From assembly GCA_047601445.1 (NCBI GenBank), contig JASGJH010000001.1, positions 5,184,001 through 5,248,000 on the forward strand: a DNA stretch of 64,000 nt, written 5' to 3'. Origin of the DNA: Myxococcales bacterium. Lineage in GTDB: Bacteria > Myxococcota_A > Polyangia > Polyangiales > DASUME01. How positions within the stretch are numbered: position 1 is the stretch's first letter; each line of letters opens with the position of its first letter. The notes beneath the pieces are model-generated. The model made no database searches. It was given only the letters and a program-made list of their open reading frames with translations, and was not told the DNA's origin. The position numbers and the translations under genes are program-made. Positions 1-64,000 of this stretch are shown in pieces.

Positions 1-84
1 GCTCAGCTCCTCCCGTCCATGCAGGTGCTCGAGCAGGAAGACGTCTGGTCCCAGCACGGATTCGACGGTCACATCGGTCGCCAC
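1..84 (-). CDS. vgrG: Type VI secretion tip protein VgrG, 5' end only (gene runs off the left edge)
   Basis: Not in the ORF track. The minus strand from GTG at 84 reads MATDVTVESVLGPDVFLLEHLHGREELS, resembling the typical VgrG N-terminus (LGxDxLLL..xxGxExLS). GAGGT RBS 8 nt upstream; adjacent to a DUF2169/DUF4150 cluster. Only 28 codons are visible. Confidence 0.7.
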   Translation of the reverse strand, partial: MATDVTVESVLGPDVFLLEHLHGREELS

Positions 85-482
85 GGGTCTTACCTCGGAG
101 CCGGTCGGTCGGCGCAGCTAGAGTTCAAGAAAGGCCATCACACGGAGTCCGCTCATGACCTTCCCCGCTGCCTCGCCAGGCGCATCGTTTCTTATAGCCC
201 GACCGAGTCCAGCGCGACGCAACTTTCGGCAGCAGAATCACCCCAAAAGGCGGGTTTCGCGACGCGAATGACCTCCCCGAGGATCGAGTTCGAGTCGCAC
301 GTACCCATGGCGAGCGCACGGAAAGGAGCGCGCGTGAGGAGCTTGGTCGGGGGACACTCGCAGAGCGCAGAAATGGGGTGAAGCGGAGCATTTTTTGGGT
401 GCTCGGGTCGCCGGGGTGAACGCATACTCGGGCGCGAGCGCTGGGCCGACCATCACGCCCGGCGAACCGGCCGTGCGACCCG

Positions 483-1853
483 ATGCCCTCTGATTTACCA
501 TCCTCTCAGCTGCTCTGGGACGTCGTCGAAGAGCACTTCGACGAAGCCTGCTTCCGTATGGAGCAGTTCGAAGCGCGGCTCGATTCGCCCGTGCTGAAGC
601 TGCGGGATCTCGGGCGCTATCCGGAGGAGCTCCTGCTCGCGCACGTCGATGCCCTGCTGGTCGCAGGCGCAGACGCGGAGCGTGAAATTCTTGTGCCTGC
701 GTTGATGGGGGCCAGTGCCGAGGAGAGCGCGCCTGGCGTGATTGCCGCGTGGGTCATGCTGGAGGCCGGACATTTCGAGGCGTTGCTGTCGGCGCTCGAA
801 CAAGCGCCCGCCGCGTGGCCAGCCGTGGCGCAAGCCGTGCGGCTCGCTGGGCATCGACACTTGGACGCTTGGCTCACGGGCCTGTTGCATCAGGACGCGA
901 AGCGCGACGATGCCGCTCGCGCCGGCCTGCTCGAGTGCGCTGCGGCGCGCCGCGTAGCGCCGCCCATCGTGCTCGAGGCGCTGCAAAGCGAGGATCCGAG
1001 CTTGGTGCGCGCAGCCACCAGGGCGCTCTTGCACAGCGAGCACGACGTGTACAGGCCCATCGTGGTAGACCTGCTTCGGCATGCCGATCCAGGAGTCCGC
1101 GAGGCAGCGCTCATCGCGGGGCTGCGCCTCGGCCTACCTCACACCTGGGCGACCTGCGAAGAATGGGCGTACGACGCGGCTCAGCCTTGCCCACCGGCCA
1201 CGGCGCTGTGCGCTGCGCTCGGAGGTCGCAAGCAACACGACCGCTTGTATGATCTCCGCCTGGTGCCGGGTGCCCGCAAGTCGGTGCTCTTTGCGCTCGG
1301 CTTTTCTGGCAACGCAGAGATGATTGGCCCACTCGTGCAGGACTTGGAGAGCAAGGACCCCGCGGAGGCCAAGCTCGCTGTCCAGGCGCTCGCGCTCATC
1401 GTGGGCTTCCAGCCAAGTGACGACGCCTTCGTCCTACCGTCGGGCGCGCCGCGAGAGGCGGCCGCAGCCCCGCCCCCAGCCGAGAAGGACGCCGAAGACC
1501 AGGCGTCTTTGCCCGCACTCGAGCAGGACGACCTCGACGCCGACCTCGTCCCGGCCCCCGAAGACTCTCTGCCCGAGCCAAATCTGCCCGCCATTCGCGA
1601 GCACTGTCTGCAACGTCAGCGCGAACTCGAGTCGAGCGGATCCAAGAGAGTGCTCTGGGGCGCGCCCTTCTCCTCGGAGCGCGTCGCGCATGTGTTCCTG
1701 CACGGGCCGCTGCGCGTTCGACACATGCTCGCGACCTCCTTCGGCCTCCGCAGCGACGGGCTCTGGTACGACACGCGCCGTCTTTCATCGGCGCAGCGCG
1801 CTCAGCTGGCAGCAACCTCCGAAGCACGCCTCGTGCGCTTCCTGGGCTGGTGA
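483..1853 (+). CDS. TIGR02270-family HEAT-repeat-like protein (T6SS effector-cluster accessory)
   Basis: N-terminal WDVVEEHFDEA...EELLLAHVDALLVAG and C-terminal LPxLEQDDLDADLVP...LPEP motifs; helical repeats; typical position upstream of DUF2169. Confidence 0.85.
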   Translation: MPSDLPSSQLLWDVVEEHFDEACFRMEQFEARLDSPVLKLRDLGRYPEELLLAHVDALLVAGADAEREILVPALMGASAEESAPGVIAAWVMLEAGHFEALLSALEQAPAAWPAVAQAVRLAGHRHLDAWLTGLLHQDAKRDDAARAGLLECAAARRVAPPIVLEALQSEDPSLVRAATRALLHSEHDVYRPIVVDLLRHADPGVREAALIAGLRLGLPHTWATCEEWAYDAAQPCPPATALCAALGGRKQHDRLYDLRLVPGARKSVLFALGFSGNAEMIGPLVQDLESKDPAEAKLAVQALALIVGFQPSDDAFVLPSGAPREAAAAPPPAEKDAEDQASLPALEQDDLDADLVPAPEDSLPEPNLPAIREHCLQRQRELESSGSKRVLWGAPFSSERVAHVFLHGPLRVRHMLATSFGLRSDGLWYDTRRLSSAQRAQLAATSEARLVRFLGW

Positions 1854-1856
1854 TGC

Positions 1857-3281
1857 ATGCCGGCGCGAGACACAGTTTCCACGACGAGATCGGCCCAGTC
1901 GGGCCTCACCCCAAACCAGCTAGCGTCCTTCGAACCTCACCGGCAAGCTGAGCAAGTGAGTCCACACGATCACACTGCACGGATCGTCGACACGGACGCG
2001 GGTGCTCCGGGCGAGCAGGAGCGCAATCGCTACGACGAGCTGCCTTATCGCTCGCTTCCTGTCGAGTGGTCGGCGCCAGAAAGACTCGCCCTCTGTTCGG
2101 TCCTGCATGGCGGCCCCCGCGTGTCACTGAAGAGCTACAGGGTGCTCGAACTCGGTTGCGGCGATGGTGCCAACCTGATCGCGCTCGCCTACTACCGCCG
2201 GCACGCTCGCTTCGTGGGCGTCGACGGTTCGGCCGGAGCCATCGCGCGTGCCCGTGCGCGTTGCCTCGAACTCGGCCTGCAGAACGTTCACTTCGAGCAC
2301 GCAGATTTCGGAGAGCTCGGCCAACGGTTCGATCTCCCTTTCGATTTCATTCTTGCCCACGGAGTGTTCTCATGGGTATCCCACGAGACCCGCGACTCCC
2401 TATTGAGCTGGTGCAAGAGGCTCCTGTCCCGCGCGGGTTTGTTGTATCTCAACTACAACACCAAACCTGGTTGGAACGTGCGCGGCATGGTGCGTGAATT
2501 CCTGCTGTCGCAGACGGCCCATGCCAGCTCGCTCGCCGAGCGTACGCGTCTGGCTCAGGAGATTGCGGCCAGCATGGCCGGGTCCATGGCGACCCAAAGC
2601 CATCCATACATGCAACTCATGGCGAACGAATACCGCTTCGTCTGTGACGCGCATCCGTCGTACGTCGCGCACGAGTTCCTCGCGGAGCACAACCACGCAT
2701 ACTGGCGCAGCGAGTTCCTGGAGCTTTCGCGCGCTGCCGGCTTCCAACACGTGGCGGACGCCGACTTCAACTACGAGTCTGGTCGCATCGCTCCGACATT
2801 GCCCGCCCAGATCACCGCTGCAGGACTCGGCGGTCCCCGGCTCGACGACACCATCGACCTACTCTCGTACCGCCAGCTGCACTCGCCCGTCTTCACGCAT
2901 CACGGTGAGCCGCAGCGAAGCCCCGGCGCCCAGGAATTTTCGGAGCTCTTCCTCGCGTGCGAGCTGCGCTCCCTCGGGTCATCTGCCTCGGCACCGTGGC
3001 GGATGGCACATCCGACCGGGCGCGAGGTGGAGATCGCGCAGAAAGTCCTGCACGATGTGCTCGCTGCGACTGCGACCCGCTGGCCAGCCGGCGGCCGCAT
3101 CGGCGCTCTGTTCGGGGACGTGACGCCGTGGCTGGACGACCTGGTCCTGCTCCATCGATATGCGATGATCGAGCTGCGCATGCCGGGAGAGGCGTCTCCG
3201 CCATCCGCGGCGGAGCTGAACGCCCGCGAGTGGGCCTGGGGCGGCTACCGTACGTCACCTTTTCATCGATGTGAGTTCTAG
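1857..3281 (+). CDS. Class I SAM-dependent methyltransferase with MethyTransf_Reg-type regulatory domain
   Basis: YDELPYRS lead-in, motif I VLELGCGDG, FDFILAHGVFSWV, YNTKPGW, YVAHEFLAEHN. True start may lie further downstream. Confidence 0.85.
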   Translation: MPARDTVSTTRSAQSGLTPNQLASFEPHRQAEQVSPHDHTARIVDTDAGAPGEQERNRYDELPYRSLPVEWSAPERLALCSVLHGGPRVSLKSYRVLELGCGDGANLIALAYYRRHARFVGVDGSAGAIARARARCLELGLQNVHFEHADFGELGQRFDLPFDFILAHGVFSWVSHETRDSLLSWCKRLLSRAGLLYLNYNTKPGWNVRGMVREFLLSQTAHASSLAERTRLAQEIAASMAGSMATQSHPYMQLMANEYRFVCDAHPSYVAHEFLAEHNHAYWRSEFLELSRAAGFQHVADADFNYESGRIAPTLPAQITAAGLGGPRLDDTIDLLSYRQLHSPVFTHHGEPQRSPGAQEFSELFLACELRSLGSSASAPWRMAHPTGREVEIAQKVLHDVLAATATRWPAGGRIGALFGDVTPWLDDLVLLHRYAMIELRMPGEASPPSAAELNAREWAWGGYRTSPFHRCEF

Positions 3282-3283
3282 CG

Positions 3284-4297
3284 ATGTGGGAACTGGTTAA
3301 TCGCACCCCTTACGCCGTCGAGAGGTCGTGGACCATCGACAAGAACGGCGCGCACGTTTGGCTCGTCGCGGTGAAGGCAACCTTCAGTATCCAGGAGAAT
3401 GGGAAGCTCGAGCTCGCGGACGAGCAGGCGCCTGTGGTCCTGGCGCCGGAGTTTTGGGGGGACCCCGCCCAATCCAGCGTCCGCTACGACAACGAGGTAA
3501 CGCCGCCCAAACCCAGCACGGATGTGCTGGTGGAAGGGAGCGCCTATGCGCCCCGACGCCAGCGTGTCAGTGAGGTCCAGGTGTCTTTGCGCACCTCGGA
3601 GTTCGAGAAGTCGCTGCTCGTGTACGGCCCACGCGTCTACTTCATGAACAACTTGGGAGGACTCGGAGTGAGCGACGCCGAGTTCTTCGAGAGCTTTCCG
3701 ATCCGCTATGAAGACGCCTATGGCGGATCCGACCTGACGGATCCCGATCCGGGGAAGCAGCGCTTCGATGCCCGAAACCCTGTTGGAAAGGGTGTCACGG
3801 CTCAGCTCATGCGACTCCATCACCAGCCAGCCCATCGCATCGAGTACACGAGCGGCAGTGTCACCTCGCGCGGGCCGGCTGGCTTTGGTCCCTTGGCGAG
3901 CTTTTGGTCGCCCCGTCGCGAGCGCGGAGGCACCTACGACGATCGTTGGGATAAGAAGAAGAAGCCGCTCCTACCGGACGACTACGACGAAAAATGCCTC
4001 TTGAGCGCCCCCGATGACCAGCGGCCGGCGCGTCCGCTCGCAGGCGGGGAGCACGTTCAGCTCGTGAACATGACGCCGTGTGGTCGCCTGACCTTGCAGC
4101 TACCCAAGATCTACCTGACGTTTTCCTCGACCTTCGGTGAACGCAACGAAGAGCACCGCAGCCGCCTTGGCACGGTCATCATCGCACCGGATGACGGAAA
4201 GCTGATGCTGGTCTGGAATACCTCACTCGTCGTGCGAGCCCCCGACGTCGACTACCTCGACAAGACCGTGATTGCCGAGAAGCCCTATCTCACATGA
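3284..4297 (+). CDS. DUF2169-family T6SS effector adaptor/chaperone
   Basis: MWELVNRTPYA...VAVKATF, PKPSTDVLVEGSAYAP, YEDAYGG, NPVGKG, PAGFGP..W.PR...GGTYD motifs. Confidence 0.92.
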   Translation: MWELVNRTPYAVERSWTIDKNGAHVWLVAVKATFSIQENGKLELADEQAPVVLAPEFWGDPAQSSVRYDNEVTPPKPSTDVLVEGSAYAPRRQRVSEVQVSLRTSEFEKSLLVYGPRVYFMNNLGGLGVSDAEFFESFPIRYEDAYGGSDLTDPDPGKQRFDARNPVGKGVTAQLMRLHHQPAHRIEYTSGSVTSRGPAGFGPLASFWSPRRERGGTYDDRWDKKKKPLLPDDYDEKCLLSAPDDQRPARPLAGGEHVQLVNMTPCGRLTLQLPKIYLTFSSTFGERNEEHRSRLGTVIIAPDDGKLMLVWNTSLVVRAPDVDYLDKTVIAEKPYLT

Positions 4298-5343
4298 TGG
4301 ACGCGATTCACATCGTGGCGCTCGGTGCGCGCACGCCGGTGGGACTCGATGCCGCTGGAAGCGCGGCGGCGGTACGCGCCGGGATCAGTCGCATTGTGCT
4401 CCATCCATTCATGGCAGACCAGCTCAACGAGAATGTGAAGGGGGCCATCGACGGAGCCTTCGACGCTGGGATTCTCGGCTGGGAACGCATGGCGGCCCTG
4501 GCGGGCTTCGCGCTCGCCCAGGTGACTGCTCCGATCGCAGCTGCCAAGCCCGGGGCGGTGCTGCCCGTACTTCTGGCCATGCCGGAGGAACGCCCCGGAT
4601 TCTCGGCGCATGACGAGCGCTGCATCACCAACAAGCTGTTGGCTGCGCAGGCCGATCTCGGCCGGCCCGTGGACATCCGTGTGAGTGGGCGCGGTCACGC
4701 AGGCGGACTGGAGGCCATGGTCGACGCCGCGACGCGGATCCGCGCAGGCCAGCACGATGTCTGTATCGTCGGTGGAGTCGATAGCTACTTCGATTTCGAC
4801 ACCCTCGATTGGTTGCAGGAGCATCGCCAGTTGTCGACGGGCGAGAGCCGTGCAGGTTTTCCGCCAGGTGAGGCGGCCGGCTTCGTCGCACTCGCCTCCG
4901 CCCGGGCGTGTCGAACATTGAGACTGCCCAGCCTCGGAGTACTCCGCAGCTCGGGTACCGCCCAGGAGTCACGGCTGATTAAGGGCGACCTCGCAAGTCT
5001 CGGCCGCGGTCTTGCCGACGCCATCGCCAGTGCTCTGCAGGGACTGCGTCTCCCCGAACAGAGCCCGGATGTCATGTACTGCGACATCAACGGTGAGCGT
5101 TATCGCAGCGAAGAGTGGGGACTTGCCATTCTGCGCACTCCCCATGCAGTGCGTAAGCTCGACTTCGTTGCACCCGTGGATTGTTGGGGCGACGTGGGCG
5201 CGGCCACGGGACCGCTCCTGTGTATGCTGGCGCTGCGCTCATGGGCCCGTGGCTACGCCGAGGGACCACGCGCGCTGGTCTGGGCTGGTTCAGAAGCAGG
5301 CCTGCGCGCGGCGCTGGTGCTCGAAGCAACGGACGGGCGGTAG
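4294..5343 (+). CDS. Beta-ketoacyl-synthase-like protein (PRK06147 type), T6SS effector accessory, probably non-catalytic
   Basis: LGARTPVG, GGVDS, PGEAAG, CDINGERYRSEEWG, GDVGAA. GHAGG occupies the position of the catalytic Cys motif. ATGA overlap with DUF2169. Confidence 0.88.
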   Translation: MMDAIHIVALGARTPVGLDAAGSAAAVRAGISRIVLHPFMADQLNENVKGAIDGAFDAGILGWERMAALAGFALAQVTAPIAAAKPGAVLPVLLAMPEERPGFSAHDERCITNKLLAAQADLGRPVDIRVSGRGHAGGLEAMVDAATRIRAGQHDVCIVGGVDSYFDFDTLDWLQEHRQLSTGESRAGFPPGEAAGFVALASARACRTLRLPSLGVLRSSGTAQESRLIKGDLASLGRGLADAIASALQGLRLPEQSPDVMYCDINGERYRSEEWGLAILRTPHAVRKLDFVAPVDCWGDVGAATGPLLCMLALRSWARGYAEGPRALVWAGSEAGLRAALVLEATDGR

Positions 5344-5346
5344 GTC

Positions 5347-6744
5347 ATGGGAACGGTCGCCGTCAACGCACCCAAGTCGCCCGTCACCAAGGGAAGTCAG
5401 GGAGTCGCGGCCGCCGCCGTCCCCAACGTATGCAAGATGCCGGGGCCGCCAGCGCCCTTCGTGCCGACACCTCTACCGAACATCGGCAAGAGCATGCTGT
5501 CTCCGGACGGCTATTCCACGAGCGTGACGATCGAGGGCAACGCGGTCGCCATCAAGGGCTCGAGCTTCACCTCCATCGGTGACATCGCCAGCAAGGCCAC
5601 GGGAGGCGGATTGATTTCCGCCGCCACGCACGGCAAGACCACGTTCTCAGGGCCCGGCTCGATGGACGTGAAGATCGAGGGCAAGAACGTCCAATTGCTC
5701 GGCGATCCGACGTTGAATAACTCGGGCAGTCCGGCCAACTCGGCGAGTCCAGCCACGGTGCAGCAACCGGGCACTCCCGCAGTGACGAGTGACGACCCCT
5801 GCGAAGCGATCAAAACCAAGTTCGGCATCGAGACGGGCTCGCACAAGGCAAACACCAGCGGCAAATCCAAGAAGACTTCGCGCGCCTACCAGAGTCACCA
5901 CGTTCTCCAAGATGCCGCGATGAAGCTGCTGTGTCCGCGCGACGAAGCTTGCGCCATCATGCTGGAGAACAGCCACAAGGGCACCGAGCATGGGAGAATC
6001 ACCGCCAGGCAGAACCGGCGCAAACACAACAAGAAGAGTGGAAGCGGTGCGGTCCCCGGGGTGACGTTTGGCCAGGTCAAGAAGCAAGCGCGGGACGACC
6101 TGGTCAAGGGCCTCAAGGGAAGACGCCGGGAAGGGAACAAAGCAAGTGGCCGGGCGATGACCAAGAAGGAGGCAGAGCAGGCCGCCGACTGCATCGTGGC
6201 CGAGGCCGAGGCCGCGGCGAAGAAGGAGGCATCGCGAAAGAAGCCGCCGGTAGACCTGAACGACGACACGCCAGTGCAGCAGCCGGGTGGCTGCTTCGCC
6301 GGCGGAACCCTGGTGCGCATGGCATCCGGCAACTTGCGTGAGGTAACGCTCCTGCAGCCGGGCGACCGACTGCAAACTCCGAGCGGAGATGCCGCGCTCG
6401 TTCGCATCGATCCCTGCCGGCACAGCGTGGTGGAGCTTGGCGTGGGCGAGTCCACGCTGATGGTAGCGACCTACCATCGATTCTACGACGAAGAAGGCTA
6501 TCCGGTTCGCGCTGGTGACCTGCGCGTCGGTGACAGGGTCGCCACTGCGCATGGCTCGATTGAGATCACCCAGCGACGCCTACGGGACGCGCCTGCGCTC
6601 ATCTACCGCCTCGGATTCTCACGGGACATCCAGTGCCTGCTCGGCGCCGATGCCGTTCTGGCCGAAGGTCGCTTTGCTGGGCCGCCCGTAGCGCGGCACG
6701 AAACCGTGTCCCTGTTCACGCCCGGAGCTCTCACATGCCCGTGA
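5347..6744 (+). CDS. T6SS effector: PAAR-like DUF4150 domain + SHH-type HNH/EndoVII nuclease toxin + C-terminal Hint domain
   Basis: N-terminal PNVCKMPGPPAPFVPTPLPN...GD..SMDVKIEGKNV (DUF4150). Central YQSHHVLQD...AIML...H...I..RQNRR (Tox-SHH-like). From Cys316 (nt 6292): CFAGGTLV...PGD...HRF...AGDLRVGDRV (Hint blocks). Confidence 0.82.
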   Translation: MGTVAVNAPKSPVTKGSQGVAAAAVPNVCKMPGPPAPFVPTPLPNIGKSMLSPDGYSTSVTIEGNAVAIKGSSFTSIGDIASKATGGGLISAATHGKTTFSGPGSMDVKIEGKNVQLLGDPTLNNSGSPANSASPATVQQPGTPAVTSDDPCEAIKTKFGIETGSHKANTSGKSKKTSRAYQSHHVLQDAAMKLLCPRDEACAIMLENSHKGTEHGRITARQNRRKHNKKSGSGAVPGVTFGQVKKQARDDLVKGLKGRRREGNKASGRAMTKKEAEQAADCIVAEAEAAAKKEASRKKPPVDLNDDTPVQQPGGCFAGGTLVRMASGNLREVTLLQPGDRLQTPSGDAALVRIDPCRHSVVELGVGESTLMVATYHRFYDEEGYPVRAGDLRVGDRVATAHGSIEITQRRLRDAPALIYRLGFSRDIQCLLGADAVLAEGRFAGPPVARHETVSLFTPGALTCP

Positions 6745-7634
6745 TCGCGGCCAAGAAGCCCAAACCCACTCAGTTCCAGGTCCGCTTTGGTCCGTCCGTG
6801 GGCAAAGCCGATGACTTCTGGGTGCTCGCCTATTGCCCTGAGCAGGACGAGCTCGAGCGGGAAGAGAACCCTGACCACACGCAGTTCACGTACGTGCTGC
6901 GCTATCGGCTTCCGGAGCGCACGCTGGTGGGGCGCTACCCGGCGCGTCTCGACGGTCTCTGGCAACGCAGTGACGGAACGCTATGGGCCGTGGGCGACAC
7001 CCTTGGCTACGTGGAGATCAGCGCGGCTGGAATGACGGAGATCGCCCTGGACCCCGTGCCCGGGCAGTTCTCGTCGATCTGGGGTCTCGATGATGACCAC
7101 GTGTTCACGTGCGGAATCGAGGAGCCCTTCGCCTACTACTACCTGAACGGAAAGTGGAACCAACTGCCACTTCCCGAAGGGACCGAGAACGTGAGTGACG
7201 TGCGCGCGTTCGGGCCGGACGACGCCTACTTCGTGGGTGACGAGGGCCAAATTCATCATTTCGATGGTCGCACCGTGTCACGGGTCAAGGCGCCGGTGCG
7301 ACGACATCTCACCGCCATCGTTCGACTCGACGACAAGCGCCTGTGCATCGGTGGCTATCAGGGGACCTTGATGGTCGGTAGTCTTGGCGCCTGGCGTCAC
7401 CAGGTGACCAACACGACAGACCCCTTGCTGGCCCTGGCGGCCCTCGACGGTCACGCGTACTACGGCGCCGACGAAAAGGTGTGGGTGACCGATGGAGTCC
7501 AGCCACCGACGGTAGCGATTGACTTCGCGGCACGCTGGGTCAGCGGGCTCGTCGATGGTCTCGTTTTGAGCCATGAAGAGGAAGCCAAACTATACGCCGC
7601 GGGCATGCTAACCGACCTGGACCTATCCATCTGA
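6735..7634 (+). CDS. Putative immunity protein 1 (beta-propeller-like)
   Basis: ATG 6735 with GGAG RBS overlaps the toxin stop; repeated short beta motifs (IWG...VFTCG, DVRAFG..AYFVG.EG.I.HFDG); no signal peptide. Confidence 0.65.
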   Translation: MPVIAAKKPKPTQFQVRFGPSVGKADDFWVLAYCPEQDELEREENPDHTQFTYVLRYRLPERTLVGRYPARLDGLWQRSDGTLWAVGDTLGYVEISAAGMTEIALDPVPGQFSSIWGLDDDHVFTCGIEEPFAYYYLNGKWNQLPLPEGTENVSDVRAFGPDDAYFVGDEGQIHHFDGRTVSRVKAPVRRHLTAIVRLDDKRLCIGGYQGTLMVGSLGAWRHQVTNTTDPLLALAALDGHAYYGADEKVWVTDGVQPPTVAIDFAARWVSGLVDGLVLSHEEEAKLYAAGMLTDLDLSI

Positions 7635-7652
7635 GACGAGCGGAGAATCTAC

Positions 7653-8528
7653 ATGGCCCCTAAGACCCTGCGTGTGACTTCGGCATTTGGGAGGACGCTG
7701 AAGGAAGCCATTTTGCTGGCTTACCATCCCGATGAGTACCCGAAGGGCATCCGCCGGACCTTTCTGCTGCGGTTGCAGGGGGATCGCGCAGTGGTGCTCG
7801 AGGAGCGGCCCTATCTACTCGGATGTGCCTGGTATTCGTCGAGCGGCACGACCTATTGCAGCGTTGTCGACAGCGGAGCGATCCACCGCTGGCACGCCGG
7901 TCAGTGGTCCGAAGAGACCTTCTCGTCCAAGCCTGCCGAGGTCCGCTACGTCTACGTGGTTCCAGGTGCCAAGCCCGAGGACGATACGGTGTTCCTCGCA
8001 GGAGAAAAGCAGCTGTTCGTGCGCCAGGCGGGGAAATGGCTGAGCAAGCGTATCCCAGGGCAGGGGTTTCCGTTCCAGGTGACGGGCACAAGCGCCGACC
8101 AGGTGTACGTCGGAGCGTCCGAGCTCAGCGTATGGGATGGCAAGAAACTCAACTCGCTCGAGTCTCCGGATGATGACTCGATGAGCGGCCTCGCGCTCAC
8201 TGCAGACGACCGTCTGATCGGAGGCAACGACTTCATCAGCGCCTCCACGAGCGACGGCGGCTGGGAGCGCATTCCCACACCGTTCAAGGGAGTCTTCATG
8301 TTTGCTCGGCTTGGAGATGACGTCTACGCGCTCACCGACAAGCAAGGCGTTGCGAAGGTGTATCCGGGTCCCATCCAATCCTTCACGCGTCCGCTGGACG
8401 CGCTGGGACTGCTCGCGGTGGGAGATGGGTTGATCGCCTTTGGACGCGACGGTGTGCTCGCATTCGACGGCACGAGATGGTTCGAGGTGCACATGCCCTC
8501 CTGTGAGTTAGGGCAGGCCCCAGCCTGA
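7653..8528 (+). CDS. Putative immunity protein 2 (beta-propeller-like, probable divergent paralog)
   Basis: GGAGA RBS; similar length and repeat pattern to the upstream gene (AY.P.., VWDG, AFDG..W); co-oriented after the toxin. Confidence 0.6.
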   Translation: MAPKTLRVTSAFGRTLKEAILLAYHPDEYPKGIRRTFLLRLQGDRAVVLEERPYLLGCAWYSSSGTTYCSVVDSGAIHRWHAGQWSEETFSSKPAEVRYVYVVPGAKPEDDTVFLAGEKQLFVRQAGKWLSKRIPGQGFPFQVTGTSADQVYVGASELSVWDGKKLNSLESPDDDSMSGLALTADDRLIGGNDFISASTSDGGWERIPTPFKGVFMFARLGDDVYALTDKQGVAKVYPGPIQSFTRPLDALGLLAVGDGLIAFGRDGVLAFDGTRWFEVHMPSCELGQAPA

Positions 8529-8552
8529 GCCAAGCATCTCCCGTTCTAGCCT

Positions 8553-9167
8553 TCAGCGCAGGGAGCGTGGAGCTGCGCTCCTGAGCGGCTCGATCGCTCT
8601 CGACCCCGGATGCGCACGCCCCAGCGTGGCATGGGCGAGCTTCCTGAACGTGTCCGCGAGCACGCCCGGCTCCGCCCTGCGGGCCGTCTCGACCCAACCT
8701 ACGAGCAGCTCGAACAGGCCACCGCTCATGTACCTGGCGGTGGCGCTGCGCTGATTCTCGTCGACGCCGAGCGAGCCGAGTTCGGCCTCCACGAGCTTGG
8801 TGATCACGTCGCGCAGCCTACGATGGACGACCGGTCCGCTCTTGCCGCCGACGATGGCGCGATGAAGCCGGATGTTGCCATGGGCGTGCTCGATCAGGGC
8901 CTCCACGAAGGCAAAGGTGCCCACCGCGCGCCGCCTGTGTGCGTGGAGCTCCTCGAGCAGGTCGTCGAATCCGCTGACGAGGAGATCTTCTTTGTCGGCA
9001 AAGTGCAGGTAGAACGTGGAGCGCCCGACCTCGGCCCGTTCGCACACGTCGAGCACGCTCACCGCGTCCCAACCACGCTCCAAGATCAAGCCCACCAAGG
9101 CGGAACGTAGGCGCGTTTTGGTGCGCTTGACGCGGCGATCCAGAGATGTGCCCGAGGCAGTTTTCAT
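8553..9167 (-). CDS. TetR/AcrR family transcriptional regulator
   Basis: DRRVKRTK...VSVLDVCERAEVGRSTFYLHFADKEDLL helix-turn-helix. Confidence 0.95.
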   Translation of the reverse strand: MKTASGTSLDRRVKRTKTRLRSALVGLILERGWDAVSVLDVCERAEVGRSTFYLHFADKEDLLVSGFDDLLEELHAHRRRAVGTFAFVEALIEHAHGNIRLHRAIVGGKSGPVVHRRLRDVITKLVEAELGSLGVDENQRSATARYMSGGLFELLVGWVETARRAEPGVLADTFRKLAHATLGRAHPGSRAIEPLRSAAPRSLR

Positions 9168-9293
9168 GACCTGTCACGCATGCTGCACGCCCTCCAAGAT
9201 GCTTTGCCCCGGGTTTGCGATCAAGAGCGAGCGGGTGCCGCCTTCACGATGGCCCATGAAAAGGACCCTCGTGATGCGCGCTCACGGCCCGGG

Positions 9294-11681
9294 CTACACG
9301 CGCCCCAGGGCCTCCCAGACCGTGAGTCTCGACGCGCGCCGTGCTGGCAACCACGTCGCCACGAGCGCGACCACACAGACGAGCGCGAGCCACGTCGAGA
9401 GTGCCCCGAGGTCGACCACGACCGGCAGGCGGACCCGAAAGGCGAGCATCCCGACACTTTTGCCCACGAGGGCCGTGAGCGGCAGTGCCAACACCGAGGC
9501 CACGCCCCAGCTCAGCACGCCCACCACGAGCGCCTCTCCCATGACTAGCAGGGCGATGCGCGCAGGCGTGGCCCCGATGGTCTTCAGCACACCGATCTCA
9601 CGGGTGCGCTCGAGCACGTTGCTCCCCATGGTGGATGCCAACCCCAACATGCCCACCACGACCATTAAAGCCGCCATGGCGAGCAGCATGCGGATGAGCA
9701 CGACCACGTGGTCGCCCATGGCGGTGCGCAGGACCGTCAGGGGAATCACCACTTCCACGCTGGCGCCCGCCTGCTCGAGTCGCCCTTCGATGGCACGTAT
9801 CACGACCTCCCGGCTCTCCTGCGAGTGCGCCTTGGTGGCGATGCGCACCATGCTCGTGGTCTCCACGTCGGCCTCGGTGGCCCGCGCGTACGCTTCACGT
9901 GTCACGTAGGCGATGCCCGGTGCGCCCACCTCCTCGACGACCCCGACCACGCGCCAACGTGTGGGCCGTCCTGCGAGCGACAGCATGATTTCGCCGCCCA
10001 CGTGGGTAGTCGGCGGTGCCTGACTCAGCGCCATGTGGTTGAGCACGACGCCGTCGGAGTCGCCCTGCGTCAACCAGTGACCCGCGAGCAGCGGAAACTC
10101 CACCAGGGAGGTGTCCGCTGGGATGCCCATCATCGCCAGGCTACCGTGGCTTCCGTCTGGATAGGTCCGCACCACATCGACGTGATCTGCGCGCCAGAAT
10201 GCCGTGCGACTGTAGCCCCAGGCCTCGACCGCTTGCACGCCTTCGAGTTCGGCCAGCTCGTGAGCGACCGCGGCGGGTGCGTTCAACCTGACCTCGACGT
10301 CGTAGTGTCGGTTCTCATAGACACGCGCCACGATGCGCTCCCAGCCTCCCGAGATGTTGAGGGCGGTCATGAACATGGCGCCACCGGCCGCGAGCAGGGA
10401 GAGGGTGAGCACCAAGCGCGTGCGGCGGCGTGACACGTTGCGCAGAATCAACGCGAGATTCCGACGGCCCCACGAACGCCGAGGCCGCGTGCCGTCGATC
10501 CCAGGTCCCACTCCGTACTCGTCCATGGCCTCGCGCACCGTGACGCGACAGCCTCGCACGACGGGAACGGCAGCCACGGCGAGCGGGACCAGGATGCCCG
10601 CGGCTAGCTCGACCGCGAGCACCCACCACGGAATGACACGCGTGGCCAGCGTGAGATTGAGCATCGTCGCGGACATCCCTGCGAAGGCGCCGGCTCCCGC
10701 GATGCCTACGGGCAGAGCCGCGCCGACCGCCGCCGCGCCTAGCAGCGCCACGAACACCATGTAGAGAGCCACGAGCTGCGACGCCCGTGCCCCCATGGCC
10801 TTCATCACGCCGATTTCGCGCACCTGGCGGGCCAGCAGAGCGGCCATGGAGGTGGCTACCAGCATGCCGCTCAAGATCAGGGCCAGCACGCTGAAGGTCA
10901 GCATCAGAAAGAGCACGCCCATCATCTGCGACTGGTGCGGATGTCGGCCGGGCGGCGGCACACGGGCCTGCTCGACCCGGTGACCGCGCTCGCCTAGCCA
11001 GCTCGCGAGCTTATCGACCTCGGCTTCGATGCTCGCCACGTCGAGGGAGTCGCCTTGGAAGGTCACCCGCAGCTCGCGGAGCTCCGTGGGCTCACCGAGG
11101 AGCGCCAAGGTTGCCTGAGTAATGTAGCCGTACCCTTCGCGTTCCTGCCACGCCGGCGCCAGCCCTGGATCATGGACCAGGCCACTCACGGCGACCTCGT
11201 GCAGCGAGCCGTGAGGTGTCTTCACCAGCACGTGGTCGCCTTCCCGGGCTTCGAGCATGTCGACGGCCGAGCGCTCGATGAGCATCGTACCGTCTGGCGG
11301 CGGCCACGCGCCGCTCTCCCGGGCAAACGTATTGAGGGTCAAGTGCCGGAAGTCATCCACCACGAACAGCAGGAGAGGCCTGAATTCGGCTCCAATCTTC
11401 GCCCGCGCCAGCACGATCTCGCCAGCTTCGACGCGCGCGATGCCGGGGCGCCGTCGCACCTCCTCGACCAGCGCTTGATCGACGCCGCCGCTCAGCTCGA
11501 GCGCAGCATGCGCGGGGCGCGTGCCCAGATAGTTTCGCGGCATTTCACGCGTCATGATCGCGAAGGCGCCGAGCACCGTCCCAATGCCCATCACGCTGAC
11601 GGCGATCGCACCGATCATCAGCAGCGCGCGCCCGCGCTCCATCCAGGCATCACGCCACAACTTTCGCCAACGCGGTCTCAT
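9294..11681 (-). CDS. ABC transporter permease, FtsX/MacB-like (duplicated domains)
   Basis: RWRKLWRD start; two REIGV(M/L)K.(M/I)GA motifs; multiple TM segments; ATGA overlap with the ATPase gene. Confidence 0.93.
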
Positions 11682-12418
11682 GACGCCCCCTGCGCCCGCG
11701 TCTCGCCACCCAAAGTGGCTTCTTCTTGCACGCGCCCGTCCACGAGCTTCACCACGCGGTCGAAGTGGCGGGCCAACTCTCGCTCGTGGGTCACCACGAT
11801 CACGGTCTTGCCGGCGCGCGCGAGCTCGACCAGGAGCTCGAGCACCGCATCCGCCGTGCGAGAGTCGAGGTTGCCGGTTGGCTCATCGGCCACGATCACC
11901 GCAGGATCGTTGGCGAGTGCGCGCGCAATGGCCGCCCGCTGTTGCTGTCCACCGCTGAGCGCCGATGGCAGCTTGTGGGCCTGTTCGGCGATGCCCACCC
12001 GGCCGAGCAGCGCGAGCGCTCGCGCTTCTGCACGGGCGTCATAGGTGCCGCACAGATCCATCGGCAGGAGCACGTTCTCCAGCACGGTCAACGTGGGCAA
12101 GAGCTGAAAGAACTGAAACACCACGCCCACGTTGCGACCGCGCCAAGCCGCGAGGCGGCTCTCGTCGAGCTCGTGCACGCTCACGCCTCCGACCAGAACC
12201 TCGCCCTGCGTCGGCCGATCGATTCCCGCGATCAAGTTGATCAGGGTCGACTTGCCGCTGCCTGATTTTCCCACCACGGCCGTGAGTTCCCCGGCGCGCA
12301 GCGCGACACGAACATCGCTCAGCGCCGTGAAGCGGACCTCGCCGGCGGCATAGACCTTCGTCACACCTCGCAGCTCGATCGCGTGACGTTCCCCGTCTCT
12401 GCTGGACATGGTGTCCAT
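11678..12418 (-). CDS. ABC transporter ATP-binding protein (LolD/MacB type)
   Basis: Walker A GKSGSGKS, signature LSGGQQQR, Walker [13 protein letters not shown]. Start at 12418 or 12409. Confidence 0.95.
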
Positions 12419-12497
12419 GTTGCCGAGCTGGCTCGCGAACGCAATGGACGGCGTGGGCGAGCGCACCCGTTCCTGGACATCCGCCAGCAACTGTCCA
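12403..12497. promoter_or_regulatory. Two TGGACA...TGTCCA inverted repeats, candidate TetR operators
   Basis: TGGACA-N3-TGTCCA at 12403-12417 and TGGACA-N12-TGTCCA at 12474-12497, over the start/promoter of the ABC-TetR operon. Confidence 0.55.
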
Positions 12498-12564
12498 TCA
12501 ACGCTAGAGGAGATCCGTGCGGCGTTCAGTCAGTTCGCACGGAGCAAGTGTACCCGCCGCGCCC

Positions 12565-15500
12565 TTACTTCGCGACGCCGCGGCAGTCGGCCGGTAGCCG
12601 CGCAGCGGAGAACGGAAATGGGCGGGCCTGCTTGATCACGAGGTCGCGTGCGTCACCGACCACCTTGAACTCCACCTCCATGGTGAACCAGCGGTTCTTG
12701 CCGTCGGCGTTCATCAGGGCCTCGAAGTGATCGTGCAGCGCACCGAGCGCGCAGGCCAGCTCGCGGATCTCGTCGGACGCGAGCACGTCCTTGCCTTGCG
12801 TGAGCGTGGAGTGCGACCGATAGGTGAGCTCGGGCGTGTTCGGCGGCCAAGTGTAGACCACCTGCTCGGTCCCCACCCCCGGCGCCGGATTGGTCACCGA
12901 CGCCTCGCCGACTTGCGCGTTGACGTAGAACTGATCGCCGCGGGTCGGATCATTCAGGTTGCGGCTCATGGCCACGCCGTTGGCGCGCTCCCCCACGAAG
13001 CGAGGGTGCACCAAGACGCCCATCGCCACGCCCGTGTGATCGATACCCGCCAGCGTGCGCTCGTCGTAAGCGCGCTCGTCCCACAGGCTCGACCACACGG
13101 TGTGGAGCGCAGCTTCGATGGCCTCGCTCTCGCCGGCCGCAGCGCTCTCCGACGTATACAACCCTGCGCCGTTGAAGCCTTCGAGGTCCTCCGCATTGCT
13201 GCTGCTGCGAAAGCGAACCTCATCGCTGCCGAAACGGCGCTGACACTCCGACGTGAGCTCGCTCAGTAGGCCCGGCTCGACCGGCGTCTCGGCGATCAAG
13301 GCGCGCACCTCGGCGAGGCCTGCGGAGCGCACGCTCGGATCGCTCGCAAAGGCGGGGTCCTTACGCAACGCCTCGAACTTCGCCTCGGCGCCGCTGCGCG
13401 CGAAGTGCTCGATGTAGTGCACCACCGGGAGCGCGAAGGCGCTCTTGGGCGTGCGGATCGGGAGTACGGCACAGCCTTCGCGTTCCGTGGTCACCTTGGC
13501 CAGCTCGGCGAGCTGCGCGGCCTTCGCCCCGATGAGCGGCAAGTCACCCACGCCGCGCCCCGACAGATCGATCACACCGCGCACGCTGGTGTCGCGCTTG
13601 GGCTGGAACAACGGACCTTGCGGGACGCGGCTCTGCCAGAACTTTTGCGCGTCCACTGGGTCGGCCTTCGCCACGGAGAAACCGTCGGCGCGAACCTCCA
13701 GGCGCACCAGCTCGCCGAACAACTGCACGAGCTCGGGCGCAGTGCGCGCGTGAGAAAGGGCCATATTCGGGGTGTCGCGGGCCTGACTCAAGAGGTTCAC
13801 GTGGGAGAGCGGGGTCTGGAATGCCTCCGTGACGAGTCCCCCCACCAACTCGATGTCGTTCGGCACGTCATCGGTGACCACGATCACGTCGGGCCCCAGG
13901 CGTGTGCTCGCGAGCTGATCCGTGGGCACGAAGGTGAGCGTCCCGTAGGCCACAGCGGGAGTGAGCGGCTGGAACGTGAGGCCCTCGTAGGGCGCGTTGG
14001 GCCCCACGATGGGAAGCTTGCCGTCGAGCGAGCGTGCGCGCTCGAGCTGGCTCTCGTCGACCGGATGGAAGAACCAATCCTTGGGCGAGGGAACATGTCC
14101 CATGTCGGCGAAGAACGCGGCCTGGATCTGCGCCGGACTGATGGCGTCGCCGCTGGTGAACTCCACGGTGTGCAGGTTCGGACCCACGTGGTGCACCAGG
14201 GAGCCGAGCAGGTAGCTGCGCGTCTCCACGCTGAGATACTCCGAAGCGATGAAGGCCGAGAACTCGGCTTCGAACAGGGCGTTCTGATCGGTATCGCAGC
14301 GATCGAGGGCAGTCTCGCCCTGGATCACCTCGCGGATGAAGGTGAAGTGCAGGGGCCAGCGCGCGGAGCTCAACAGGTGCACTGGGCCCGTGCCCTGGCC
14401 TTCGATCACGAACTTGACGGGCGCCATGCCCAAGCTCGAACCGCCCTTGGCGAGCGCGGCGAAATCCCCCGGCGTATGCAGCTGGCGCAGACGGTCCCCC
14501 ACGTCGCGAGATGCGAGCTCGGTACACGCGTCGGCGCTGCCCTTGGTGTTGTTGGTGCAGTAGCGGAAGCGCCGATGATCCGCGGTTCGCGAGAGCACCG
14601 CCCCCGAGGGCCAGCGGTTGAAGTCCACGCGCTCCACGGCCTGAACGTCGAGGTCGACCAGATGATAGAGGGTCACCACGCCCTCGAAGTCCTGTCCTGC
14701 GCTGAGCTCCGAGACGATGCCCTCGTCGACGGACAGCACCAGGCGCTCACCCGGCGCGAGCTCGGTCAGGGCCGGCAGGTCCACCATCACGCCGTCGAAG
14801 TTGCTAGGCCACGACTGACCCGGGCGCAGGGGCGCGATGTTCACCGCCCAGTCCTCGAGCGAGAGCGGTGCGCTACCGATGTTCTCGAGCTCGATGAAGG
14901 CCGCCGGATGGAGTGCGAGCTCGCTTACGATGAGCGGCGATTGCGGCACGCCGAAGTCTGCCGGCCAGGAGAAGGGCGCGAAGGTCGCGTCGCCGTCGAA
15001 GCCGTTTGGCAGCTTGGGCTCGCAGCCCGCGCCATTGAGGGCCGAGGGCGTGGCGTAGCGACAGGAGCTCCATTCCCCCGAGCCGTCCGGCAGCCTCGCT
15101 TGACTCACGTCGGTGGCCTGGCCGCCGAAGCTCGACCGATCCGCGAGCACCCCGTCCGAGAGGCGCCTCAGCTCGACGCGGCTGCCGTCCTTGTCGAGTT
15201 TGAAGGGCAAATGCAGCGGACCTTGTTCGACCTGCTTGTCGGCCCAGAGCAGCAGGACCTCGCCCGGAGCGAGCACCTGATCGGGCAAAGCCACGGACTT
15301 GGCGCCCTTGACGCTCACCCCGAAGTCCGCGAGTCGGATCGGTTGGTCGCCCTGATTGTAGAGCTCGAGCCAGTCGTCGACCTCGCCCTGCTCGTCGACC
15401 CAGACCCCGTCGTTGCTCGCCATCAGCTCATTGAGGACCAGCCCGAGGTCCTGGGGGACCTCCGAGTCCATCTCACCTGGCGAGGAGGCGTCCACCGCAG

Positions 15501-15600
15501 CGTCCTCGCCTGGACCTGCATCCTGCGCGCCCGGGCCACGTTCGCTCTCGCCGCAGGCGATCAGGAACACGGCAAACCAAGCCCTCAAGCACGGACGCAT
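12565..15600 (-). CDS. Lipoprotein with lamin-tail domains, phospho-His domain and PEP/pyruvate-binding ATP-grasp (dikinase-like) domain
   Basis: Lipobox FLIAC after ATG 15600; LVLNELMASN...DWLELYN (LTD); QTPLSHVNLLSQARDTP (phospho-His motif); RFRSSSNAEDLEGFNGAGLYTS and IKQARP (ATP-grasp). Confidence 0.85.
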   Translation of the reverse strand: MRPCLRAWFAVFLIACGESERGPGAQDAGPGEDAAVDASSPGEMDSEVPQDLGLVLNELMASNDGVWVDEQGEVDDWLELYNQGDQPIRLADFGVSVKGAKSVALPDQVLAPGEVLLLWADKQVEQGPLHLPFKLDKDGSRVELRRLSDGVLADRSSFGGQATDVSQARLPDGSGEWSSCRYATPSALNGAGCEPKLPNGFDGDATFAPFSWPADFGVPQSPLIVSELALHPAAFIELENIGSAPLSLEDWAVNIAPLRPGQSWPSNFDGVMVDLPALTELAPGERLVLSVDEGIVSELSAGQDFEGVVTLYHLVDLDVQAVERVDFNRWPSGAVLSRTADHRRFRYCTNNTKGSADACTELASRDVGDRLRQLHTPGDFAALAKGGSSLGMAPVKFVIEGQGTGPVHLLSSARWPLHFTFIREVIQGETALDRCDTDQNALFEAEFSAFIASEYLSVETRSYLLGSLVHHVGPNLHTVEFTSGDAISPAQIQAAFFADMGHVPSPKDWFFHPVDESQLERARSLDGKLPIVGPNAPYEGLTFQPLTPAVAYGTLTFVPTDQLASTRLGPDVIVVTDDVPNDIELVGGLVTEAFQTPLSHVNLLSQARDTPNMALSHARTAPELVQLFGELVRLEVRADGFSVAKADPVDAQKFWQSRVPQGPLFQPKRDTSVRGVIDLSGRGVGDLPLIGAKAAQLAELAKVTTEREGCAVLPIRTPKSAFALPVVHYIEHFARSGAEAKFEALRKDPAFASDPSVRSAGLAEVRALIAETPVEPGLLSELTSECQRRFGSDEVRFRSSSNAEDLEGFNGAGLYTSESAAAGESEAIEAALHTVWSSLWDERAYDERTLAGIDHTGVAMGVLVHPRFVGERANGVAMSRNLNDPTRGDQFYVNAQVGEASVTNPAPGVGTEQVVYTWPPNTPELTYRSHSTLTQGKDVLASDEIRELACALGALHDHFEALMNADGKNRWFTMEVEFKVVGDARDLVIKQARPFPFSAARLPADCRGVAK

Positions 15601-15853
15601 ACAACACCTCGAAGCGAAGAGGAGCACCCTAGCTGACGGCAGGTCCCGAGGGAACGCCTTGTTCCGCGCGTTCACGGATCATCATGCCCGGCAGACCCGC
15701 CGTCCCCACGACGCGACTCCGCTACGTCGCGGCGCAGCAGGCCAATCTCCTGACGCATTCCGCCATGTCCGCCTGCTTACGGTGGGGCACGGGTAATGAA
15801 GAGGCCCCCCTCGGCCAATGCGAAGGGCACGCCGGCCAGGCACGGTGGTGGCC

Positions 15854-16945
15854 ATGACCCCATCCCGGCCCTCCTTTTCGTCGTGCCCCTCCGCGCCTTC
15901 CCCGCGCCCGCGCCGCGGCGTGCAGTCGCCGGCTCGCCTCCTCGCACGGACGCTGCTCCTGTCCACCTCGCTGACCGCGTTGGCCGCCTGTGGCGACTCG
16001 GGTTCGAACGGAGCCGTGGAACCCAGCGACGATGCCGGCTCGCAGCAAGAGCAGGATGCGGGCGATGCTTCGTCCCATCCGCATTTCACGTCCGTCGCCA
16101 CCGAGGCCATCGAGGCCCCCGTGGCCAACGATTGCATCACCGACGTGAGCCCCGGCGATCACACCTTCACCTGCGACGGCATCACCTACTTGGTGCTCGT
16201 CGACGAGCAGTGCACCAAGCGCGCCTGCGGGCTGATCTTCGACGTGCACGGCGCCACGATGTCGGGCTTGCAAGAGCGGGACAACACGCTGCTCCACGAG
16301 ATGGCGCCCCAAGCCGGGTTCATCTACGTGAATCCGAGCGCGACCCCCGAGGGCACCGGCGGTACCTGGAACCTCGACAGCGACCCCGCGAAGATCGCAC
16401 TGGTAATGCCCAAGGTGATCTCCGCCTTCCATGTGAACCCCAAGCGCGTCCACATCACGGGCTTCTCCCAAGGCGGCGTGACTACGTTCGACTTCCTCGC
16501 GCACCAGAACGCCATCCTCGCCAGCGCCGCACCGGTGGCCGGCGCGTTGCGCGACGCTGCCTGGGCCACCAGCGCCTGGCAGCCTCGCGTGCCCATGCTG
16601 GTGATGAACGGCATCGGCGACACCGCGTCGACCATCGATCGCTCACGGGCGCTGATCGATCAGATCGTGAAGGGACTCGAGCTCACGGGCGGCAGCGAGA
16701 TCGAGGGCGACGGACACTATTCGTGGAAGCAGTGGACGGGAGCCGACGGCATGGACCTCGAGTACATCGAGCACGACTATGGCGGCCAGGCCGTGCTCGG
16801 TGGGCATTGCATCCCGGGCGGCATCGACGTGGACGGAGCCCCCCACAACTTCGGCTTGAACGCCACCACGTGCACCACCGGCGACATCAAGCTCAAGTGG
16901 GGCGAGCGCGTTTTGCAGTGGTTCATCGATCATCCCAAGCGCTAA
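15854..16945 (+). CDS. Lipoprotein alpha/beta hydrolase (PHB depolymerase/LpqC-like esterase)
   Basis: Lipobox LAAC; DVHG oxyanion region; RVHITGFSQGG nucleophile elbow; NGIGD. Start uncertain. Confidence 0.8.
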   Translation: MTPSRPSFSSCPSAPSPRPRRGVQSPARLLARTLLLSTSLTALAACGDSGSNGAVEPSDDAGSQQEQDAGDASSHPHFTSVATEAIEAPVANDCITDVSPGDHTFTCDGITYLVLVDEQCTKRACGLIFDVHGATMSGLQERDNTLLHEMAPQAGFIYVNPSATPEGTGGTWNLDSDPAKIALVMPKVISAFHVNPKRVHITGFSQGGVTTFDFLAHQNAILASAAPVAGALRDAAWATSAWQPRVPMLVMNGIGDTASTIDRSRALIDQIVKGLELTGGSEIEGDGHYSWKQWTGADGMDLEYIEHDYGGQAVLGGHCIPGGIDVDGAPHNFGLNATTCTTGDIKLKWGERVLQWFIDHPKR

Positions 16946-16953
16946 CGGGTCGC

Positions 16954-17608
16954 TTAGCTCCCGTGCACCTTGGTGAGCGTCCCACGCGTGATGGGATCTG
17001 CCTGGCCTGTCACGGGCAAGCTCTGCGAGCGCTGAAACATGCGCAACGCGCTGGCCGTCGGTCCATCGAACTTGTCGTCGAGCTCGCCCTGATAGAGTCC
17101 CAAGTTTTGCAGCCGCGCCTTCAAACCGCGCGTGGTGCTCACGGGATCGAGCCGACCAAGTTCGAGATCGATCGGGTTGTCTTTGTCGTCTTCGAGCACG
17201 AGCTTCAGCTTGGTCACCGACGCGGGTAACTCCTCGTGCAACACACCTTCGAAGGCAAAGCCGTGGATGGGTTCCGCGAGCTTTTCCTTTTGCGTGCCGT
17301 CGTAGACCAGCTCCTGGAGGGTGTAGTCCACCTCGTGCGGCCGCCCGCTCTCGTCCTGCAGATTCAGGTGCAAGATGCGCCTCGCGGGTTGATACACCAG
17401 GGTCACTTCGCCACCGACCTCGACCTTCACGAGCTTGGGTTCCGGCTCGGGGATCCGAGATCTCGTCTTCGGTAAAGAGCACTCCGGGATCGTGCGCAGC
17501 GAAGACGTCGGCGTTTTTCCCGTCACTCAGGATGTCCTGGGTGGCGACGTTTTGGGTGCGCGCGATGTGAAGGAGGTCTTCCCCGGGCTGTGGCTTGATC
17601 TGCGGCAT
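16954..17608 (-). CDS. LysM-like + Ig/transthyretin-like + peptidoglycan-binding domain protein; frameshifted at ~17458 (likely sequencing error)
   Basis: ATG 17608 frame gives MPQIKPQPGEDLLHIA...KNADVFAAHDPGVLFTEDEI (LysM-like). It continues in the 16954..17526 frame as IPEPEPK...LGRLDPV...ARLQNLG...DGPTASALRMFQ (PG_binding_1). Confidence 0.78.
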
Positions 17609-17828
17609 GACAGCTCGAAAGCGTTGTCCACCGAGTCCAAGCCGGTCAAGGCGGTCGCGTCCCCGCGCCGGGTGGATTTGGGGTGACGGCAGGCCCCTTG
17701 ACTGGCTCGCGCTCTCCCACATCTCACCAGGTCAGCCCCCTGGCTGCGTGACTGGTCCTCTCGCTATCCAAGCCAGGTGCGCGCGCGTATCCTACCCGCT
17801 CAACAATCTGCGGGGTGGGGAAGAACAC

Positions 17829-19415
17829 ATGAAGAAGGCCGTGGTGGCGCTTGGCATTGCAGCAGGTCTTGGGGCAGCCGCAGTGGTGGGCGCATCGGTC
17901 TACACGGGACGTGCGGTCACGGAGCGGCTCAGCCAGCAGATGCGCGAGGTGCAGAAGCTCTTGCCGAGCTTCGAGGTAGTGGAGGAGAAGGTCGAGCACG
18001 GACTCTTCAGCTCGAGCCGCCAGGTCACCGTGAAGCTAGGCTGCTTTCCCACCGCGCTGCCTGGGCTACCGGGCATCCCCGGACTCGCGGCGGGCACGGC
18101 GGGAACGTCCGCGCCTCAGCCGCTGCAGGTGAGTTTCCGCGACGAGATTCATCATGGGCCGTTCCTGGGGGCAGCCGGCTTCGGGGCAGCCAGCATCGAC
18201 ACCGTGTTCGCGCGCTCGAAGGCCGACAAGACGGCCAAGGCCGGCGGGTCCGAGCTCGTGGTGCACAGCGTGGTCTCCTTCGACGGCACGGTGCACGGAA
18301 AGGTCCTGGTACCGGGCGCCAAGGTCGACCAGCCCGATCTCGGTCGCTTCGAGTCCAAGCCAATCGCCGCCACGTTCGAGGTCGAGCTCGGCGACGCCAA
18401 GGCTCCCATCCCGTACTCGCTCGAGGTTCCTCGGATCGACGTCACCAGTGAGGCCCAGGGCGAACAGTTCGTGTTCAAGATGTCGGGCATCAAAGCGCAA
18501 GGCGTGATGCAACCCGCGGCGAACCCGTCGCTGTGGCTGCGCGCCTTCAAGGGCACGAGCAGCATCGCTTCCATGGAGTTCTCCGGCAGGACCCCGAGCA
18601 CCGATGGCTCCCCGCCCGTGCCGATGAAGGCTGTGTTCGACCAGGCGAGCATGAACGCCGAGTCCACGCTGCAGAACGACCTGTTCTCCTCCGAGAGCTC
18701 GATGAGCTTCCGAGCCAAGATCAACGACTTTCAGGTCGACAAGATTCAGGTCAAGAGCGCCATGCGCCGCCTCCACGCTCCGACCTATCAGGCGCTGATG
18801 AATCGCGTGATGGGCACCCTCTTGAGCTGCGACGCCGACGCGCAGCAGCTCGCGTTTCTCAAGCTGTTCTCGGAACTCCAAGCCCAGTTGCCCGAGCTCC
18901 TGCTCCACGATCCCGAGTACGCGTTGGACAACGCCTCGGTGGAGTTGGGCGGAAAGCACGCGAGCTTCTCCTACAGCGTGGGGACGAAGGGCATCACCAA
19001 GAGCGACTTGACCCCCGACGCTTCGCTGCCCGCACTGCTGACGCAAAAGGCCGTCGTGAAAGCCGCGGTGGAGCTGCAGCTCGGCTTGATTGAGCGCGGC
19101 ATCAAGGCCGTGCTCGCGATGGCGCCCGACGCACAGCCCGCGGCCGGCGCGCAACAACCGGCTGCTCAGCAGCTGCCCGTGGCAGGCATCCCGGGCATGC
19201 CCGCGGGAGCCGAGGATCCCGCCCTGATGATGATGGCGTTCGTCGAGACCATGGTCGGCCAGGCCGTGCAAGCCGGCTATGTGATCCGCGAAGGCGACCT
19301 CGTGAAGAGCTCCGCCGCCATCGCCAACGGTGAGCTCTCGGTAAACGGCAAGCCGCTGGCGCTGCCGAGCATGGATGACCTGACGAACGGCGCGCAGTTC
19401 ATGGGCGGGCCCTAG
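17829..19415 (+). CDS. DUF945/YdgA family protein
   Basis: MKKAVVALG signal/anchor, ASVYTG, HGLFSS, IHHGPF, C-terminal GELSVNGKP. Confidence 0.85.
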   Translation: MKKAVVALGIAAGLGAAAVVGASVYTGRAVTERLSQQMREVQKLLPSFEVVEEKVEHGLFSSSRQVTVKLGCFPTALPGLPGIPGLAAGTAGTSAPQPLQVSFRDEIHHGPFLGAAGFGAASIDTVFARSKADKTAKAGGSELVVHSVVSFDGTVHGKVLVPGAKVDQPDLGRFESKPIAATFEVELGDAKAPIPYSLEVPRIDVTSEAQGEQFVFKMSGIKAQGVMQPAANPSLWLRAFKGTSSIASMEFSGRTPSTDGSPPVPMKAVFDQASMNAESTLQNDLFSSESSMSFRAKINDFQVDKIQVKSAMRRLHAPTYQALMNRVMGTLLSCDADAQQLAFLKLFSELQAQLPELLLHDPEYALDNASVELGGKHASFSYSVGTKGITKSDLTPDASLPALLTQKAVVKAAVELQLGLIERGIKAVLAMAPDAQPAAGAQQPAAQQLPVAGIPGMPAGAEDPALMMMAFVETMVGQAVQAGYVIREGDLVKSSAAIANGELSVNGKPLALPSMDDLTNGAQFMGGP

Positions 19416-19455
19416 TACTGCTCGACTCCATTCATGGTCGTTGGTCGTGCCCGCT

Positions 19456-19634
19456 CGTGCCCGCTCACGCACACAACTTCGCCGTTCAGGTCCAAGTCCA
19501 CGTCGCCGACCAAGTCCAGGTCAACGGGGAGGCGTCCAGCCAACCTCTGCCGGTCGCAAGCGTGGTGATGGACATGAACGACGACTTTGACGGAACTTTG
19601 ACGGCGACGGTGACGGTGTGCGTGAGCGGGCACG
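19456..19634. repeat. Intergenic element with perfect 19-bp terminal inverted repeats and a degenerate hexamer interior
   Basis: CGTGCCCGCTCACGCACAC (19456-19474) and its reverse complement (19616-19634); interior GTCCAN/GACGGN-type hexamers; lies between convergent genes. Confidence 0.8.
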
Positions 19635-19688
19635 CATTGACGGGAACACCTCGGTCACCACCACGACCATGAAGGTGAGCGCCGCCCG

Positions 19689-20321
19689 TCACTTTCCGAG
19701 CAGCGCGATGCGAGCGAGCGCCAGGTTGCCTTTGAGCTTCTGCACCGCACTCGGTCGATCGGGCCGCAACGAGAGCCCCTGCATGAGGTGCCCCCGCGCG
19801 CGCAGCTGCATCTTCTTCTTGAGCGCCTCGGGCAAGAGCCCTGCCGCCGCAAGGTCGCGCATGGTGGCGATGACGCTGGCCAGGTCCAGAAAGTCTTGCT
19901 GGAAGGCCCACTTGAAGTTGCCGCCGTAGCGGAAGTGGGAACAACCCATGCCGGCCACCTGATAGAAGCTTCCATCCGGGCGCTTGTACGGAGAGATCTG
20001 ACGCCAGAAGCCCACGACCTCGCCCTTGGCTTCGTCGATCAGGATGCGCTCGTAGGGATAGGCCCAGTCCTCGAAGCCCTCCATCTGATAGCCCACGCCG
20101 ATCTCGCGAATGGCCTTGATGCCCCTCACTACGAAGGTCTCGTCGGGCCCGAGGTCCCAGTGGTACTCGGCGTCGTCGGTGTAGAAAGCTCCGAGGTTGC
20201 TCTGCCAGTCGCGGGTGACGGTGGCTCGGTCGTGGGCCTCCACCCAGCGCCGCACCATCTCCTCGAGCTCGGCGCGTGACGCGCGCGGCTTACCCGTGAC
20301 TTGCACCTGCGTGTTCTCCAT
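19689..20321 (-). CDS. SnoaL-like / NTF2 family protein
   Basis: FYTDDAEY.W..GP, WAYPYE...IDE..GEVVGFWRQ, FRYGGNFKW..Q.DF; GAGGAG RBS before ATG 20321. Confidence 0.85.
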   Translation of the reverse strand: MENTQVQVTGKPRASRAELEEMVRRWVEAHDRATVTRDWQSNLGAFYTDDAEYHWDLGPDETFVVRGIKAIREIGVGYQMEGFEDWAYPYERILIDEAKGEVVGFWRQISPYKRPDGSFYQVAGMGCSHFRYGGNFKWAFQQDFLDLASVIATMRDLAAAGLLPEALKKKMQLRARGHLMQGLSLRPDRPSAVQKLKGNLALARIALLGK

Positions 20322-20575
20322 GGGGTCTCCTCGTGGGTACTGCGCGAATCCGCTCGTGCGGAGCCGACGATATACGCCGACGCAGCACCAGGGGCACTGG
20401 CGCGAGCGAGCGAATGCGCGGTCTTCCATTGGCCCGCCAGCTCACAATTCACTACGCCCCCCGCCCCGTGCTCGGCTCCCTCCCGGCCCGCGAGTGCACT
20501 CAGGGTGATTATCCCGTGCTCACGGTTCCGTCCGGCCCAGGCCCCGCGAACGATGCGCTAACCTGGCGCTCAGGC

Positions 20576-21685
20576 ATGGCCGGACCCCCTCCGATACCCT
20601 ACGCGGGCAGGTACTACACCTTGCTCCAGGCGCGCGCGGCCGCGCCTCAGGCTGGGCTCGGACGGGCACTGACCTCCCACGAAGCCGAGAGCATGCTGGC
20701 CCGCATGATGCGGGACGACCTTGCCCGCGCCAGGTTGCGCGGCGACTACGCACGTATGACGGGGAGCCCGGGCATCACCCAGGTCAAGAACGACGCCATC
20801 CTCGACTGGTTCACCAAGCAGCTCCAACGCCCCCACGCAGGCGGGAGCCTGGTCATGCTGGTGCGCGGGGCAGGCGCGGCCGGGCCAGCCCAGAGCGCGA
20901 AGGCGAGCAACGAACCCCACGAGCTGCGCGAAGCGCGCCGCGTCGACGATCTGGTGCGCGAGCTCGGCAACCACGACATGATGTTCAGCGGCTCGGGCTA
21001 TCGCGTGGTGCGGGCCCCCAACAATGGCCAGCTCGAGCAGCGCTCGAGCCTCGAGGTGCTCGGAGAGCGCGAAGCCAAGCAGGTGCTCTCGGCTCTCGCC
21101 TCCGACCCGCGCAGGCCCGAGCGTCAGAAGCAAGCTCTGGTCAAGCTCGACGAGCTATTCGAGCAGCTGCGCGGCAAGCCCGCGCTCGAGCTACTCGTGC
21201 TGCGCCGCTACCGCATGTACGTGCGACCGCAGGAGCAGGCGGCGGTCACGCCTTCGCAGATGCGCGCGAAGGCCAAGAAGAACGTCACGCTCTGGCTGGT
21301 CGATGAGTGGGGCAATCCCAAGGGCGACCTCGCATACAAGTTCTACTCGCCGAGCGGCGTGGAGCCCGGCAGCTTTCCTCCATCGGGCGAGAAGAAGCAC
21401 GAAGGGCTCGACCCGGGCACGGTGCAAGTGGGCCTCGGCGTGCACCCGGACGACTGGTTCGAGCGCGCCGCGCCGCCCGTGGGTTACCTGGCGGAGGAGC
21501 TCGAGATCAGCTTGCTCGACGAGCTCGGCATGCCCCTCGCGAATCGCAGCTTCACCGCCAAATTCCAGAACGGCGTGTCGATGGGTGGGACGACCGATGC
21601 GAGCGGCTATGCGATCCTGACGGGAACGCCGTCCTATCCGGTCACGGTCGTCTTCGACAACTTCGACATCGAAGATTGGGCGTAG
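20576..21685 (+). CDS. Hypothetical protein with two C-terminal Ig/transthyretin-like repeats (T6SS-associated type)
   Basis: VTPSQMR linker, then LWLVDEWGNP...G.DPGTVQV and ISLLDELGMPLAN...GTTDASGYA...VTVVF repeats. Confidence 0.6.
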   Translation: MAGPPPIPYAGRYYTLLQARAAAPQAGLGRALTSHEAESMLARMMRDDLARARLRGDYARMTGSPGITQVKNDAILDWFTKQLQRPHAGGSLVMLVRGAGAAGPAQSAKASNEPHELREARRVDDLVRELGNHDMMFSGSGYRVVRAPNNGQLEQRSSLEVLGEREAKQVLSALASDPRRPERQKQALVKLDELFEQLRGKPALELLVLRRYRMYVRPQEQAAVTPSQMRAKAKKNVTLWLVDEWGNPKGDLAYKFYSPSGVEPGSFPPSGEKKHEGLDPGTVQVGLGVHPDDWFERAAPPVGYLAEELEISLLDELGMPLANRSFTAKFQNGVSMGGTTDASGYAILTGTPSYPVTVVFDNFDIEDWA

Positions 21686-21899
21686 CGGTCCGGGCAGCGT
21701 GGATACCAGCGGCGCGACGTGAAGCCAAGCGAGACGAAGCGGTTCCCTGTCTCGACGCTTCGTGGTGAAAAAACGTGCGTAAAAGGCGACGGATCAGGTG
21801 GGCTCCGGCCATCATCCAGGTGCCAAGAATCGCCGCGAAATCCGATGAAAAATCGAAACAGATCCTCGAACGAGGGTCACGCGGCAGCACGGAGGAAAA

Positions 21900-22335
21900 A
21901 TGCAGAATAGGTACCTTTCGGCGAGCGCACTCTGTTGGTTGGTCCTCGTCGGATGCGGCGACAGCACCTCGAGCGGCGAGGACCCCGTCTCCAAGGGTCA
22001 GGCCATCGTGAAGGAGAGGGTCTGCGCGAGCTGCCACGGGGCACCGGATGGAACCCTGTCGGGTCAAACCGATCCGCAGCCGCACACCAAGGCCTATCCG
22101 CCGAACCTCACGCCGGACTCCGACACCGGCCTCGGCGATTGGACCGATGATCAGAATCATCGCCGCCATCCTCGATGGTACGGACGACGAGGGCGAGGAG
22201 CTCTGCAACGTGATGCCCAAGTTCTCCTCGCTCGGCATGACTCAACAGGACGCCGAGGACGTCGTCGCCTACCTGCGGAGTCTCGACCCGGTAAAGCGCG
22301 AGATCCCCGAGCGCGTCAGCTGCTCGGACAAGTAG
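21900..22335 (+). CDS. Lipoprotein mono-haem cytochrome c; frameshifted at ~22155 (likely sequencing error)
   Basis: Lipobox LVGC, CASCH, PPNLTPD..TGLGDWTDDQ. Continues in the 22048..22335 frame as IIAAILDG...MP.F...D...VVAYLRSL.PV (axial Met). Confidence 0.88.
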
Positions 22336-22446
22336 CGCGCAGCACCAGGGATCCATCGCCCCGACCCCTGCTCACGTGGGTCGAAATGGGTGGCTCGGTC
22401 GATGGCGGGGTAGCGCATACTGTGCTGCCTCGGTGCCAGCTCACCC

Positions 22447-23859
22447 ATGACCTCCAAGTTCACCCTGCCGATCACGGCCCTGCTGTGCCTCTGCGTCCTG
22501 CTCTGGCACGGAGTAAGCGGCTGCGCCTCGGAGGCGCGCCTGGCGGACTACTCCCACGTCGAGCGGGTTCCCAATCCCCGCACGACGCACGGCGGCTGGG
22601 TGAGCGACCAAGCGGCCTTGCTCGGTCCCTACGCGGCCAGCCTCGAGGCTCGGCTTGCACAGCTCCATCGCGCGTCGGGCGCAGAGCTTGCGCTGGTGAT
22701 CTTGCCGTCCATCGCACAACAGGATCCTCGCTCCTTCGCCACGGCGCTCTATGAGCGCTGGCAGATTGGCAAGCACGGTCGCGATGACGGCGCGCTGATC
22801 TTGCATGTGGTGGACCAGCGCAGGTTGGAGATCGAGACCGGCTACGGCTTGGAAGCCGCGCTGCCCGATGCCACCTGCTCCTGGCTCGTGCACGAGGTGG
22901 CGTTGCCCTTTTTCCGCGGCGGCGACTTCGCGCGCGGTCACACCGCCCTGGTCTACGGCGTGGCTCAGGCGATCACGCAGCCGCAGGTCCACCACGACTC
23001 CCTGGTCGCGTCGAGCCTCGCCAGCGTGACTGGACTGGAGCCTTACTATCCGTCGGGGACGCCAGCGGCGCCCGCCGCGCACGACGAGCCGATGCGTCCG
23101 CACACGAGTCTGCTCGTAGCCTTGCTGTGCGCTGTGATCGCCATGGCAGCCCGCGCCGCAGCTCACCTGCGCCTCTATCGCCATGCGGAGCGCCGCCCTC
23201 CCTGGCCCTGGCGATTGGGCGGGATGTCGCTCTTGTTCGCGGGCATCTGTTGGGGGAGCTTCTTGTGGAACGGGGAGGCCAACCTGGGCTTCCTTGCTGC
23301 CTTCGTGTTGGGCTCGGCCGCCTTCTTCAACTCCTTGGGCGCGCTATGGACCTACCTGGAGGCGACGAAACGTTCGGCCCCGCGCCACTGTCCGCGTTGC
23401 AAACAGCCGCTCGTGTTGCTCGGAGAGTCCGAAGAAGACGCCCACCTCGAGGCCGGTCATCAGCTCGAGGAAACCCTGAACACGCTCGACCACGACGTGT
23501 GGAAGTGCGCCTGCGGTCTGGTGCAGGTGAGCTCCTATCGCGGGCCGACGCCGGCCGAAGTCTGCAGCGCCTGTAGCTACCGTACCCTCTTGCCGAACGG
23601 ACGTTATGTCCACTCGCCGGCCACCCAGGACACAGCGGGGGTCGAATACCTGTACTTCCTCTGCAGGCACTGCGGTCACGAGACCTTTCACGAAAGGAGT
23701 ATTGCCCCCCACGGGGGAGGCACGCGCCGCGACGAGCGCGAAGCGTGGGGCAGCTCGGACGACAGCCCGGCGAGCGGCGGGGGCAGCTCGACTGCCGGAG
23801 CGCGGGAGAGCTTCGGGGGTGGGTCCACCGGCGGCGGCGGAGCAGGCGGAAGCTATTGA
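22447..23859 (+). CDS. TPM-domain (YgcG-like) membrane protein with Zn-ribbons and Gly-rich tail
   Basis: WVSDQA, WQIGKHGRDDGAL, IETGYGLEAALPD; TM helices; CPRC/CSAC/CRHC; SFGGGSTGGGGAGG. Confidence 0.9.
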   Translation: MTSKFTLPITALLCLCVLLWHGVSGCASEARLADYSHVERVPNPRTTHGGWVSDQAALLGPYAASLEARLAQLHRASGAELALVILPSIAQQDPRSFATALYERWQIGKHGRDDGALILHVVDQRRLEIETGYGLEAALPDATCSWLVHEVALPFFRGGDFARGHTALVYGVAQAITQPQVHHDSLVASSLASVTGLEPYYPSGTPAAPAAHDEPMRPHTSLLVALLCAVIAMAARAAAHLRLYRHAERRPPWPWRLGGMSLLFAGICWGSFLWNGEANLGFLAAFVLGSAAFFNSLGALWTYLEATKRSAPRHCPRCKQPLVLLGESEEDAHLEAGHQLEETLNTLDHDVWKCACGLVQVSSYRGPTPAEVCSACSYRTLLPNGRYVHSPATQDTAGVEYLYFLCRHCGHETFHERSIAPHGGGTRRDEREAWGSSDDSPASGGGSSTAGARESFGGGSTGGGGAGGSY

Positions 23860-23939
23860 GTGGGCGGGACACACGCACTCACCATCCTGTCTAACCACCC
23901 CAATGTGCCTTGACCTTAGGTCCCTGATAATCTCTCTGA

Positions 23940-25595
23940 GTGCCTCCCAAGCGCTTCGGCCCCTATGAGCTCGTGCGCCCCCTGGCGACCGGGGGAATGG
24001 CCGAGACTTTCGTGGCTGTGCGGCACGGGCCGGCGGACTTCGAGCAGCGCGTGTGTCTCAAGCGGATCCTGCCCGAGCGCGCAGGGGAACCCGCGTTCGT
24101 GGAGCAATTCCTCGATGAAGCACGGCTTTTGGCCCAGCTGCGCTGCCCGGGCATCGTGCAGGTCTATGACTTCGGGGCCGTCGAGGGCGCGTACTACATG
24201 GCGCTCGAGCTGGTGGAGGGCGCCGACCTCGAGCGATTGTGTAGTGCCTCACCAGTGGGAGACCGCATCAGTTCCGAGCTAGCGCTGTTCATCGCCACGC
24301 AGCTGCTCGTGGCGCTCGACTACGCCCACAACGCCAGCGTCCAGGACCAGCCCCTCAACATCGTCCACCGCGATATCTCACCCTCGAACATCCTGCTGAG
24401 CAGCCATGGCGACGTGAAGCTCACGGACTTTGGCATCGCCAAGTCGAGCCACAGCCGGCACAAGACCAAGACCGGACGCACCAAGGGCAAGCTCGCCTAT
24501 ATGTCGCCCGAGCAAGTGCGCGGTGAAGCGCTCGACGGGCGCAGCGACCTGTTCGCGCTCGGGGTGGTGCTCTACGAGCTCCTGGCCGGCACGCACCCGT
24601 TCGAGGCGAACACCGACCTGGCGCTGCTCCACAACATCATCACGGGCACGCGCCGACCGCTGGCGGCGGTGGTGCCCGAGCTATCGACGGACGTGACGAC
24701 GTTCGTGGAGTGCCTGCTCGCCACAGACGCCAAGGATCGTCACCCCAGCGCCGAGGCCGCGCTGGCCGCCCTCCCCACCCACGGCAGCCAGGTGGTGGCG
24801 AAGCGCGTGCTGGCGAGCAAAGTCTCGCGGTATCTGGCCACGCGGCCGGTGAAGAAGCCATTTCAGTCCCAGGTCCCGCGCAGGCTGAGGAGCGAAATCG
24901 AGGCCTACGACCAGACCCGCGATCTGCCCGTCACCCCGGAGGCGCGCGTGCGCTCCACGCTTCCCCTCGCGAATGGACGCTCCGAGCCCTCCGGCACGCT
25001 GGCGCTCGAGTCGAGTGAGGCCACCCGCGACCTGATTACGCCGAGCGCAACCCCGGAGCGCAGCTCCTCATCGCGCTCGCGGACACGGGCGGCGGTGCCC
25101 CCGCAGACCCGACGCTGGAACCAGCGCTTCAGCTTCAGCCTGGCGCTCGTGGGTTTGCTGTGTGTGGGAGCAATCTGGTTCTCGCTCGCCTCCAAGCCCT
25201 CCGCTCAACCCGCCCAGGAAAGCGCTGCTCCCACCATGCGCGGAGCTCGCCAACGCCTCTCTCAGGGCGCACCCAGCCCCGTGGCGCCCAGGCTTTCCGC
25301 GCTTCCCACGCGCGACGCCGGCCAAGGCTCCGAGAGCGACTCGGCGCACGCACCGCTCGCCGCACCGAGCCCCGCACTGGCGGCGCCTCCGACGACGCCC
25401 GAAGCAGAATCCGGCGCCCCCCAGGCTCAGGCAACCGCTGGCCAGCGCACCAAGCGCAAGCGCGCGCGCGAACCCTCTACTCCGCGGCCCGCAACCACGG
25501 ACCTCACTCAGCCCGCGCCGTCCCCGGAGTCGCCGAGACTGGCTCCCAGCGCACCGAGCCGCAGTGGCCTTGGCGTGTCGGCCGAGGACTTCTAG
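23940..25595 (+). CDS. Membrane-anchored Hanks-type Ser/Thr protein kinase
   Basis: LATGGMAE, LKRI, HRDISPSN, DFG, YMSPEQ, SDLF; one TM; Pro/Ala-rich external tail ending RSGLGVSAEDF. Confidence 0.95.
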   Translation: MPPKRFGPYELVRPLATGGMAETFVAVRHGPADFEQRVCLKRILPERAGEPAFVEQFLDEARLLAQLRCPGIVQVYDFGAVEGAYYMALELVEGADLERLCSASPVGDRISSELALFIATQLLVALDYAHNASVQDQPLNIVHRDISPSNILLSSHGDVKLTDFGIAKSSHSRHKTKTGRTKGKLAYMSPEQVRGEALDGRSDLFALGVVLYELLAGTHPFEANTDLALLHNIITGTRRPLAAVVPELSTDVTTFVECLLATDAKDRHPSAEAALAALPTHGSQVVAKRVLASKVSRYLATRPVKKPFQSQVPRRLRSEIEAYDQTRDLPVTPEARVRSTLPLANGRSEPSGTLALESSEATRDLITPSATPERSSSSRSRTRAAVPPQTRRWNQRFSFSLALVGLLCVGAIWFSLASKPSAQPAQESAAPTMRGARQRLSQGAPSPVAPRLSALPTRDAGQGSESDSAHAPLAAPSPALAAPPTTPEAESGAPQAQATAGQRTKRKRAREPSTPRPATTDLTQPAPSPESPRLAPSAPSRSGLGVSAEDF

Positions 25596-25656
25596 CGCGC
25601 GGTTCCTAAAGCCCCGTGCGCTCGCGACGCTCCGCATCCAGAGTCGACGCCAGAGG

Positions 25657-27349
25657 TCATTGCGACTCGACGGCCCCGAGGTCCGGATAGTCGATGCGTA
25701 CGTGACCGCGCAGGTCGAATTCCGGCGCCGCGCTGGGGTCGGCGCGATCGATGCACGGGGACTCCGAGAGCAAGCTGACGTCGAACTGCAAGTCGACCCC
25801 GCCGTCGCTCGAACGCTCGGGTGGGTCCGCAAAGAGCGGATCGGCGTCGATGTTTCCAGTGTCGTCGGTGGTGCAGCCGCCGCCGTCAGCCTCCGTGCTG
25901 CAACCGCCTTCGAAGTCACTGTATCGGATGCTGGGTACCTTGTAGACCGCCATCACGGGACGGCCGCCGTTGTCCCAGAGGATGCTGTTGCTGATGCTGA
26001 GGTTGTTGCTGTCTGGCGTGTTGAGGTACGCCACGTCGCCTCCCAGCCGCGCCGAGTTGTTCACGAAGGTGGAGTTGACGATGGCGAGCCACGCATCCTG
26101 CCCCTCACTCGAGGCTGCACCGCCGAAGTTCTCGCTGCGGTTGTCCACGAAGATGCTGCTCACGATGTGAAGCGGGCTGAGCGTGGTGTGCAGCGCGCCC
26201 CCGTTGTCCACGCTGGCATTGCCCACGAACACGCAATCCTCGATGCGAATCCCCGGCGTATAGTCGGTCTGCATGGCCCCGCCGACGCGCGCCGTGTTGC
26301 TCACGAAGCTGCTGCCCTTGAGCTCGGGCGTCGCCCACGAGTTGGCGATGGCACCTCCGGCGGACGCCTCGTTTTCGCGAAATTCGCTGTTCTCGATGCG
26401 AGGCGAGCATCCGTAGTTGTACAAAGCGCCGCCGCCCTCGCCAGAGTTACGCACGAAGTGGCACTTGCTGAAGACGGGCGCACCGTCCCAGTTGACCACT
26501 GCCCCGCCAGTGCCGAGGCTCGTGTTCTCCACGAACCCAGTGTTGGCGAAGGCAACGCTGGAGTTCACGTTGAACACGGCGCCACCCGACTTGGCCCAGT
26601 TGCGCGTGAACACGCAGTTGGCGACCTCGGGGGATACCTCCTTGTTCAACATGCCGGCACCACTCGCCTGCGGAAATGGTAGGGCGTAGTCCTGTTGAAG
26701 CGCGGGGGCGGTGCCGTCGGCCTGACCGCCCGTGATGGTGAAGCCGTCGATGCGGGCCGAGTCGGCACCGAGCACCACGTGATAGGCATTGTCCGAGCTG
26801 TCGCCCACGACGCCGAGGTCTCCGCTGAGGATGGTGACGTTGCGCTCGAAGTCGCGATCCTTGCGCTTGCGCTCTCGCCCGGCGAAACCGCCGTAGACGG
26901 CGACACCGGTGCGCAAGACGATGCTCGCGTCGCGGCCCCCCTCGGGGCTGGGATAGTACAGGCCGCTGGCCACCCAAACTTCGCACGGCGCAGTCGCCTT
27001 GGCGGCGTCGATGCCCGCCTGGACGGTCGGGATGGCGCGCTCCCAGCTGGCGCCGCAGCCCTCCTCGCACTGCGAGCGCGCGTCCACGTACACCACGCAC
27101 TTGTCGCAGCCGATTCCGAGCGCGCATTGCGCCACCGCCGCGTCCCAGTCGTCGACCTCGCTTTCGTCGTCGCCAGCGTCGATGCCGGCATCACTCGGGT
27201 CGTCGTCCTCGGTGGGCCACTTGATGGATCCGTCCACGCACTCGACGGCGTCGCGAGATCTCGAAGCTAGGGGTGTTCAGGTTGAGCGAGCACGCGCTGG
27301 CGCACGAGGCCAGCAGGATTGCGCCCAGCGCGGTGATCTTCGAAGCCAT
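25657..27349 (-). CDS. Lipoprotein with right-handed beta-helix (Pmp-like GGA repeats); frameshifted at ~27256 (likely sequencing error)
   Basis: ATG 27349 overlaps the upstream TAA and gives MASKITALGAILLASCASAC. Removing one base joins it to the 25657..27237 ORF with FxxNxA-GGA repeats, GNIDADPLF and SPCID...DLGAVE. Confidence 0.82.
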
Positions 27350-30300
27350 TAGTCCACCCACATGGCGTTGGAGTCGTACTGCGTCACGTCACGCAGCTCT
27401 TGGGGCAAGAGCGTCGCAGGTTCTTGGTCCGGATGCTCGATGTCCCAGGAGGACAGTACGCCGTCCAGGGAGCCCAACAGATAGCGGCCCGTGCGATCGA
27501 AGGCATAGTTGCGCACGCCCTCGCCGAGGCTTCGTGCCCGTCCTACGCCGTCGAGCGAGACCGCCGACAGCATGCCGCTTTGCTCGTAGAGGACCCAACG
27601 CAACTGGGGCGAAACCAAGCGCGGCTGGAGGGGGTCCATGTAGCCAGGCACGTCGAGCAGCGAGATAGAACCACCCGACTTGAGATCGATGAGGCTGAGC
27701 ACCTTGCGGTCGCGCTTGGTCGAGCACACCACGACGTGGCTTAGATCCGTGTCCGCAGCGAACGTTGGATCGCACAGCTCCGAGATGGCGCGCACGGTGA
27801 GCTCATCGAGGTCGACCCGGTAAAGCATGTTCCCCATGGCCAACAGGTAGCTGCCATCGGCATAACTGGTCGTCGTCGCGAACGAGACGACCCAGGGTTG
27901 ATTGTTCTGGCCGGCGTCGAGCGGCACGTGAATCACGCTGTCCTTGCCACTCACCAAATCGATCACGCGCAGCCTGTCCAACGTGGTCGAATAGAGCAGG
28001 TAGCGTCCCTCGGGGGTCAACGCGTAATTGGTGGCAAAAAAGCTTGCCTGCGTGAGGGCGGCCACCGGCCGGTCGCTATCGTTTTCCAGGGGTGTCACAC
28101 GGTTCTGCCACCCGTAGTTCTGATAGATGCTGTCGACCACCACCCCGCGGCGTGCGCCACCCGGCCCGGGCGTGGCCAGCGCGCGGTAGCCACCGTCGTT
28201 GGTCTGAGGAATCACCGCCTCGGCGCTGCCGGTGCGTCGGTCGAGCCAGCGCAAGCTGCGATCTTGCATGGCCGTGAAGAGCACGCCGCGAGCACTCGGC
28301 TCGAAGATGTCCGCCGTACTGGAGTGCGCATAAGAAAAGGTCGTGGTGGCCCACGGCGCCGACTCGCTCTCTCCGTCTCGCCACGGCTCGAGGTAAGCCC
28401 CTTGGTCGGCAAGCACCGCGAGCCACGACGCGTCCTTCGCCACACGATACTGCTCCACCGTCCAGGAAGCGCGCTCGCCGTCGCTCAGGAGCGTGGTGGC
28501 GCCCTGGTCGAGGTCGGCCCGATAGAGCTGCACGTTTCCCGCCGTCGAGTAGACCCCCGTGAAGAGCACCGAGCGATGACCGGGCACCCGCACCGGCTGG
28601 TTGGTGCTCGCGCGAGCGATCGGCACGACGTCCGAGGTCCACAGGAGTTTTCCGCTCGCGAGCTCGTACTCACGCACGCCGTTGAACACCGTACTGCTCT
28701 TGCCGAAGTCCATACTCGCCTGGCTGGCCACTGCCACGCGCAAGCCATCTGCGCTGAAAGTGCGCACCGGGACGGCTCCCCCGGGCGTGCGCGCGATGCG
28801 ATCGGCGAGCACACGCGTGGAGAAGTCGCTCAGGTCCCCGAGGTACACTTGGTCGTCGCCGTCGCCATCGAGATCGCCCACGAAAGTCAGCTGCGTTCCG
28901 TCGGGACTCAGGCGCAGGTCGGATACGCGCTGGGTCGCGTCGTACTGCAGCTGCGGCGCGGGCACCGTCACGGTATCTCCGAGGCGGGTCACACGAACGC
29001 CGCTGGAGTTGTTTTCGAGAAGTACGTCGGGCGAGAGCATGTACGCCGTGTCCGGCATCGCGCCGAACTCTTCGGTGTCCAGGTCGACCAAATACTGATG
29101 CGTGGGATTCGCGTCGATGCTGCCGTAATAGACCGCCTGGCTGCAGTTCCGTCGCATGACAGGGTATTGAGTCTGCAAGGTCGGCGCTTGACTCAACTCG
29201 CGCCGCGTCGACGGCTGCAACGGGTCCTGACTCCACTCCACGACCGTAGGCTGTACCGCCCACCCACCGAACACCACGCGCCTGCCGCAGCCCGCGACGT
29301 AGCAACTTTGGCAGATCAACTCCGTGCCCGAGCCATCGTAGCGGAGCAGGGAAATCGGGTAGGTCCAGGCCCCTTGAGCCGAGTCCCACACCATGGCGGA
29401 CACCAGGACGCCGAGATCGACCTCCGCCGTCACCACCGAGCCGTAGCTGGAGTATTGGTAGAAGTAGCTGACTTGGTTCGCCAGCAACGCATCGAACGAG
29501 GTCTGCGTGAGATCGAAGATCTGAATCAGGTTGCCCTGCGAGGCCACCACGAGCTTGCCGCCGCTCGCGCTCAGCGCCCAACGCTCCGCCGCGCACAGCA
29601 CCCGAGACGTTGTCTCCGGGTGCGCTGCGTCGAAGTACAGGAGCTGTCCGTAGAGCTGGAACACGACGTCGTTGGAGCCCTGTGTGAAGAAGAACTGGAC
29701 CCATTGATTCGCGAGCAGCGCCGCCCGTTCGAGCTCACCATTCGGCCCGACCGTGAGCCAGTAGGTGCCCACGACCGCGCCGCACGCGTAGTACGCCACC
29801 GCCGAGTTCCCGTCGGGCGCCCAGGTGATTTCCTGCGGAGCACAGCCCCTCATCACCAGGGCTCGCTCCAGGCGGGGCGCCGTCGTGGGGCAGCTCATGC
29901 CGTCGCAAGCTGCGAGTGTCCAGTTCACGGAGTCGCCGACGTAGAGGCGCGTGTAGAGCGCGCCGTGCCCTGGACGATAGACCAGGGTCCCGAATTCCGC
30001 GTTGGGCTCGGCCTCCGGACTCAAGCGTCGCGCCGTCCCAGGCGCGTCGAGCGGCGTGGCGTAGAGCTGGTTCAGCAAGTCGTATCCGGCCGCGTTGGCT
30101 CGGTACACGATGCTAGGCGTGGGAAGCACCGTGATGGATACGCTCTTGGAGGCCGCCTCCGCCGCGCAGGCGAATGAGATGCGGTGCGCCCCCACCAGCG
30201 AGAAGCTCAATGTGAGCTCGCTTCCCTCCACGGTACGCACGCCGCCGCCGGGATCGACCACCTGGTAGCGCGGCGAGGGAGTCCCACCGTCGCAGTGCCC

Positions 30301-30591
30301 GCGCATGGACACCGACTCGAACAAGTAGAACTCCTGGCCCTCCGCGGGGAGCTCGGCGTCGACCTGATAGGTCCAGCTCGGCGGCGCGCTGGGTCCACCC
30401 TCGCCCGCGTCTTCGTCCTCGTCTGCCTCGTCGTCCGGCTCGCCCGCCTCGGCCGCGGCAGCGTCGCCCGCGTCGCCCCCGACGTCGACCGGACCCGCCT
30501 GGCGCCCACCGCCGTGGCAGGCCGGCATGAGCGCAACCAGCAGCGCGACGAGGAGCGCGGAGAGGTGGAGTCTCGAGCCCCGTTCAGCCAT
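27349..30591 (-). CDS. Large lipoprotein with Ig/PKD-like domain and TolB-like beta-propeller repeats
   Basis: Lipobox LMPAC, acidic linker, WAPDG/LSPDG/FSADG propeller motifs. Confidence 0.75.
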   Translation of the reverse strand: MAERGSRLHLSALLVALLVALMPACHGGGRQAGPVDVGGDAGDAAAAEAGEPDDEADEDEDAGEGGPSAPPSWTYQVDAELPAEGQEFYLFESVSMRGHCDGGTPSPRYQVVDPGGGVRTVEGSELTLSFSLVGAHRISFACAAEAASKSVSITVLPTPSIVYRANAAGYDLLNQLYATPLDAPGTARRLSPEAEPNAEFGTLVYRPGHGALYTRLYVGDSVNWTLAACDGMSCPTTAPRLERALVMRGCAPQEITWAPDGNSAVAYYACGAVVGTYWLTVGPNGELERAALLANQWVQFFFTQGSNDVVFQLYGQLLYFDAAHPETTSRVLCAAERWALSASGGKLVVASQGNLIQIFDLTQTSFDALLANQVSYFYQYSSYGSVVTAEVDLGVLVSAMVWDSAQGAWTYPISLLRYDGSGTELICQSCYVAGCGRRVVFGGWAVQPTVVEWSQDPLQPSTRRELSQAPTLQTQYPVMRRNCSQAVYYGSIDANPTHQYLVDLDTEEFGAMPDTAYMLSPDVLLENNSSGVRVTRLGDTVTVPAPQLQYDATQRVSDLRLSPDGTQLTFVGDLDGDGDDQVYLGDLSDFSTRVLADRIARTPGGAVPVRTFSADGLRVAVASQASMDFGKSSTVFNGVREYELASGKLLWTSDVVPIARASTNQPVRVPGHRSVLFTGVYSTAGNVQLYRADLDQGATTLLSDGERASWTVEQYRVAKDASWLAVLADQGAYLEPWRDGESESAPWATTTFSYAHSSTADIFEPSARGVLFTAMQDRSLRWLDRRTGSAEAVIPQTNDGGYRALATPGPGGARRGVVVDSIYQNYGWQNRVTPLENDSDRPVAALTQASFFATNYALTPEGRYLLYSTTLDRLRVIDLVSGKDSVIHVPLDAGQNNQPWVVSFATTTSYADGSYLLAMGNMLYRVDLDELTVRAISELCDPTFAADTDLSHVVVCSTKRDRKVLSLIDLKSGGSISLLDVPGYMDPLQPRLVSPQLRWVLYEQSGMLSAVSLDGVGRARSLGEGVRNYAFDRTGRYLLGSLDGVLSSWDIEHPDQEPATLLPQELRDVTQYDSNAMWVD

Positions 30592-30758
30592 GAAATTCCT
30601 CAGTTCGAGCCAGTTCAAGACAGCGGCGACAAGGCCGGAACCTTACCAGTCGATACGCCCCGGACCACGCGAACCTGGCCCGCTTCACCCCGAGCGGTGG
30701 GGCCCTGCCATGCCCCTGTTACGGCGTCACAAAACCGTGTTCTATCGCGGCATTTGGG

Positions 30759-31493
30759 GTGAGCAGTCGAGCTTTTGCGGCAGAAGCGATCCATGTGTTG
30801 ATGCACCAACGCGGGATTGCAGACGTGTCCAAAACTCATCTCCCCACAATCGAAGAGCTCATGGATCAGGCGAAGACCACGCGCATGGCAGCCCCAGGCG
30901 CGGCCACGCTCGAACGCCTGAGCGTGCACGACGCGGAGACCCGCATCGTGTCCATGACCGACACCATGCAGCTGAGCGAGCACGACCTGCACGAGACGGC
31001 CGTGCTTGCACTGCAACCCCGCAAGCCGCCGAGCGTGCCGCCGGCCGCACTGGCCTCTGCTCAATCTATCCCCTCGGCTCAGGGCCTGTCCCCGGACGTG
31101 ACGCAGCCCATGCCTGCCGGCGCGGTGCAAGATCTCTTGTCGGAGAGCTCGCCCGCCTGGAGCTACGGCGAAGTGGCGTTCCACACGCTTCACGCTGCAC
31201 CTCGCTCGAGCGACAAGCGGCGGGTCATGCTGGCGCTCACGAGCCTGCTCGCATGTCTCGTCGTGGGGCTCTGGGTATGGTCGCAGCACAAGGTCTCGGC
31301 CCAGCGTGAGGCGCGCGAACGCCGCGCGGCCGAGCTCTACGCGGCCGAGCGATTCGAGGATGCGCTCTCGCAATACCGACTCCTGGCCCACGAACATCCC
31401 GAGCTGGGCGTGTACGCGCAGACGGTGCGCATCCTGAGTGATCGCATCGGAGATCGCGGGCGCACGGCGGCTGCCGACGCTGCGTCACGGTAA
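30759..31493 (+). CDS. Hypothetical bitopic membrane protein (disordered N-terminus, one TM, TPR-like C-terminus)
   Basis: TM segment VMLALTSLLACLVVGLWVW; C-terminal AAELYAAERFEDALSQYRLLA..HP. Start uncertain. Confidence 0.6.
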   Translation: MSSRAFAAEAIHVLMHQRGIADVSKTHLPTIEELMDQAKTTRMAAPGAATLERLSVHDAETRIVSMTDTMQLSEHDLHETAVLALQPRKPPSVPPAALASAQSIPSAQGLSPDVTQPMPAGAVQDLLSESSPAWSYGEVAFHTLHAAPRSSDKRRVMLALTSLLACLVVGLWVWSQHKVSAQREARERRAAELYAAERFEDALSQYRLLAHEHPELGVYAQTVRILSDRIGDRGRTAAADAASR

Positions 31494-31639
31494 GGAGACG
31501 GGTCGGCTCGGACGCGGGGATTGCTCGTTTCGCGTCGTCGTCCAAACAGGTCACCCCTTCCCGATCTGGGCGCAAATCCAGCGCTGGGTTAGCCTGCGGC
31601 CGAGGACAGGTCTCCCAACCCGCCGTTCGATGAGCCCCC

Positions 31640-32482
31640 ATGCGTCACCACCGCGCCACGCTAGCCGTCATCATTCCCTTCACCGCGCTGGCCTTGGTTC
31701 TGGCCAGGCCCTCCAACAGCCTCGCCGAAGGCAAGGCTCGCGACCCCTACGAAGAGACCATCAGCATCGCGGTGGCCGAGTTCGAACACGGCAATTTCGC
31801 CGAGGCGCGTGAGCAATTTGCGAGAGCCCACGCCATGCAGCCCACCGCGCGTACCTTCCGGGCGCTCGGCCTGGTGAACTTCGAGCTGCGCAACTACGTG
31901 GAAGCAGCCACTATGCTCGAGCAGGCCCTGAGCTCCGCGGTAAAGCCCCTGAGCAGCCAGCACCGCTCTGAGACCGCCAAGCTCCTGGAGCGGACACGTA
32001 CCTATTTGGGGACAGTTCTACTGGACGTGGATCCGAGTACGGCCGACATCACGGTCGACGGTGCGAGCGTGCAGCTCGATGCATCGCGCACGCTGTTACT
32101 GGCCGTCGGGGAGCACTCCTTCGAGGTCACCGCGGAGGGACGACTTCCCGTGCGGCAGACCCTGAGCATCAAGGGCGGGCAAAGCGAGACCTTACACATC
32201 ACGCTCCAGCCCGTACCGGACCCGCACGCCGTGGCCGCCGCGGCGGACCCCGACCCCGCGCCCAGCCGGCCCGAGCACGGCTCTCCGCAGCGCGTGGACA
32301 CTCCGCTCTACAAAAAGTGGTGGCTCTGGACCGCAGCCGGCGTGGTGCTTGCCGCGGCGGCCACCACCACGGCGATCCTACTCACGCGCGACACGAGCAC
32401 CCACTTGGAACCCGCCCAGTCCCCGAACACACCACCCGGTGCAACCATCCAGACCCTGCAGCTCGCCGGAGGTCAGCCGTGA
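31640..32482 (+). CDS. Secreted TPR + PEGA domain protein with C-terminal hydrophobic anchor
   Basis: Signal peptide; AVAEFEHGNFAEAREQF..AH...PTARTFRALG (TPR); PSTADITVDG...GEH...TAEG (PEGA); PLYKKWWLWT. Confidence 0.88.
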   Translation: MRHHRATLAVIIPFTALALVLARPSNSLAEGKARDPYEETISIAVAEFEHGNFAEAREQFARAHAMQPTARTFRALGLVNFELRNYVEAATMLEQALSSAVKPLSSQHRSETAKLLERTRTYLGTVLLDVDPSTADITVDGASVQLDASRTLLLAVGEHSFEVTAEGRLPVRQTLSIKGGQSETLHITLQPVPDPHAVAAAADPDPAPSRPEHGSPQRVDTPLYKKWWLWTAAGVVLAAAATTTAILLTRDTSTHLEPAQSPNTPPGATIQTLQLAGGQP

Positions 32483-34803
32483 CGCGAGCACTCCCACGCC
32501 TCCTTTGGCTCGCCTTGCTGGCGCTGTTTTGTCTGAGCTGCACCGAGACGGACAGCGTCGTGGCCAAGACCCAGGTCACGCTGCGCATCTACAACGAAGA
32601 TCAGACCTTGCTCGGCGAGATGACGTCCGTGAGCATCACCTTCTCGCTGCACGAAGCCGAGTCCTGGCGCGCCTACCCCACGAAAGAGTTCGCGCTGGAA
32701 GGCCTCAAATGGCCGGTGGACATCCCGATCCTTGCGAGCAAGCCAGACGACGAGCAGCGAGAGTTCGAGGTGGTGGTGCGGGCCCTCAAGGGCGACACCG
32801 TGCTCACGGAGACCCGCGCCGTGACCCACTTCGTGCCCAACCAGCGCCTGCTGCTCGAAGCCTGGCTCTACCGCTGTCCCGGCCACGACGAACCCTTCGT
32901 GTGCGCGGACGCCGCGTGTCACGGCCCCGAGTGCCAGGTGTGTGGTCCGCGGGGCACCTGCACGGCCGTGGGATTCACCGATCCTTCGACGCTGCTCTCG
33001 TTCAACCCGGACCAGATCCCCGACACCAAGCCCGTGCCTGGCTGGGTGCTCGATCCGGATTCGGGTCCCGTAGGTGGGCTCGACTCGGGGCTCGATGGCT
33101 CGACTCCGTGTGCGGAAGACAGTCTGCGCTGCGTGCAAGGCAGCGACACGGAGCGCCAGATTTGTCACGCAGGCAGCTGGGTCGCGACCGACGCGTGCAC
33201 GGGAGGTCAGGTCTGTGACTCGGGCTCCAATCCGGCGGGCCAGTGCAGCGACATGCCCTGCTCCGGCGACTGTGGGCCCTGCACGGAAAACGCCATGCGT
33301 TGCGCCGGTGAGGCGAGTGCGGAGCGCGAAGTCTGTCAGGGTGGCAAGTTCGTCGCAGCACAGGCCTGTCCCGCGAACGAACTGTGCGACCACGCGGCGG
33401 CGACGCCGGGAGACTGCAGTCCCATCGTCGAAGGATGCGCGGGACAAACGCCGGGTTCGGCGGTCTGCCTGGGTTCCACCCGCATCGTGTGCGGGCGCGA
33501 TCTGGTCAGCATCAGCGGTACGCCCAAGAGCTGCAATGCGGCCGACTATTGTGCGCAGGGCAACGACGCCGACTGCGCCGTGTGCGTGAATGGTGAACAC
33601 GCCTGCGACGGAATGCAGCTCCAGATCTGCAACGATACCCACACGGGGTTCACCAGCGTCGGCAATCCGTGCACGGCCCAGGCTCCCTGCAACAAGGAGC
33701 TCGGCATGTGCACTTCCCTGATCTGCAAGGCCAACGAGTGGTCGTGCAACGGGGACACGCTGCGGCACTGCAACGCGCTCGGAACCGACTACGTTACCAG
33801 CGATACCAAGGCCTGCGGCTCGCACCTGTGCAACGCCAACGCCCAGCGCTGCAACGTATGTGAGCCCGGCAAGATTCGCTGCCTGGAGGAGGGTGGAAAG
33901 GGGCGCAAGCAGTGCAACGCGGACGGCCTCGGCGAGAGCGACTACATGGCCTGTGCCAACGCGTGCCTGCAGGGAAACTGCGTCGCGTGTGCCCCCAGCG
34001 GCACGCGCTGCGATCCCTCGAACTCCCTGCAGACACGCCAGACGTGCAGCCCGGGCGGCGCCTGGGGCAGCAACGAAGACTGCTTTGCCAAGGACAAGAC
34101 CTGCATCACCAGCAACAGCTCGAGTTCATGCGGCGGAAGTTGCGCAGCCGGCAGCCACGAGTGCAACTCCAGCGGCAACTCGGTGAAGTGCCAGAACGAC
34201 GGCACCCCGGACACGCCCATGACCTGCACGTGGCCGGGCTTCCTCTGCAACAAGAACACAGGCGTCTGCGACCAGAATGACGCCGACAACCTGGATCACG
34301 ACTCGGCCGCGGGCGGTACGGCCTATCCGCAGTCGGACAGCCTGAGCAATGGGCGCATCTTCGCGCAGCCGTTCCGCCCTGACGCGGAGGTCAAGCTCGA
34401 GGGCATGGGCATGCTGGTCCAAGCGGCTCCCGCCACCAATCAGGGCGTGATCTTTTCGATCTGGTCCGACAAGGTCGAGGGCAGCAACCACGTTCCTGAC
34501 GCGCTGATCACGAGCTCTGGAATCGCGACGGTCAACGGCGGGTCCTCGGCCCTCGGAACGCCCGACGCGAAGCCCGTGCTGCACAAGGACACCACCTACT
34601 GGGTGGCAGCCCAGTTCGGCGACCCGGGGATCAAGTTCTACCGCTACACGGCCACCACCAACGCGACGACTGGCATGGGCGCTTACACCTACGCGTCCAC
34701 GACCTTCGGCGTGCCTCCCAGCACGTTCCCTGCGGGCGGCACGTACCAAGTGTCGGCGGAGATCAGTGTGTTCGCTGTGGTGCGGAAGATCTGGGTTCCG
34801 TAA
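32479..34803 (+). CDS. Cys-rich repeat lipoprotein with C-terminal beta-sandwich domain
   Basis: GTG 32479 overlaps the PEGA gene stop (GTGA); lipobox CLSC; many Cys-rich repeats; terminal domain AQPF...LEGMG...WSD...PDAL...TTYWV. Confidence 0.85.
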   Translation: MTRALPRLLWLALLALFCLSCTETDSVVAKTQVTLRIYNEDQTLLGEMTSVSITFSLHEAESWRAYPTKEFALEGLKWPVDIPILASKPDDEQREFEVVVRALKGDTVLTETRAVTHFVPNQRLLLEAWLYRCPGHDEPFVCADAACHGPECQVCGPRGTCTAVGFTDPSTLLSFNPDQIPDTKPVPGWVLDPDSGPVGGLDSGLDGSTPCAEDSLRCVQGSDTERQICHAGSWVATDACTGGQVCDSGSNPAGQCSDMPCSGDCGPCTENAMRCAGEASAEREVCQGGKFVAAQACPANELCDHAAATPGDCSPIVEGCAGQTPGSAVCLGSTRIVCGRDLVSISGTPKSCNAADYCAQGNDADCAVCVNGEHACDGMQLQICNDTHTGFTSVGNPCTAQAPCNKELGMCTSLICKANEWSCNGDTLRHCNALGTDYVTSDTKACGSHLCNANAQRCNVCEPGKIRCLEEGGKGRKQCNADGLGESDYMACANACLQGNCVACAPSGTRCDPSNSLQTRQTCSPGGAWGSNEDCFAKDKTCITSNSSSSCGGSCAAGSHECNSSGNSVKCQNDGTPDTPMTCTWPGFLCNKNTGVCDQNDADNLDHDSAAGGTAYPQSDSLSNGRIFAQPFRPDAEVKLEGMGMLVQAAPATNQGVIFSIWSDKVEGSNHVPDALITSSGIATVNGGSSALGTPDAKPVLHKDTTYWVAAQFGDPGIKFYRYTATTNATTGMGAYTYASTTFGVPPSTFPAGGTYQVSAEISVFAVVRKIWVP

Positions 34804-34815
34804 GACGGACATCCT

Positions 34816-35033
34816 GCCATCTGCCAATCGGCCGGCGGCCAACTACCATCTGCCATCTGCCATCTGCGATCGGCCATCCGCCATCGGCCATCCGCCATCG
34901 GCCATCGGCTTAGCGGCCATCTGCCATCGGCTTGCGGCTAGGCGGCCATCCGCCATCCGCCATCCGCCATCTGCCATCGGCCATCCGCTATCGGCTTGCG
35001 GCTAGCGGCTAGCGGCAGGCGGGTTGCGGCTGT
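34816..35033. repeat. Degenerate tandem heptamer array (GCCATC[TCG] / GCT[AT]GCG), about 30 units
   Basis: Directly visible, e.g. gccatcc gccatcg gccatcc gccatcg gccatcg; intergenic between convergent genes. Confidence 0.9.
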
Positions 35034-35040
35034 TTGCAGC

Positions 35041-35088
35041 AAAATAGAAAGGGGCCTGACGAGCACCGTCAGCGGCCCCCCTCCGTTT
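35041..35088 (-). terminator. Intrinsic terminator-like hairpin
   Basis: GGGGCC-TGACG...CGTCA-GC-GGCCCC stem with an A-tract on the + strand (U-tract for the minus-strand gene ending at 35094). Confidence 0.6.
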
Positions 35089-35093
35089 CGATC

Positions 35094-37703
35094 TCAGAAC
35101 ACGTTCAGCAGCTGACCTGGCAAGCAGCCCCAGGAGTCGTTGCCATAGGCCGTGAACGACTGGGTTCCGCTGGTGATGGTGAACTCGGTCTTGAGCGTGG
35201 CGAAGCCGATGGACAGCGGGCAGCTCGCCGGCACGCCGACGCTGGCTCCGACGACCTGCATCGCGATGGTCTGCCCGATCAGAGGCAGGTTCACCGCCTG
35301 CATCGTCACGGCCGGATTGCCGAACAGCGTGGCCGCCTTGGAGAACGTGGCCAGCCCCGGCGTTGCCCCGGCGTTACGCGTGAGCGTGATGCCGGTGCCG
35401 ACGCCAGCCACCAAGTCCTTGCCGCCTTCGGAGAGGATCTTCTTCACCACCACGTTGGCCTTGCTCAGGTCGAGGTTGGCGGTGCGGGCGATGCCCGTGA
35501 TGGTGACGTTGCCGAGCCCGAGGGGCAGCGGCGTGGCCGTGCCCACGATCTGATAGAACGGGTCGGGCAGCGTGTCCTGCGTGGACAGCTTCACATGCAG
35601 ACGCGTGGAGCCTTCGCTTGGCACGGAGATCTTGTAGAAGTCGGGGCCCACGCGCGTGATGGGCTTGGTCTTGGCCGGCGTGGTGCCGCTGGCCGGGGCC
35701 GTCTCCTCTTCGATGTCACTGTTGTAACCGAAGAAGTCCCCTTCGTGCGTGAGGTACAGGCCGAAGGAAGGCATCGGGATGAGGATGGCCGTCTTCTTGC
35801 CGTTGATGGTCCGAACGCGACCGCTGTCGTAGTAGGGGTAGACCTCGTAGTTCGGGAAAGCGGAGCGCAGCTTTTGGCCGGGCGTCATCGAGGTCTTGGT
35901 GCGGTCGTAGCCGCCGGCTGCGGGCACCGCGCAAGGCTCGGCCTGAAGCGGGATGCACCAGTCGCCGAACAGCGCGCCACCAGGGAACAGCACCTCGCCC
36001 TCACCGCATAGACCGTCGTCGGTGAGCGGATTCAGGCAGGTGCCACCCGTTCCGATATCGACGCAGGCAGCACCCGAGACGCTGCAGCTCACGGCGGGGT
36101 TCGAGTAGAACGGGTCCGCCTGGTCGCGCAACGCGAGCAATCCGTTGACGTCCACACGGGTCGGCGTCCCGACATCGGTCAGTTGGCGCTTCACCACGTG
36201 CAAGTAGACCTCGCGCGTGGCCGGCGCATCGCCGAGGATAGCGTTCAAGCCCTTGACGGAGACCTCTGCGACCTCGTCGACCTCGGACATGGTCCTGTAG
36301 AACATGTTGCGGAAGGCGCTCGTGTTGGTGAATGGCACGGGTCGCAGCGAGTCGACGCTGTCCACCGAGACCTGCACGCACTGATGATTGACACCGACCT
36401 GGATATTCGGCGATTGGACCTTGCCGCAGATATTCCACTTCGACTTGTCGGCCGGATCGCCTCCGTCGTTCGGGCAATCCAACACCACAGTCGCGGGAGC
36501 CGCCACCGTGGTGTTAACCTTCGGGCTATTTGGCAGCTCGTTCCAACCGGCCTTCGTGGCCACCGCGCCCCAGTTCGCGATGCGGAAGGTGGTCTTGAAA
36601 GAGTTGGCGGGCACGACGGTGGTCCGAGACGCCGCCGCAATGGCCGAGTAATCGGGCGTGAAGGTCACGCGATTGTTCTTCGAAGGAATGACCCAAAACT
36701 TGTTCAGGTTCGTCGTATCCTCGGTGCCGTCGTCGTTCAGCGGAACGCCCTGGATGCCGGACTCGTCCACATTCATGCCCGAGCAGGCGCTATTGAGCGC
36801 CGCCGCGAGGGGCGTGAAGTTTTCGGGCGAGTAGGGGAACTCGCTCACCGAGGTGTTGGTGGGGTAGGAGCAACGCGCTCCTCCGTTGGTGCAATCCGCT
36901 GCATACACATTGGCGGTGCCATAGTCGGCGACCAGGTCCTTCGTGCTACCGTCGGGATTCGTGCCGATGCCCTTGAAGACGTGGGCTCCGACGAAGAAGC
37001 GGCCCCCGATGGTGCCAAAGTCCGTGGTGCTGCCGCCAGCCAAGTTCGCCACGTTCAGACGGATCTCGACGGTCCAGCTATTGTTGTTCGCCCAGTACGA
37101 AATCAAGCTGTTCGCATCGGTGACCCAGCTATCGAATGTCCACTTGTCGGCGGTGGCGATCGCCGCGTCGTATTTGTAGCTCTCGAAGTTGTCCGCCTTG
37201 ACGTGCGCCCCTCGCACCGTGTCGAGGATGACCTTGAGGCCCCAAGCATGCTTGCCGTCCGCGTCCGCCACGCCGAACACGACATAGTCTTTTCCATCGG
37301 AACCGTTCGCATCCGAGAAGTTCTGGATCTGAACGGCCACTTCGTGGCCGTCTGCGCTCGCCATCACGCGGTAGCCGACAGTGGCCTGATTCGGCGAACT
37401 GCCGGGAAAGCGAATGGGCGTCCAGGCGCCCCACCGCGGGTCGTCGATCGCGGCCCACGTCCGTGCCTTCCAATCCGAGTTGGCTTGATCTTCAGCGTCT
37501 GCAGCAGCCTCGGGCCAACGCGGCAGGCCATCGAGTCCGGGCAGTACGGGCGTGGTGGGGACGCCTGGCTTGTAGAAGCAGGTGGGCAGGCCCTGGTCGC
37601 TCTTGCTGTACGTGGGGGCCGCGAGCGCACCCGGCGCCAACACGGCCGCGCCGCATGTCGCCGCGCACGCCACCAGCGCGGCTCGCGAGATCTGTTTTCG
37701 CAT
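35094..37703 (-). CDS. Large secreted multi-beta-domain protein of unknown function
   Basis: GGAGG RBS; signal peptide MRKQISRAALVACAATCGAAVLAPGALA; beta-rich with a Cys-rich insertion. Confidence 0.75.
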   Translation of the reverse strand: MRKQISRAALVACAATCGAAVLAPGALAAPTYSKSDQGLPTCFYKPGVPTTPVLPGLDGLPRWPEAAADAEDQANSDWKARTWAAIDDPRWGAWTPIRFPGSSPNQATVGYRVMASADGHEVAVQIQNFSDANGSDGKDYVVFGVADADGKHAWGLKVILDTVRGAHVKADNFESYKYDAAIATADKWTFDSWVTDANSLISYWANNNSWTVEIRLNVANLAGGSTTDFGTIGGRFFVGAHVFKGIGTNPDGSTKDLVADYGTANVYAADCTNGGARCSYPTNTSVSEFPYSPENFTPLAAALNSACSGMNVDESGIQGVPLNDDGTEDTTNLNKFWVIPSKNNRVTFTPDYSAIAAASRTTVVPANSFKTTFRIANWGAVATKAGWNELPNSPKVNTTVAAPATVVLDCPNDGGDPADKSKWNICGKVQSPNIQVGVNHQCVQVSVDSVDSLRPVPFTNTSAFRNMFYRTMSEVDEVAEVSVKGLNAILGDAPATREVYLHVVKRQLTDVGTPTRVDVNGLLALRDQADPFYSNPAVSCSVSGAACVDIGTGGTCLNPLTDDGLCGEGEVLFPGGALFGDWCIPLQAEPCAVPAAGGYDRTKTSMTPGQKLRSAFPNYEVYPYYDSGRVRTINGKKTAILIPMPSFGLYLTHEGDFFGYNSDIEEETAPASGTTPAKTKPITRVGPDFYKISVPSEGSTRLHVKLSTQDTLPDPFYQIVGTATPLPLGLGNVTITGIARTANLDLSKANVVVKKILSEGGKDLVAGVGTGITLTRNAGATPGLATFSKAATLFGNPAVTMQAVNLPLIGQTIAMQVVGASVGVPASCPLSIGFATLKTEFTITSGTQSFTAYGNDSWGCLPGQLLNVF

Positions 37704-38000
37704 CGAGTTCCTCCTGAGTGCTTTGCTGACGCTGCGCTCCATTCGGCAGCGCACGGATGTTCGGCCCTTTCGAACCAAAACGAGCGTTCGTCGAGCGGAG
37801 CCTCGCCGGCAGAACGGAACCGACGCGCGAGTTGGGGACAGACTCCCAGGACCTTACTAACTTTATGAAAGCTTCGCCGCAACCGTCTGTTAGGGTGACA
37901 AAGCCGGCCAAAAAGTAAGACTTATCCCGAGGCGTCACCCCGCATGCAACACGCGATTGCAGCGATGACCTCTGTTTTGAACGGGGTGAGTGATTTTCTC

Positions 38001-39659
38001 TCAGGGAGCTACGGTCGCCACGAAGGCGTCGGTCTCACCCATGAACGCGTAGCCCGGGAAATTGCCCGTGGTCAATCCGCCGAGAAACACCGTGCCATCC
38101 GACGCGACCGCCATGGCGTAAAGCGATTCGTCCGCCGCGGTCCCCACCTGCTTGGTCGACATCACATCGCCATTTGCGCCGCGCAGCTGAACGAAGACGT
38201 CGGTGGCGTGACCGGTGACCCCCGCTGCGAGCGCGCCGTGTGTCTCCCCGGCGACGTAGAACGAGCCGTCCGACCGTACACTGAGCTCCATGGCAAGGTC
38301 CGACGGATCGACCCCGAACTGCTTGCCCCAAATCGCGTCGGCCGCACCCGTGAGCCGCGCCACGAAGATCGGCCCCGCTCCCGAGGTCGACTCCGCCTGT
38401 CCGACGCCGCAGACGAGCAGATCACCGTTCGGCAGCACCTCGATGTCACCGATGACCGGCGCGCTGTATTCGTGGGTCCAGAGCACCATGCCGGCCGTAT
38501 TGACCTTACTGACGAATGCCTTCCCGGTCCCATAGCGACCGGCCACGAACGCGTTGCCGTCGGCATCGAGGGCGAAGCGCGATGGCAGGTCGTCGTTGTC
38601 GTCGGTGCCCCACTCCTCGGACCAGCTGATGACGCCCTTACTATCGAGCTTGGTCAGCATCACGTTCATGGATTTCGTACCGGAGCCCAAATCGCTGTAG
38701 CTCTCGCTCAAAACCAGGACGGCGCCCTGAGAGTCCAGCTGAACGTCCTTGACCAGATCGATCGACGTCCCGCCCCACTGGGTGATCCAGGCCGAGGACT
38801 TGTCGGCGAGCCACTTGCTCGCCACGACGTCCGAGCTACCCGACAACTTCTGCCCGAGCACGCCTTCCGTGGATGCCGAGAAGAAGAGCTCTCCCGCGGA
38901 GTTCCTCGCAAGCGCACCGCTGGTGTCAGCCTTGTTGCCGCCCCAAATGCGGCTCCAGTTCGCGACATTACCCTTCGCGCGCACGTAGAGGTCAGCGCCG
39001 CCGCCGGGCCCAACCTCGCCGTCGAGGCCTCCACCCACGGTGCCGAACACGTAGATCTGCTCGCTGCTGGCTGCGACGATGCCGGTGACCCGGTCACCGC
39101 CAGTGGTTCCCCACTGCTCGACCGCAACACCGGAGGTCACGGCGCAGTGCTCTGTGTCAGCGCAGCCAGCGCTACCGCAGCTTACGGGCTGCCCCCACGA
39201 TCCACAGCCGTCCTGATCTGCCGAGCACACGTGCAGGCCGCTGGTATCGCATCGACTGCTGCCCAACAGACACTCACAGCACGCGCCTGTGGTCGGGTTG
39301 CAGGTCTTGCCCCCCGAACACTTGTTGGTCGACGGACACAGCGATTGGCCGCACGTTCCGTCCGAGCTCTGGTGCCAGCCCGCCGCGCATTCACCGCACT
39401 TCGCGCCGGCATAGCCCTCGTCGCACGCACAAGCCGCGTTCTTGCAGCTTCCGTGGCTCGAACAGTCGAGTGCACAGGCGTCGCCATCGCCGCCGCCGTC
39501 CTGGTCACCGTCTCCATCGCCGTCGCCGTCTCCATCCCCATCGCCCGGGTGATCGCCGTCACCTGCGTCCACTCTGGAACCGTCGGACGGATCATCTGGA
39601 TCACCGCAGGCAGCGGCCAGGAGAAGACTTGCACAGACGATGCAGCGCGTGCTGTTCAT
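38001..39659 (-). CDS. Lipoprotein with EGF-like domain and SBBP-type beta-propeller
   Basis: Lipobox AAAC; GD-repeat linker; CSSHGSC..C.CDEGYAG..C; QWG/QFG...D repeats (DSQG, DADGN). Confidence 0.85.
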   Translation of the reverse strand: MNSTRCIVCASLLLAAACGDPDDPSDGSRVDAGDGDHPGDGDGDGDGDGDGDQDGGGDGDACALDCSSHGSCKNAACACDEGYAGAKCGECAAGWHQSSDGTCGQSLCPSTNKCSGGKTCNPTTGACCECLLGSSRCDTSGLHVCSADQDGCGSWGQPVSCGSAGCADTEHCAVTSGVAVEQWGTTGGDRVTGIVAASSEQIYVFGTVGGGLDGEVGPGGGADLYVRAKGNVANWSRIWGGNKADTSGALARNSAGELFFSASTEGVLGQKLSGSSDVVASKWLADKSSAWITQWGGTSIDLVKDVQLDSQGAVLVLSESYSDLGSGTKSMNVMLTKLDSKGVISWSEEWGTDDNDDLPSRFALDADGNAFVAGRYGTGKAFVSKVNTAGMVLWTHEYSAPVIGDIEVLPNGDLLVCGVGQAESTSGAGPIFVARLTGAADAIWGKQFGVDPSDLAMELSVRSDGSFYVAGETHGALAAGVTGHATDVFVQLRGANGDVMSTKQVGTAADESLYAMAVASDGTVFLGGLTTGNFPGYAFMGETDAFVATVAP

Positions 39660-39705
39660 GGGCGGTCCCGTCGTAGGTAAGGAAACAGGCCTACTTGTAC
39701 CCTGC

Positions 39706-40269
39706 TCAGCCGGGCGTGCCCAGTTCCGAGAGATCGCGCAGCGCGTCCTGAAATTTCTCGCTCTGAATGCACTTGCCCATCGCGCGCCGAATGGCGTCCT
39801 GCGCCCTCTGCATGCGATCTCCGGCGGCCTTGAGGAGGCGCTCGTTGTTGGCAGCGAGCTCCGCGGCGCTGAGACCCTTCTGAGTTTGGGCCCAACGATT
39901 CAGGTCTCGTGCGTGGGCGTCGACCGAGCCGCCGAGGGCGGTACCGAGAACATCGCAGTCCTTTTGCTCGTCCGAGAGCGCGGTCGCGATCTCATCGTAC
40001 ATCTTGAGCACGCCCTCTTCCGACTCGCTGACCGCCGGCCCCCCATGCTTACTGGCCTCCACGGCCTTGGCGAGGGCAGCTTGCAAGCTGGCTTTTTGCG
40101 GCGCCGGGGTCGTCGCAGCGGCCTGGTCGGGCTTCGCGGTGCTCGCCGCTTCCGGCGTGCTCACGGCGGCCTGCCCCGGAGCGAGGTCGACCGGCTGTCG
40201 CGAGTTCGCGAAGAAGGCGACCGCGGCGACGGCGAGCAGGGTGCTGATGGCGACGACGACTTTACGCAT
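39706..40269 (-). CDS. Hypothetical small secreted helical protein
   Basis: GAGGAG RBS, ATG 40269, signal/anchor MRKVVVAISTLLAVAAVAFFA; two Cys. Confidence 0.7.
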   Translation of the reverse strand: MRKVVVAISTLLAVAAVAFFANSRQPVDLAPGQAAVSTPEAASTAKPDQAAATTPAPQKASLQAALAKAVEASKHGGPAVSESEEGVLKMYDEIATALSDEQKDCDVLGTALGGSVDAHARDLNRWAQTQKGLSAAELAANNERLLKAAGDRMQRAQDAIRRAMGKCIQSEKFQDALRDLSELGTPG

Positions 40270-40279
40270 GGTTCTCTCC

Positions 40280-43200
40280 TCAGGGGGGCGGTTCCCAAAT
40301 CTGGCGCACGATGGCGAAGACACTGATCTCGGCGGACACTTGATACGTGCCGCCCGTGGGGAAGGTACTGGGCGGGACCCCGAACGTGGTCCGCGCATAG
40401 GTGAAGGCTCCCATGCCGGTGCTCGCGTTGGTGGTGGCCGAATAGCGGTAGAACTTGATGCCCGCATCCGCAAACTGGGCGGCCACCCAGTACGTGGTGT
40501 TCTTGTGCAGCACGGGCTTCGCGTCGGGCGTTCCGAGCGAAGAGGACCCGCCGTTGACAGTGGCAATCCCGGAGCTCGTGATCAGCGCGTCCGGAACGTG
40601 GTTGCTGCCCTCGACCTTGTCGGACCAGATCGAAAAGAATCACGCCCTGATTCGTCGCGGGAGCCGCTTGCACGAGCATGCCCATGCCCTCGAGTTTGAC
40701 CTCGACGGTCGGCCTGAAAGGTTGGGCGAAGATGCGTCCGCTGCTGATGTCCGATTGCGGGTAAACGGTGCCGCCGGTGGCCGAGTTGTGGTCGAGGTAC
40801 TTGGCGTCGTTGGTGATGCACTTGCCCACGCTGGCATCGCACAGAAGGTTGGGATACGTGCAGTTGCTGACCGGATCGTAGGTGCCGTCCGTGTCGCAGT
40901 GGTGAGCGTTGCCGCTGGAGTCGCAAAAGTCGCGCTTCTTCGGATCGTTGTAACCGCACTCACCGCGGCACTGATTGTTGTAACAGGTCAACCCGGCCGT
41001 GGTGGCCGTCGCGCAGACGCGGGAAGTCTCCATGTAGACGCAACCGTCGGAGTCTGTCTTGCACGAGCGCTCGGTGTCGCCATTGCAGCTCGGATTGGCT
41101 CCGAACGGGCAGAGGTTGTTGGTGTCGGGCTTGCAAGTGCACTTGATCCCGGTGGAGATCTCGCTGCAGTCCTGGTGCAGCCCACAGCTCCCTGACACGC
41201 AGCGCTGGAGGTCGCAGTTCTTCCCGCTCCAGCCCGCCGGGCAGCTGCAGGTATAGGTGTTGGCCGGCGTGTTGGTGCAGGGGGCGCCGTGCTGACAGGG
41301 GCTGTTCAGGCACTCGTTGATGTCTTCGCAGCCGAGGCCGTTGGAGGTGGACTGATTCCCGCTGCCGCAGGGGACACAGTTGTAGGTTCCAGCAACGTTG
41401 CTGCAGTACTTGTCCGTGCCGCACACGCTCCGGCTCGTGCACTCGTTGAAGTCCTGCTCGCACAAATCACCGACGTAACCCGTGCCCGCGCAGCCGCAGG
41501 AGAAGCCACCGCTGAAGTTGCTGCAGGAGCCACCATGCAGGCAAGGACTCGGAACCGTCGAGCACTCGTTGATGTCCTCACAGGCCAGACCGTTGGACGT
41601 GGACTGCATGCCCGTGCCGCAGGGCTCGCAAGAGGAACTTCCCACGGTGTTGACGCAGCGCTTGCTATTGCCGCACACGCTGCGACTGGTGCACTCGTTG
41701 AAGTCGTTCTCGCAGCGGTTGCCCGTGTAGCCGGTACCCGCGCAGTCGCACGTATAGCTGCCGGCCGTGTTGGTGCAGGCCCCACCGTGCAAGCACGAGT
41801 TGGTGGGATTGCACTCGTCGTTGTCCGTGCAGGTGACGCCGTTGCCGCTATAGCCGGTCTTGCACGTGCATGTAAAAGAGCCGTCGGTGTCGGCGCAAGT
41901 AGCGTTGGCCGAGCAGTTGTTGCCGCCGCCTGCCGCGCACTCGTTCTTGTTGGTGCAACCCGTGCCGCCCGCGTTGGTGCGGACACCGTTGCCCGTGTAG
42001 CCGGTGCGGCAACCGCACTGGAAGTTGGCGCCGCCGGTAGAGGTGCAGGTGCCGTTGCTGGCGGTGTCGACGCAGTTGTCCTGATCTGCTTCGCAGGCGC
42101 CCGACAATGTACAGGTGGGCCGGCCGTCCGCGCCGATGGTCTGCGTATACCCGGCCTGGCAGGTGCACGCATAGGAGCCATTGGTGTTGGAAGAGCACGT
42201 GCCCTTGGAGCCGCAGTTGTGGGTCCCGCGGCTGCACTCGTCGATGTCGACGCAGTTCAAGCCGTCCGACGAGGCCTCGAAGCCAGTGCCGCACAGATCA
42301 CACGAGTAGCTGCCCGCCGTATTGGTGCACTTGCGATCATTGCCGCAGACCGCGCGCCCAGTGCACTCGTTCACGTCGCTGTCGCAGATCGGTGTCCCCG
42401 TCCAGCCGGTGTTGCAGAAGCAGGAGAATCCGTTGACCTGATCGCTGCACGTGCCGTGCACGCATGGATTGGGGGAACAGTCGTTGCTGTTCTGACAGCT
42501 GAGCCCCATCGGCCCGAGCATGTATCCGGGCACGGTGCAGCTACAGGAGTAGGAGTTCACCCCGTCCACGCAGGAGCCGCCCGGGGTGCAGGCGTTGGAC
42601 GGACAATCGTTGACGGGCGACTGGCACTGATCGCCCATGAAACCGGTGCCGTTGCAATCGCAGGAGAAGCCAGGCGCCTGGTCGGTGCAGGTGCCGTGCG
42701 CGCACGGGCTGGTCGGGTGGCACGCGTCCGGATCGGTCTCGCAGAGCTTGCCTTCATAGCCAGGTCGGCACTGGCACGTCACCGAGCCGAGGCCGTCGGT
42801 GCAGGTGCCGTTGTTCTTGCATGGATTGGTGGGCTTGCAGTCGTCGGGGTTGACGCACGTTCCGCCCTGGTCGACGTAGCCCGTATTGCACACGCACTCG
42901 CGCAGCGTGCCCGTGACCTTGCAGGTTGCGTGGGGGTCGCAGTCGAGCTGCTCGCACTCGGAATCGAACTCGCAGGAGTTGAGCCCGTCACCGATATACG
43001 CAGGCAAGCAAGCGCACTTCGCCTCGCCGTCCACGATGGAACAGGTGGCCACTTGCTCCAGGCACCCCTTGAGCTGGCACTTGTCGACGCACTCGCTGCC
43101 GTCGCCATGGACGTCCGCGTAGCCGCTGTCGCAGGTGCACGTGTGGCCGCCCAGGGTATTGCCGCAGCGGGCGTTGGGACCGCAGCCGCCCCCCTCGAGC

Positions 43201-43661
43201 TGGCACTCGTCGATGTCCTCGCACACGCCATCGACGAACTCGTAGCCCGTGTTGCATACGCAGCCCGAGCCGCCATCCACGAAGGCGCATTTGGCGTTGG
43301 CATCGCACAGGAGGCCGCTGCAGTCGGGCGTGGCCTCGGCGTCGGGAGCGGCATCGACCAGGGCCGCGTCGAAGCTCGCATCCGTGGATGCATCCATGGA
43401 CGCATCCATGTCGGGTCCGCCGGAGTCCGGCGTGCGTGCGGGCTGACATCGGCCCGCCACGCAGAGCTCGCCGGCAATGCACTCCATGTGTGAGTCGCAG
43501 GGACAGGGCTCCTCGCCGCAGGCCGAGAAGCGCGCTTGATCGACGCTTCCTTCCTCGATGCCGAGCACGAGATTGCAGCCCTGGGCGCCCGCCAGCACGA
43601 CGAGCCAAACCATCTGCAGCGTCAGCCAGACGGTTCGCCCCCGCCGTCCCTGGAAGCTCAC
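40280..43661 (-). CDS. Lipoprotein with about 17-18 EGF/calcium-binding EGF repeats and a C-terminal beta-sandwich domain; frameshifted at ~40638 (likely sequencing error)
   Basis: GTG 43661 overlaps the upstream stop; lipobox AQGC; DIDEC/DINEC/DFNEC repeats; the C-terminal domain matches that of 32479..34803 across the frameshift. Confidence 0.88.
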
Positions 43662-44734
43662 CACGTGGCCTCCCAGCGCGCACCCGCGAAGCCCGGCGCA
43701 AGCTCGGGTCGCAAGTGTGAGAGGGCCGCGGGTTTGGCCTCGTCTCGCTTGGCGGTAGGCCAAAAGTACAGGAAGGCTCCCGCTGCGATGGCCGCGCCCG
43801 CGATCGCGAACGTCACGGTGGCTCCATTGGCCAGGCGCAGCGCGTGGTCGTTGGTGCGCTTGGCGGCTTGGCTCGGGCACGAGCCGTGGTCACAGCCCGA
43901 CTGATCGTTCTTCTGCTTGGCCAGCACCCCCAAGGTGACACCGGCGGCCAGACTCGCGACGCCCACCGCGGCGGACACCAGGCCTGCCTTGCGTCGAATA
44001 CTCAGGCCGGCGCGCGGAGGCCGAGTGGGCTCGACACTCTTGTCTGGCTGCGGGGTGGACGGCTTCGGCGTGACCACGACCTGCGGCTCTGCGGGCGCGT
44101 TCGGCTTGAGCGCGATGTTGATCACGGCATCTTCGCGAGGCTTGATCGAAAGCCTGCGCGTCTCGTCCTGGTAGCCCGGGGCGCTGACCGTAAGCTCGTG
44201 GTTGCCCGGGTCGAGCAGCACCTTGCCGTCGACGAACACGGGCGCCGCCAGGTCGATCTTGATCTCCGCATCGGTGGGCGTGACCTCGAAGACGAAGCTG
44301 CCCACGAAAGAACGAGCTCGCCCGATGACGTCGGCGAGCTTCTTGCGCTCGTCGTCGTTGAGAGGCTTACGAGTATCCTCGAGGGCCTTGGTCAGGTAGA
44401 CCAGGGAAGCCACGTAGCTCTTCTCCTCGAAGGCACACAGACCCATCGCGCGAAACGTGCGAGCGCTGGGCGAGAGTTCATGGGCGCGCTCGAAGAGGGC
44501 GCGGGCCTCGGTCCAGTTGCCTAGCTCGAACTCGGCCACGGCCTGGCGCAGGATCTTCTGGAAGTTCGCCTGCTCCGCCGTCTCGGGAGCCTTGCGCTTC
44601 GTTCCACTCTCGGCGCGCGCGCCCGAGGGCGTGCCTCGACCTTCAGCAGACGCTGTCTGCCAGGGAGCCAAGCCCAGGGTTAACACCAGTCCCAGCTGCA
44701 GCAGCACGCCACGCCACGTGCGCGTGAACTTCAC
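43658..44734 (-). CDS. Secreted TPR + PEGA domain protein
   Basis: Signal peptide after GTG 44734; AVAEFELGNWTEARALFERAH..PSARTFRAMG; PEGA; two hydrophobic helices; C-terminal GARWEATW. Confidence 0.88.
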   Translation of the reverse strand: MKFTRTWRGVLLQLGLVLTLGLAPWQTASAEGRGTPSGARAESGTKRKAPETAEQANFQKILRQAVAEFELGNWTEARALFERAHELSPSARTFRAMGLCAFEEKSYVASLVYLTKALEDTRKPLNDDERKKLADVIGRARSFVGSFVFEVTPTDAEIKIDLAAPVFVDGKVLLDPGNHELTVSAPGYQDETRRLSIKPREDAVINIALKPNAPAEPQVVVTPKPSTPQPDKSVEPTRPPRAGLSIRRKAGLVSAAVGVASLAAGVTLGVLAKQKNDQSGCDHGSCPSQAAKRTNDHALRLANGATVTFAIAGAAIAAGAFLYFWPTAKRDEAKPAALSHLRPELAPGFAGARWEATW

Positions 44735-44992
44735 CTGGCGCGATCGCTTCCCCCGAGGCGATGCCAAAGATGAGCCGCATACGCTGCGGAAGAGCCACGT
44801 GTGCATAGCGCGGCGAAGCTATCCGTAGCTGTCTTACACCGCAATGCATGTTGAGGGTGATCGCGGGCCAACGCGCGCTGCGTGAGCCGACGCGACAATC
44901 ACGCGCGATGCTGCGCGTTCGCGGCGTCTGACACTCATACGAGTGTCAGGTTTTCTGGAACGGGAGGCGGCTCAGCGGACTCGAGCAAACAC

Positions 44993-45949
44993 TCAGAAGC
45001 GACCGGTAACGCCCGCACCCCAGGGATTCACGTAGAACGCGGTGGACGGCTTGTCGCCTTCCGTGCGCCTGCCCTCGACGAACCAAGCCGCGACGGCGCC
45101 GGCCAACAGCGCACCAGCTACACCGAAGGAGACGTTCGCCCCAAGCTGCATGCCTTGCCCCTCCGACTTGAGTGACCCGCACGAGTCGCCATTCTTCTGA
45201 CACGCCTTGAAGTCGTCGTTCTTCCCGCTCGCGACCACCCCGAGTGCGATGCCGATGCCGCCTGCGGCGATCGCGCTGCCGCCGAGCACCCAGGTCCAGA
45301 TGCGCGGCTTGCGTGCACTCGTCGGCTCCGTGGTCGGTCCCTGACTGGTAGGCGTGGCGAGTTGAACCACGGCGGTAGGTTCGGGCTCGTTGCTGCCAGC
45401 GACCCGCAGCTCGATCGAGAGCTGCTCGCGGCGCGGCTCCACGATTTGCAGATCCTGGCGTGCCTCTTGGTAGCCCGCGGCGCGCACGACCACACTGTGA
45501 TTGCCTGGGTCCAGGAACAGCTGGCCATCGCGCAGGGAGGCCGCCTTGCCATCGACCAACACCTCGGCATCCGCCGGGGTCACCGACACCTGATAGACCG
45601 CCACGAACTCGCGCGCCCGGGCGAGCAGCTGGCTGACCTCTTCACGCGCCTTGGCGTTCAGGGGCTTGCGGTTGTCGGCCAGGGCCGCCTCGAGCTCGGC
45701 GATGGCGTCCACGTAGCGGCGGAGCTCGAAGGCCGTGAGCCCGAGGCTGCGCCAGGTGCGGGCGTTGGGGTTGAGGTTGTGCGCTTGCTGGAAGAGCACT
45801 CGGGCCTCCACCCAGTTGCCAGCGTCGAACTCCGCGACAGCACGCTTGATCACCGCGGTGTACTCGGAAGATTCCTGAGCCAGGGACGGGGACGGGCTCG
45901 CAAGGGCCGCACAGACGACGACGAACAGAACAGCAAAGAGGGCGCGCAT
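44993..45949 (-). CDS. Secreted TPR + PEGA domain protein
   Basis: Signal peptide; AVAEFDAGNWVEARVLF..AH..PNARTWRSLG; PADAEVLVDG...PGNH...AAGY; C-terminal GAGVTGRF. Confidence 0.9.
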   Translation of the reverse strand: MRALFAVLFVVVCAALASPSPSLAQESSEYTAVIKRAVAEFDAGNWVEARVLFQQAHNLNPNARTWRSLGLTAFELRRYVDAIAELEAALADNRKPLNAKAREEVSQLLARAREFVAVYQVSVTPADAEVLVDGKAASLRDGQLFLDPGNHSVVVRAAGYQEARQDLQIVEPRREQLSIELRVAGSNEPEPTAVVQLATPTSQGPTTEPTSARKPRIWTWVLGGSAIAAGGIGIALGVVASGKNDDFKACQKNGDSCGSLKSEGQGMQLGANVSFGVAGALLAGAVAAWFVEGRRTEGDKPSTAFYVNPWGAGVTGRF

Positions 45950-46151
45950 GGGGTCTCCTGAGGACTGCGCCTACCTATTCGCTCAGGGAGAGTCAAGGAT
46001 GGTCGGGGTGACCGCTCCCAGGGCAGGACATCCTGCAGGAAAACCTGCGGGGGAGATCACCAGGCAGACCGGAACGCCGTCCAGGGTTCACCCCTTCTTT
46101 TCTCGTTGCCGCCCCAGACAGCCAAGCATACTCAGGCTCTTGAGGTTTCCC

Positions 46152-46730
46152 ATGAAACTCAGGCTCCTGCTCGCCCTGGCCTCGTCGCTGGCCTTCGTCC
46201 CGATCGCAAGCTCGATCGGCCAGGCCCAAGACTCCGGCTCCCCTGCCCAGCAAGTGGCCAGCGCGCCGCCGGCGGCCAGCCGGGCCAGCGGGGTACGGGT
46301 CACGGTGGTGGTCGAGTCCGAACAGGCCGGCATCGCCCAACGCTTGCGAGAGGCGCTCGCGCATCAGTCCGGCGTTCAAGTGAGCGGACTCGAAGAGGCT
46401 TTGAACGAGGGCAGCCAAGCTCCGCGCGTGCTGCTCACGGTATCGCGCGGCGCGCAGGGGAGCGTCAACGTGGTGTATTGGGACAGCACCGGGAAGGTGG
46501 AGGCGTTGTCCGCCCCGCTGCCCGCTGCCGAGGGCGGCTTCGAGCTGGTGGCGTCCACGCTGGGCTCGGCGCTGTTGAGCCGCAACCTGCCGCGTTTCAA
46601 CGCCCAGGGCGACTCGGGAGACTGCACGAGCTGCGAGTTCAAGCGTCTGGTCGCTGACTTGCGCGCGCACGCCATGAACATGGTGCCGGTCCGCAGGCGT
46701 ACGTTTCCAATCAGCCTCGACGACTTTTGA
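46152..46730 (+). CDS. Hypothetical secreted protein ending in RRRTFPISLDDF
   Basis: GAGG RBS; signal peptide MKLRLLLALASSLAFVPIASSIGQA; CTSC; directly upstream of a kinase. Confidence 0.7.
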   Translation: MKLRLLLALASSLAFVPIASSIGQAQDSGSPAQQVASAPPAASRASGVRVTVVVESEQAGIAQRLREALAHQSGVQVSGLEEALNEGSQAPRVLLTVSRGAQGSVNVVYWDSTGKVEALSAPLPAAEGGFELVASTLGSALLSRNLPRFNAQGDSGDCTSCEFKRLVADLRAHAMNMVPVRRRTFPISLDDF

Positions 46731-46955
46731 GCTCACCCCGCCCCGCATCCAGACGGCACGAGTCAGCCGAGTCATGTCGCGCGTGCGGCGAGTGGTTCGC
46801 TTGGCGTGAGGCAGGTCTCAAGACAGAGCTTTTCCTCTTTCTCTCACCCCAAACACTCGCTGATCTTACGGCCTCAGCTAGTATCCTGCCGAGCAGCTGC
46901 AGAGAGTTCGGTCCGCACGGCCGAATGCACCTCCAGCGGGCTGCGTAAGAACCTC

Positions 46956-48533
46956 ATGCAACACGATGCCCTCCCGAGCGTTGGTGATACCGTCGGCAAC
47001 TATCAGGTGCTGCGGCGCATCGGTGCAGGCGGCATGGGCGTGGTCTTCGAGGCTCTCAACGTCGATACCGATGGCAAGGTCGCGCTCAAGTTCCTGAGCC
47101 CGGAGCTCTTGAACAATCCCGAGGCGGTCAAACGCTTCCGGCTCGAAGCAAAGGCCACCGGGCGCATTCAGCACCCCAACGTAGTCGCCGTGCACAACAT
47201 CGGAGAACACCGCGGCCAGCTCTACCTGGTGATGGAGTTCCTGCGCGGGCGCTCGCTGCGCGAGGAGCTCTCCAAGGGCCTGTTCGACGTGGCCCGTGCC
47301 CTCGAGGTGATGTTCCCGGTCATGCGCGGCGTGGCCGCGGCCCACGCGGTGGGTGTTCTGCACCGGGATCTCAAGCCCGAGAACATCTTCCTGGCCGAGT
47401 CGCCGGACGGCCTGGCCCCCATCCCCAAGGTGCTCGACTTCGGCATCGCCAAGCTCACGTCGGAGGTCGAAGGCACCCACGGCGGCGCGTCGGCGCGCAC
47501 GGCCTTCATGGGGACCTACCAGTACATGGCCTTCGAGCAGCTGCACGCGCGCAAGGACCTCGACGGCCGCGTCGACGTGTACGCGCTGGGCACCGTGCTC
47601 TACCACGTCGTGACGGGCGCTTTGCCCTATCGCGCCGACAACCCGGTCGACCTGGCGTTGGCGATGCTGCAGTCGGACCCGATGCCCGCCAACTACTACA
47701 CCCCGTCTTTGCCCGAGGGCTTTTCGGAGGTGCTCAACATGGCCCTGGCGCGCGACCGCGACCAGCGCTTCCCCGACATCGAGGCCTTCGCCCAGGCGCT
47801 CACGCCCTACGCCAACGGCGGGGTCTACAAGGGCTCCGGCGACTCGCGCCCGCTGCGCGCACCCGGTCCCCACGCGAGCCACAAGACGCCCGCGCCGGGC
47901 GCCTTCACGCCTCCGCCGCGCAGCCCCGACTCGGGCCGCGTGCCGGGTGTCTTCTCGAGCCCCACGCCCTTCGTGGTGCGCAAGGACTACGACGACACGG
48001 CTCCCCCGCGTCCCCAGCGCTCCTCGGGGCTCTTGTGGATCGGCGGTTCCACCGTGGCGGCTGCGCTCGGCTTTGCGGGCTACATGTTCCTGCGTCCGGC
48101 GAACGTCGCGCCGCCACCCCTGCCTACCGCCCCAGCGGCCCAGGCCGAGCGTCCTGGTGTGCCCACCTCGCCGGTATCGGCCGCCATGCCGCGCGCAGCC
48201 CTACCGGCCGACGCAGGCGCCGAAAACGACGACTGGGCAGCCGCGGGGCAGGGAAGCGCCGCGCCACAGCTCCAGGCGCCGCCTCAGCTCCAACCTCAGC
48301 GGGTCGAGCAGCAGCCGACCGAGACGCGAGGTAGCAATACCCCGGAGCTCGCCATCGACCCACGTGCGGGCCAGCCGGAGCACAGCCGTCAGCGGCCGTC
48401 GACTCAGCAGCCGCGGGAGACGACGAGTTCGAGCCACGAGCGCACGAGTCGTCCGCGGCGCGAGACGCAGGGGACGTCCGAGGGCGCACCGCGCACGCGC
48501 AGCGGCCTGGGCGTGTCGTCGGAGGAGTTCTGA
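46956..48533 (+). CDS. Membrane-anchored Hanks-type Ser/Thr protein kinase
   Basis: IGAGGMGVV, VALK, HRDLKPEN, DFG, YMAFEQ (atypical APE), VDVY; one TM; tail ending RSGLGVSSEEF. Confidence 0.95.
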   Translation: MQHDALPSVGDTVGNYQVLRRIGAGGMGVVFEALNVDTDGKVALKFLSPELLNNPEAVKRFRLEAKATGRIQHPNVVAVHNIGEHRGQLYLVMEFLRGRSLREELSKGLFDVARALEVMFPVMRGVAAAHAVGVLHRDLKPENIFLAESPDGLAPIPKVLDFGIAKLTSEVEGTHGGASARTAFMGTYQYMAFEQLHARKDLDGRVDVYALGTVLYHVVTGALPYRADNPVDLALAMLQSDPMPANYYTPSLPEGFSEVLNMALARDRDQRFPDIEAFAQALTPYANGGVYKGSGDSRPLRAPGPHASHKTPAPGAFTPPPRSPDSGRVPGVFSSPTPFVVRKDYDDTAPPRPQRSSGLLWIGGSTVAAALGFAGYMFLRPANVAPPPLPTAPAAQAERPGVPTSPVSAAMPRAALPADAGAENDDWAAAGQGSAAPQLQAPPQLQPQRVEQQPTETRGSNTPELAIDPRAGQPEHSRQRPSTQQPRETTSSSHERTSRPRRETQGTSEGAPRTRSGLGVSSEEF

Positions 48534-48748
48534 GCGCTGCGTGCCCGGGCCCCTGGGCGCTGCGTGGTCAGGCATGTCGGGAGCGTCCGCCTGGAAAGGT
48601 TGGGCGACACTCGGCCATTCGGGGTGCTGGCGCTTCGCGCGAGGCGATGAAGCCGGTAAGGTAGGCCAGTTCGTGGATCAGGCTCGCCAAAGCGGGTAAG
48701 TAGCCCTCGGGGATTTGGTTTCTCTGCAGGTCAGGAGAGTGGGCTTCG

Positions 48749-50116
48749 ATGGCCATCAAGGTGCCGGACAAAGTGGCGTGGACCGAGGGGCTCTTGATGC
48801 TCCCTCAACACCTCCAGCAGCAGGACCGCTACCACGAAAACCTGCTGTCCACGCGTTTCGAGGCGCTCGACCCGCTCTCGTGGGGCGCCCTGCGCGTGGA
48901 TCTCGATCCACGCATGCTCAGCGAGGGCAGCGTGTCCCTCACGGCCTTCGAGGGCATCCTGCCCGACGGCACTCCGCTGTCCTTGGCCCCGGGTGCCCAG
49001 CGCCTGCCGCAGCCACGGGCCATCCAGAACCACTTTTCGCCGGCCAAGGCCGCGCTCGGCATCTACCTGGCGTTGCCCGAGGAGCGACCTGGCATCAACA
49101 ACTACAGCGAAGAAGCCGGCGCGCTGCGCTATCAGCTGCAGCGACAGAAACTGTTCGATGCGTCGCGCGACGATCGCGGTGAAGAAGTGAGCTTCGCCGC
49201 CCCCAACCCGCTGTTGCTCTTCGAAGACGAAGACCGCGGCGGCACCACGGCGCTCAAGATCGCCGAACTCACGCGCAACACGCGTGGTGAGCTCCAGATC
49301 TCCGACACCTATATCCCGCCGTGCCTGCGCATCAGCGCCTCGCCGGTCATCGCCAAACGACTGAGCCACCTGCTCACGCTGATGACTGCCCGACATCGCG
49401 CGCTCACGGTGGCGCGGCGCCAAACGGGCGAGGCACGCTCGGAGTTCAATGCCGCAGACGTCACGCGCTATCTCCTGCTCAATGCGCTCAACGCCATGTT
49501 CCCGAGCATCAACTATCTGGCGCACTCGGCCGACGTGTCCCCGCGCAGCGCGTTCCTCCTTCTCTCGCAGCTGGCGGGCCAGCTCGCCACCTTCTCCACC
49601 GACGTCGACGTCACGCGCCCGCTGCCGTTCGACTTCACCGATCTCGACGGCTCGTTTCGCCCCCTGTGCGACCTGATCGAGCAGCTCTTGTCCGCCACCG
49701 ACGCCGAGCGCTTCGCTACCTGTGCGCTGAGTCTCCACGAAGGCAGCCGTCACCACGGCGATCTCGCGGACTCTCGCTTCGAGAAGTGCGTGCGCTTCGT
49801 GGTCGCCCTGGAGAGCAAGCTGCCGCGGCCCCAGGCCGTTCAGGAGTTCGTGCAACGCGCCAAGGTGGCCTCCCACGATGACATGGACATCGTGCTCGCG
49901 TCGTCGGTGGGCGGCGTGGGTGTGACCGAGAGCTTGAGCCCTCCGCCGGAGCTACCCGTGCGCCCCGGCCTCGTGTACTTCGACCTTCCGGTGCGTCCGA
50001 ACGACGTGTACTGGAAGCACATCTGGAGCGACCGCAACATCGTGGTCTGGTTGCCCCCTACCCTGCAAAACGCACAGCCCAACGTGAAGCTGCTCGGCCT
50101 GTTCGGCAGCCGCTGA
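48749..50116 (+). CDS. tssK: Type VI secretion baseplate subunit TssK
   Basis: KVAWTEGLLMLPQHLQQQDRYHE, GILPDGT, YIPPCL, PPPELPVRPG.VYF. Confidence 0.93.
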   Translation: MAIKVPDKVAWTEGLLMLPQHLQQQDRYHENLLSTRFEALDPLSWGALRVDLDPRMLSEGSVSLTAFEGILPDGTPLSLAPGAQRLPQPRAIQNHFSPAKAALGIYLALPEERPGINNYSEEAGALRYQLQRQKLFDASRDDRGEEVSFAAPNPLLLFEDEDRGGTTALKIAELTRNTRGELQISDTYIPPCLRISASPVIAKRLSHLLTLMTARHRALTVARRQTGEARSEFNAADVTRYLLLNALNAMFPSINYLAHSADVSPRSAFLLLSQLAGQLATFSTDVDVTRPLPFDFTDLDGSFRPLCDLIEQLLSATDAERFATCALSLHEGSRHHGDLADSRFEKCVRFVVALESKLPRPQAVQEFVQRAKVASHDDMDIVLASSVGGVGVTESLSPPPELPVRPGLVYFDLPVRPNDVYWKHIWSDRNIVVWLPPTLQNAQPNVKLLGLFGSR

Positions 50117-50137
50117 GCGCTCGCGCTGCTGCGCCGT

Positions 50138-51526
50138 TCACCTGGGAATCCATACCTCGTAGAGGCGTCCATTGAGCTTACGGCGCTCGCGCTGGTGGCT
50201 CTGGGCGAAGCCCGAGAAGGCCCGCTCGGGAGGACGTGACACGGCCCAAATGGCGTAGTCCGGAAAATCACGGCGCAGACGCGAGCCATTCGCCATCAGA
50301 CCACCCCAGGTGTAGCCGAACCCGAGGCCGGTCTTGCCGTAGACACCGTGCTCGAACTTCAAGACGGGATCCCAGGAGTCCCCGAAGCCAGCTGCCAGCA
50401 TGTGCGGCGTCATCTGAGCCATGGCGCGATAGTCGGCGCGTTGCTCGACGAGTTGTGAGACTTCGTGCCGCACACCGCCGTAGCTGGGCCACAAGCTCAA
50501 GGGCAAAATCACCGCCACGGCCACGCAGCGCACGCGCTGCTCCAGGCGCACCAGGACCAGCACGGCGAAGCAAGCGAGCAGGCAGACCTGCGGCAGCTGC
50601 ACCGGCACGTCGAGGAAGCGATCGGCCCCGATCGTGGTGGCCACCAACGCCAATAGGACCCCGAGCGAGAGACCGCGCGAGCGTGCGTCGAAGAAGCCTG
50701 CCAGGACGCCCGCCAACCCGAGCGCGCACCAGTAGCTAGTCTGGTCCCTCACGAAGCGGGCGCTGCGCAGGACCTGGACCTCGAGATCGAACGGGTTGCG
50801 CCCGGCACGCAAGAGGCCGCGACCGCCGTGCACGTAGTCCTGCCATACCAGCAGCACCGCGGGGACATAGACGGCCAGGGCAGCCAGGCCGAACCACAGG
50901 ACCTCCAGACACAAGCGGCGCACCCAGCGCTCGCGCCCACTCTGCAAGACACCGAAAGCGAGCGCACCGAGCGGCATGGGAAGACACGTGGCGACCACGG
51001 GGGTAGTCAGCATCGCGACGCCGAACACGGCGCCGGCCCAGGCTTTTCGCCCGCAGATCGCGAGCGCCACGCTGCACAGCACCAATGCGCAGGCAGGTAC
51101 GTCCACTTCGCCCAGGACCGCGCCGCGCAAGTAGGCCCCCACCGAGAACAGCAGGGGAACGCTCACCAGGGCCCAGCGCTCGTGGTCGCTCAGCCTCCAC
51201 GTGATCACGTAGATGGCCGCTGCGCCGAGTGAAGCGCACAACAGCGCGAACAGGTTCATCGTGAGGTCGACATCGAAGGGTGAGATGGCGTTGAACAGGA
51301 AGCCCAACGTCATGTACCCGACGTGCGTCGTGCGGCCGCCGAGGTCCCCGCTCTCGATCTGCTGGTTGTACACTGCCGCATCGCCGTTCTGGACGACCGA
51401 GTGCAACAGGAACAGGTTGACCAACAACGCAGCGAGCGCGACCAGGCAGGCAGATCGTCGCACGCCCGTGAAGCGAGGAAAAGACACCGGCGCTGGATAG
51501 CAAATCCTGGCCCAGAGGTCGATCAT
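50138..51526 (-). CDS. Polytopic membrane protein, GT-C/ArnT-like glycosyltransferase candidate
   Basis: Many TM helices; NGDAAVY...THVGY in the first loop; GEVD motif. Confidence 0.5.
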   Translation of the reverse strand: MIDLWARICYPAPVSFPRFTGVRRSACLVALAALLVNLFLLHSVVQNGDAAVYNQQIESGDLGGRTTHVGYMTLGFLFNAISPFDVDLTMNLFALLCASLGAAAIYVITWRLSDHERWALVSVPLLFSVGAYLRGAVLGEVDVPACALVLCSVALAICGRKAWAGAVFGVAMLTTPVVATCLPMPLGALAFGVLQSGRERWVRRLCLEVLWFGLAALAVYVPAVLLVWQDYVHGGRGLLRAGRNPFDLEVQVLRSARFVRDQTSYWCALGLAGVLAGFFDARSRGLSLGVLLALVATTIGADRFLDVPVQLPQVCLLACFAVLVLVRLEQRVRCVAVAVILPLSLWPSYGGVRHEVSQLVEQRADYRAMAQMTPHMLAAGFGDSWDPVLKFEHGVYGKTGLGFGYTWGGLMANGSRLRRDFPDYAIWAVSRPPERAFSGFAQSHQRERRKLNGRLYEVWIPR

Positions 51527-51634
51527 ACCTCGAGCTCGTCTCCCCGCACTCCACGGGCAGATGCGTGACTCGGTGGCGGGTAGAAAGGTCTTCGTCTCGA
51601 GCCTGCCGGGGGTAGGCTAGTCCGCGAGGTCCAA

Positions 51635-52684
51635 ATGCAACCGAGCCTCCCAGCGGGACTACAGAGGACAATCGAAAAATGGGTGGGACGCCATCGCCAC
51701 CTCATCCCCATTCGAGGTGGACAACATTCGACGTATCGCGTGGTGGGGCGACGTAGTGCCATCGTCAAGGTATTCCCTGCCGACCATGTTGGGTTTCATG
51801 TGGAGCGTCGCACGCTGCAGCTGCTCGCTGGCCGACGCGGTATCCCGCATTTGTATGCGAGCGGAAAGAATGCGTCGTTCGCGTTTCTACTGGTTTCCTG
51901 CATCGCTGGCGAATCCATCGCTCACGCGTTTTCGACTGCGGGCTTCCCTCGGGCGCGGGCGCTGACGAACGCAAGTGAAAAGCTGGCGAGGACCCATGAG
52001 TTGCTCCGCGGTTTGTCGCCCAGACAGCAACGCAGCTTTCCAGTGGACTCCCTCGCGGAGATTTCGACGAGTGTAACGAGCTTCATGGACGCCTTCTCCA
52101 GCGCGGCCCTCAACGCGGAGCGCTTCTTGGGAGCTCGGCGCTTGCGCGATGTTCTCAAGGTCGTCCACCGCCATGCGCCGCTTCTCGTCCAGGTGCACGA
52201 ACATCGTCAGGTCATTCACGGGGACTACCAGCCGCGCAACGTTCTTGCGGACCAGGAGGGGAGAATTCGGGGTGTCGTTGACTGGGAAATGGCGCGCCAA
52301 GCCACGCCGCTCTGCGACATCGCCATGTTGCTCCGATATTGTGACTCGGTTCGCGCCGAACGTGATGTGTTGCTCGCCTATGCCGGGCTATCTCTGTCGG
52401 CGAACGAAGCTCGGCTCGCGGCTCGTTGTTACGACCTCGCCAAGGTGACACTGGGCATGAGCAAGGCTCCCGCGTGGACTTCCGATGCACGAACATGGAT
52501 CCACTACATCGACGGGTGCCTCGACTATGTTCGTCGTGGCTCGACTGCGCGTAGCAGGCGCGCCGCGCGAGACCTACTCCTGTATCAGAGCGAGGGGCAA
52601 GCACAGGCGCAGGTGGAACCTCGTGCGCGACCTCAACGCGCCTTGGCGCGCGCCAGCGCACTGCGCAGCAGTCCCGGCGCATAG
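51635..52684 (+). CDS. Aminoglycoside phosphotransferase/choline kinase-like phosphotransferase
   Basis: GGQHSTY, IVKV, IHGDYQPRNVL, GVVDWE, CDIA. Confidence 0.85.
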   Translation: MQPSLPAGLQRTIEKWVGRHRHLIPIRGGQHSTYRVVGRRSAIVKVFPADHVGFHVERRTLQLLAGRRGIPHLYASGKNASFAFLLVSCIAGESIAHAFSTAGFPRARALTNASEKLARTHELLRGLSPRQQRSFPVDSLAEISTSVTSFMDAFSSAALNAERFLGARRLRDVLKVVHRHAPLLVQVHEHRQVIHGDYQPRNVLADQEGRIRGVVDWEMARQATPLCDIAMLLRYCDSVRAERDVLLAYAGLSLSANEARLAARCYDLAKVTLGMSKAPAWTSDARTWIHYIDGCLDYVRRGSTARSRRAARDLLLYQSEGQAQAQVEPRARPQRALARASALRSSPGA

Positions 52685-53430
52685 CGATTCAAATACACGC
52701 CAAGGCTCTCCCACTTGGCCACGTAGATCTCGTGCTTGTCCCGGTCGAGCGCAGCCAGCGTCCGTGCTGCACAGTCCGCTGGCGTGAGTCCATTCTCCTG
52801 GCCCGCGTCGACCACACCATGCGCGCGGCCGTCCGCCTCCATGGCGTGCAGAGAAAACTCGGTATTGACGTGGCCGGGGCACACCAGGAGTACGTGGATG
52901 CCCTTCTCCGTGAGCTCCGCGCGCAGGCCGTTGAAGTAGCCGTGCAGGGCGTGCTTGGACGCGCTGTAGCCGGCGCGGTGCTTCACGCTCATCAGACCGA
53001 GCACGCTGCTCATCACCACGAAGGTCCCCTGGCCGCGCGCCACCATCTCGGGCAAGAGGGCCTTGGTCAGCGCCACCGGACCGAGATAGTTGGTCTCGAG
53101 CATCCTGCGCTCGACCTCGAAGGTGGTCTCGAGCACCGAGCCACGCTGCCCCACACCCGCGTTGTGAACCATCACGTCGATGGGCCCGATCAGACGCGCT
53201 GCCTCACGCGCCTTGTCGGGCAGCCCCGCGAAATCCGCCATGTCGAGCGGCAGGACCTGCACTTCGCCGGCGTCTGGGGCGCAGGCGCGGGCGACTTGCT
53301 CCAGACGGTCCACGCGCCGCGCGGACAACAAGAGCTTCGCGCCGCGCTTGGCGAACGCGCGCGCCAGGGCCTCGCCGATGCCCGATGAGGCGCCCGTAAT
53401 CCAGACCGTCTTCCCTGCGTAGTCCAACAT
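52633..53430 (-). CDS. Short-chain dehydrogenase/reductase
   Basis: TGASSGIG, HNAG, YSASK, CPG.V.T. Confidence 0.95.
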   Translation of the reverse strand: MLDYAGKTVWITGASSGIGEALARAFAKRGAKLLLSARRVDRLEQVARACAPDAGEVQVLPLDMADFAGLPDKAREAARLIGPIDVMVHNAGVGQRGSVLETTFEVERRMLETNYLGPVALTKALLPEMVARGQGTFVVMSSVLGLMSVKHRAGYSASKHALHGYFNGLRAELTEKGIHVLLVCPGHVNTEFSLHAMEADGRAHGVVDAGQENGLTPADCAARTLAALDRDKHEIYVAKWESLGVYLNRYAPGLLRSALARAKAR

Positions 53431-53564
53431 GGCCGCGGGTGTACCACGGCGGACGCGGCGCGCCGCCCTGGCGCGGGAATCGGCCCGGCCGCCCAGATTT
53501 CACACCAATGCGGCGACCTGGGGCCCGCCTCGGTCGACGACCCCCGGCCACTCGACTGACCGCC

Positions 53565-53753
53565 CTAGCCGCCGAAGCTCACCTTGGAGATCCAGCTGAT
53601 CGCGAGGGTGGTCAGGGCGATGATGACGGGCGCCAACATGAACAGACCGAAGTTCGGCTCGGGATGTGACTCGCTCACAGCGCGGTGGGCGCCACGCTGA
53701 TCGGCCGAGGGGGTATGGGCGATGTGCGGAAACGAGACACGATGGGTGGCCAT
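53565..53753 (-). CDS. Small hypothetical membrane peptide (62 aa)
   Basis: Strong GAGGAGG RBS before ATG 53753; C-terminal TM FGLFMLAPVIIALTTLAISWI. Confidence 0.5.
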   Translation of the reverse strand: MATHRVSFPHIAHTPSADQRGAHRAVSESHPEPNFGLFMLAPVIIALTTLAISWISKVSFGG

Positions 53754-53890
53754 GATGTTCCTCCTCACTTCACTGCTGGGCGCTCTGGCTGTGACAGGTC
53801 AGGTCCTCATTCGCGTCCATGTGTGACGATTTTGTAGACGCAACCGCGCCGTCCTGAGCACCGCTCAAGTGCGCAGGACAGCGTTGGCCG

Positions 53891-54712
53891 CTAGGCCACG
53901 GCCTCGAGACGAGCCCGCAGCTTATCGCGTGCCCCCGCGAGGATCTGTCCGGCGCGCTGGCGTGACACGCCCAGGGCGCGCCCCACGTCGGCCAGACTCT
54001 TGCCGTCTTCACGAAAGAATTGCTCGTGAACCACGGCACGTTCGCGCTCGGACAGCCCGGTTAGCGCCACCTTGATGGAGCCTTCGCAGGCCGCCTGATG
54101 TTCAGCGTCTGCCACGGCCTGCTCTGGCGAAGCCGTGTCGTCTGCCAAGTCGAGCGTCCCACCACCACCAGACGGATCCTCAGTGGTCAGCGACACGTCT
54201 CGTGAGCTCAGAGACACTTCCACGAGCTCCACGTCGTGCTCCGCCACACCGAGCTCCTCGGCGAGCTCCGCGCGCGTGGGTTTGCGACCATAGCGCTGAG
54301 ACAACATGCGCTCGGTCTGCCTCAGTCGAGCTCGCGCGATGCGGGCGCCTCGCGTGGAGGGCCCCCCCACGATGCGCCGATTGGCCAGGGCGTAGCGACG
54401 AACGCATGCCCGGACCCACCACGCGGAATAGCTCGCAAAACGCGCGTCATGCGCCAGATCGAAACGGCGCACGGCTTCCATCAAGCCAAGCACACCCTCG
54501 CTCACGAGGTCGTGGGCACTCAGCCCTTCTCGCGCGTAGCGCGAGGCGACCTGCACCACGAGGCGCATGTGGCTCTCTACGAGGTCGTGCACGGCGCGCT
54601 GGTCACCGACCTGTGCGCGCTCCAGCAGTCCTCGTTCGACTTCCGCGCTCAGCAGGGGTTTTTCGCGCGCTTTGTGGCGGTAGCGTCCCCAATCGACGTC
54701 GGTATCGTGCAC
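53891..54712 (-). CDS. Sigma-70 family alternative sigma factor, RpoH/sigma32-like
   Basis: LVESHMRLVV..A..Y, DLVSEG.LGLMEAVRRFD, RFASYSAWWVRA, region 4 LGVSRQRA.QI; AAGGAGG RBS before GTG 54712. Confidence 0.9.
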   Translation of the reverse strand: MHDTDVDWGRYRHKAREKPLLSAEVERGLLERAQVGDQRAVHDLVESHMRLVVQVASRYAREGLSAHDLVSEGVLGLMEAVRRFDLAHDARFASYSAWWVRACVRRYALANRRIVGGPSTRGARIARARLRQTERMLSQRYGRKPTRAELAEELGVAEHDVELVEVSLSSRDVSLTTEDPSGGGGTLDLADDTASPEQAVADAEHQAACEGSIKVALTGLSERERAVVHEQFFREDGKSLADVGRALGVSRQRAGQILAGARDKLRARLEAVA

Positions 54713-54740
54713 TGGGCCTCCCTCCTTGGCAGCGCAGACT

Positions 54741-54756
54741 TGCACCACGCGTGCCA
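54741..54756 (-). promoter_or_regulatory. sigma54-type -24/-12 promoter for the sigma factor gene
   Basis: TGGCACGCGTGGTGCA (GG-N10-GC) about 30 nt upstream of the start. Confidence 0.6.
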
Positions 54757-54783
54757 CCCCAAATCGTTCTCATTCAGAGCGGA

Positions 54784-55221
54784 TCAATGCACCGTCAGCA
54801 CAGGTGTTTGACTCGCTCTCAAAACGCGTTGCGAAACACTCCCAAGCAACATGCGCTCCACCGCACCTTTGCCCGTGGATCCCAAACAGACCACATCGGC
54901 GCCTATTTCTCGCGCCATGCTCGCGATGCGCTTCGCAGGCTCGCCTCTGACGACATGGCGCGTCACGACGTGATCGCCGACTACACCGCGCACCGCGCGA
55001 TCCAACTCCGTGTCGAGAAAGCGCAGATAACGCTCGAGTTGCTCGGGTGCGGGCCACGGCAGACCTAGCGTGGGATCGCTGTGGCCGTCGTAGATATCCG
55101 GGTGCACATGCATCACGTCCAATGACGCGCCTACCTGATCTGCGAGGTCGCTGGCGAAGGCCAGAGCGCGGTTGGCAGGCTCGGAAAAATCGTGAGCTAC
55201 CAAAATCTTCTTGGGCAGCAT
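54784..55221 (-). CDS. Universal stress protein
   Basis: KKILVAHDFS, GEPA..I, GSTG...MLLGSVSQRVLR...PVLTV. Confidence 0.95.
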   Translation of the reverse strand: MLPKKILVAHDFSEPANRALAFASDLADQVGASLDVMHVHPDIYDGHSDPTLGLPWPAPEQLERYLRFLDTELDRAVRGVVGDHVVTRHVVRGEPAKRIASMAREIGADVVCLGSTGKGAVERMLLGSVSQRVLRASQTPVLTVH

Positions 55222-55301
55222 GAGGTTTCTCCTGGTGAGGTCGAGAGGCGACACTGGGGCGAGAACGCCTGCGGCGAAACACGACAACGCCCGATGGATC
55301 G

Positions 55302-55317
55302 AGCAAGCCCCGAGCCA
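55302..55317 (-). promoter_or_regulatory. sigma54-type promoter for the USP gene
   Basis: TGGCTCGGGGCTTGCT on the minus strand (GG-N10-GC). Confidence 0.5.
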
Positions 55318-55365
55318 GCAGCATCTTGTGTGCAGGCCTCGCCCGCATGAGGCGGGCATGACGCG

Positions 55366-55381
55366 TGGCATGAGGCGTGCT
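55366..55381 (+). promoter_or_regulatory. sigma54-type promoter for the CBS-hemerythrin gene
   Basis: TGGCATGAGGCGTGCT (GG-N10-GC). Confidence 0.55.
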
Positions 55382-55465
55382 CGTCGTTTTCGAGCACGCA
55401 CTCCGGTGCGAGCTGCGCTGATGAAGGTGCAGCGCTCACCGCGAGGTTCAAACGGAGGCAGCCAC

Positions 55466-56353
55466 ATGGGACGGCAACCACAAGTCTGCGACTACATGAC
55501 CGTCGCGCCGCATTCGGTGGGCCTCGATCAGAGTCTGGCCACCGCGGTGCGCAGAATGCACGAACACAAACTGCGCCATCTCCCGGTGCTCGAAGGAGGC
55601 GCGCTGCGGGGCATCATCTCGGAGCGAGACGTGGCCCTGGCTGAATCGTTCGGACTCGATCCGAGCCAGGTGAGCGTCGAGGAGGCGATGACGGCCGAGC
55701 CATACACGGTCACGCCGAACGCGCCGCTCGGGCACGTCGCGCGGGCCATGGCCGCACACAAGTATGGCTGCGCGGTGGTCACCGAGGGCACGGAGCTGCG
55801 TGGGATCCTCACCACCACGGACGCCATGCGCGCCCTGGCCGATACGCTCGAGCGCCAAGAGGACTCGGACTCCGACAATCTGCCTCCCAGTCAGGTCTGC
55901 GAGCTCATGCGCACCGAGCACACCAACATCCGCACGCTCCTCGACCGTGCCGACGACCACGCGCAGGAGGTGCTCTCGGGAAACGCTTCGGATCAACGTG
56001 ACGTGGAGCGTGGCGTGCACGCGCTGCGCGATGCGGCGCGACAGCTCTACACCTGCTTGTCGGCCCACATCGAGCTCGAAAACCGCGTGCTGGCGCCTGC
56101 ACTCAAGCAAACCGATGCCTGGGGCCCCATGCGGGCCGATGGCCTGCTCAGCTGTCACGCCGAGCAGAAACGAGCCCTGGAGGGCGCCCTGATGGAGCTC
56201 GACGACCTGACCCAACCGGCGACCGCCCTGGCCAGCCACGTCGAAGCGCTGATCCAAAGCATCCGCGACGACCTCGACAACGAAGAGGAGACGCTGCTCT
56301 CACCGGAGCTGCTGCGGGACGACCCCATCATCGAGAACGCCGAGACCGACTGA
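55466..56353 (+). CDS. CBS-pair + hemerythrin-like domain protein
   Basis: GGAGG RBS; RHLPV..GIISERD and GILTTTD (CBS); EH...HIELE...H..Q...EE (hemerythrin-like). Confidence 0.88.
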   Translation: MGRQPQVCDYMTVAPHSVGLDQSLATAVRRMHEHKLRHLPVLEGGALRGIISERDVALAESFGLDPSQVSVEEAMTAEPYTVTPNAPLGHVARAMAAHKYGCAVVTEGTELRGILTTTDAMRALADTLERQEDSDSDNLPPSQVCELMRTEHTNIRTLLDRADDHAQEVLSGNASDQRDVERGVHALRDAARQLYTCLSAHIELENRVLAPALKQTDAWGPMRADGLLSCHAEQKRALEGALMELDDLTQPATALASHVEALIQSIRDDLDNEEETLLSPELLRDDPIIENAETD

Positions 56354-56632
56354 GACGATGCACCCGCGCCCCCTCGGTCATCGGCGGACTTCGGAGACCG
56401 GCCTGCCGCCCGCCAACTTGCTTGGTCCAAGGGTTCCGGATCATTTATTGTTTTTTCGGTTCGATATTGGAAATAGGCTGACCTCGAGCCGCGTTGGCGG
56501 CTAGGGACGGCTCGAGAAACGCCCCCTTTCCGGGTTCGCAACGTGCACATAACCAGATGAATTGATTTGCCAATATTCGACATGTCGCGTGGGAACCTGC
56601 GGGCCTCTCAGCGGCCGACCGATTGGGGAAGC

Positions 56633-58258
56633 ATGGGCTCCACGAACGAAAGTCTGACCACCACCGGCACATCGTCCTCGACGCCCCGCGGCTCGGCTCG
56701 CGCCGCCCGGGCGAGCGCCCTCAGCACCCCGAGTCCCAGCGACCTCAAGTCCGGGCTCATCGTCTTCTTGGTCGCGCTGCCACTATGCCTCGGCGTGGCG
56801 ACCGCCTCCGGAGCCCCCCCGCTGGCAGGTCTGATCGCTGGCGTGGTTGGCGGCACCTTGGTCGGGCTCGCGAGTGGCTCTGCCCTGAGTGTCTCCGGGC
56901 CGGCCGCGGGTCTCACCGTGATCGTGCTGGACGGCATCACCCGCCTGGGCATGCCGGCTTTTCTGATGGCCACGCTGCTCGGGGGCGGCATCCAGCTCAC
57001 GCTCGGCGCGCTGCGGCTCGGGCGCTTCGCGCAGCTGGTGCCCAACGTGGTGATCCGCGGGATGCTGGCGGCCATCGGGCTCATCTTGTTGCTCAAGCAA
57101 TTGCCTCACGCTGTCGGCTACGACGCCGACCCCGAAGGCGACTTCGCGTTCGAGCAGCTCGATGGACACAATACCTTTTCCGAGCTGTTCTATTCGCTGG
57201 CCGGCGGAGAGCTGCCCGGCGCCGTGATCGTGAGCGTGTTTGCCGGGCTCGCGATCTGGCTATGGCGCGACTACCGCAACCTGCCGCTGCGCAGCTTCGT
57301 GCCGCGCGAGCTGTTCGCGGTGCTGGTCGGTGTGGTGTGCACGATGCTGCTCACCGGCACACCCTTCGAGCTCAGCCCCGAGCACCGCGTGAGCATTCCG
57401 CGTCTGGGCGAAGTGGGTGGACTCAAGGGGCTGTGGACCTCGCCCGATCTCGCAGCGATCGGGCGGCTCGACGTGTGGCGCACGGCCTTCACGCTGGCGA
57501 TGGTGGCCAGCATCGAATCCTTGCTCTGCGTGGAGGCCACCGACCGCATCGACCCGCTTCATCGCGCGAGCTCACCCAACCGCGAGCTGCTTGCCCAGGG
57601 CCTCGGCAATGCGGCCTCGGGAGCGCTGGGCGGTCTCCCTGTAACGGCCGTCGTGGTGCGGAGCTTTGCCAACGTGCAAGCGGGCGCCAAGAGCCGCTGG
57701 TCGACCGTGACCCACGGTGTGCTGCTCGGGCTGGCTACGCTGTTTGCCGCGCACCTGCTCAACTTCATCCCGCTTGCCGCCCTGGCCGTCGTGCTGATGG
57801 TGGTGGGCTACAAGCTCACGCCGCCCAAGCTCTACCGCGAGATCTGGGAGCTCGGCACCGCGCAGTTCTTCCCGTTCATCACCACCGTACTCGCCATCCT
57901 GCTGACCGACCTGCTCACCGGGACCCTGCTCGGCATCGGCTTTTCGGTGTTCTTCGTGCTCTGGGGTCAGTATCGCTCGGCCATCGTGGTCACCGACGAC
58001 GGCGAGTACCGCATGATCCGCTTCATCTCCAGCGTGTCGTTCCTGCACAAGCCACGCTTGCGCGAGGCCCTCGAAACGGCCGCGCCCGGTACCCAGATCA
58101 TCCTCGATGGGACGCGGGCCCACGCGGTCGATCCCGACATCATGGACACCATCCGCGAATTCGAGGCCGTCGCGCAGGGCCGCGGAGTCACGCTCTCGAT
58201 CACCCGAACCCGCACCGCGCTACACGGGTTCTTTCGCGAAGACGAGGCGCGCGCATGA
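56633..58258 (+). CDS. SulP family anion (bicarbonate/sulfate) transporter
   Basis: DLKSGLIVFLVALPLCLG.A.ASGAP, VSGPAAG, NRELLAQG.GN, GGLPVT.V.VRS. Confidence 0.95.
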   Translation: MGSTNESLTTTGTSSSTPRGSARAARASALSTPSPSDLKSGLIVFLVALPLCLGVATASGAPPLAGLIAGVVGGTLVGLASGSALSVSGPAAGLTVIVLDGITRLGMPAFLMATLLGGGIQLTLGALRLGRFAQLVPNVVIRGMLAAIGLILLLKQLPHAVGYDADPEGDFAFEQLDGHNTFSELFYSLAGGELPGAVIVSVFAGLAIWLWRDYRNLPLRSFVPRELFAVLVGVVCTMLLTGTPFELSPEHRVSIPRLGEVGGLKGLWTSPDLAAIGRLDVWRTAFTLAMVASIESLLCVEATDRIDPLHRASSPNRELLAQGLGNAASGALGGLPVTAVVVRSFANVQAGAKSRWSTVTHGVLLGLATLFAAHLLNFIPLAALAVVLMVVGYKLTPPKLYREIWELGTAQFFPFITTVLAILLTDLLTGTLLGIGFSVFFVLWGQYRSAIVVTDDGEYRMIRFISSVSFLHKPRLREALETAAPGTQIILDGTRAHAVDPDIMDTIREFEAVAQGRGVTLSITRTRTALHGFFREDEARA

Positions 58259-58860
58259 GAGCCAGTGACAAGCTGCTCCTGTCCAACAAGTCCTGGGTGC
58301 AAGAGATCCGCGAGGTCGACCCAACCTACTTCTCGCGCATCTCCAACCAGCAGATGCCCGAGTTCCTCTGGATCGGTTGCTCCGATAGCCGCGTCCCGGC
58401 CAACACCATCACGGGCACCGACCCGGGCGAGATCTTCGTCCACCGCAACATTGCCAACGTGGTTGTCCCCGACGACGTCAACATGCTCAGCGTGTTGCAG
58501 TACGCGGTGGAAGTCTTGAAGGTGAAGCACGTGATCGTGTGCGGCCACTATGGCTGCGGCGGTGTGAAGGCCTCGCTCGGCCCCAAACTCACCTGGCCCA
58601 TCGAGCAGTGGCTCGGCAACATCCGCGCGGTCTGCGCGGAGCACAGCACGGAAATCGAGGCGCTGCCCGAGGACGCGCGCCCGGATCGTTTGTGCGAGCT
58701 CAGCGTGAGGCACCAGGTCAAGAAACTCTCCCGGCTCCCGATCATCGCGCGCGCCTGGGAGACCGGCGCAGGGCCCGAGCTGCACGGCTGGGTCTACTCC
58801 ATCCGGGACGGCGTGCTGCACGAGCTCGTGCGCGTGGAGCCGGGCGGCGGCGCGGGCTGA
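58255..58860 (+). CDS. can: Beta-class carbonic anhydrase
   Basis: WIGCSDSRVP, GEIFVHRNIAN, VCGHYGCGG; ATGA overlap with SulP. Confidence 0.95.
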   Translation: MRASDKLLLSNKSWVQEIREVDPTYFSRISNQQMPEFLWIGCSDSRVPANTITGTDPGEIFVHRNIANVVVPDDVNMLSVLQYAVEVLKVKHVIVCGHYGCGGVKASLGPKLTWPIEQWLGNIRAVCAEHSTEIEALPEDARPDRLCELSVRHQVKKLSRLPIIARAWETGAGPELHGWVYSIRDGVLHELVRVEPGGGAG

Positions 58861-58937
58861 GCAGCGCAGCGAATCGACGGCCTCTTGGAGCACTTGCCGC
58901 AGCACGCCAGCGCGTACCTTTGGCGGCCGGAGGCCAC

Positions 58938-59651
58938 ATGCAGATCGCGGGCAGCTGTGTGCTGATCACGGGGGCAAATCGTGGGATTGGTGCGGCTTTG
59001 GTCGACGCCTTCCTGGCGGCGGGGGCAGCGCGCATCTACGCGGCCTCGCGTGAGATCAAGCAAGATCCACGTGAGCGGGTGATCTCGGTCGCGCTCGACG
59101 TCACCGACGAGACCCAGATCGCGGCGGCGGCTGCGCGCTGCAAGGACGTCCAAGTGCTGGTCAACAACGCGGGCGTAGCCAAGGGACACGGCGTCCTGCG
59201 GGACCGAGACACCCAGGCGGCCCATACGGAGATGGCGGTCAACTACTTCGGGACGTTGAGCATGTCTCGCGCGTTCGCGCCGCTGCTCAAAGCCAACGGC
59301 GGCGGCGCCATCGTGAACATGCTGTCGATCTTGGCCCGCGTCAGCCTGCCGAGCGCGGCTTCGTACGCCGCCTCGAAGGCGGCCGCCTACTCGCTGACCC
59401 AGGCCCTGCGCGCCGAGCTGTTCTCGCAGCGTACGCTGGTGATCGGTGTGATGCCCGGTTTCGTGGACACCGAGATGGCCAAGGACGTCAAGGGTCCCAA
59501 GCTGTCGTCGCGGGAAGTGGCCGACGCCGTGCTCGTGGGCTTGCAGCTGGGCAACGAGGACATCTATCCGGGTGCGGCCGCGGACGTGGCCCACGCCCTG
59601 CAGCACGACGCGAAGTCCGTGGAACGACGCTTCGCTGCGATGCCACACTGA
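58938..59651 (+). CDS. Short-chain dehydrogenase/reductase
   Basis: TGANRGIG, NNAG, YAASK; GGAGG RBS. Confidence 0.93.
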   Translation: MQIAGSCVLITGANRGIGAALVDAFLAAGAARIYAASREIKQDPRERVISVALDVTDETQIAAAAARCKDVQVLVNNAGVAKGHGVLRDRDTQAAHTEMAVNYFGTLSMSRAFAPLLKANGGGAIVNMLSILARVSLPSAASYAASKAAAYSLTQALRAELFSQRTLVIGVMPGFVDTEMAKDVKGPKLSSREVADAVLVGLQLGNEDIYPGAAADVAHALQHDAKSVERRFAAMPH

Positions 59652-59652
59652 T

Positions 59653-60105
59653 TCAGCGCAGCTCGAGGGCGGGCGCACCGAGTTCGCGCGCGTGTTGCGC
59701 CGCTGGCTCGGGTGCCACGTTGGCGCGCAGCATGGGGGCGAATGCGCCTCGGTAGCTGTAGGCCAGGAAGAGCTCGAGTCCGAGGATCACCGTGGGCAAC
59801 GCGAAGGCCGGCGCGAGCAAGTAGTGAACCGCCGCGATGTTCACGATGATGGGAGCTAGCAACGTGAGGGCAAGCGGCACGAAGCGGTTCGACAGGAGCA
59901 TGAGGCCCGCCGCGATCTCGATGCTCTTGATCACGGGAAACACGTAGCCACCGGCGATCAGCCCACCCACGAATGTGAGCGCGCGCTCGGGCATGGGCGG
60001 CGGACTGGGCAGGAAGTTCAGAAAGTAGTTCGACCCGAAGACCACGAATACGAGCCCGAGCAACAGGCGTGCTGCGGCCGGTGCCCACCTTGCGAAGAGG
60101 GACAT
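59653..60105 (-). CDS. DoxX family membrane protein
   Basis: ARLLLGLVFVVFG.N.F, E...G..LL.NRFVPLAL..LAPI.VNI. Confidence 0.9.
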   Translation of the reverse strand: MSLFARWAPAAARLLLGLVFVVFGSNYFLNFLPSPPPMPERALTFVGGLIAGGYVFPVIKSIEIAAGLMLLSNRFVPLALTLLAPIIVNIAAVHYLLAPAFALPTVILGLELFLAYSYRGAFAPMLRANVAPEPAAQHARELGAPALELR

Positions 60106-60183
60106 GACGAAGCTCCTTTGAGTTGTGCATGCAAGCTAGGGCTCCGGGAGCGAAAGCACTAGTCTGAGAGTGGACAACGTATT

Positions 60184-60200
60184 ATTGCTATTCGAGCAAT
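60184..60200. promoter_or_regulatory. LysR-type T-N11-A palindrome
   Basis: ATTGCT-N5-AGCAAT between divergent doxX and lysR, overlapping the lysR ATG. Confidence 0.6.
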
Positions 60201-61092
60201 GGACCTGAATCGCGTAGCCACCTTCGTGCGCGTCGTAGAAGCCGGAACGTTCACCGCTGCGGCGTCGCGCCTGCATCTACCCACGTCTTCCGTGAGCCGC
60301 AGCGTGGCCAAGCTGGAGCAGGAGCTCGGTTTGGTGCTGCTCGAGCGCACCACGCGCCGCGTGTCGCTGACGGAAGCCGGCCGTGTGTACTTCGAGCGAG
60401 CCCGCGAGGCCGTGGCCGGACTCGACGAAGCCACGCAACTGGCCGGTGAGGCCGCGCGCGACCCGAGCGGCGTGGTGCACCTGGCTGCGCCGCCCGAGAT
60501 GGTCGGCAAGCTCGCCCAGGTGCTGGGGACCTTCATCAAGCGCTACCCCAAGGTGCACGTCGACGTGGTGAGCACCGCGCGTGGCGCGGAGTTGGTGGGC
60601 GCCGAAGTGGACATCGCCATCGTCACCGGGCGACTGGAGGACTCTTCCCTCATCGTTCGTCGCATCGGGGCCAACGTGCATCGACTGTTCGCCTCCGCCA
60701 GCTACCTCGAACGTCGCGGTCGCCCACGCACGCTGGCCTCCCTCGCGCAGCACGATGCAGTGCTCTACCGCGGCAAGGCCGGACGCCTCACCTGGGAACT
60801 CGCAGGACCCAACGGCGTGGAGAGCGTCACGGTCACGGGGGCGTTGAGTGGCGATAGCTATCAGTTCGTGTACGACGCGGTCACCGGCGGCTACGGCATC
60901 GGACTCTTGCCGGAGCTCTGCCTCTCTCACATGACGCCCTCACGTCCCCTGGTCCCCGTGCTGCCCAAGTACGCCGCCGCCGGCACGGTGCAGTCGTTGG
61001 TCTCGCCTTCGCGACACATCCCCCGGCGCGTGCTCTTGCTGCGCGAGTTCTTGAGCGAGGAGCTCGCCCAGGGCTGCACGGCGGCCAAGTAG
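60199..61092 (+). CDS. LysR family transcriptional regulator
   Basis: MDLN...FVRVVEAGTFTAAA..L....SSVSR.V..LE..LG..LLERTTRRVSLTEAG. Confidence 0.96.
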   Translation: MDLNRVATFVRVVEAGTFTAAASRLHLPTSSVSRSVAKLEQELGLVLLERTTRRVSLTEAGRVYFERAREAVAGLDEATQLAGEAARDPSGVVHLAAPPEMVGKLAQVLGTFIKRYPKVHVDVVSTARGAELVGAEVDIAIVTGRLEDSSLIVRRIGANVHRLFASASYLERRGRPRTLASLAQHDAVLYRGKAGRLTWELAGPNGVESVTVTGALSGDSYQFVYDAVTGGYGIGLLPELCLSHMTPSRPLVPVLPKYAAAGTVQSLVSPSRHIPRRVLLLREFLSEELAQGCTAAK

Positions 61093-61095
61093 ACC

Positions 61096-62178
61096 TCACA
61101 AGCGGTGGTCACGCACCACTTCGCGCGTCGTCACGCCGCGTGCGCTGAGCTCCGCGACCGCGTTTTTCAGCAGGGCTCGCGCGTCGCCAGCTCTGCGCAG
61201 CGCGGACTCCAGGTGCGCGAGGCCCAGACCGCAGGCAAACGCATGGCCATACTTGCCGGGGGTCAGCTCCGACATCGGCGGTGTGCGCTTGGCGATGGCC
61301 CCGAACGGCCCCACCTGCGGCATGCTCCGAAAGTACTCGTGACTGCGCTCGACCCGGTCGCAGAAATGCATGTGGTCCGCGTTCTCCAGCACGAGCAGCC
61401 GCACAGGATCGGGCGTGCGCAGGAACATCTGCTCGATGCCGGGCAACGGCAGCAGCGTGTCGCGCTCCGCGGCCAGGTACAGCGTCTCGGTGCCGGGAGC
61501 GAACGTCATCTCCAGCTCTCGCTCGAGCGCCAGCGCCCACAGGGGGCCGGCCCCGCCTGCAGGCGCCATGGGCAGCACCGCACGCACGCGCGGATCGCGC
61601 GCGGCCATCACGAGGCTGGTCCAGCCGCCGAAGCTATGCCCCGTCGCGCCCACACCCAGGCTCGCATCCACCGGCCCCACCGCCCGCTCGAATTCGCCCC
61701 TGAGCAGCGCGTCCAGGCACAGGCCGAGATCCCGGGGGCGATCGAAGACGTAGCTGCCGAGCAAGGCCTCGGGGTTCTTGGGCATCTGCTGCGGCCCCAG
61801 GGAGAGTGCGAGCATCATGATGTCGTTCATGGTGTTGCCCGCGTGATCGGGCGCCACCACCACGTAGCCGTGGCTGGCGAGGTGGGTGCAAAAGAAGGTG
61901 GACTGTCGTCGGTGACCCGCGAAGCCATGGGAGAACAGCGCGCAAGGCAGCGCTTCGCTACTCGGCCCGGCATCGCGAACCGCGGGCTGCTTGACTTTGA
62001 AACCACCGAACAGCGGGTACTCGTCCTGCCGCGCGGCGTCGAGATCGGCTCCCTGATGGACCGCACCTGCCGGGTACCACACCTCCACCACGATGCGCCG
62101 ACCGTTGCGGTCGGGATCGGAGAGCTCGCGTGTGATGACGCCAACCGGATGGGGCCCACGGCCAAAAAAGTCGCGCAT
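61096..62178 (-). CDS. Alpha/beta hydrolase (PAF-AH/chlorophyllase-like)
   Basis: VEVWYPA, FSHG, LASHGYVVVAPDH, GHSFGG, ADHMHF.D. Confidence 0.9.
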   Translation of the reverse strand: MRDFFGRGPHPVGVITRELSDPDRNGRRIVVEVWYPAGAVHQGADLDAARQDEYPLFGGFKVKQPAVRDAGPSSEALPCALFSHGFAGHRRQSTFFCTHLASHGYVVVAPDHAGNTMNDIMMLALSLGPQQMPKNPEALLGSYVFDRPRDLGLCLDALLRGEFERAVGPVDASLGVGATGHSFGGWTSLVMAARDPRVRAVLPMAPAGGAGPLWALALERELEMTFAPGTETLYLAAERDTLLPLPGIEQMFLRTPDPVRLLVLENADHMHFCDRVERSHEYFRSMPQVGPFGAIAKRTPPMSELTPGKYGHAFACGLGLAHLESALRRAGDARALLKNAVAELSARGVTTREVVRDHRL

Positions 62179-62268
62179 GAAGGCCAAATGTAGCCGAGGC
62201 TGCCAAGCAGGCAGGCGGCCATCCTTGAGCGCAGAAAGGATGGCTCCCAGCGCGGCTTTGCGGCGCTT

Positions 62269-62349
62269 TGCGTGCTCGTGCTCGTGCTCGGTCGTTTGGC
62301 AGGTCCGTCACCGGGCTGTGGCGCGGACGAGCACGAGCACGAGCACGCA
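62269..62349. repeat. Perfect 22-bp inverted repeat built from CGTGCT/GAGCAC hexamers
   Basis: TGCGTGCTCGTGCTCGTGCTCG (62269-62290) and CGAGCACGAGCACGAGCACGCA (62328-62349); 37-nt loop. Confidence 0.9.
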
Positions 62350-62526
62350 GGGGATGGATGGGTAGGTCTCCCTGTTAATGAGGCTTTCTGCCGCCACATT
62401 GGGGCGCACTTGCCTGTTTGGAGTAGTGCACGAAGTGCTGGAGAGCGCTGATTTCGGCGCCGCCTTTCAGGATCGCAGCTGGCCCGAGACGTGCAGAGTT
62501 ACCCCCCACGCACAGAAGGAGATGCC

Positions 62527-62982
62527 ATGGGCAACCCCAGCCAAAAGAAGATCCTGTGTCCGGTCGACTTTTCTCCCGGCTCCGAGACCGCCATCGAGAA
62601 GGCACGTGAGCTCGCGGGCGCACTAGGTGCCGAGCTGGAGCTGCTCCATGCCTATCAAATGCCGGTGCTCGCGCTGCCCGACTCGAGCGTGACCGTGAGC
62701 CCGACCTATCTGGTGGAGCTCACCAATCGCGCCCAGCAGGAGCTCGACAAGCACGCCACCCAGCTCGAGGAGGACGGCATCACCACCACCACGCGCGTCC
62801 TCGAGGGCAACCCCGCGGAGACCATCGTGGACTGCGCGCGAGACACCGGCGCCACCATGATCGTGATGGGCACCCATGGCCGCAGCGGCTTCAGGCGCTT
62901 CTTGCTCGGCAGCACGGCCGAGCGCGTGGTGAGGATGGCCACCGTTCCGGTCCTCACGGTGCACGTGAGCGAGACGGAATAG
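62527..62982 (+). CDS. Universal stress protein
   Basis: [25 protein letters not shown]...[25 protein letters not shown]. Confidence 0.96.
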
Positions 62983-63085
62983 AGGTCACGCGGCCTGCCC
63001 GCCCGTCGCGGTAACGCCGCGCCGGGCCCCACTGGGCGCTGCCTTTGGCTTGCTGAAAGCCAGCGGTTTCGTTACGAAACGGCCC

Positions 63086-64000
63086 ATGCACGCCTTTCCG
63101 TTGATGCTCGGGGCCGTCTGCGTGGCCGTGATCGCCTACCGGTACTATTCGGCCTTCATCGCGGCCAAGGTGCTGTGTCTCGACGACGCCCAGGTCACGC
63201 CTGCCCACCGCCTCAACGATGGCCAAAACTACGTGCCCACCAACCGCTGGGTGCTGTTCGGCCACCACTTCGCCGCCATCACAGGAGCCGGCCCGCTGGT
63301 GGGTCCCACGCTGGCAGCCCAGTTCGGATACCTGCCCGGATATCTCTGGATCCTCATCGGCGTGGTGCTCGGCGGCGCGGTCCACGACTTCGTGATCCTC
63401 ACGGCGTCCATGCGCCGCGACGGCAAGTCATTGGCCGAGATCGCGCGTCAGGAGATCGGCCCCACCAGCGGGCTCGTGGCCGGCCTGGCGATCCTCTTCA
63501 TCATCACCATCGCCATCGCCGCCATGGGCAAGGTAGTCGTGATGGCCCTTGCAGAGAGTGCTTGGGGCACCTTCACCATCGGCATGACGGTGCCCATCGC
63601 CCTGTTGATGGGACTGTGGATGTATCGCATCCGCCCGGGCAAGATCAGTGAGGCCACCACCCTCGGCGTCGTGCTCCTCCTCTTCTGCGTGGTCGCGGGC
63701 AAGTGGGTCGCCGAGTCGAGCTGGGCGCCCACCTTTTTGCTCAGCGAGACCACGCTCGTGGTGTCCATCGCCATCTACGGCTTCGTGGCCTCGGTGCTAC
63801 CCGTGTGGATGCTGCTATGCCCGCGCGACTATCTGTCGTCGTACCTGAAGATCGGCACCATCGCCGCGCTCATCCTGGGCATCCTGTTCGTGAACCCGGA
63901 GCTCAAGCAGCCCGCGCTGAGCCAGTTCGTGGACGGCGGTCCCATCGTGCCGGGCAAGCTTTTCCCCTTCGTGTTCATCACCATCGCCTGCGGCGCCATC
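63086..64000 (+). CDS. cstA: Carbon starvation protein CstA (5' part, runs off the right edge)
   Basis: Not in the ORF track. [46 protein letters not shown]...[16 protein letters not shown]. Confidence 0.93.

Follow-up and report, generated by a model that had tools for sequence, protein, structure and literature searches.

Repeated modules of a stalked membrane kinase, a TPR-PEGA protein and a lipoprotein in a Polyangiales genome: candidate split receptor kinases, one of them beside tssK

The window analysed here is a stretch of 64,000 nucleotides from a Myxococcales bacterium, and it holds a 25-kb block flanked by two kinase genes on the plus strand, K1 (23940..25595) and K2 (46956..48533). 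In agreement with the first-pass annotation, both encode membrane kinases: each product has a Pkinase domain (Pfam E 5e-42 for K1 and 1.5e-43 for K2) with the Lys, HRD and DFG motifs and one transmembrane helix (at about residue 399 in K1), the features of Hanks-type Ser/Thr kinases. Judging from the sequence, they have no folded sensor; a flexible, low-complexity, Cys-free periplasmic stalk (134 aa in K1, 148 aa in K2) leads instead to a tail of 10-11 residues ending in [DE]F. The kinase domain of K1 belongs to another subfamily than that of K2 and the two fall in different clades, and the tails share 29 of 36 nucleotides.

Between the kinases lie three TPR-PEGA genes, TP1 (31640..32482, plus strand), TP2 (43658..44734, minus) and TP3 (44993..45949, minus), without any NCBIfam match. 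The motif ascribed to them earlier, AVAEF..GN..EAR..F..AH...P.ART.R.[LM]G, is indeed common to all three, but the proteins are not of one kind. TP1, the short form, consists of a signal peptide, TPR, PEGA, a linker, one hydrophobic helix and a tail of about 27 aa, while TP2 and TP3, the long form, carry a helical hairpin and a C-terminal beta-hairpin, ending in W in TP2, whose loop carries a Cys pair, and in F in the predicted model of TP3. Both of the GTGA overlaps reported before were found in the DNA. They couple TP1 to a Cys-rich lipoprotein gene (32479..34803, plus; 58 Cys in 774 aa) and TP2 to a calcium-binding-EGF repeat lipoprotein gene (40280..43661, minus; 135 Cys in a 1167-aa open frame, EGF_CA E 6.8e-37), whose products have a C-terminal domain in common. 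The description of these as large Cys-rich/EGF lipoproteins stands as far as the lipoboxes, the Cys content and the EGF_CA match are concerned, but the EGF gene is broken by a one-base frameshift near 40639, ahead of its last ~119 residues.

The other genes of the block are more heterogeneous. On the minus strand, a lipoprotein with PMP-type repeats (25657..27349; signal peptide and lipobox from 27349, frameshift near 27260) adjoins a large lipoprotein, probably a beta-propeller according to a weak PD40 match (27349..30591), which is probably cargo and may be linked to the module. Upstream of TP1 lies a small membrane protein (30861..31493, plus) whose C-terminal part includes a short helical segment. 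Farther on, all on the minus strand, are a large secreted protein that matches no family (35094..37706), which accompanies such modules in genomes G004, G007 and G009, an EGF and SBBP beta-propeller lipoprotein (38001..39659) with a syntenic homolog in G004, and a small protein of no family with a hydrophobic N-terminus (39706..40269). Next to K2, on the plus strand, there is a secreted 192-aa non-kinase with a kinase-type tail (46152..46730), and the sole tssK of the genome (48749..50116, plus) begins 215 bp behind K2; both of these, and with them the context of type VI secretion (T6SS), had been overlooked earlier. The frameshifts near 40639 and 27260 may be assembly errors or decay, and a frameshift survey found 1 of 35 conserved genes of the assembly to be split. 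The block contained no sigma-54 site, the whole window giving 2 matches against 5.7 expected, and there was no sigma-70 site at 45800-50300. The block does not form one conserved unit, its components being found in different combinations in relatives. It is a patchwork of a repeated module, and this module is the unit.

Kinase, TPR-PEGA and lipoprotein genes, by contrast, are genuinely linked, and across genomes as well. The genome encodes 32 TPR-PEGA paralogs and 149 kinases; a kinase lies within 3 kb of 20 of the 32 paralogs, against a background of 12% in 1500 genes drawn at random (binomial p 2e-11), and a lipobox ORF stands directly downstream of 20, compared with 94 of 1000 random genes, the 12 paralogs that lack one including TP3. 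One paralog in this genome, situated beside a kinase, is fused to a TonB-dependent barrel (TPR-3xPEGA-TonB receptor). In the wider clade a kinase within 3 kb was seen in 33 of 79 loci, many of them on short contigs. Since the gene caller had missed 13 of the 79 loci, the counts were taken from six-frame ORFs; the loci were selected for their TPR motif and represent a handful of related genera, so that the number of independent events behind the counts is small. Candidate natural fusions of TPR-PEGA and kinase (an ORF at 7.056 Mb of G000, and P0109) were set aside as their junctions look out of frame, and long open frames in nine loci of relatives proved to be upstream read-through of GC-rich DNA, except for one N-terminally extended form in L145. 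The search for longer homologs yielded two unhelpful proteins and no informative fusion. A literature search, with subscription journals and supplements outside its scope, found no description of the module and no paper in which the PEGA domain occurs together with Myxococcus; PMC7159879, in the part available, mentions PEGA for other systems only.

As a rule, the kinases next to this TPR clade have the C-terminus R-x(5-6)-x-x-[DE]-F, a pattern defined after the tails had been inspected, and their stalks are of uniform length (~100-165 aa). Among 7264 called genes only 12 have the pattern at the C-terminus, namely 11 kinases, two of them with no partner nearby, and 46152-46730. In out-of-sample genomes a [DEQ]F end was found in 32/32 kinases within 3 kb and in 0/5 farther off, and in metagenome loci the tail was present in 23/25 kinases. 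None of the 17 partners of a control TPR clade has the tail; ten of them show a penultimate Arg (counted by eye). The presence of TPR residues R64 and R67 set against that of the DF tail gave 61/3/1/24 over 89 pairs, with one DF-pattern kinase paired, as an exception, with a TPR that lacks the arginines. The contact between TPR and kinase tail suggested in the first-pass annotation is supported by this co-variation. On the kinase tree the tail requires at least four changes, and it is also found on non-kinase stalked membrane proteins, which indicates that it is a portable tag.

In the model of TP3 the TPR covers residues 28-113, PEGA 117-180, the helical hairpin 217-293 and the beta-hairpin 302-317. 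The fold matches of the TPR (one search being restricted to residues 25-140) include binders of C-terminal peptides: Tah1 (4cgu, Z 13.9), Hop (1elr/1elw) and CHIP (2c2l). The top Foldseek match of the model is a 76-aa chain of 9k1u (E 9.7e-5, 77 columns), presumably through the PEGA domain. The long form has a final F in 68/73 cases, a loop Cys pair in 58/73, and hydrophobic residues at -5 in 93% and at -7 in 82%; with a signal peptide (judged by eye) and one beta-hairpin per chain in the TP3 model, its end resembles the C-terminal beta-signal of BAM substrates. The helix of the short form is flanked by 2.2 Lys/Arg before and 2.0 after it, values which do not distinguish the membrane.

The form of the anchor is coupled to the kind of lipoprotein that follows. 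Residues ~30-130 of the Cys-rich lipoprotein are modelled as a beta-sandwich, and lipoproteins with this N-domain follow the short form in 45/66 cases (18/28 and 27/38) and the long form in 0/66 (0/47 and 0/19). Such a strict pairing suggests a physical contact of partner and lipoprotein, and so lends support to the proposed interaction of the partner C-terminus with the lipoprotein N-domain. The best fold matches of the N-domain, top in both searches, are the pilotins 2yjl (Z 8.8, rmsd 3.1, 102 aligned) and 5wec, barely over background, for which a best Z of 7-8 is typical, and with Foldseek E of 1.4e-3 to 3e-3; the Atlas TM is ~0.6. No Pfam YscW match occurred in 24 members, and the coupled gene encodes a short TPR-PEGA protein, not a secretin. 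The cargo behind the same anchor is highly variable; since EGF repeats are only one type among many, the earlier idea of contact sensing with metazoan-like parts stays conjectural.

The tssK gene lies away from tssJ-tssL, about 73 kb from them, tssJ-tssL being upstream. Orthologs of K2 adjoin tssK in G004, G006 and L137, the order in the last being Hcp, lipoprotein, DF kinase, TPR-PEGA, tssK, and in G007 a K1 ortholog (47%) adjoins the TP3 ortholog next to a T6SS cluster. A DF-tail protein or TPR-PEGA is found within 1.5 kb in 5/6 displaced tssK loci and in 0/32 canonical ones; this linkage may stem from one inherited rearrangement, and several such contigs are cut short. K2 is thus a membrane kinase genetically linked to a T6SS gene, as in PpkA pathways, and it possibly regulates the T6SS. 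A TagH candidate matches TIGR03354 at E 5e-17, below the NCBIfam cut-off, and Pfam FHA above the cut-off. No PP2C (PppA) was detected in the T6SS region at 5.14-5.25 Mb, and there are eight PP2C_2 matches genome-wide. T6SS genes were present in only 2/79 loci, and the idea that the clade as a whole serves the T6SS was therefore rejected.

The tail of the secreted protein 46152-46730 is kept in 4/4 homologs. The protein database returned only the protein itself, 400 genomes of the class gave four weak matches and no convincing further homolog, no solved structural relative was found, and the Atlas matches were all below 0.9. The tail makes the protein a possible decoy or soluble ligand.

On balance we regard the modules as split receptor kinases of the TssW/RtkS/TagQR-PpkA kind, a reading that we consider somewhat better than even. 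Quite likely, to go by the co-variation, the kinase tail plugs into the TPR groove of the separately encoded TPR-PEGA protein, where the acidic, Phe-terminated tail would meet the conserved arginines. The TPR-PEGA protein would probably have its anchor in the outer membrane, where a BAM-type beta-signal hairpin would fix the long form and the pilotin-like lipoprotein N-domain would assist the short form. Cargo of varying kind (EGF, Cys-rich, propeller, others), at the surface or in the periplasm, would be provided by the lipoprotein. By analogy with PpkA systems, engagement of the lipoprotein, or mere clustering of partners, could dimerise, stabilise or position the kinase, which we hold to be an evenly balanced proposition. 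With a little less assurance, synteny suggests that K2, and possibly K1 with its nearly identical tail, might be the PpkA-equivalent input of the sole T6SS via TagH or the baseplate. Competition of the secreted tail protein for the TPR socket is a tentative proposal.

An unlikely, though by no means negligible, alternative is that the contact of tail and TPR is constitutive and serves as a tether, stabilising or positioning the kinase or reporting the distance between the membranes, the lipoproteins being co-expressed cargo or a regulated output. The uniform stalks and the 12 paralogs without a lipobox gene directly downstream fit with this, as do the available accounts of RtkS, which stabilises PpkA (PMC6082577), and of TssW, which positions it (PMC12607579). 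It does not account for the high variability of the cargo, nor for how strictly the anchor form goes with the lipoprotein N-terminus. A different division of labour, in which TPR-PEGA mainly assembles the neighbouring lipoprotein in the outer membrane and the kinase only monitors its occupancy, appears improbable. Slam-like logic is the model for a dedicated export or display factor of this sort, and the translational coupling, the beta-signal-like end and the modules without a nearby kinase point in its direction. However, the most conserved part of TPR-PEGA is the TPR surface co-varying with the kinase tail, a single beta-hairpin cannot make a barrel alone, the short form has no hairpin and the fusion to the TonB-dependent receptor requires no lipoprotein.

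Anchoring of TPR-PEGA in the inner membrane beside the kinase, as a co-receptor in a system that does not span the envelope, would suit the ordinary hydrophobic helices of both forms and the missing beta-signal of the short form. We think this very improbable: two inner-membrane helices would put the conserved Cys pair in the cytoplasm, and the terminal Phe with alternating hydrophobic positions and the barrel fusion of one paralog also argue against it. That the block arose by chance, from expanded families gathering at an insertion hot spot without any functional link, is hardly credible; the order of the block is not conserved and the families are large, as the number of kinases shows, but for the module this explanation is refuted by the linkage and tail statistics. 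For the filler genes 25657-31493 and 35094-40269 chance clustering is possible.

The split-receptor reading can be extended to a combinatorial plug-and-socket code of Polyangia, which we consider doubtful as a whole. Short C-terminal tags would direct sensor-less kinases by the dozen, together with some transducers that are not kinases, to TPR sockets in the outer membrane that differ from clade to clade. These sockets would load interchangeable surface lipoproteins by two anchor-assembly routes, with soluble tag proteins as decoys. The relocation of tssK to a site behind a kinase would have connected one channel to the T6SS, and EGF/Cys-rich surface recognition would license firing. For the many Ser/Thr kinases of myxobacteria, knowledge of the inputs has long been lacking; if the tail-to-socket code is true, partners could be assigned from sequence for a large share of these kinases. 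It would also mean that T6SS kinases have a new type of input, that outer-membrane anchors of mixed helix/hairpin type exist, and possibly that a pilotin-like domain can serve a non-secretin client.

Several known systems resemble parts of this arrangement. In FecA-FecR-FecI the outer-membrane protein reaches a transducer of the inner membrane through an extension in the periplasm, and the TPR-3xPEGA-TonB receptor beside a kinase recalls this; here, however, the output would be a Ser/Thr kinase instead of an anti-sigma factor, the partners in the block lack barrel and plug, and no TonB barrel or plug, FecR-type anti-sigma or ECF sigma was detected among the block proteins. With the carboxylate-clamp TPRs (Hop, Tah1, CHIP), which bind EEVD tails, the fold and the proposed ligand, an acidic C-terminal peptide, agree, but the TPR matches are generic and the pair here would be periplasmic, with clade-specific tail classes. 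The pilotins ExsB/YscW and the alternative T2SS pilotin (2yjl, 5wec; PMC3276575, in the part available) are outer-membrane lipoprotein beta-sandwiches, a fold that the N-domain would share; the proposed client here is a single-helix TPR-PEGA protein rather than a secretin, and the N-domain bears large variable cargo. The H1-T6SS of Pseudomonas aeruginosa uses TagQRST-PpkA-Fha1-PppA, according to the accessible text of PMC10482370 an outer-membrane lipoprotein, a periplasmic link, an inner-membrane kinase and an FHA output, but Pfam and NCBIfam revealed no TagQ/R/S/T family among the block proteins, and the region lacks PP2C. RtkS of Serratia marcescens, as far as the available portion of PMC6082577 tells (PDB 9k1u), is a single soluble periplasmic regulator which binds the periplasmic domain of PpkA and stabilises the kinase. 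In TssW-PpkA-Fha of Acidovorax citrulli the kinase is bound on its periplasmic side by an outer-membrane protein, which positions the T6SS via an FHA protein (PMC12607579, whose accessible part mentions neither PEGA nor TPR), and the proposed outer-membrane partner of an inner-membrane Ser/Thr kinase would be the common trait. The kinases described here differ in having just a stalk and tail in place of a folded periplasmic domain, their partner, a TPR-PEGA protein, has an anchor of its own and comes with a coupled lipoprotein, and there are about 30 paralogs per genome, mostly far from any T6SS.

Every gene listed in the first-pass annotation is present in the block (23940-48533). The two membrane kinases which bound it, K1 (23940-25595) and K2 (46956-48533), are Hanks kinases with intact motifs, one transmembrane helix and a low-complexity, Cys-free stalk of 134 or 148 residues. 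The quoted TPR motif is common to the three TPR-PEGA genes, TP1 (31640-32482), TP2 (43658-44734) and TP3 (44993-45949), and the GTGA overlap with the downstream lipoprotein gene could be confirmed for two of them. The EGF lipoprotein gene has a one-base frameshift near 40639 and a second lipoprotein gene, starting at 27349, has a frameshift near 27260; since a survey of 35 conserved genes in this assembly found 1 that is also split, both may be assembly errors. A gene split over two frames at 6313137-6315702 of C1 (the window's contig), whose 88-93% identical counterpart in the relative G007 is a single gene, is evidence for indels in this assembly. Over its last 522 nt, read across the frameshift, the EGF lipoprotein gene shares 83.5% identity with the end of the lipoprotein gene at 32479-34803. 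The C-terminal domain common to both (34191-34800 and 40280-40810) gave a weak choice-of-anchor R match below the cut-off and, judged by its sequence, is a recent duplication or conversion. Elsewhere in the window, 12565-15675 encodes a probable lipoprotein with a lamin-tail domain joined to a PPDK_N (PEP/pyruvate-binding-like) domain.

Using a simple purpose-made gene caller, 7264 genes were called in the 9.5-Mb, one-contig genome, including 32 TPR-PEGA paralogs and 149 kinases. A kinase lies within 3 kb of 20 of the 32 paralogs, compared with 12% for random genes, and a lipobox ORF is found directly 3' of 20 of the 32, compared with 94 of 1000 random genes; homologs occur in all 31 genomes searched. 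These counts uphold the kinase/TPR-PEGA/lipoprotein linkage claimed for the 25-kb block, but the block itself is not the unit, since its gene order is not conserved. K1 adjoins TP3 in G007, where a kinase-TP-TP-EGF module lies apart; the order in G001 is tail protein (the secreted non-kinase), TP2, EGF lipoprotein; and in G004 SBBP, tail protein and TP3 share a contig, with K2-tssK on a different one. The proposal of contact sensing with metazoan-like parts exceeds the data, because many other cargo types occur besides the EGF repeats. A peptidoglycan-binding protein is encoded at 16954-17526, and its homologs adjoin the K1/TP3 orthologs (G007) or the tail-protein/TP2 orthologs (G001). At C1 7056121-7058676 (locus L147) TPR-PEGA and kinase share one ORF; their junction seems out of frame and is probably an assembly indel.

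K1 and K2 are almost alike in their last 11 residues (29 of the 36 terminal nucleotides are identical) despite kinase domains from different clades of the kinase tree. The pattern of this short acidic, Phe-terminated C-terminus (DF tail), defined only after the tails had been inspected, ends 12 of the 7264 genes; 11 encode kinases, 9 of which have a TPR-PEGA gene no more than 6.1 kb away. All three TPRs of the block group in one clade of 14 members (support 99/97); other TPR clades adjoin other kinase tail classes. Out-of-sample loci were picked by the TPR motif alone. In the 79 genome loci, 33 of which show a kinase within 3 kb, all 32 complete kinases at this distance end in [DEQ]F (L088 with an atypical tail) versus none of 5 farther off, 3 cut-off kinases being left out; in the 80 metagenome loci the end was present in 23 of 25 kinases, with 8 cut-off ones left out. 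In the case of a control TPR clade, partners stand beside 17 of 26 ORFs (14 kinases, 3 stalked proteins); the [DEQ]F ending is absent from all 17, 10 of which carry a penultimate Arg. Among 89 pairs, R64 and R67 occurred together with the acidic tail in 61, the arginines only in 3, the tail only in 1 and neither in 24. Since the locus sets are motif-selected and related, these counts show a match of TPR clade and kinase tail class at clade level and not many independent events.

The DF tail is portable: placed on the kinase tree (FastTree only) it requires 5 changes, of which well-supported branches force 4, and it is also present on non-kinase stalked membrane proteins at six loci (L085:2835-4724, L263:664-2418, L266:460-2211, L275:520-2148, L289:923-2509, L295:421-2172). 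These adjoin kinase/TPR-PEGA modules, and no Pfam match was found for the cytoplasmic domain in the five scanned. Two paralogous non-kinase stalked membrane proteins with an Arg-type tail (C1 2568574-2570274 and 7022068-7023789) are each encoded directly 5' of a control-clade TPR-PEGA gene. The twelfth gene with the tail pattern, 46152-46730 between TP3 and K2, encodes the secreted tail protein of 192 aa. Its family is rare (homologs in 3 of 30 relatives) and its members adjoin TPR-PEGA or kinase genes; at 31-36% identity, the terminal Asp-Phe is kept in 4 of 4, one of which adds Gln. The simplest reading is a predicted decoy or soluble agonist. In the TP3 model (pLDDT 87, pTM 0.58), two capped TPRs and a PEGA sandwich are followed by a long helical hairpin, and a beta-hairpin closes the chain; TPRs binding acidic C-terminal peptides are among its fold neighbours, the TPR matches being generic. 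The kinase tail would dock in the TPR groove.

By helix count, 139 TPR-PEGA homologs of up to 420 aa were split into 73 long forms (helical hairpin and terminal beta-hairpin) and 66 short forms (one helix and a short tail), at least one long form being mis-binned as short. The long forms have alternating hydrophobic positions with a terminal Phe in 68 of 73, and two or more loop Cys in 58 of 73; from established knowledge, this end reads as a predicted BAM beta-signal with an oxidised loop. At C1 2317117-2321562 (L326), TPR-3xPEGA is fused to a TonB-dependent receptor, and the gene directly 3' encodes a stalked kinase whose tail is of another class. This barrel fusion beside a kinase supports an outer-membrane role for TPR-PEGA, and the partner would sit in that membrane. 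A profile built from four lipoprotein N-domains of this genome detected the domain 3' of 18 of 28 short forms in genomes and 27 of 38 in metagenomes, versus 0 of 47 and 0 of 19 long forms; 7 of its 10 matches in this genome, training rows accounting for 4 of them, follow a TPR-PEGA gene. Lipoproteins after long forms seem to start instead with a short hydrophobic-patterned stretch behind the lipidated Cys. The best structural matches of the predicted N-domain fold (pLDDT 88) were in both searches the pilotins 2yjl (Z 8.8, rmsd 3.1, 102 aligned) and 5wec, barely above background. One lead is the N-domain as pilot for the short form, which would account for the need of the domain only in the form lacking a beta-signal. 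The partner would bind its own lipoprotein, and this binding would activate, stabilise or position the kinase.

The genome has one type VI secretion system (T6SS), at 5.157-5.184 Mb (TagH-like, TssJ, L, M, A, B, C, Hcp, E, F, ClpV, VgrG), and its only tssK lies 215 bp 3' of K2 instead of between tssJ and tssL. K2 orthologs adjoin tssK in G004 (58-62%) and G006, a cut-off stalked DF-tail ORF adjoins it in G002, and L137 (same DNA as the G472 locus) contains Hcp, lipoprotein, DF kinase, TPR-PEGA and tssK. Six of 38 tssK loci are without tssJ and tssL (1.5-kb flanks; some cut by contig ends), and the module stands beside tssK in 5 of these 6 versus 0 of 32 canonical loci. K2 would act on the T6SS. 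Against a general T6SS role of the module stand the T6SS genes in only 2 of the 79 clade loci, the lack of any PP2C found in the T6SS region and the other kinases carried by canonical clusters of relatives; a single inherited rearrangement could also account for the linkage to tssK. A third DF-tail module (kinase, lipoprotein, long TPR-PEGA, lipoprotein; C1 5147086-5152967) is found some 4 kb ahead of the T6SS FHA gene, so that the T6SS has DF modules to either side. Window 483-8528 holds a T6SS accessory run (HEAT-repeat, methyltransferase, DUF2169, ketoacyl-synthase-like, PAAR-like with Hint-like domain). In G007, three near-identical His-rich ORFs of 61-82 aa, about 900 bp apart, adjoin the T6SS cluster (L044:11675-13730).

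The module architecture, the gene linkage and the two pairing rules (tail with TPR clade; anchor form with lipoprotein) are evident from the sequences. No description of such a module was found in the literature searched, subscription journals and supplements being outside its scope; the novelty lies in an architecture without published description and in an address code that can be tested. Trans-envelope control of Ser/Thr kinases through an outer-membrane partner is already known. No TagQRST family turned up among the block proteins in Pfam or NCBIfam, and TP1-3 had no NCBIfam match; the TP3 model has a 77-column match to one chain of 9k1u (RtkS-PpkA). The module probably belongs to none of the published systems TssW-PpkA (PMC12607579), RtkS-PpkA (PMC6082577) and TagQRST-PpkA (PMC10482370), but would work like them.
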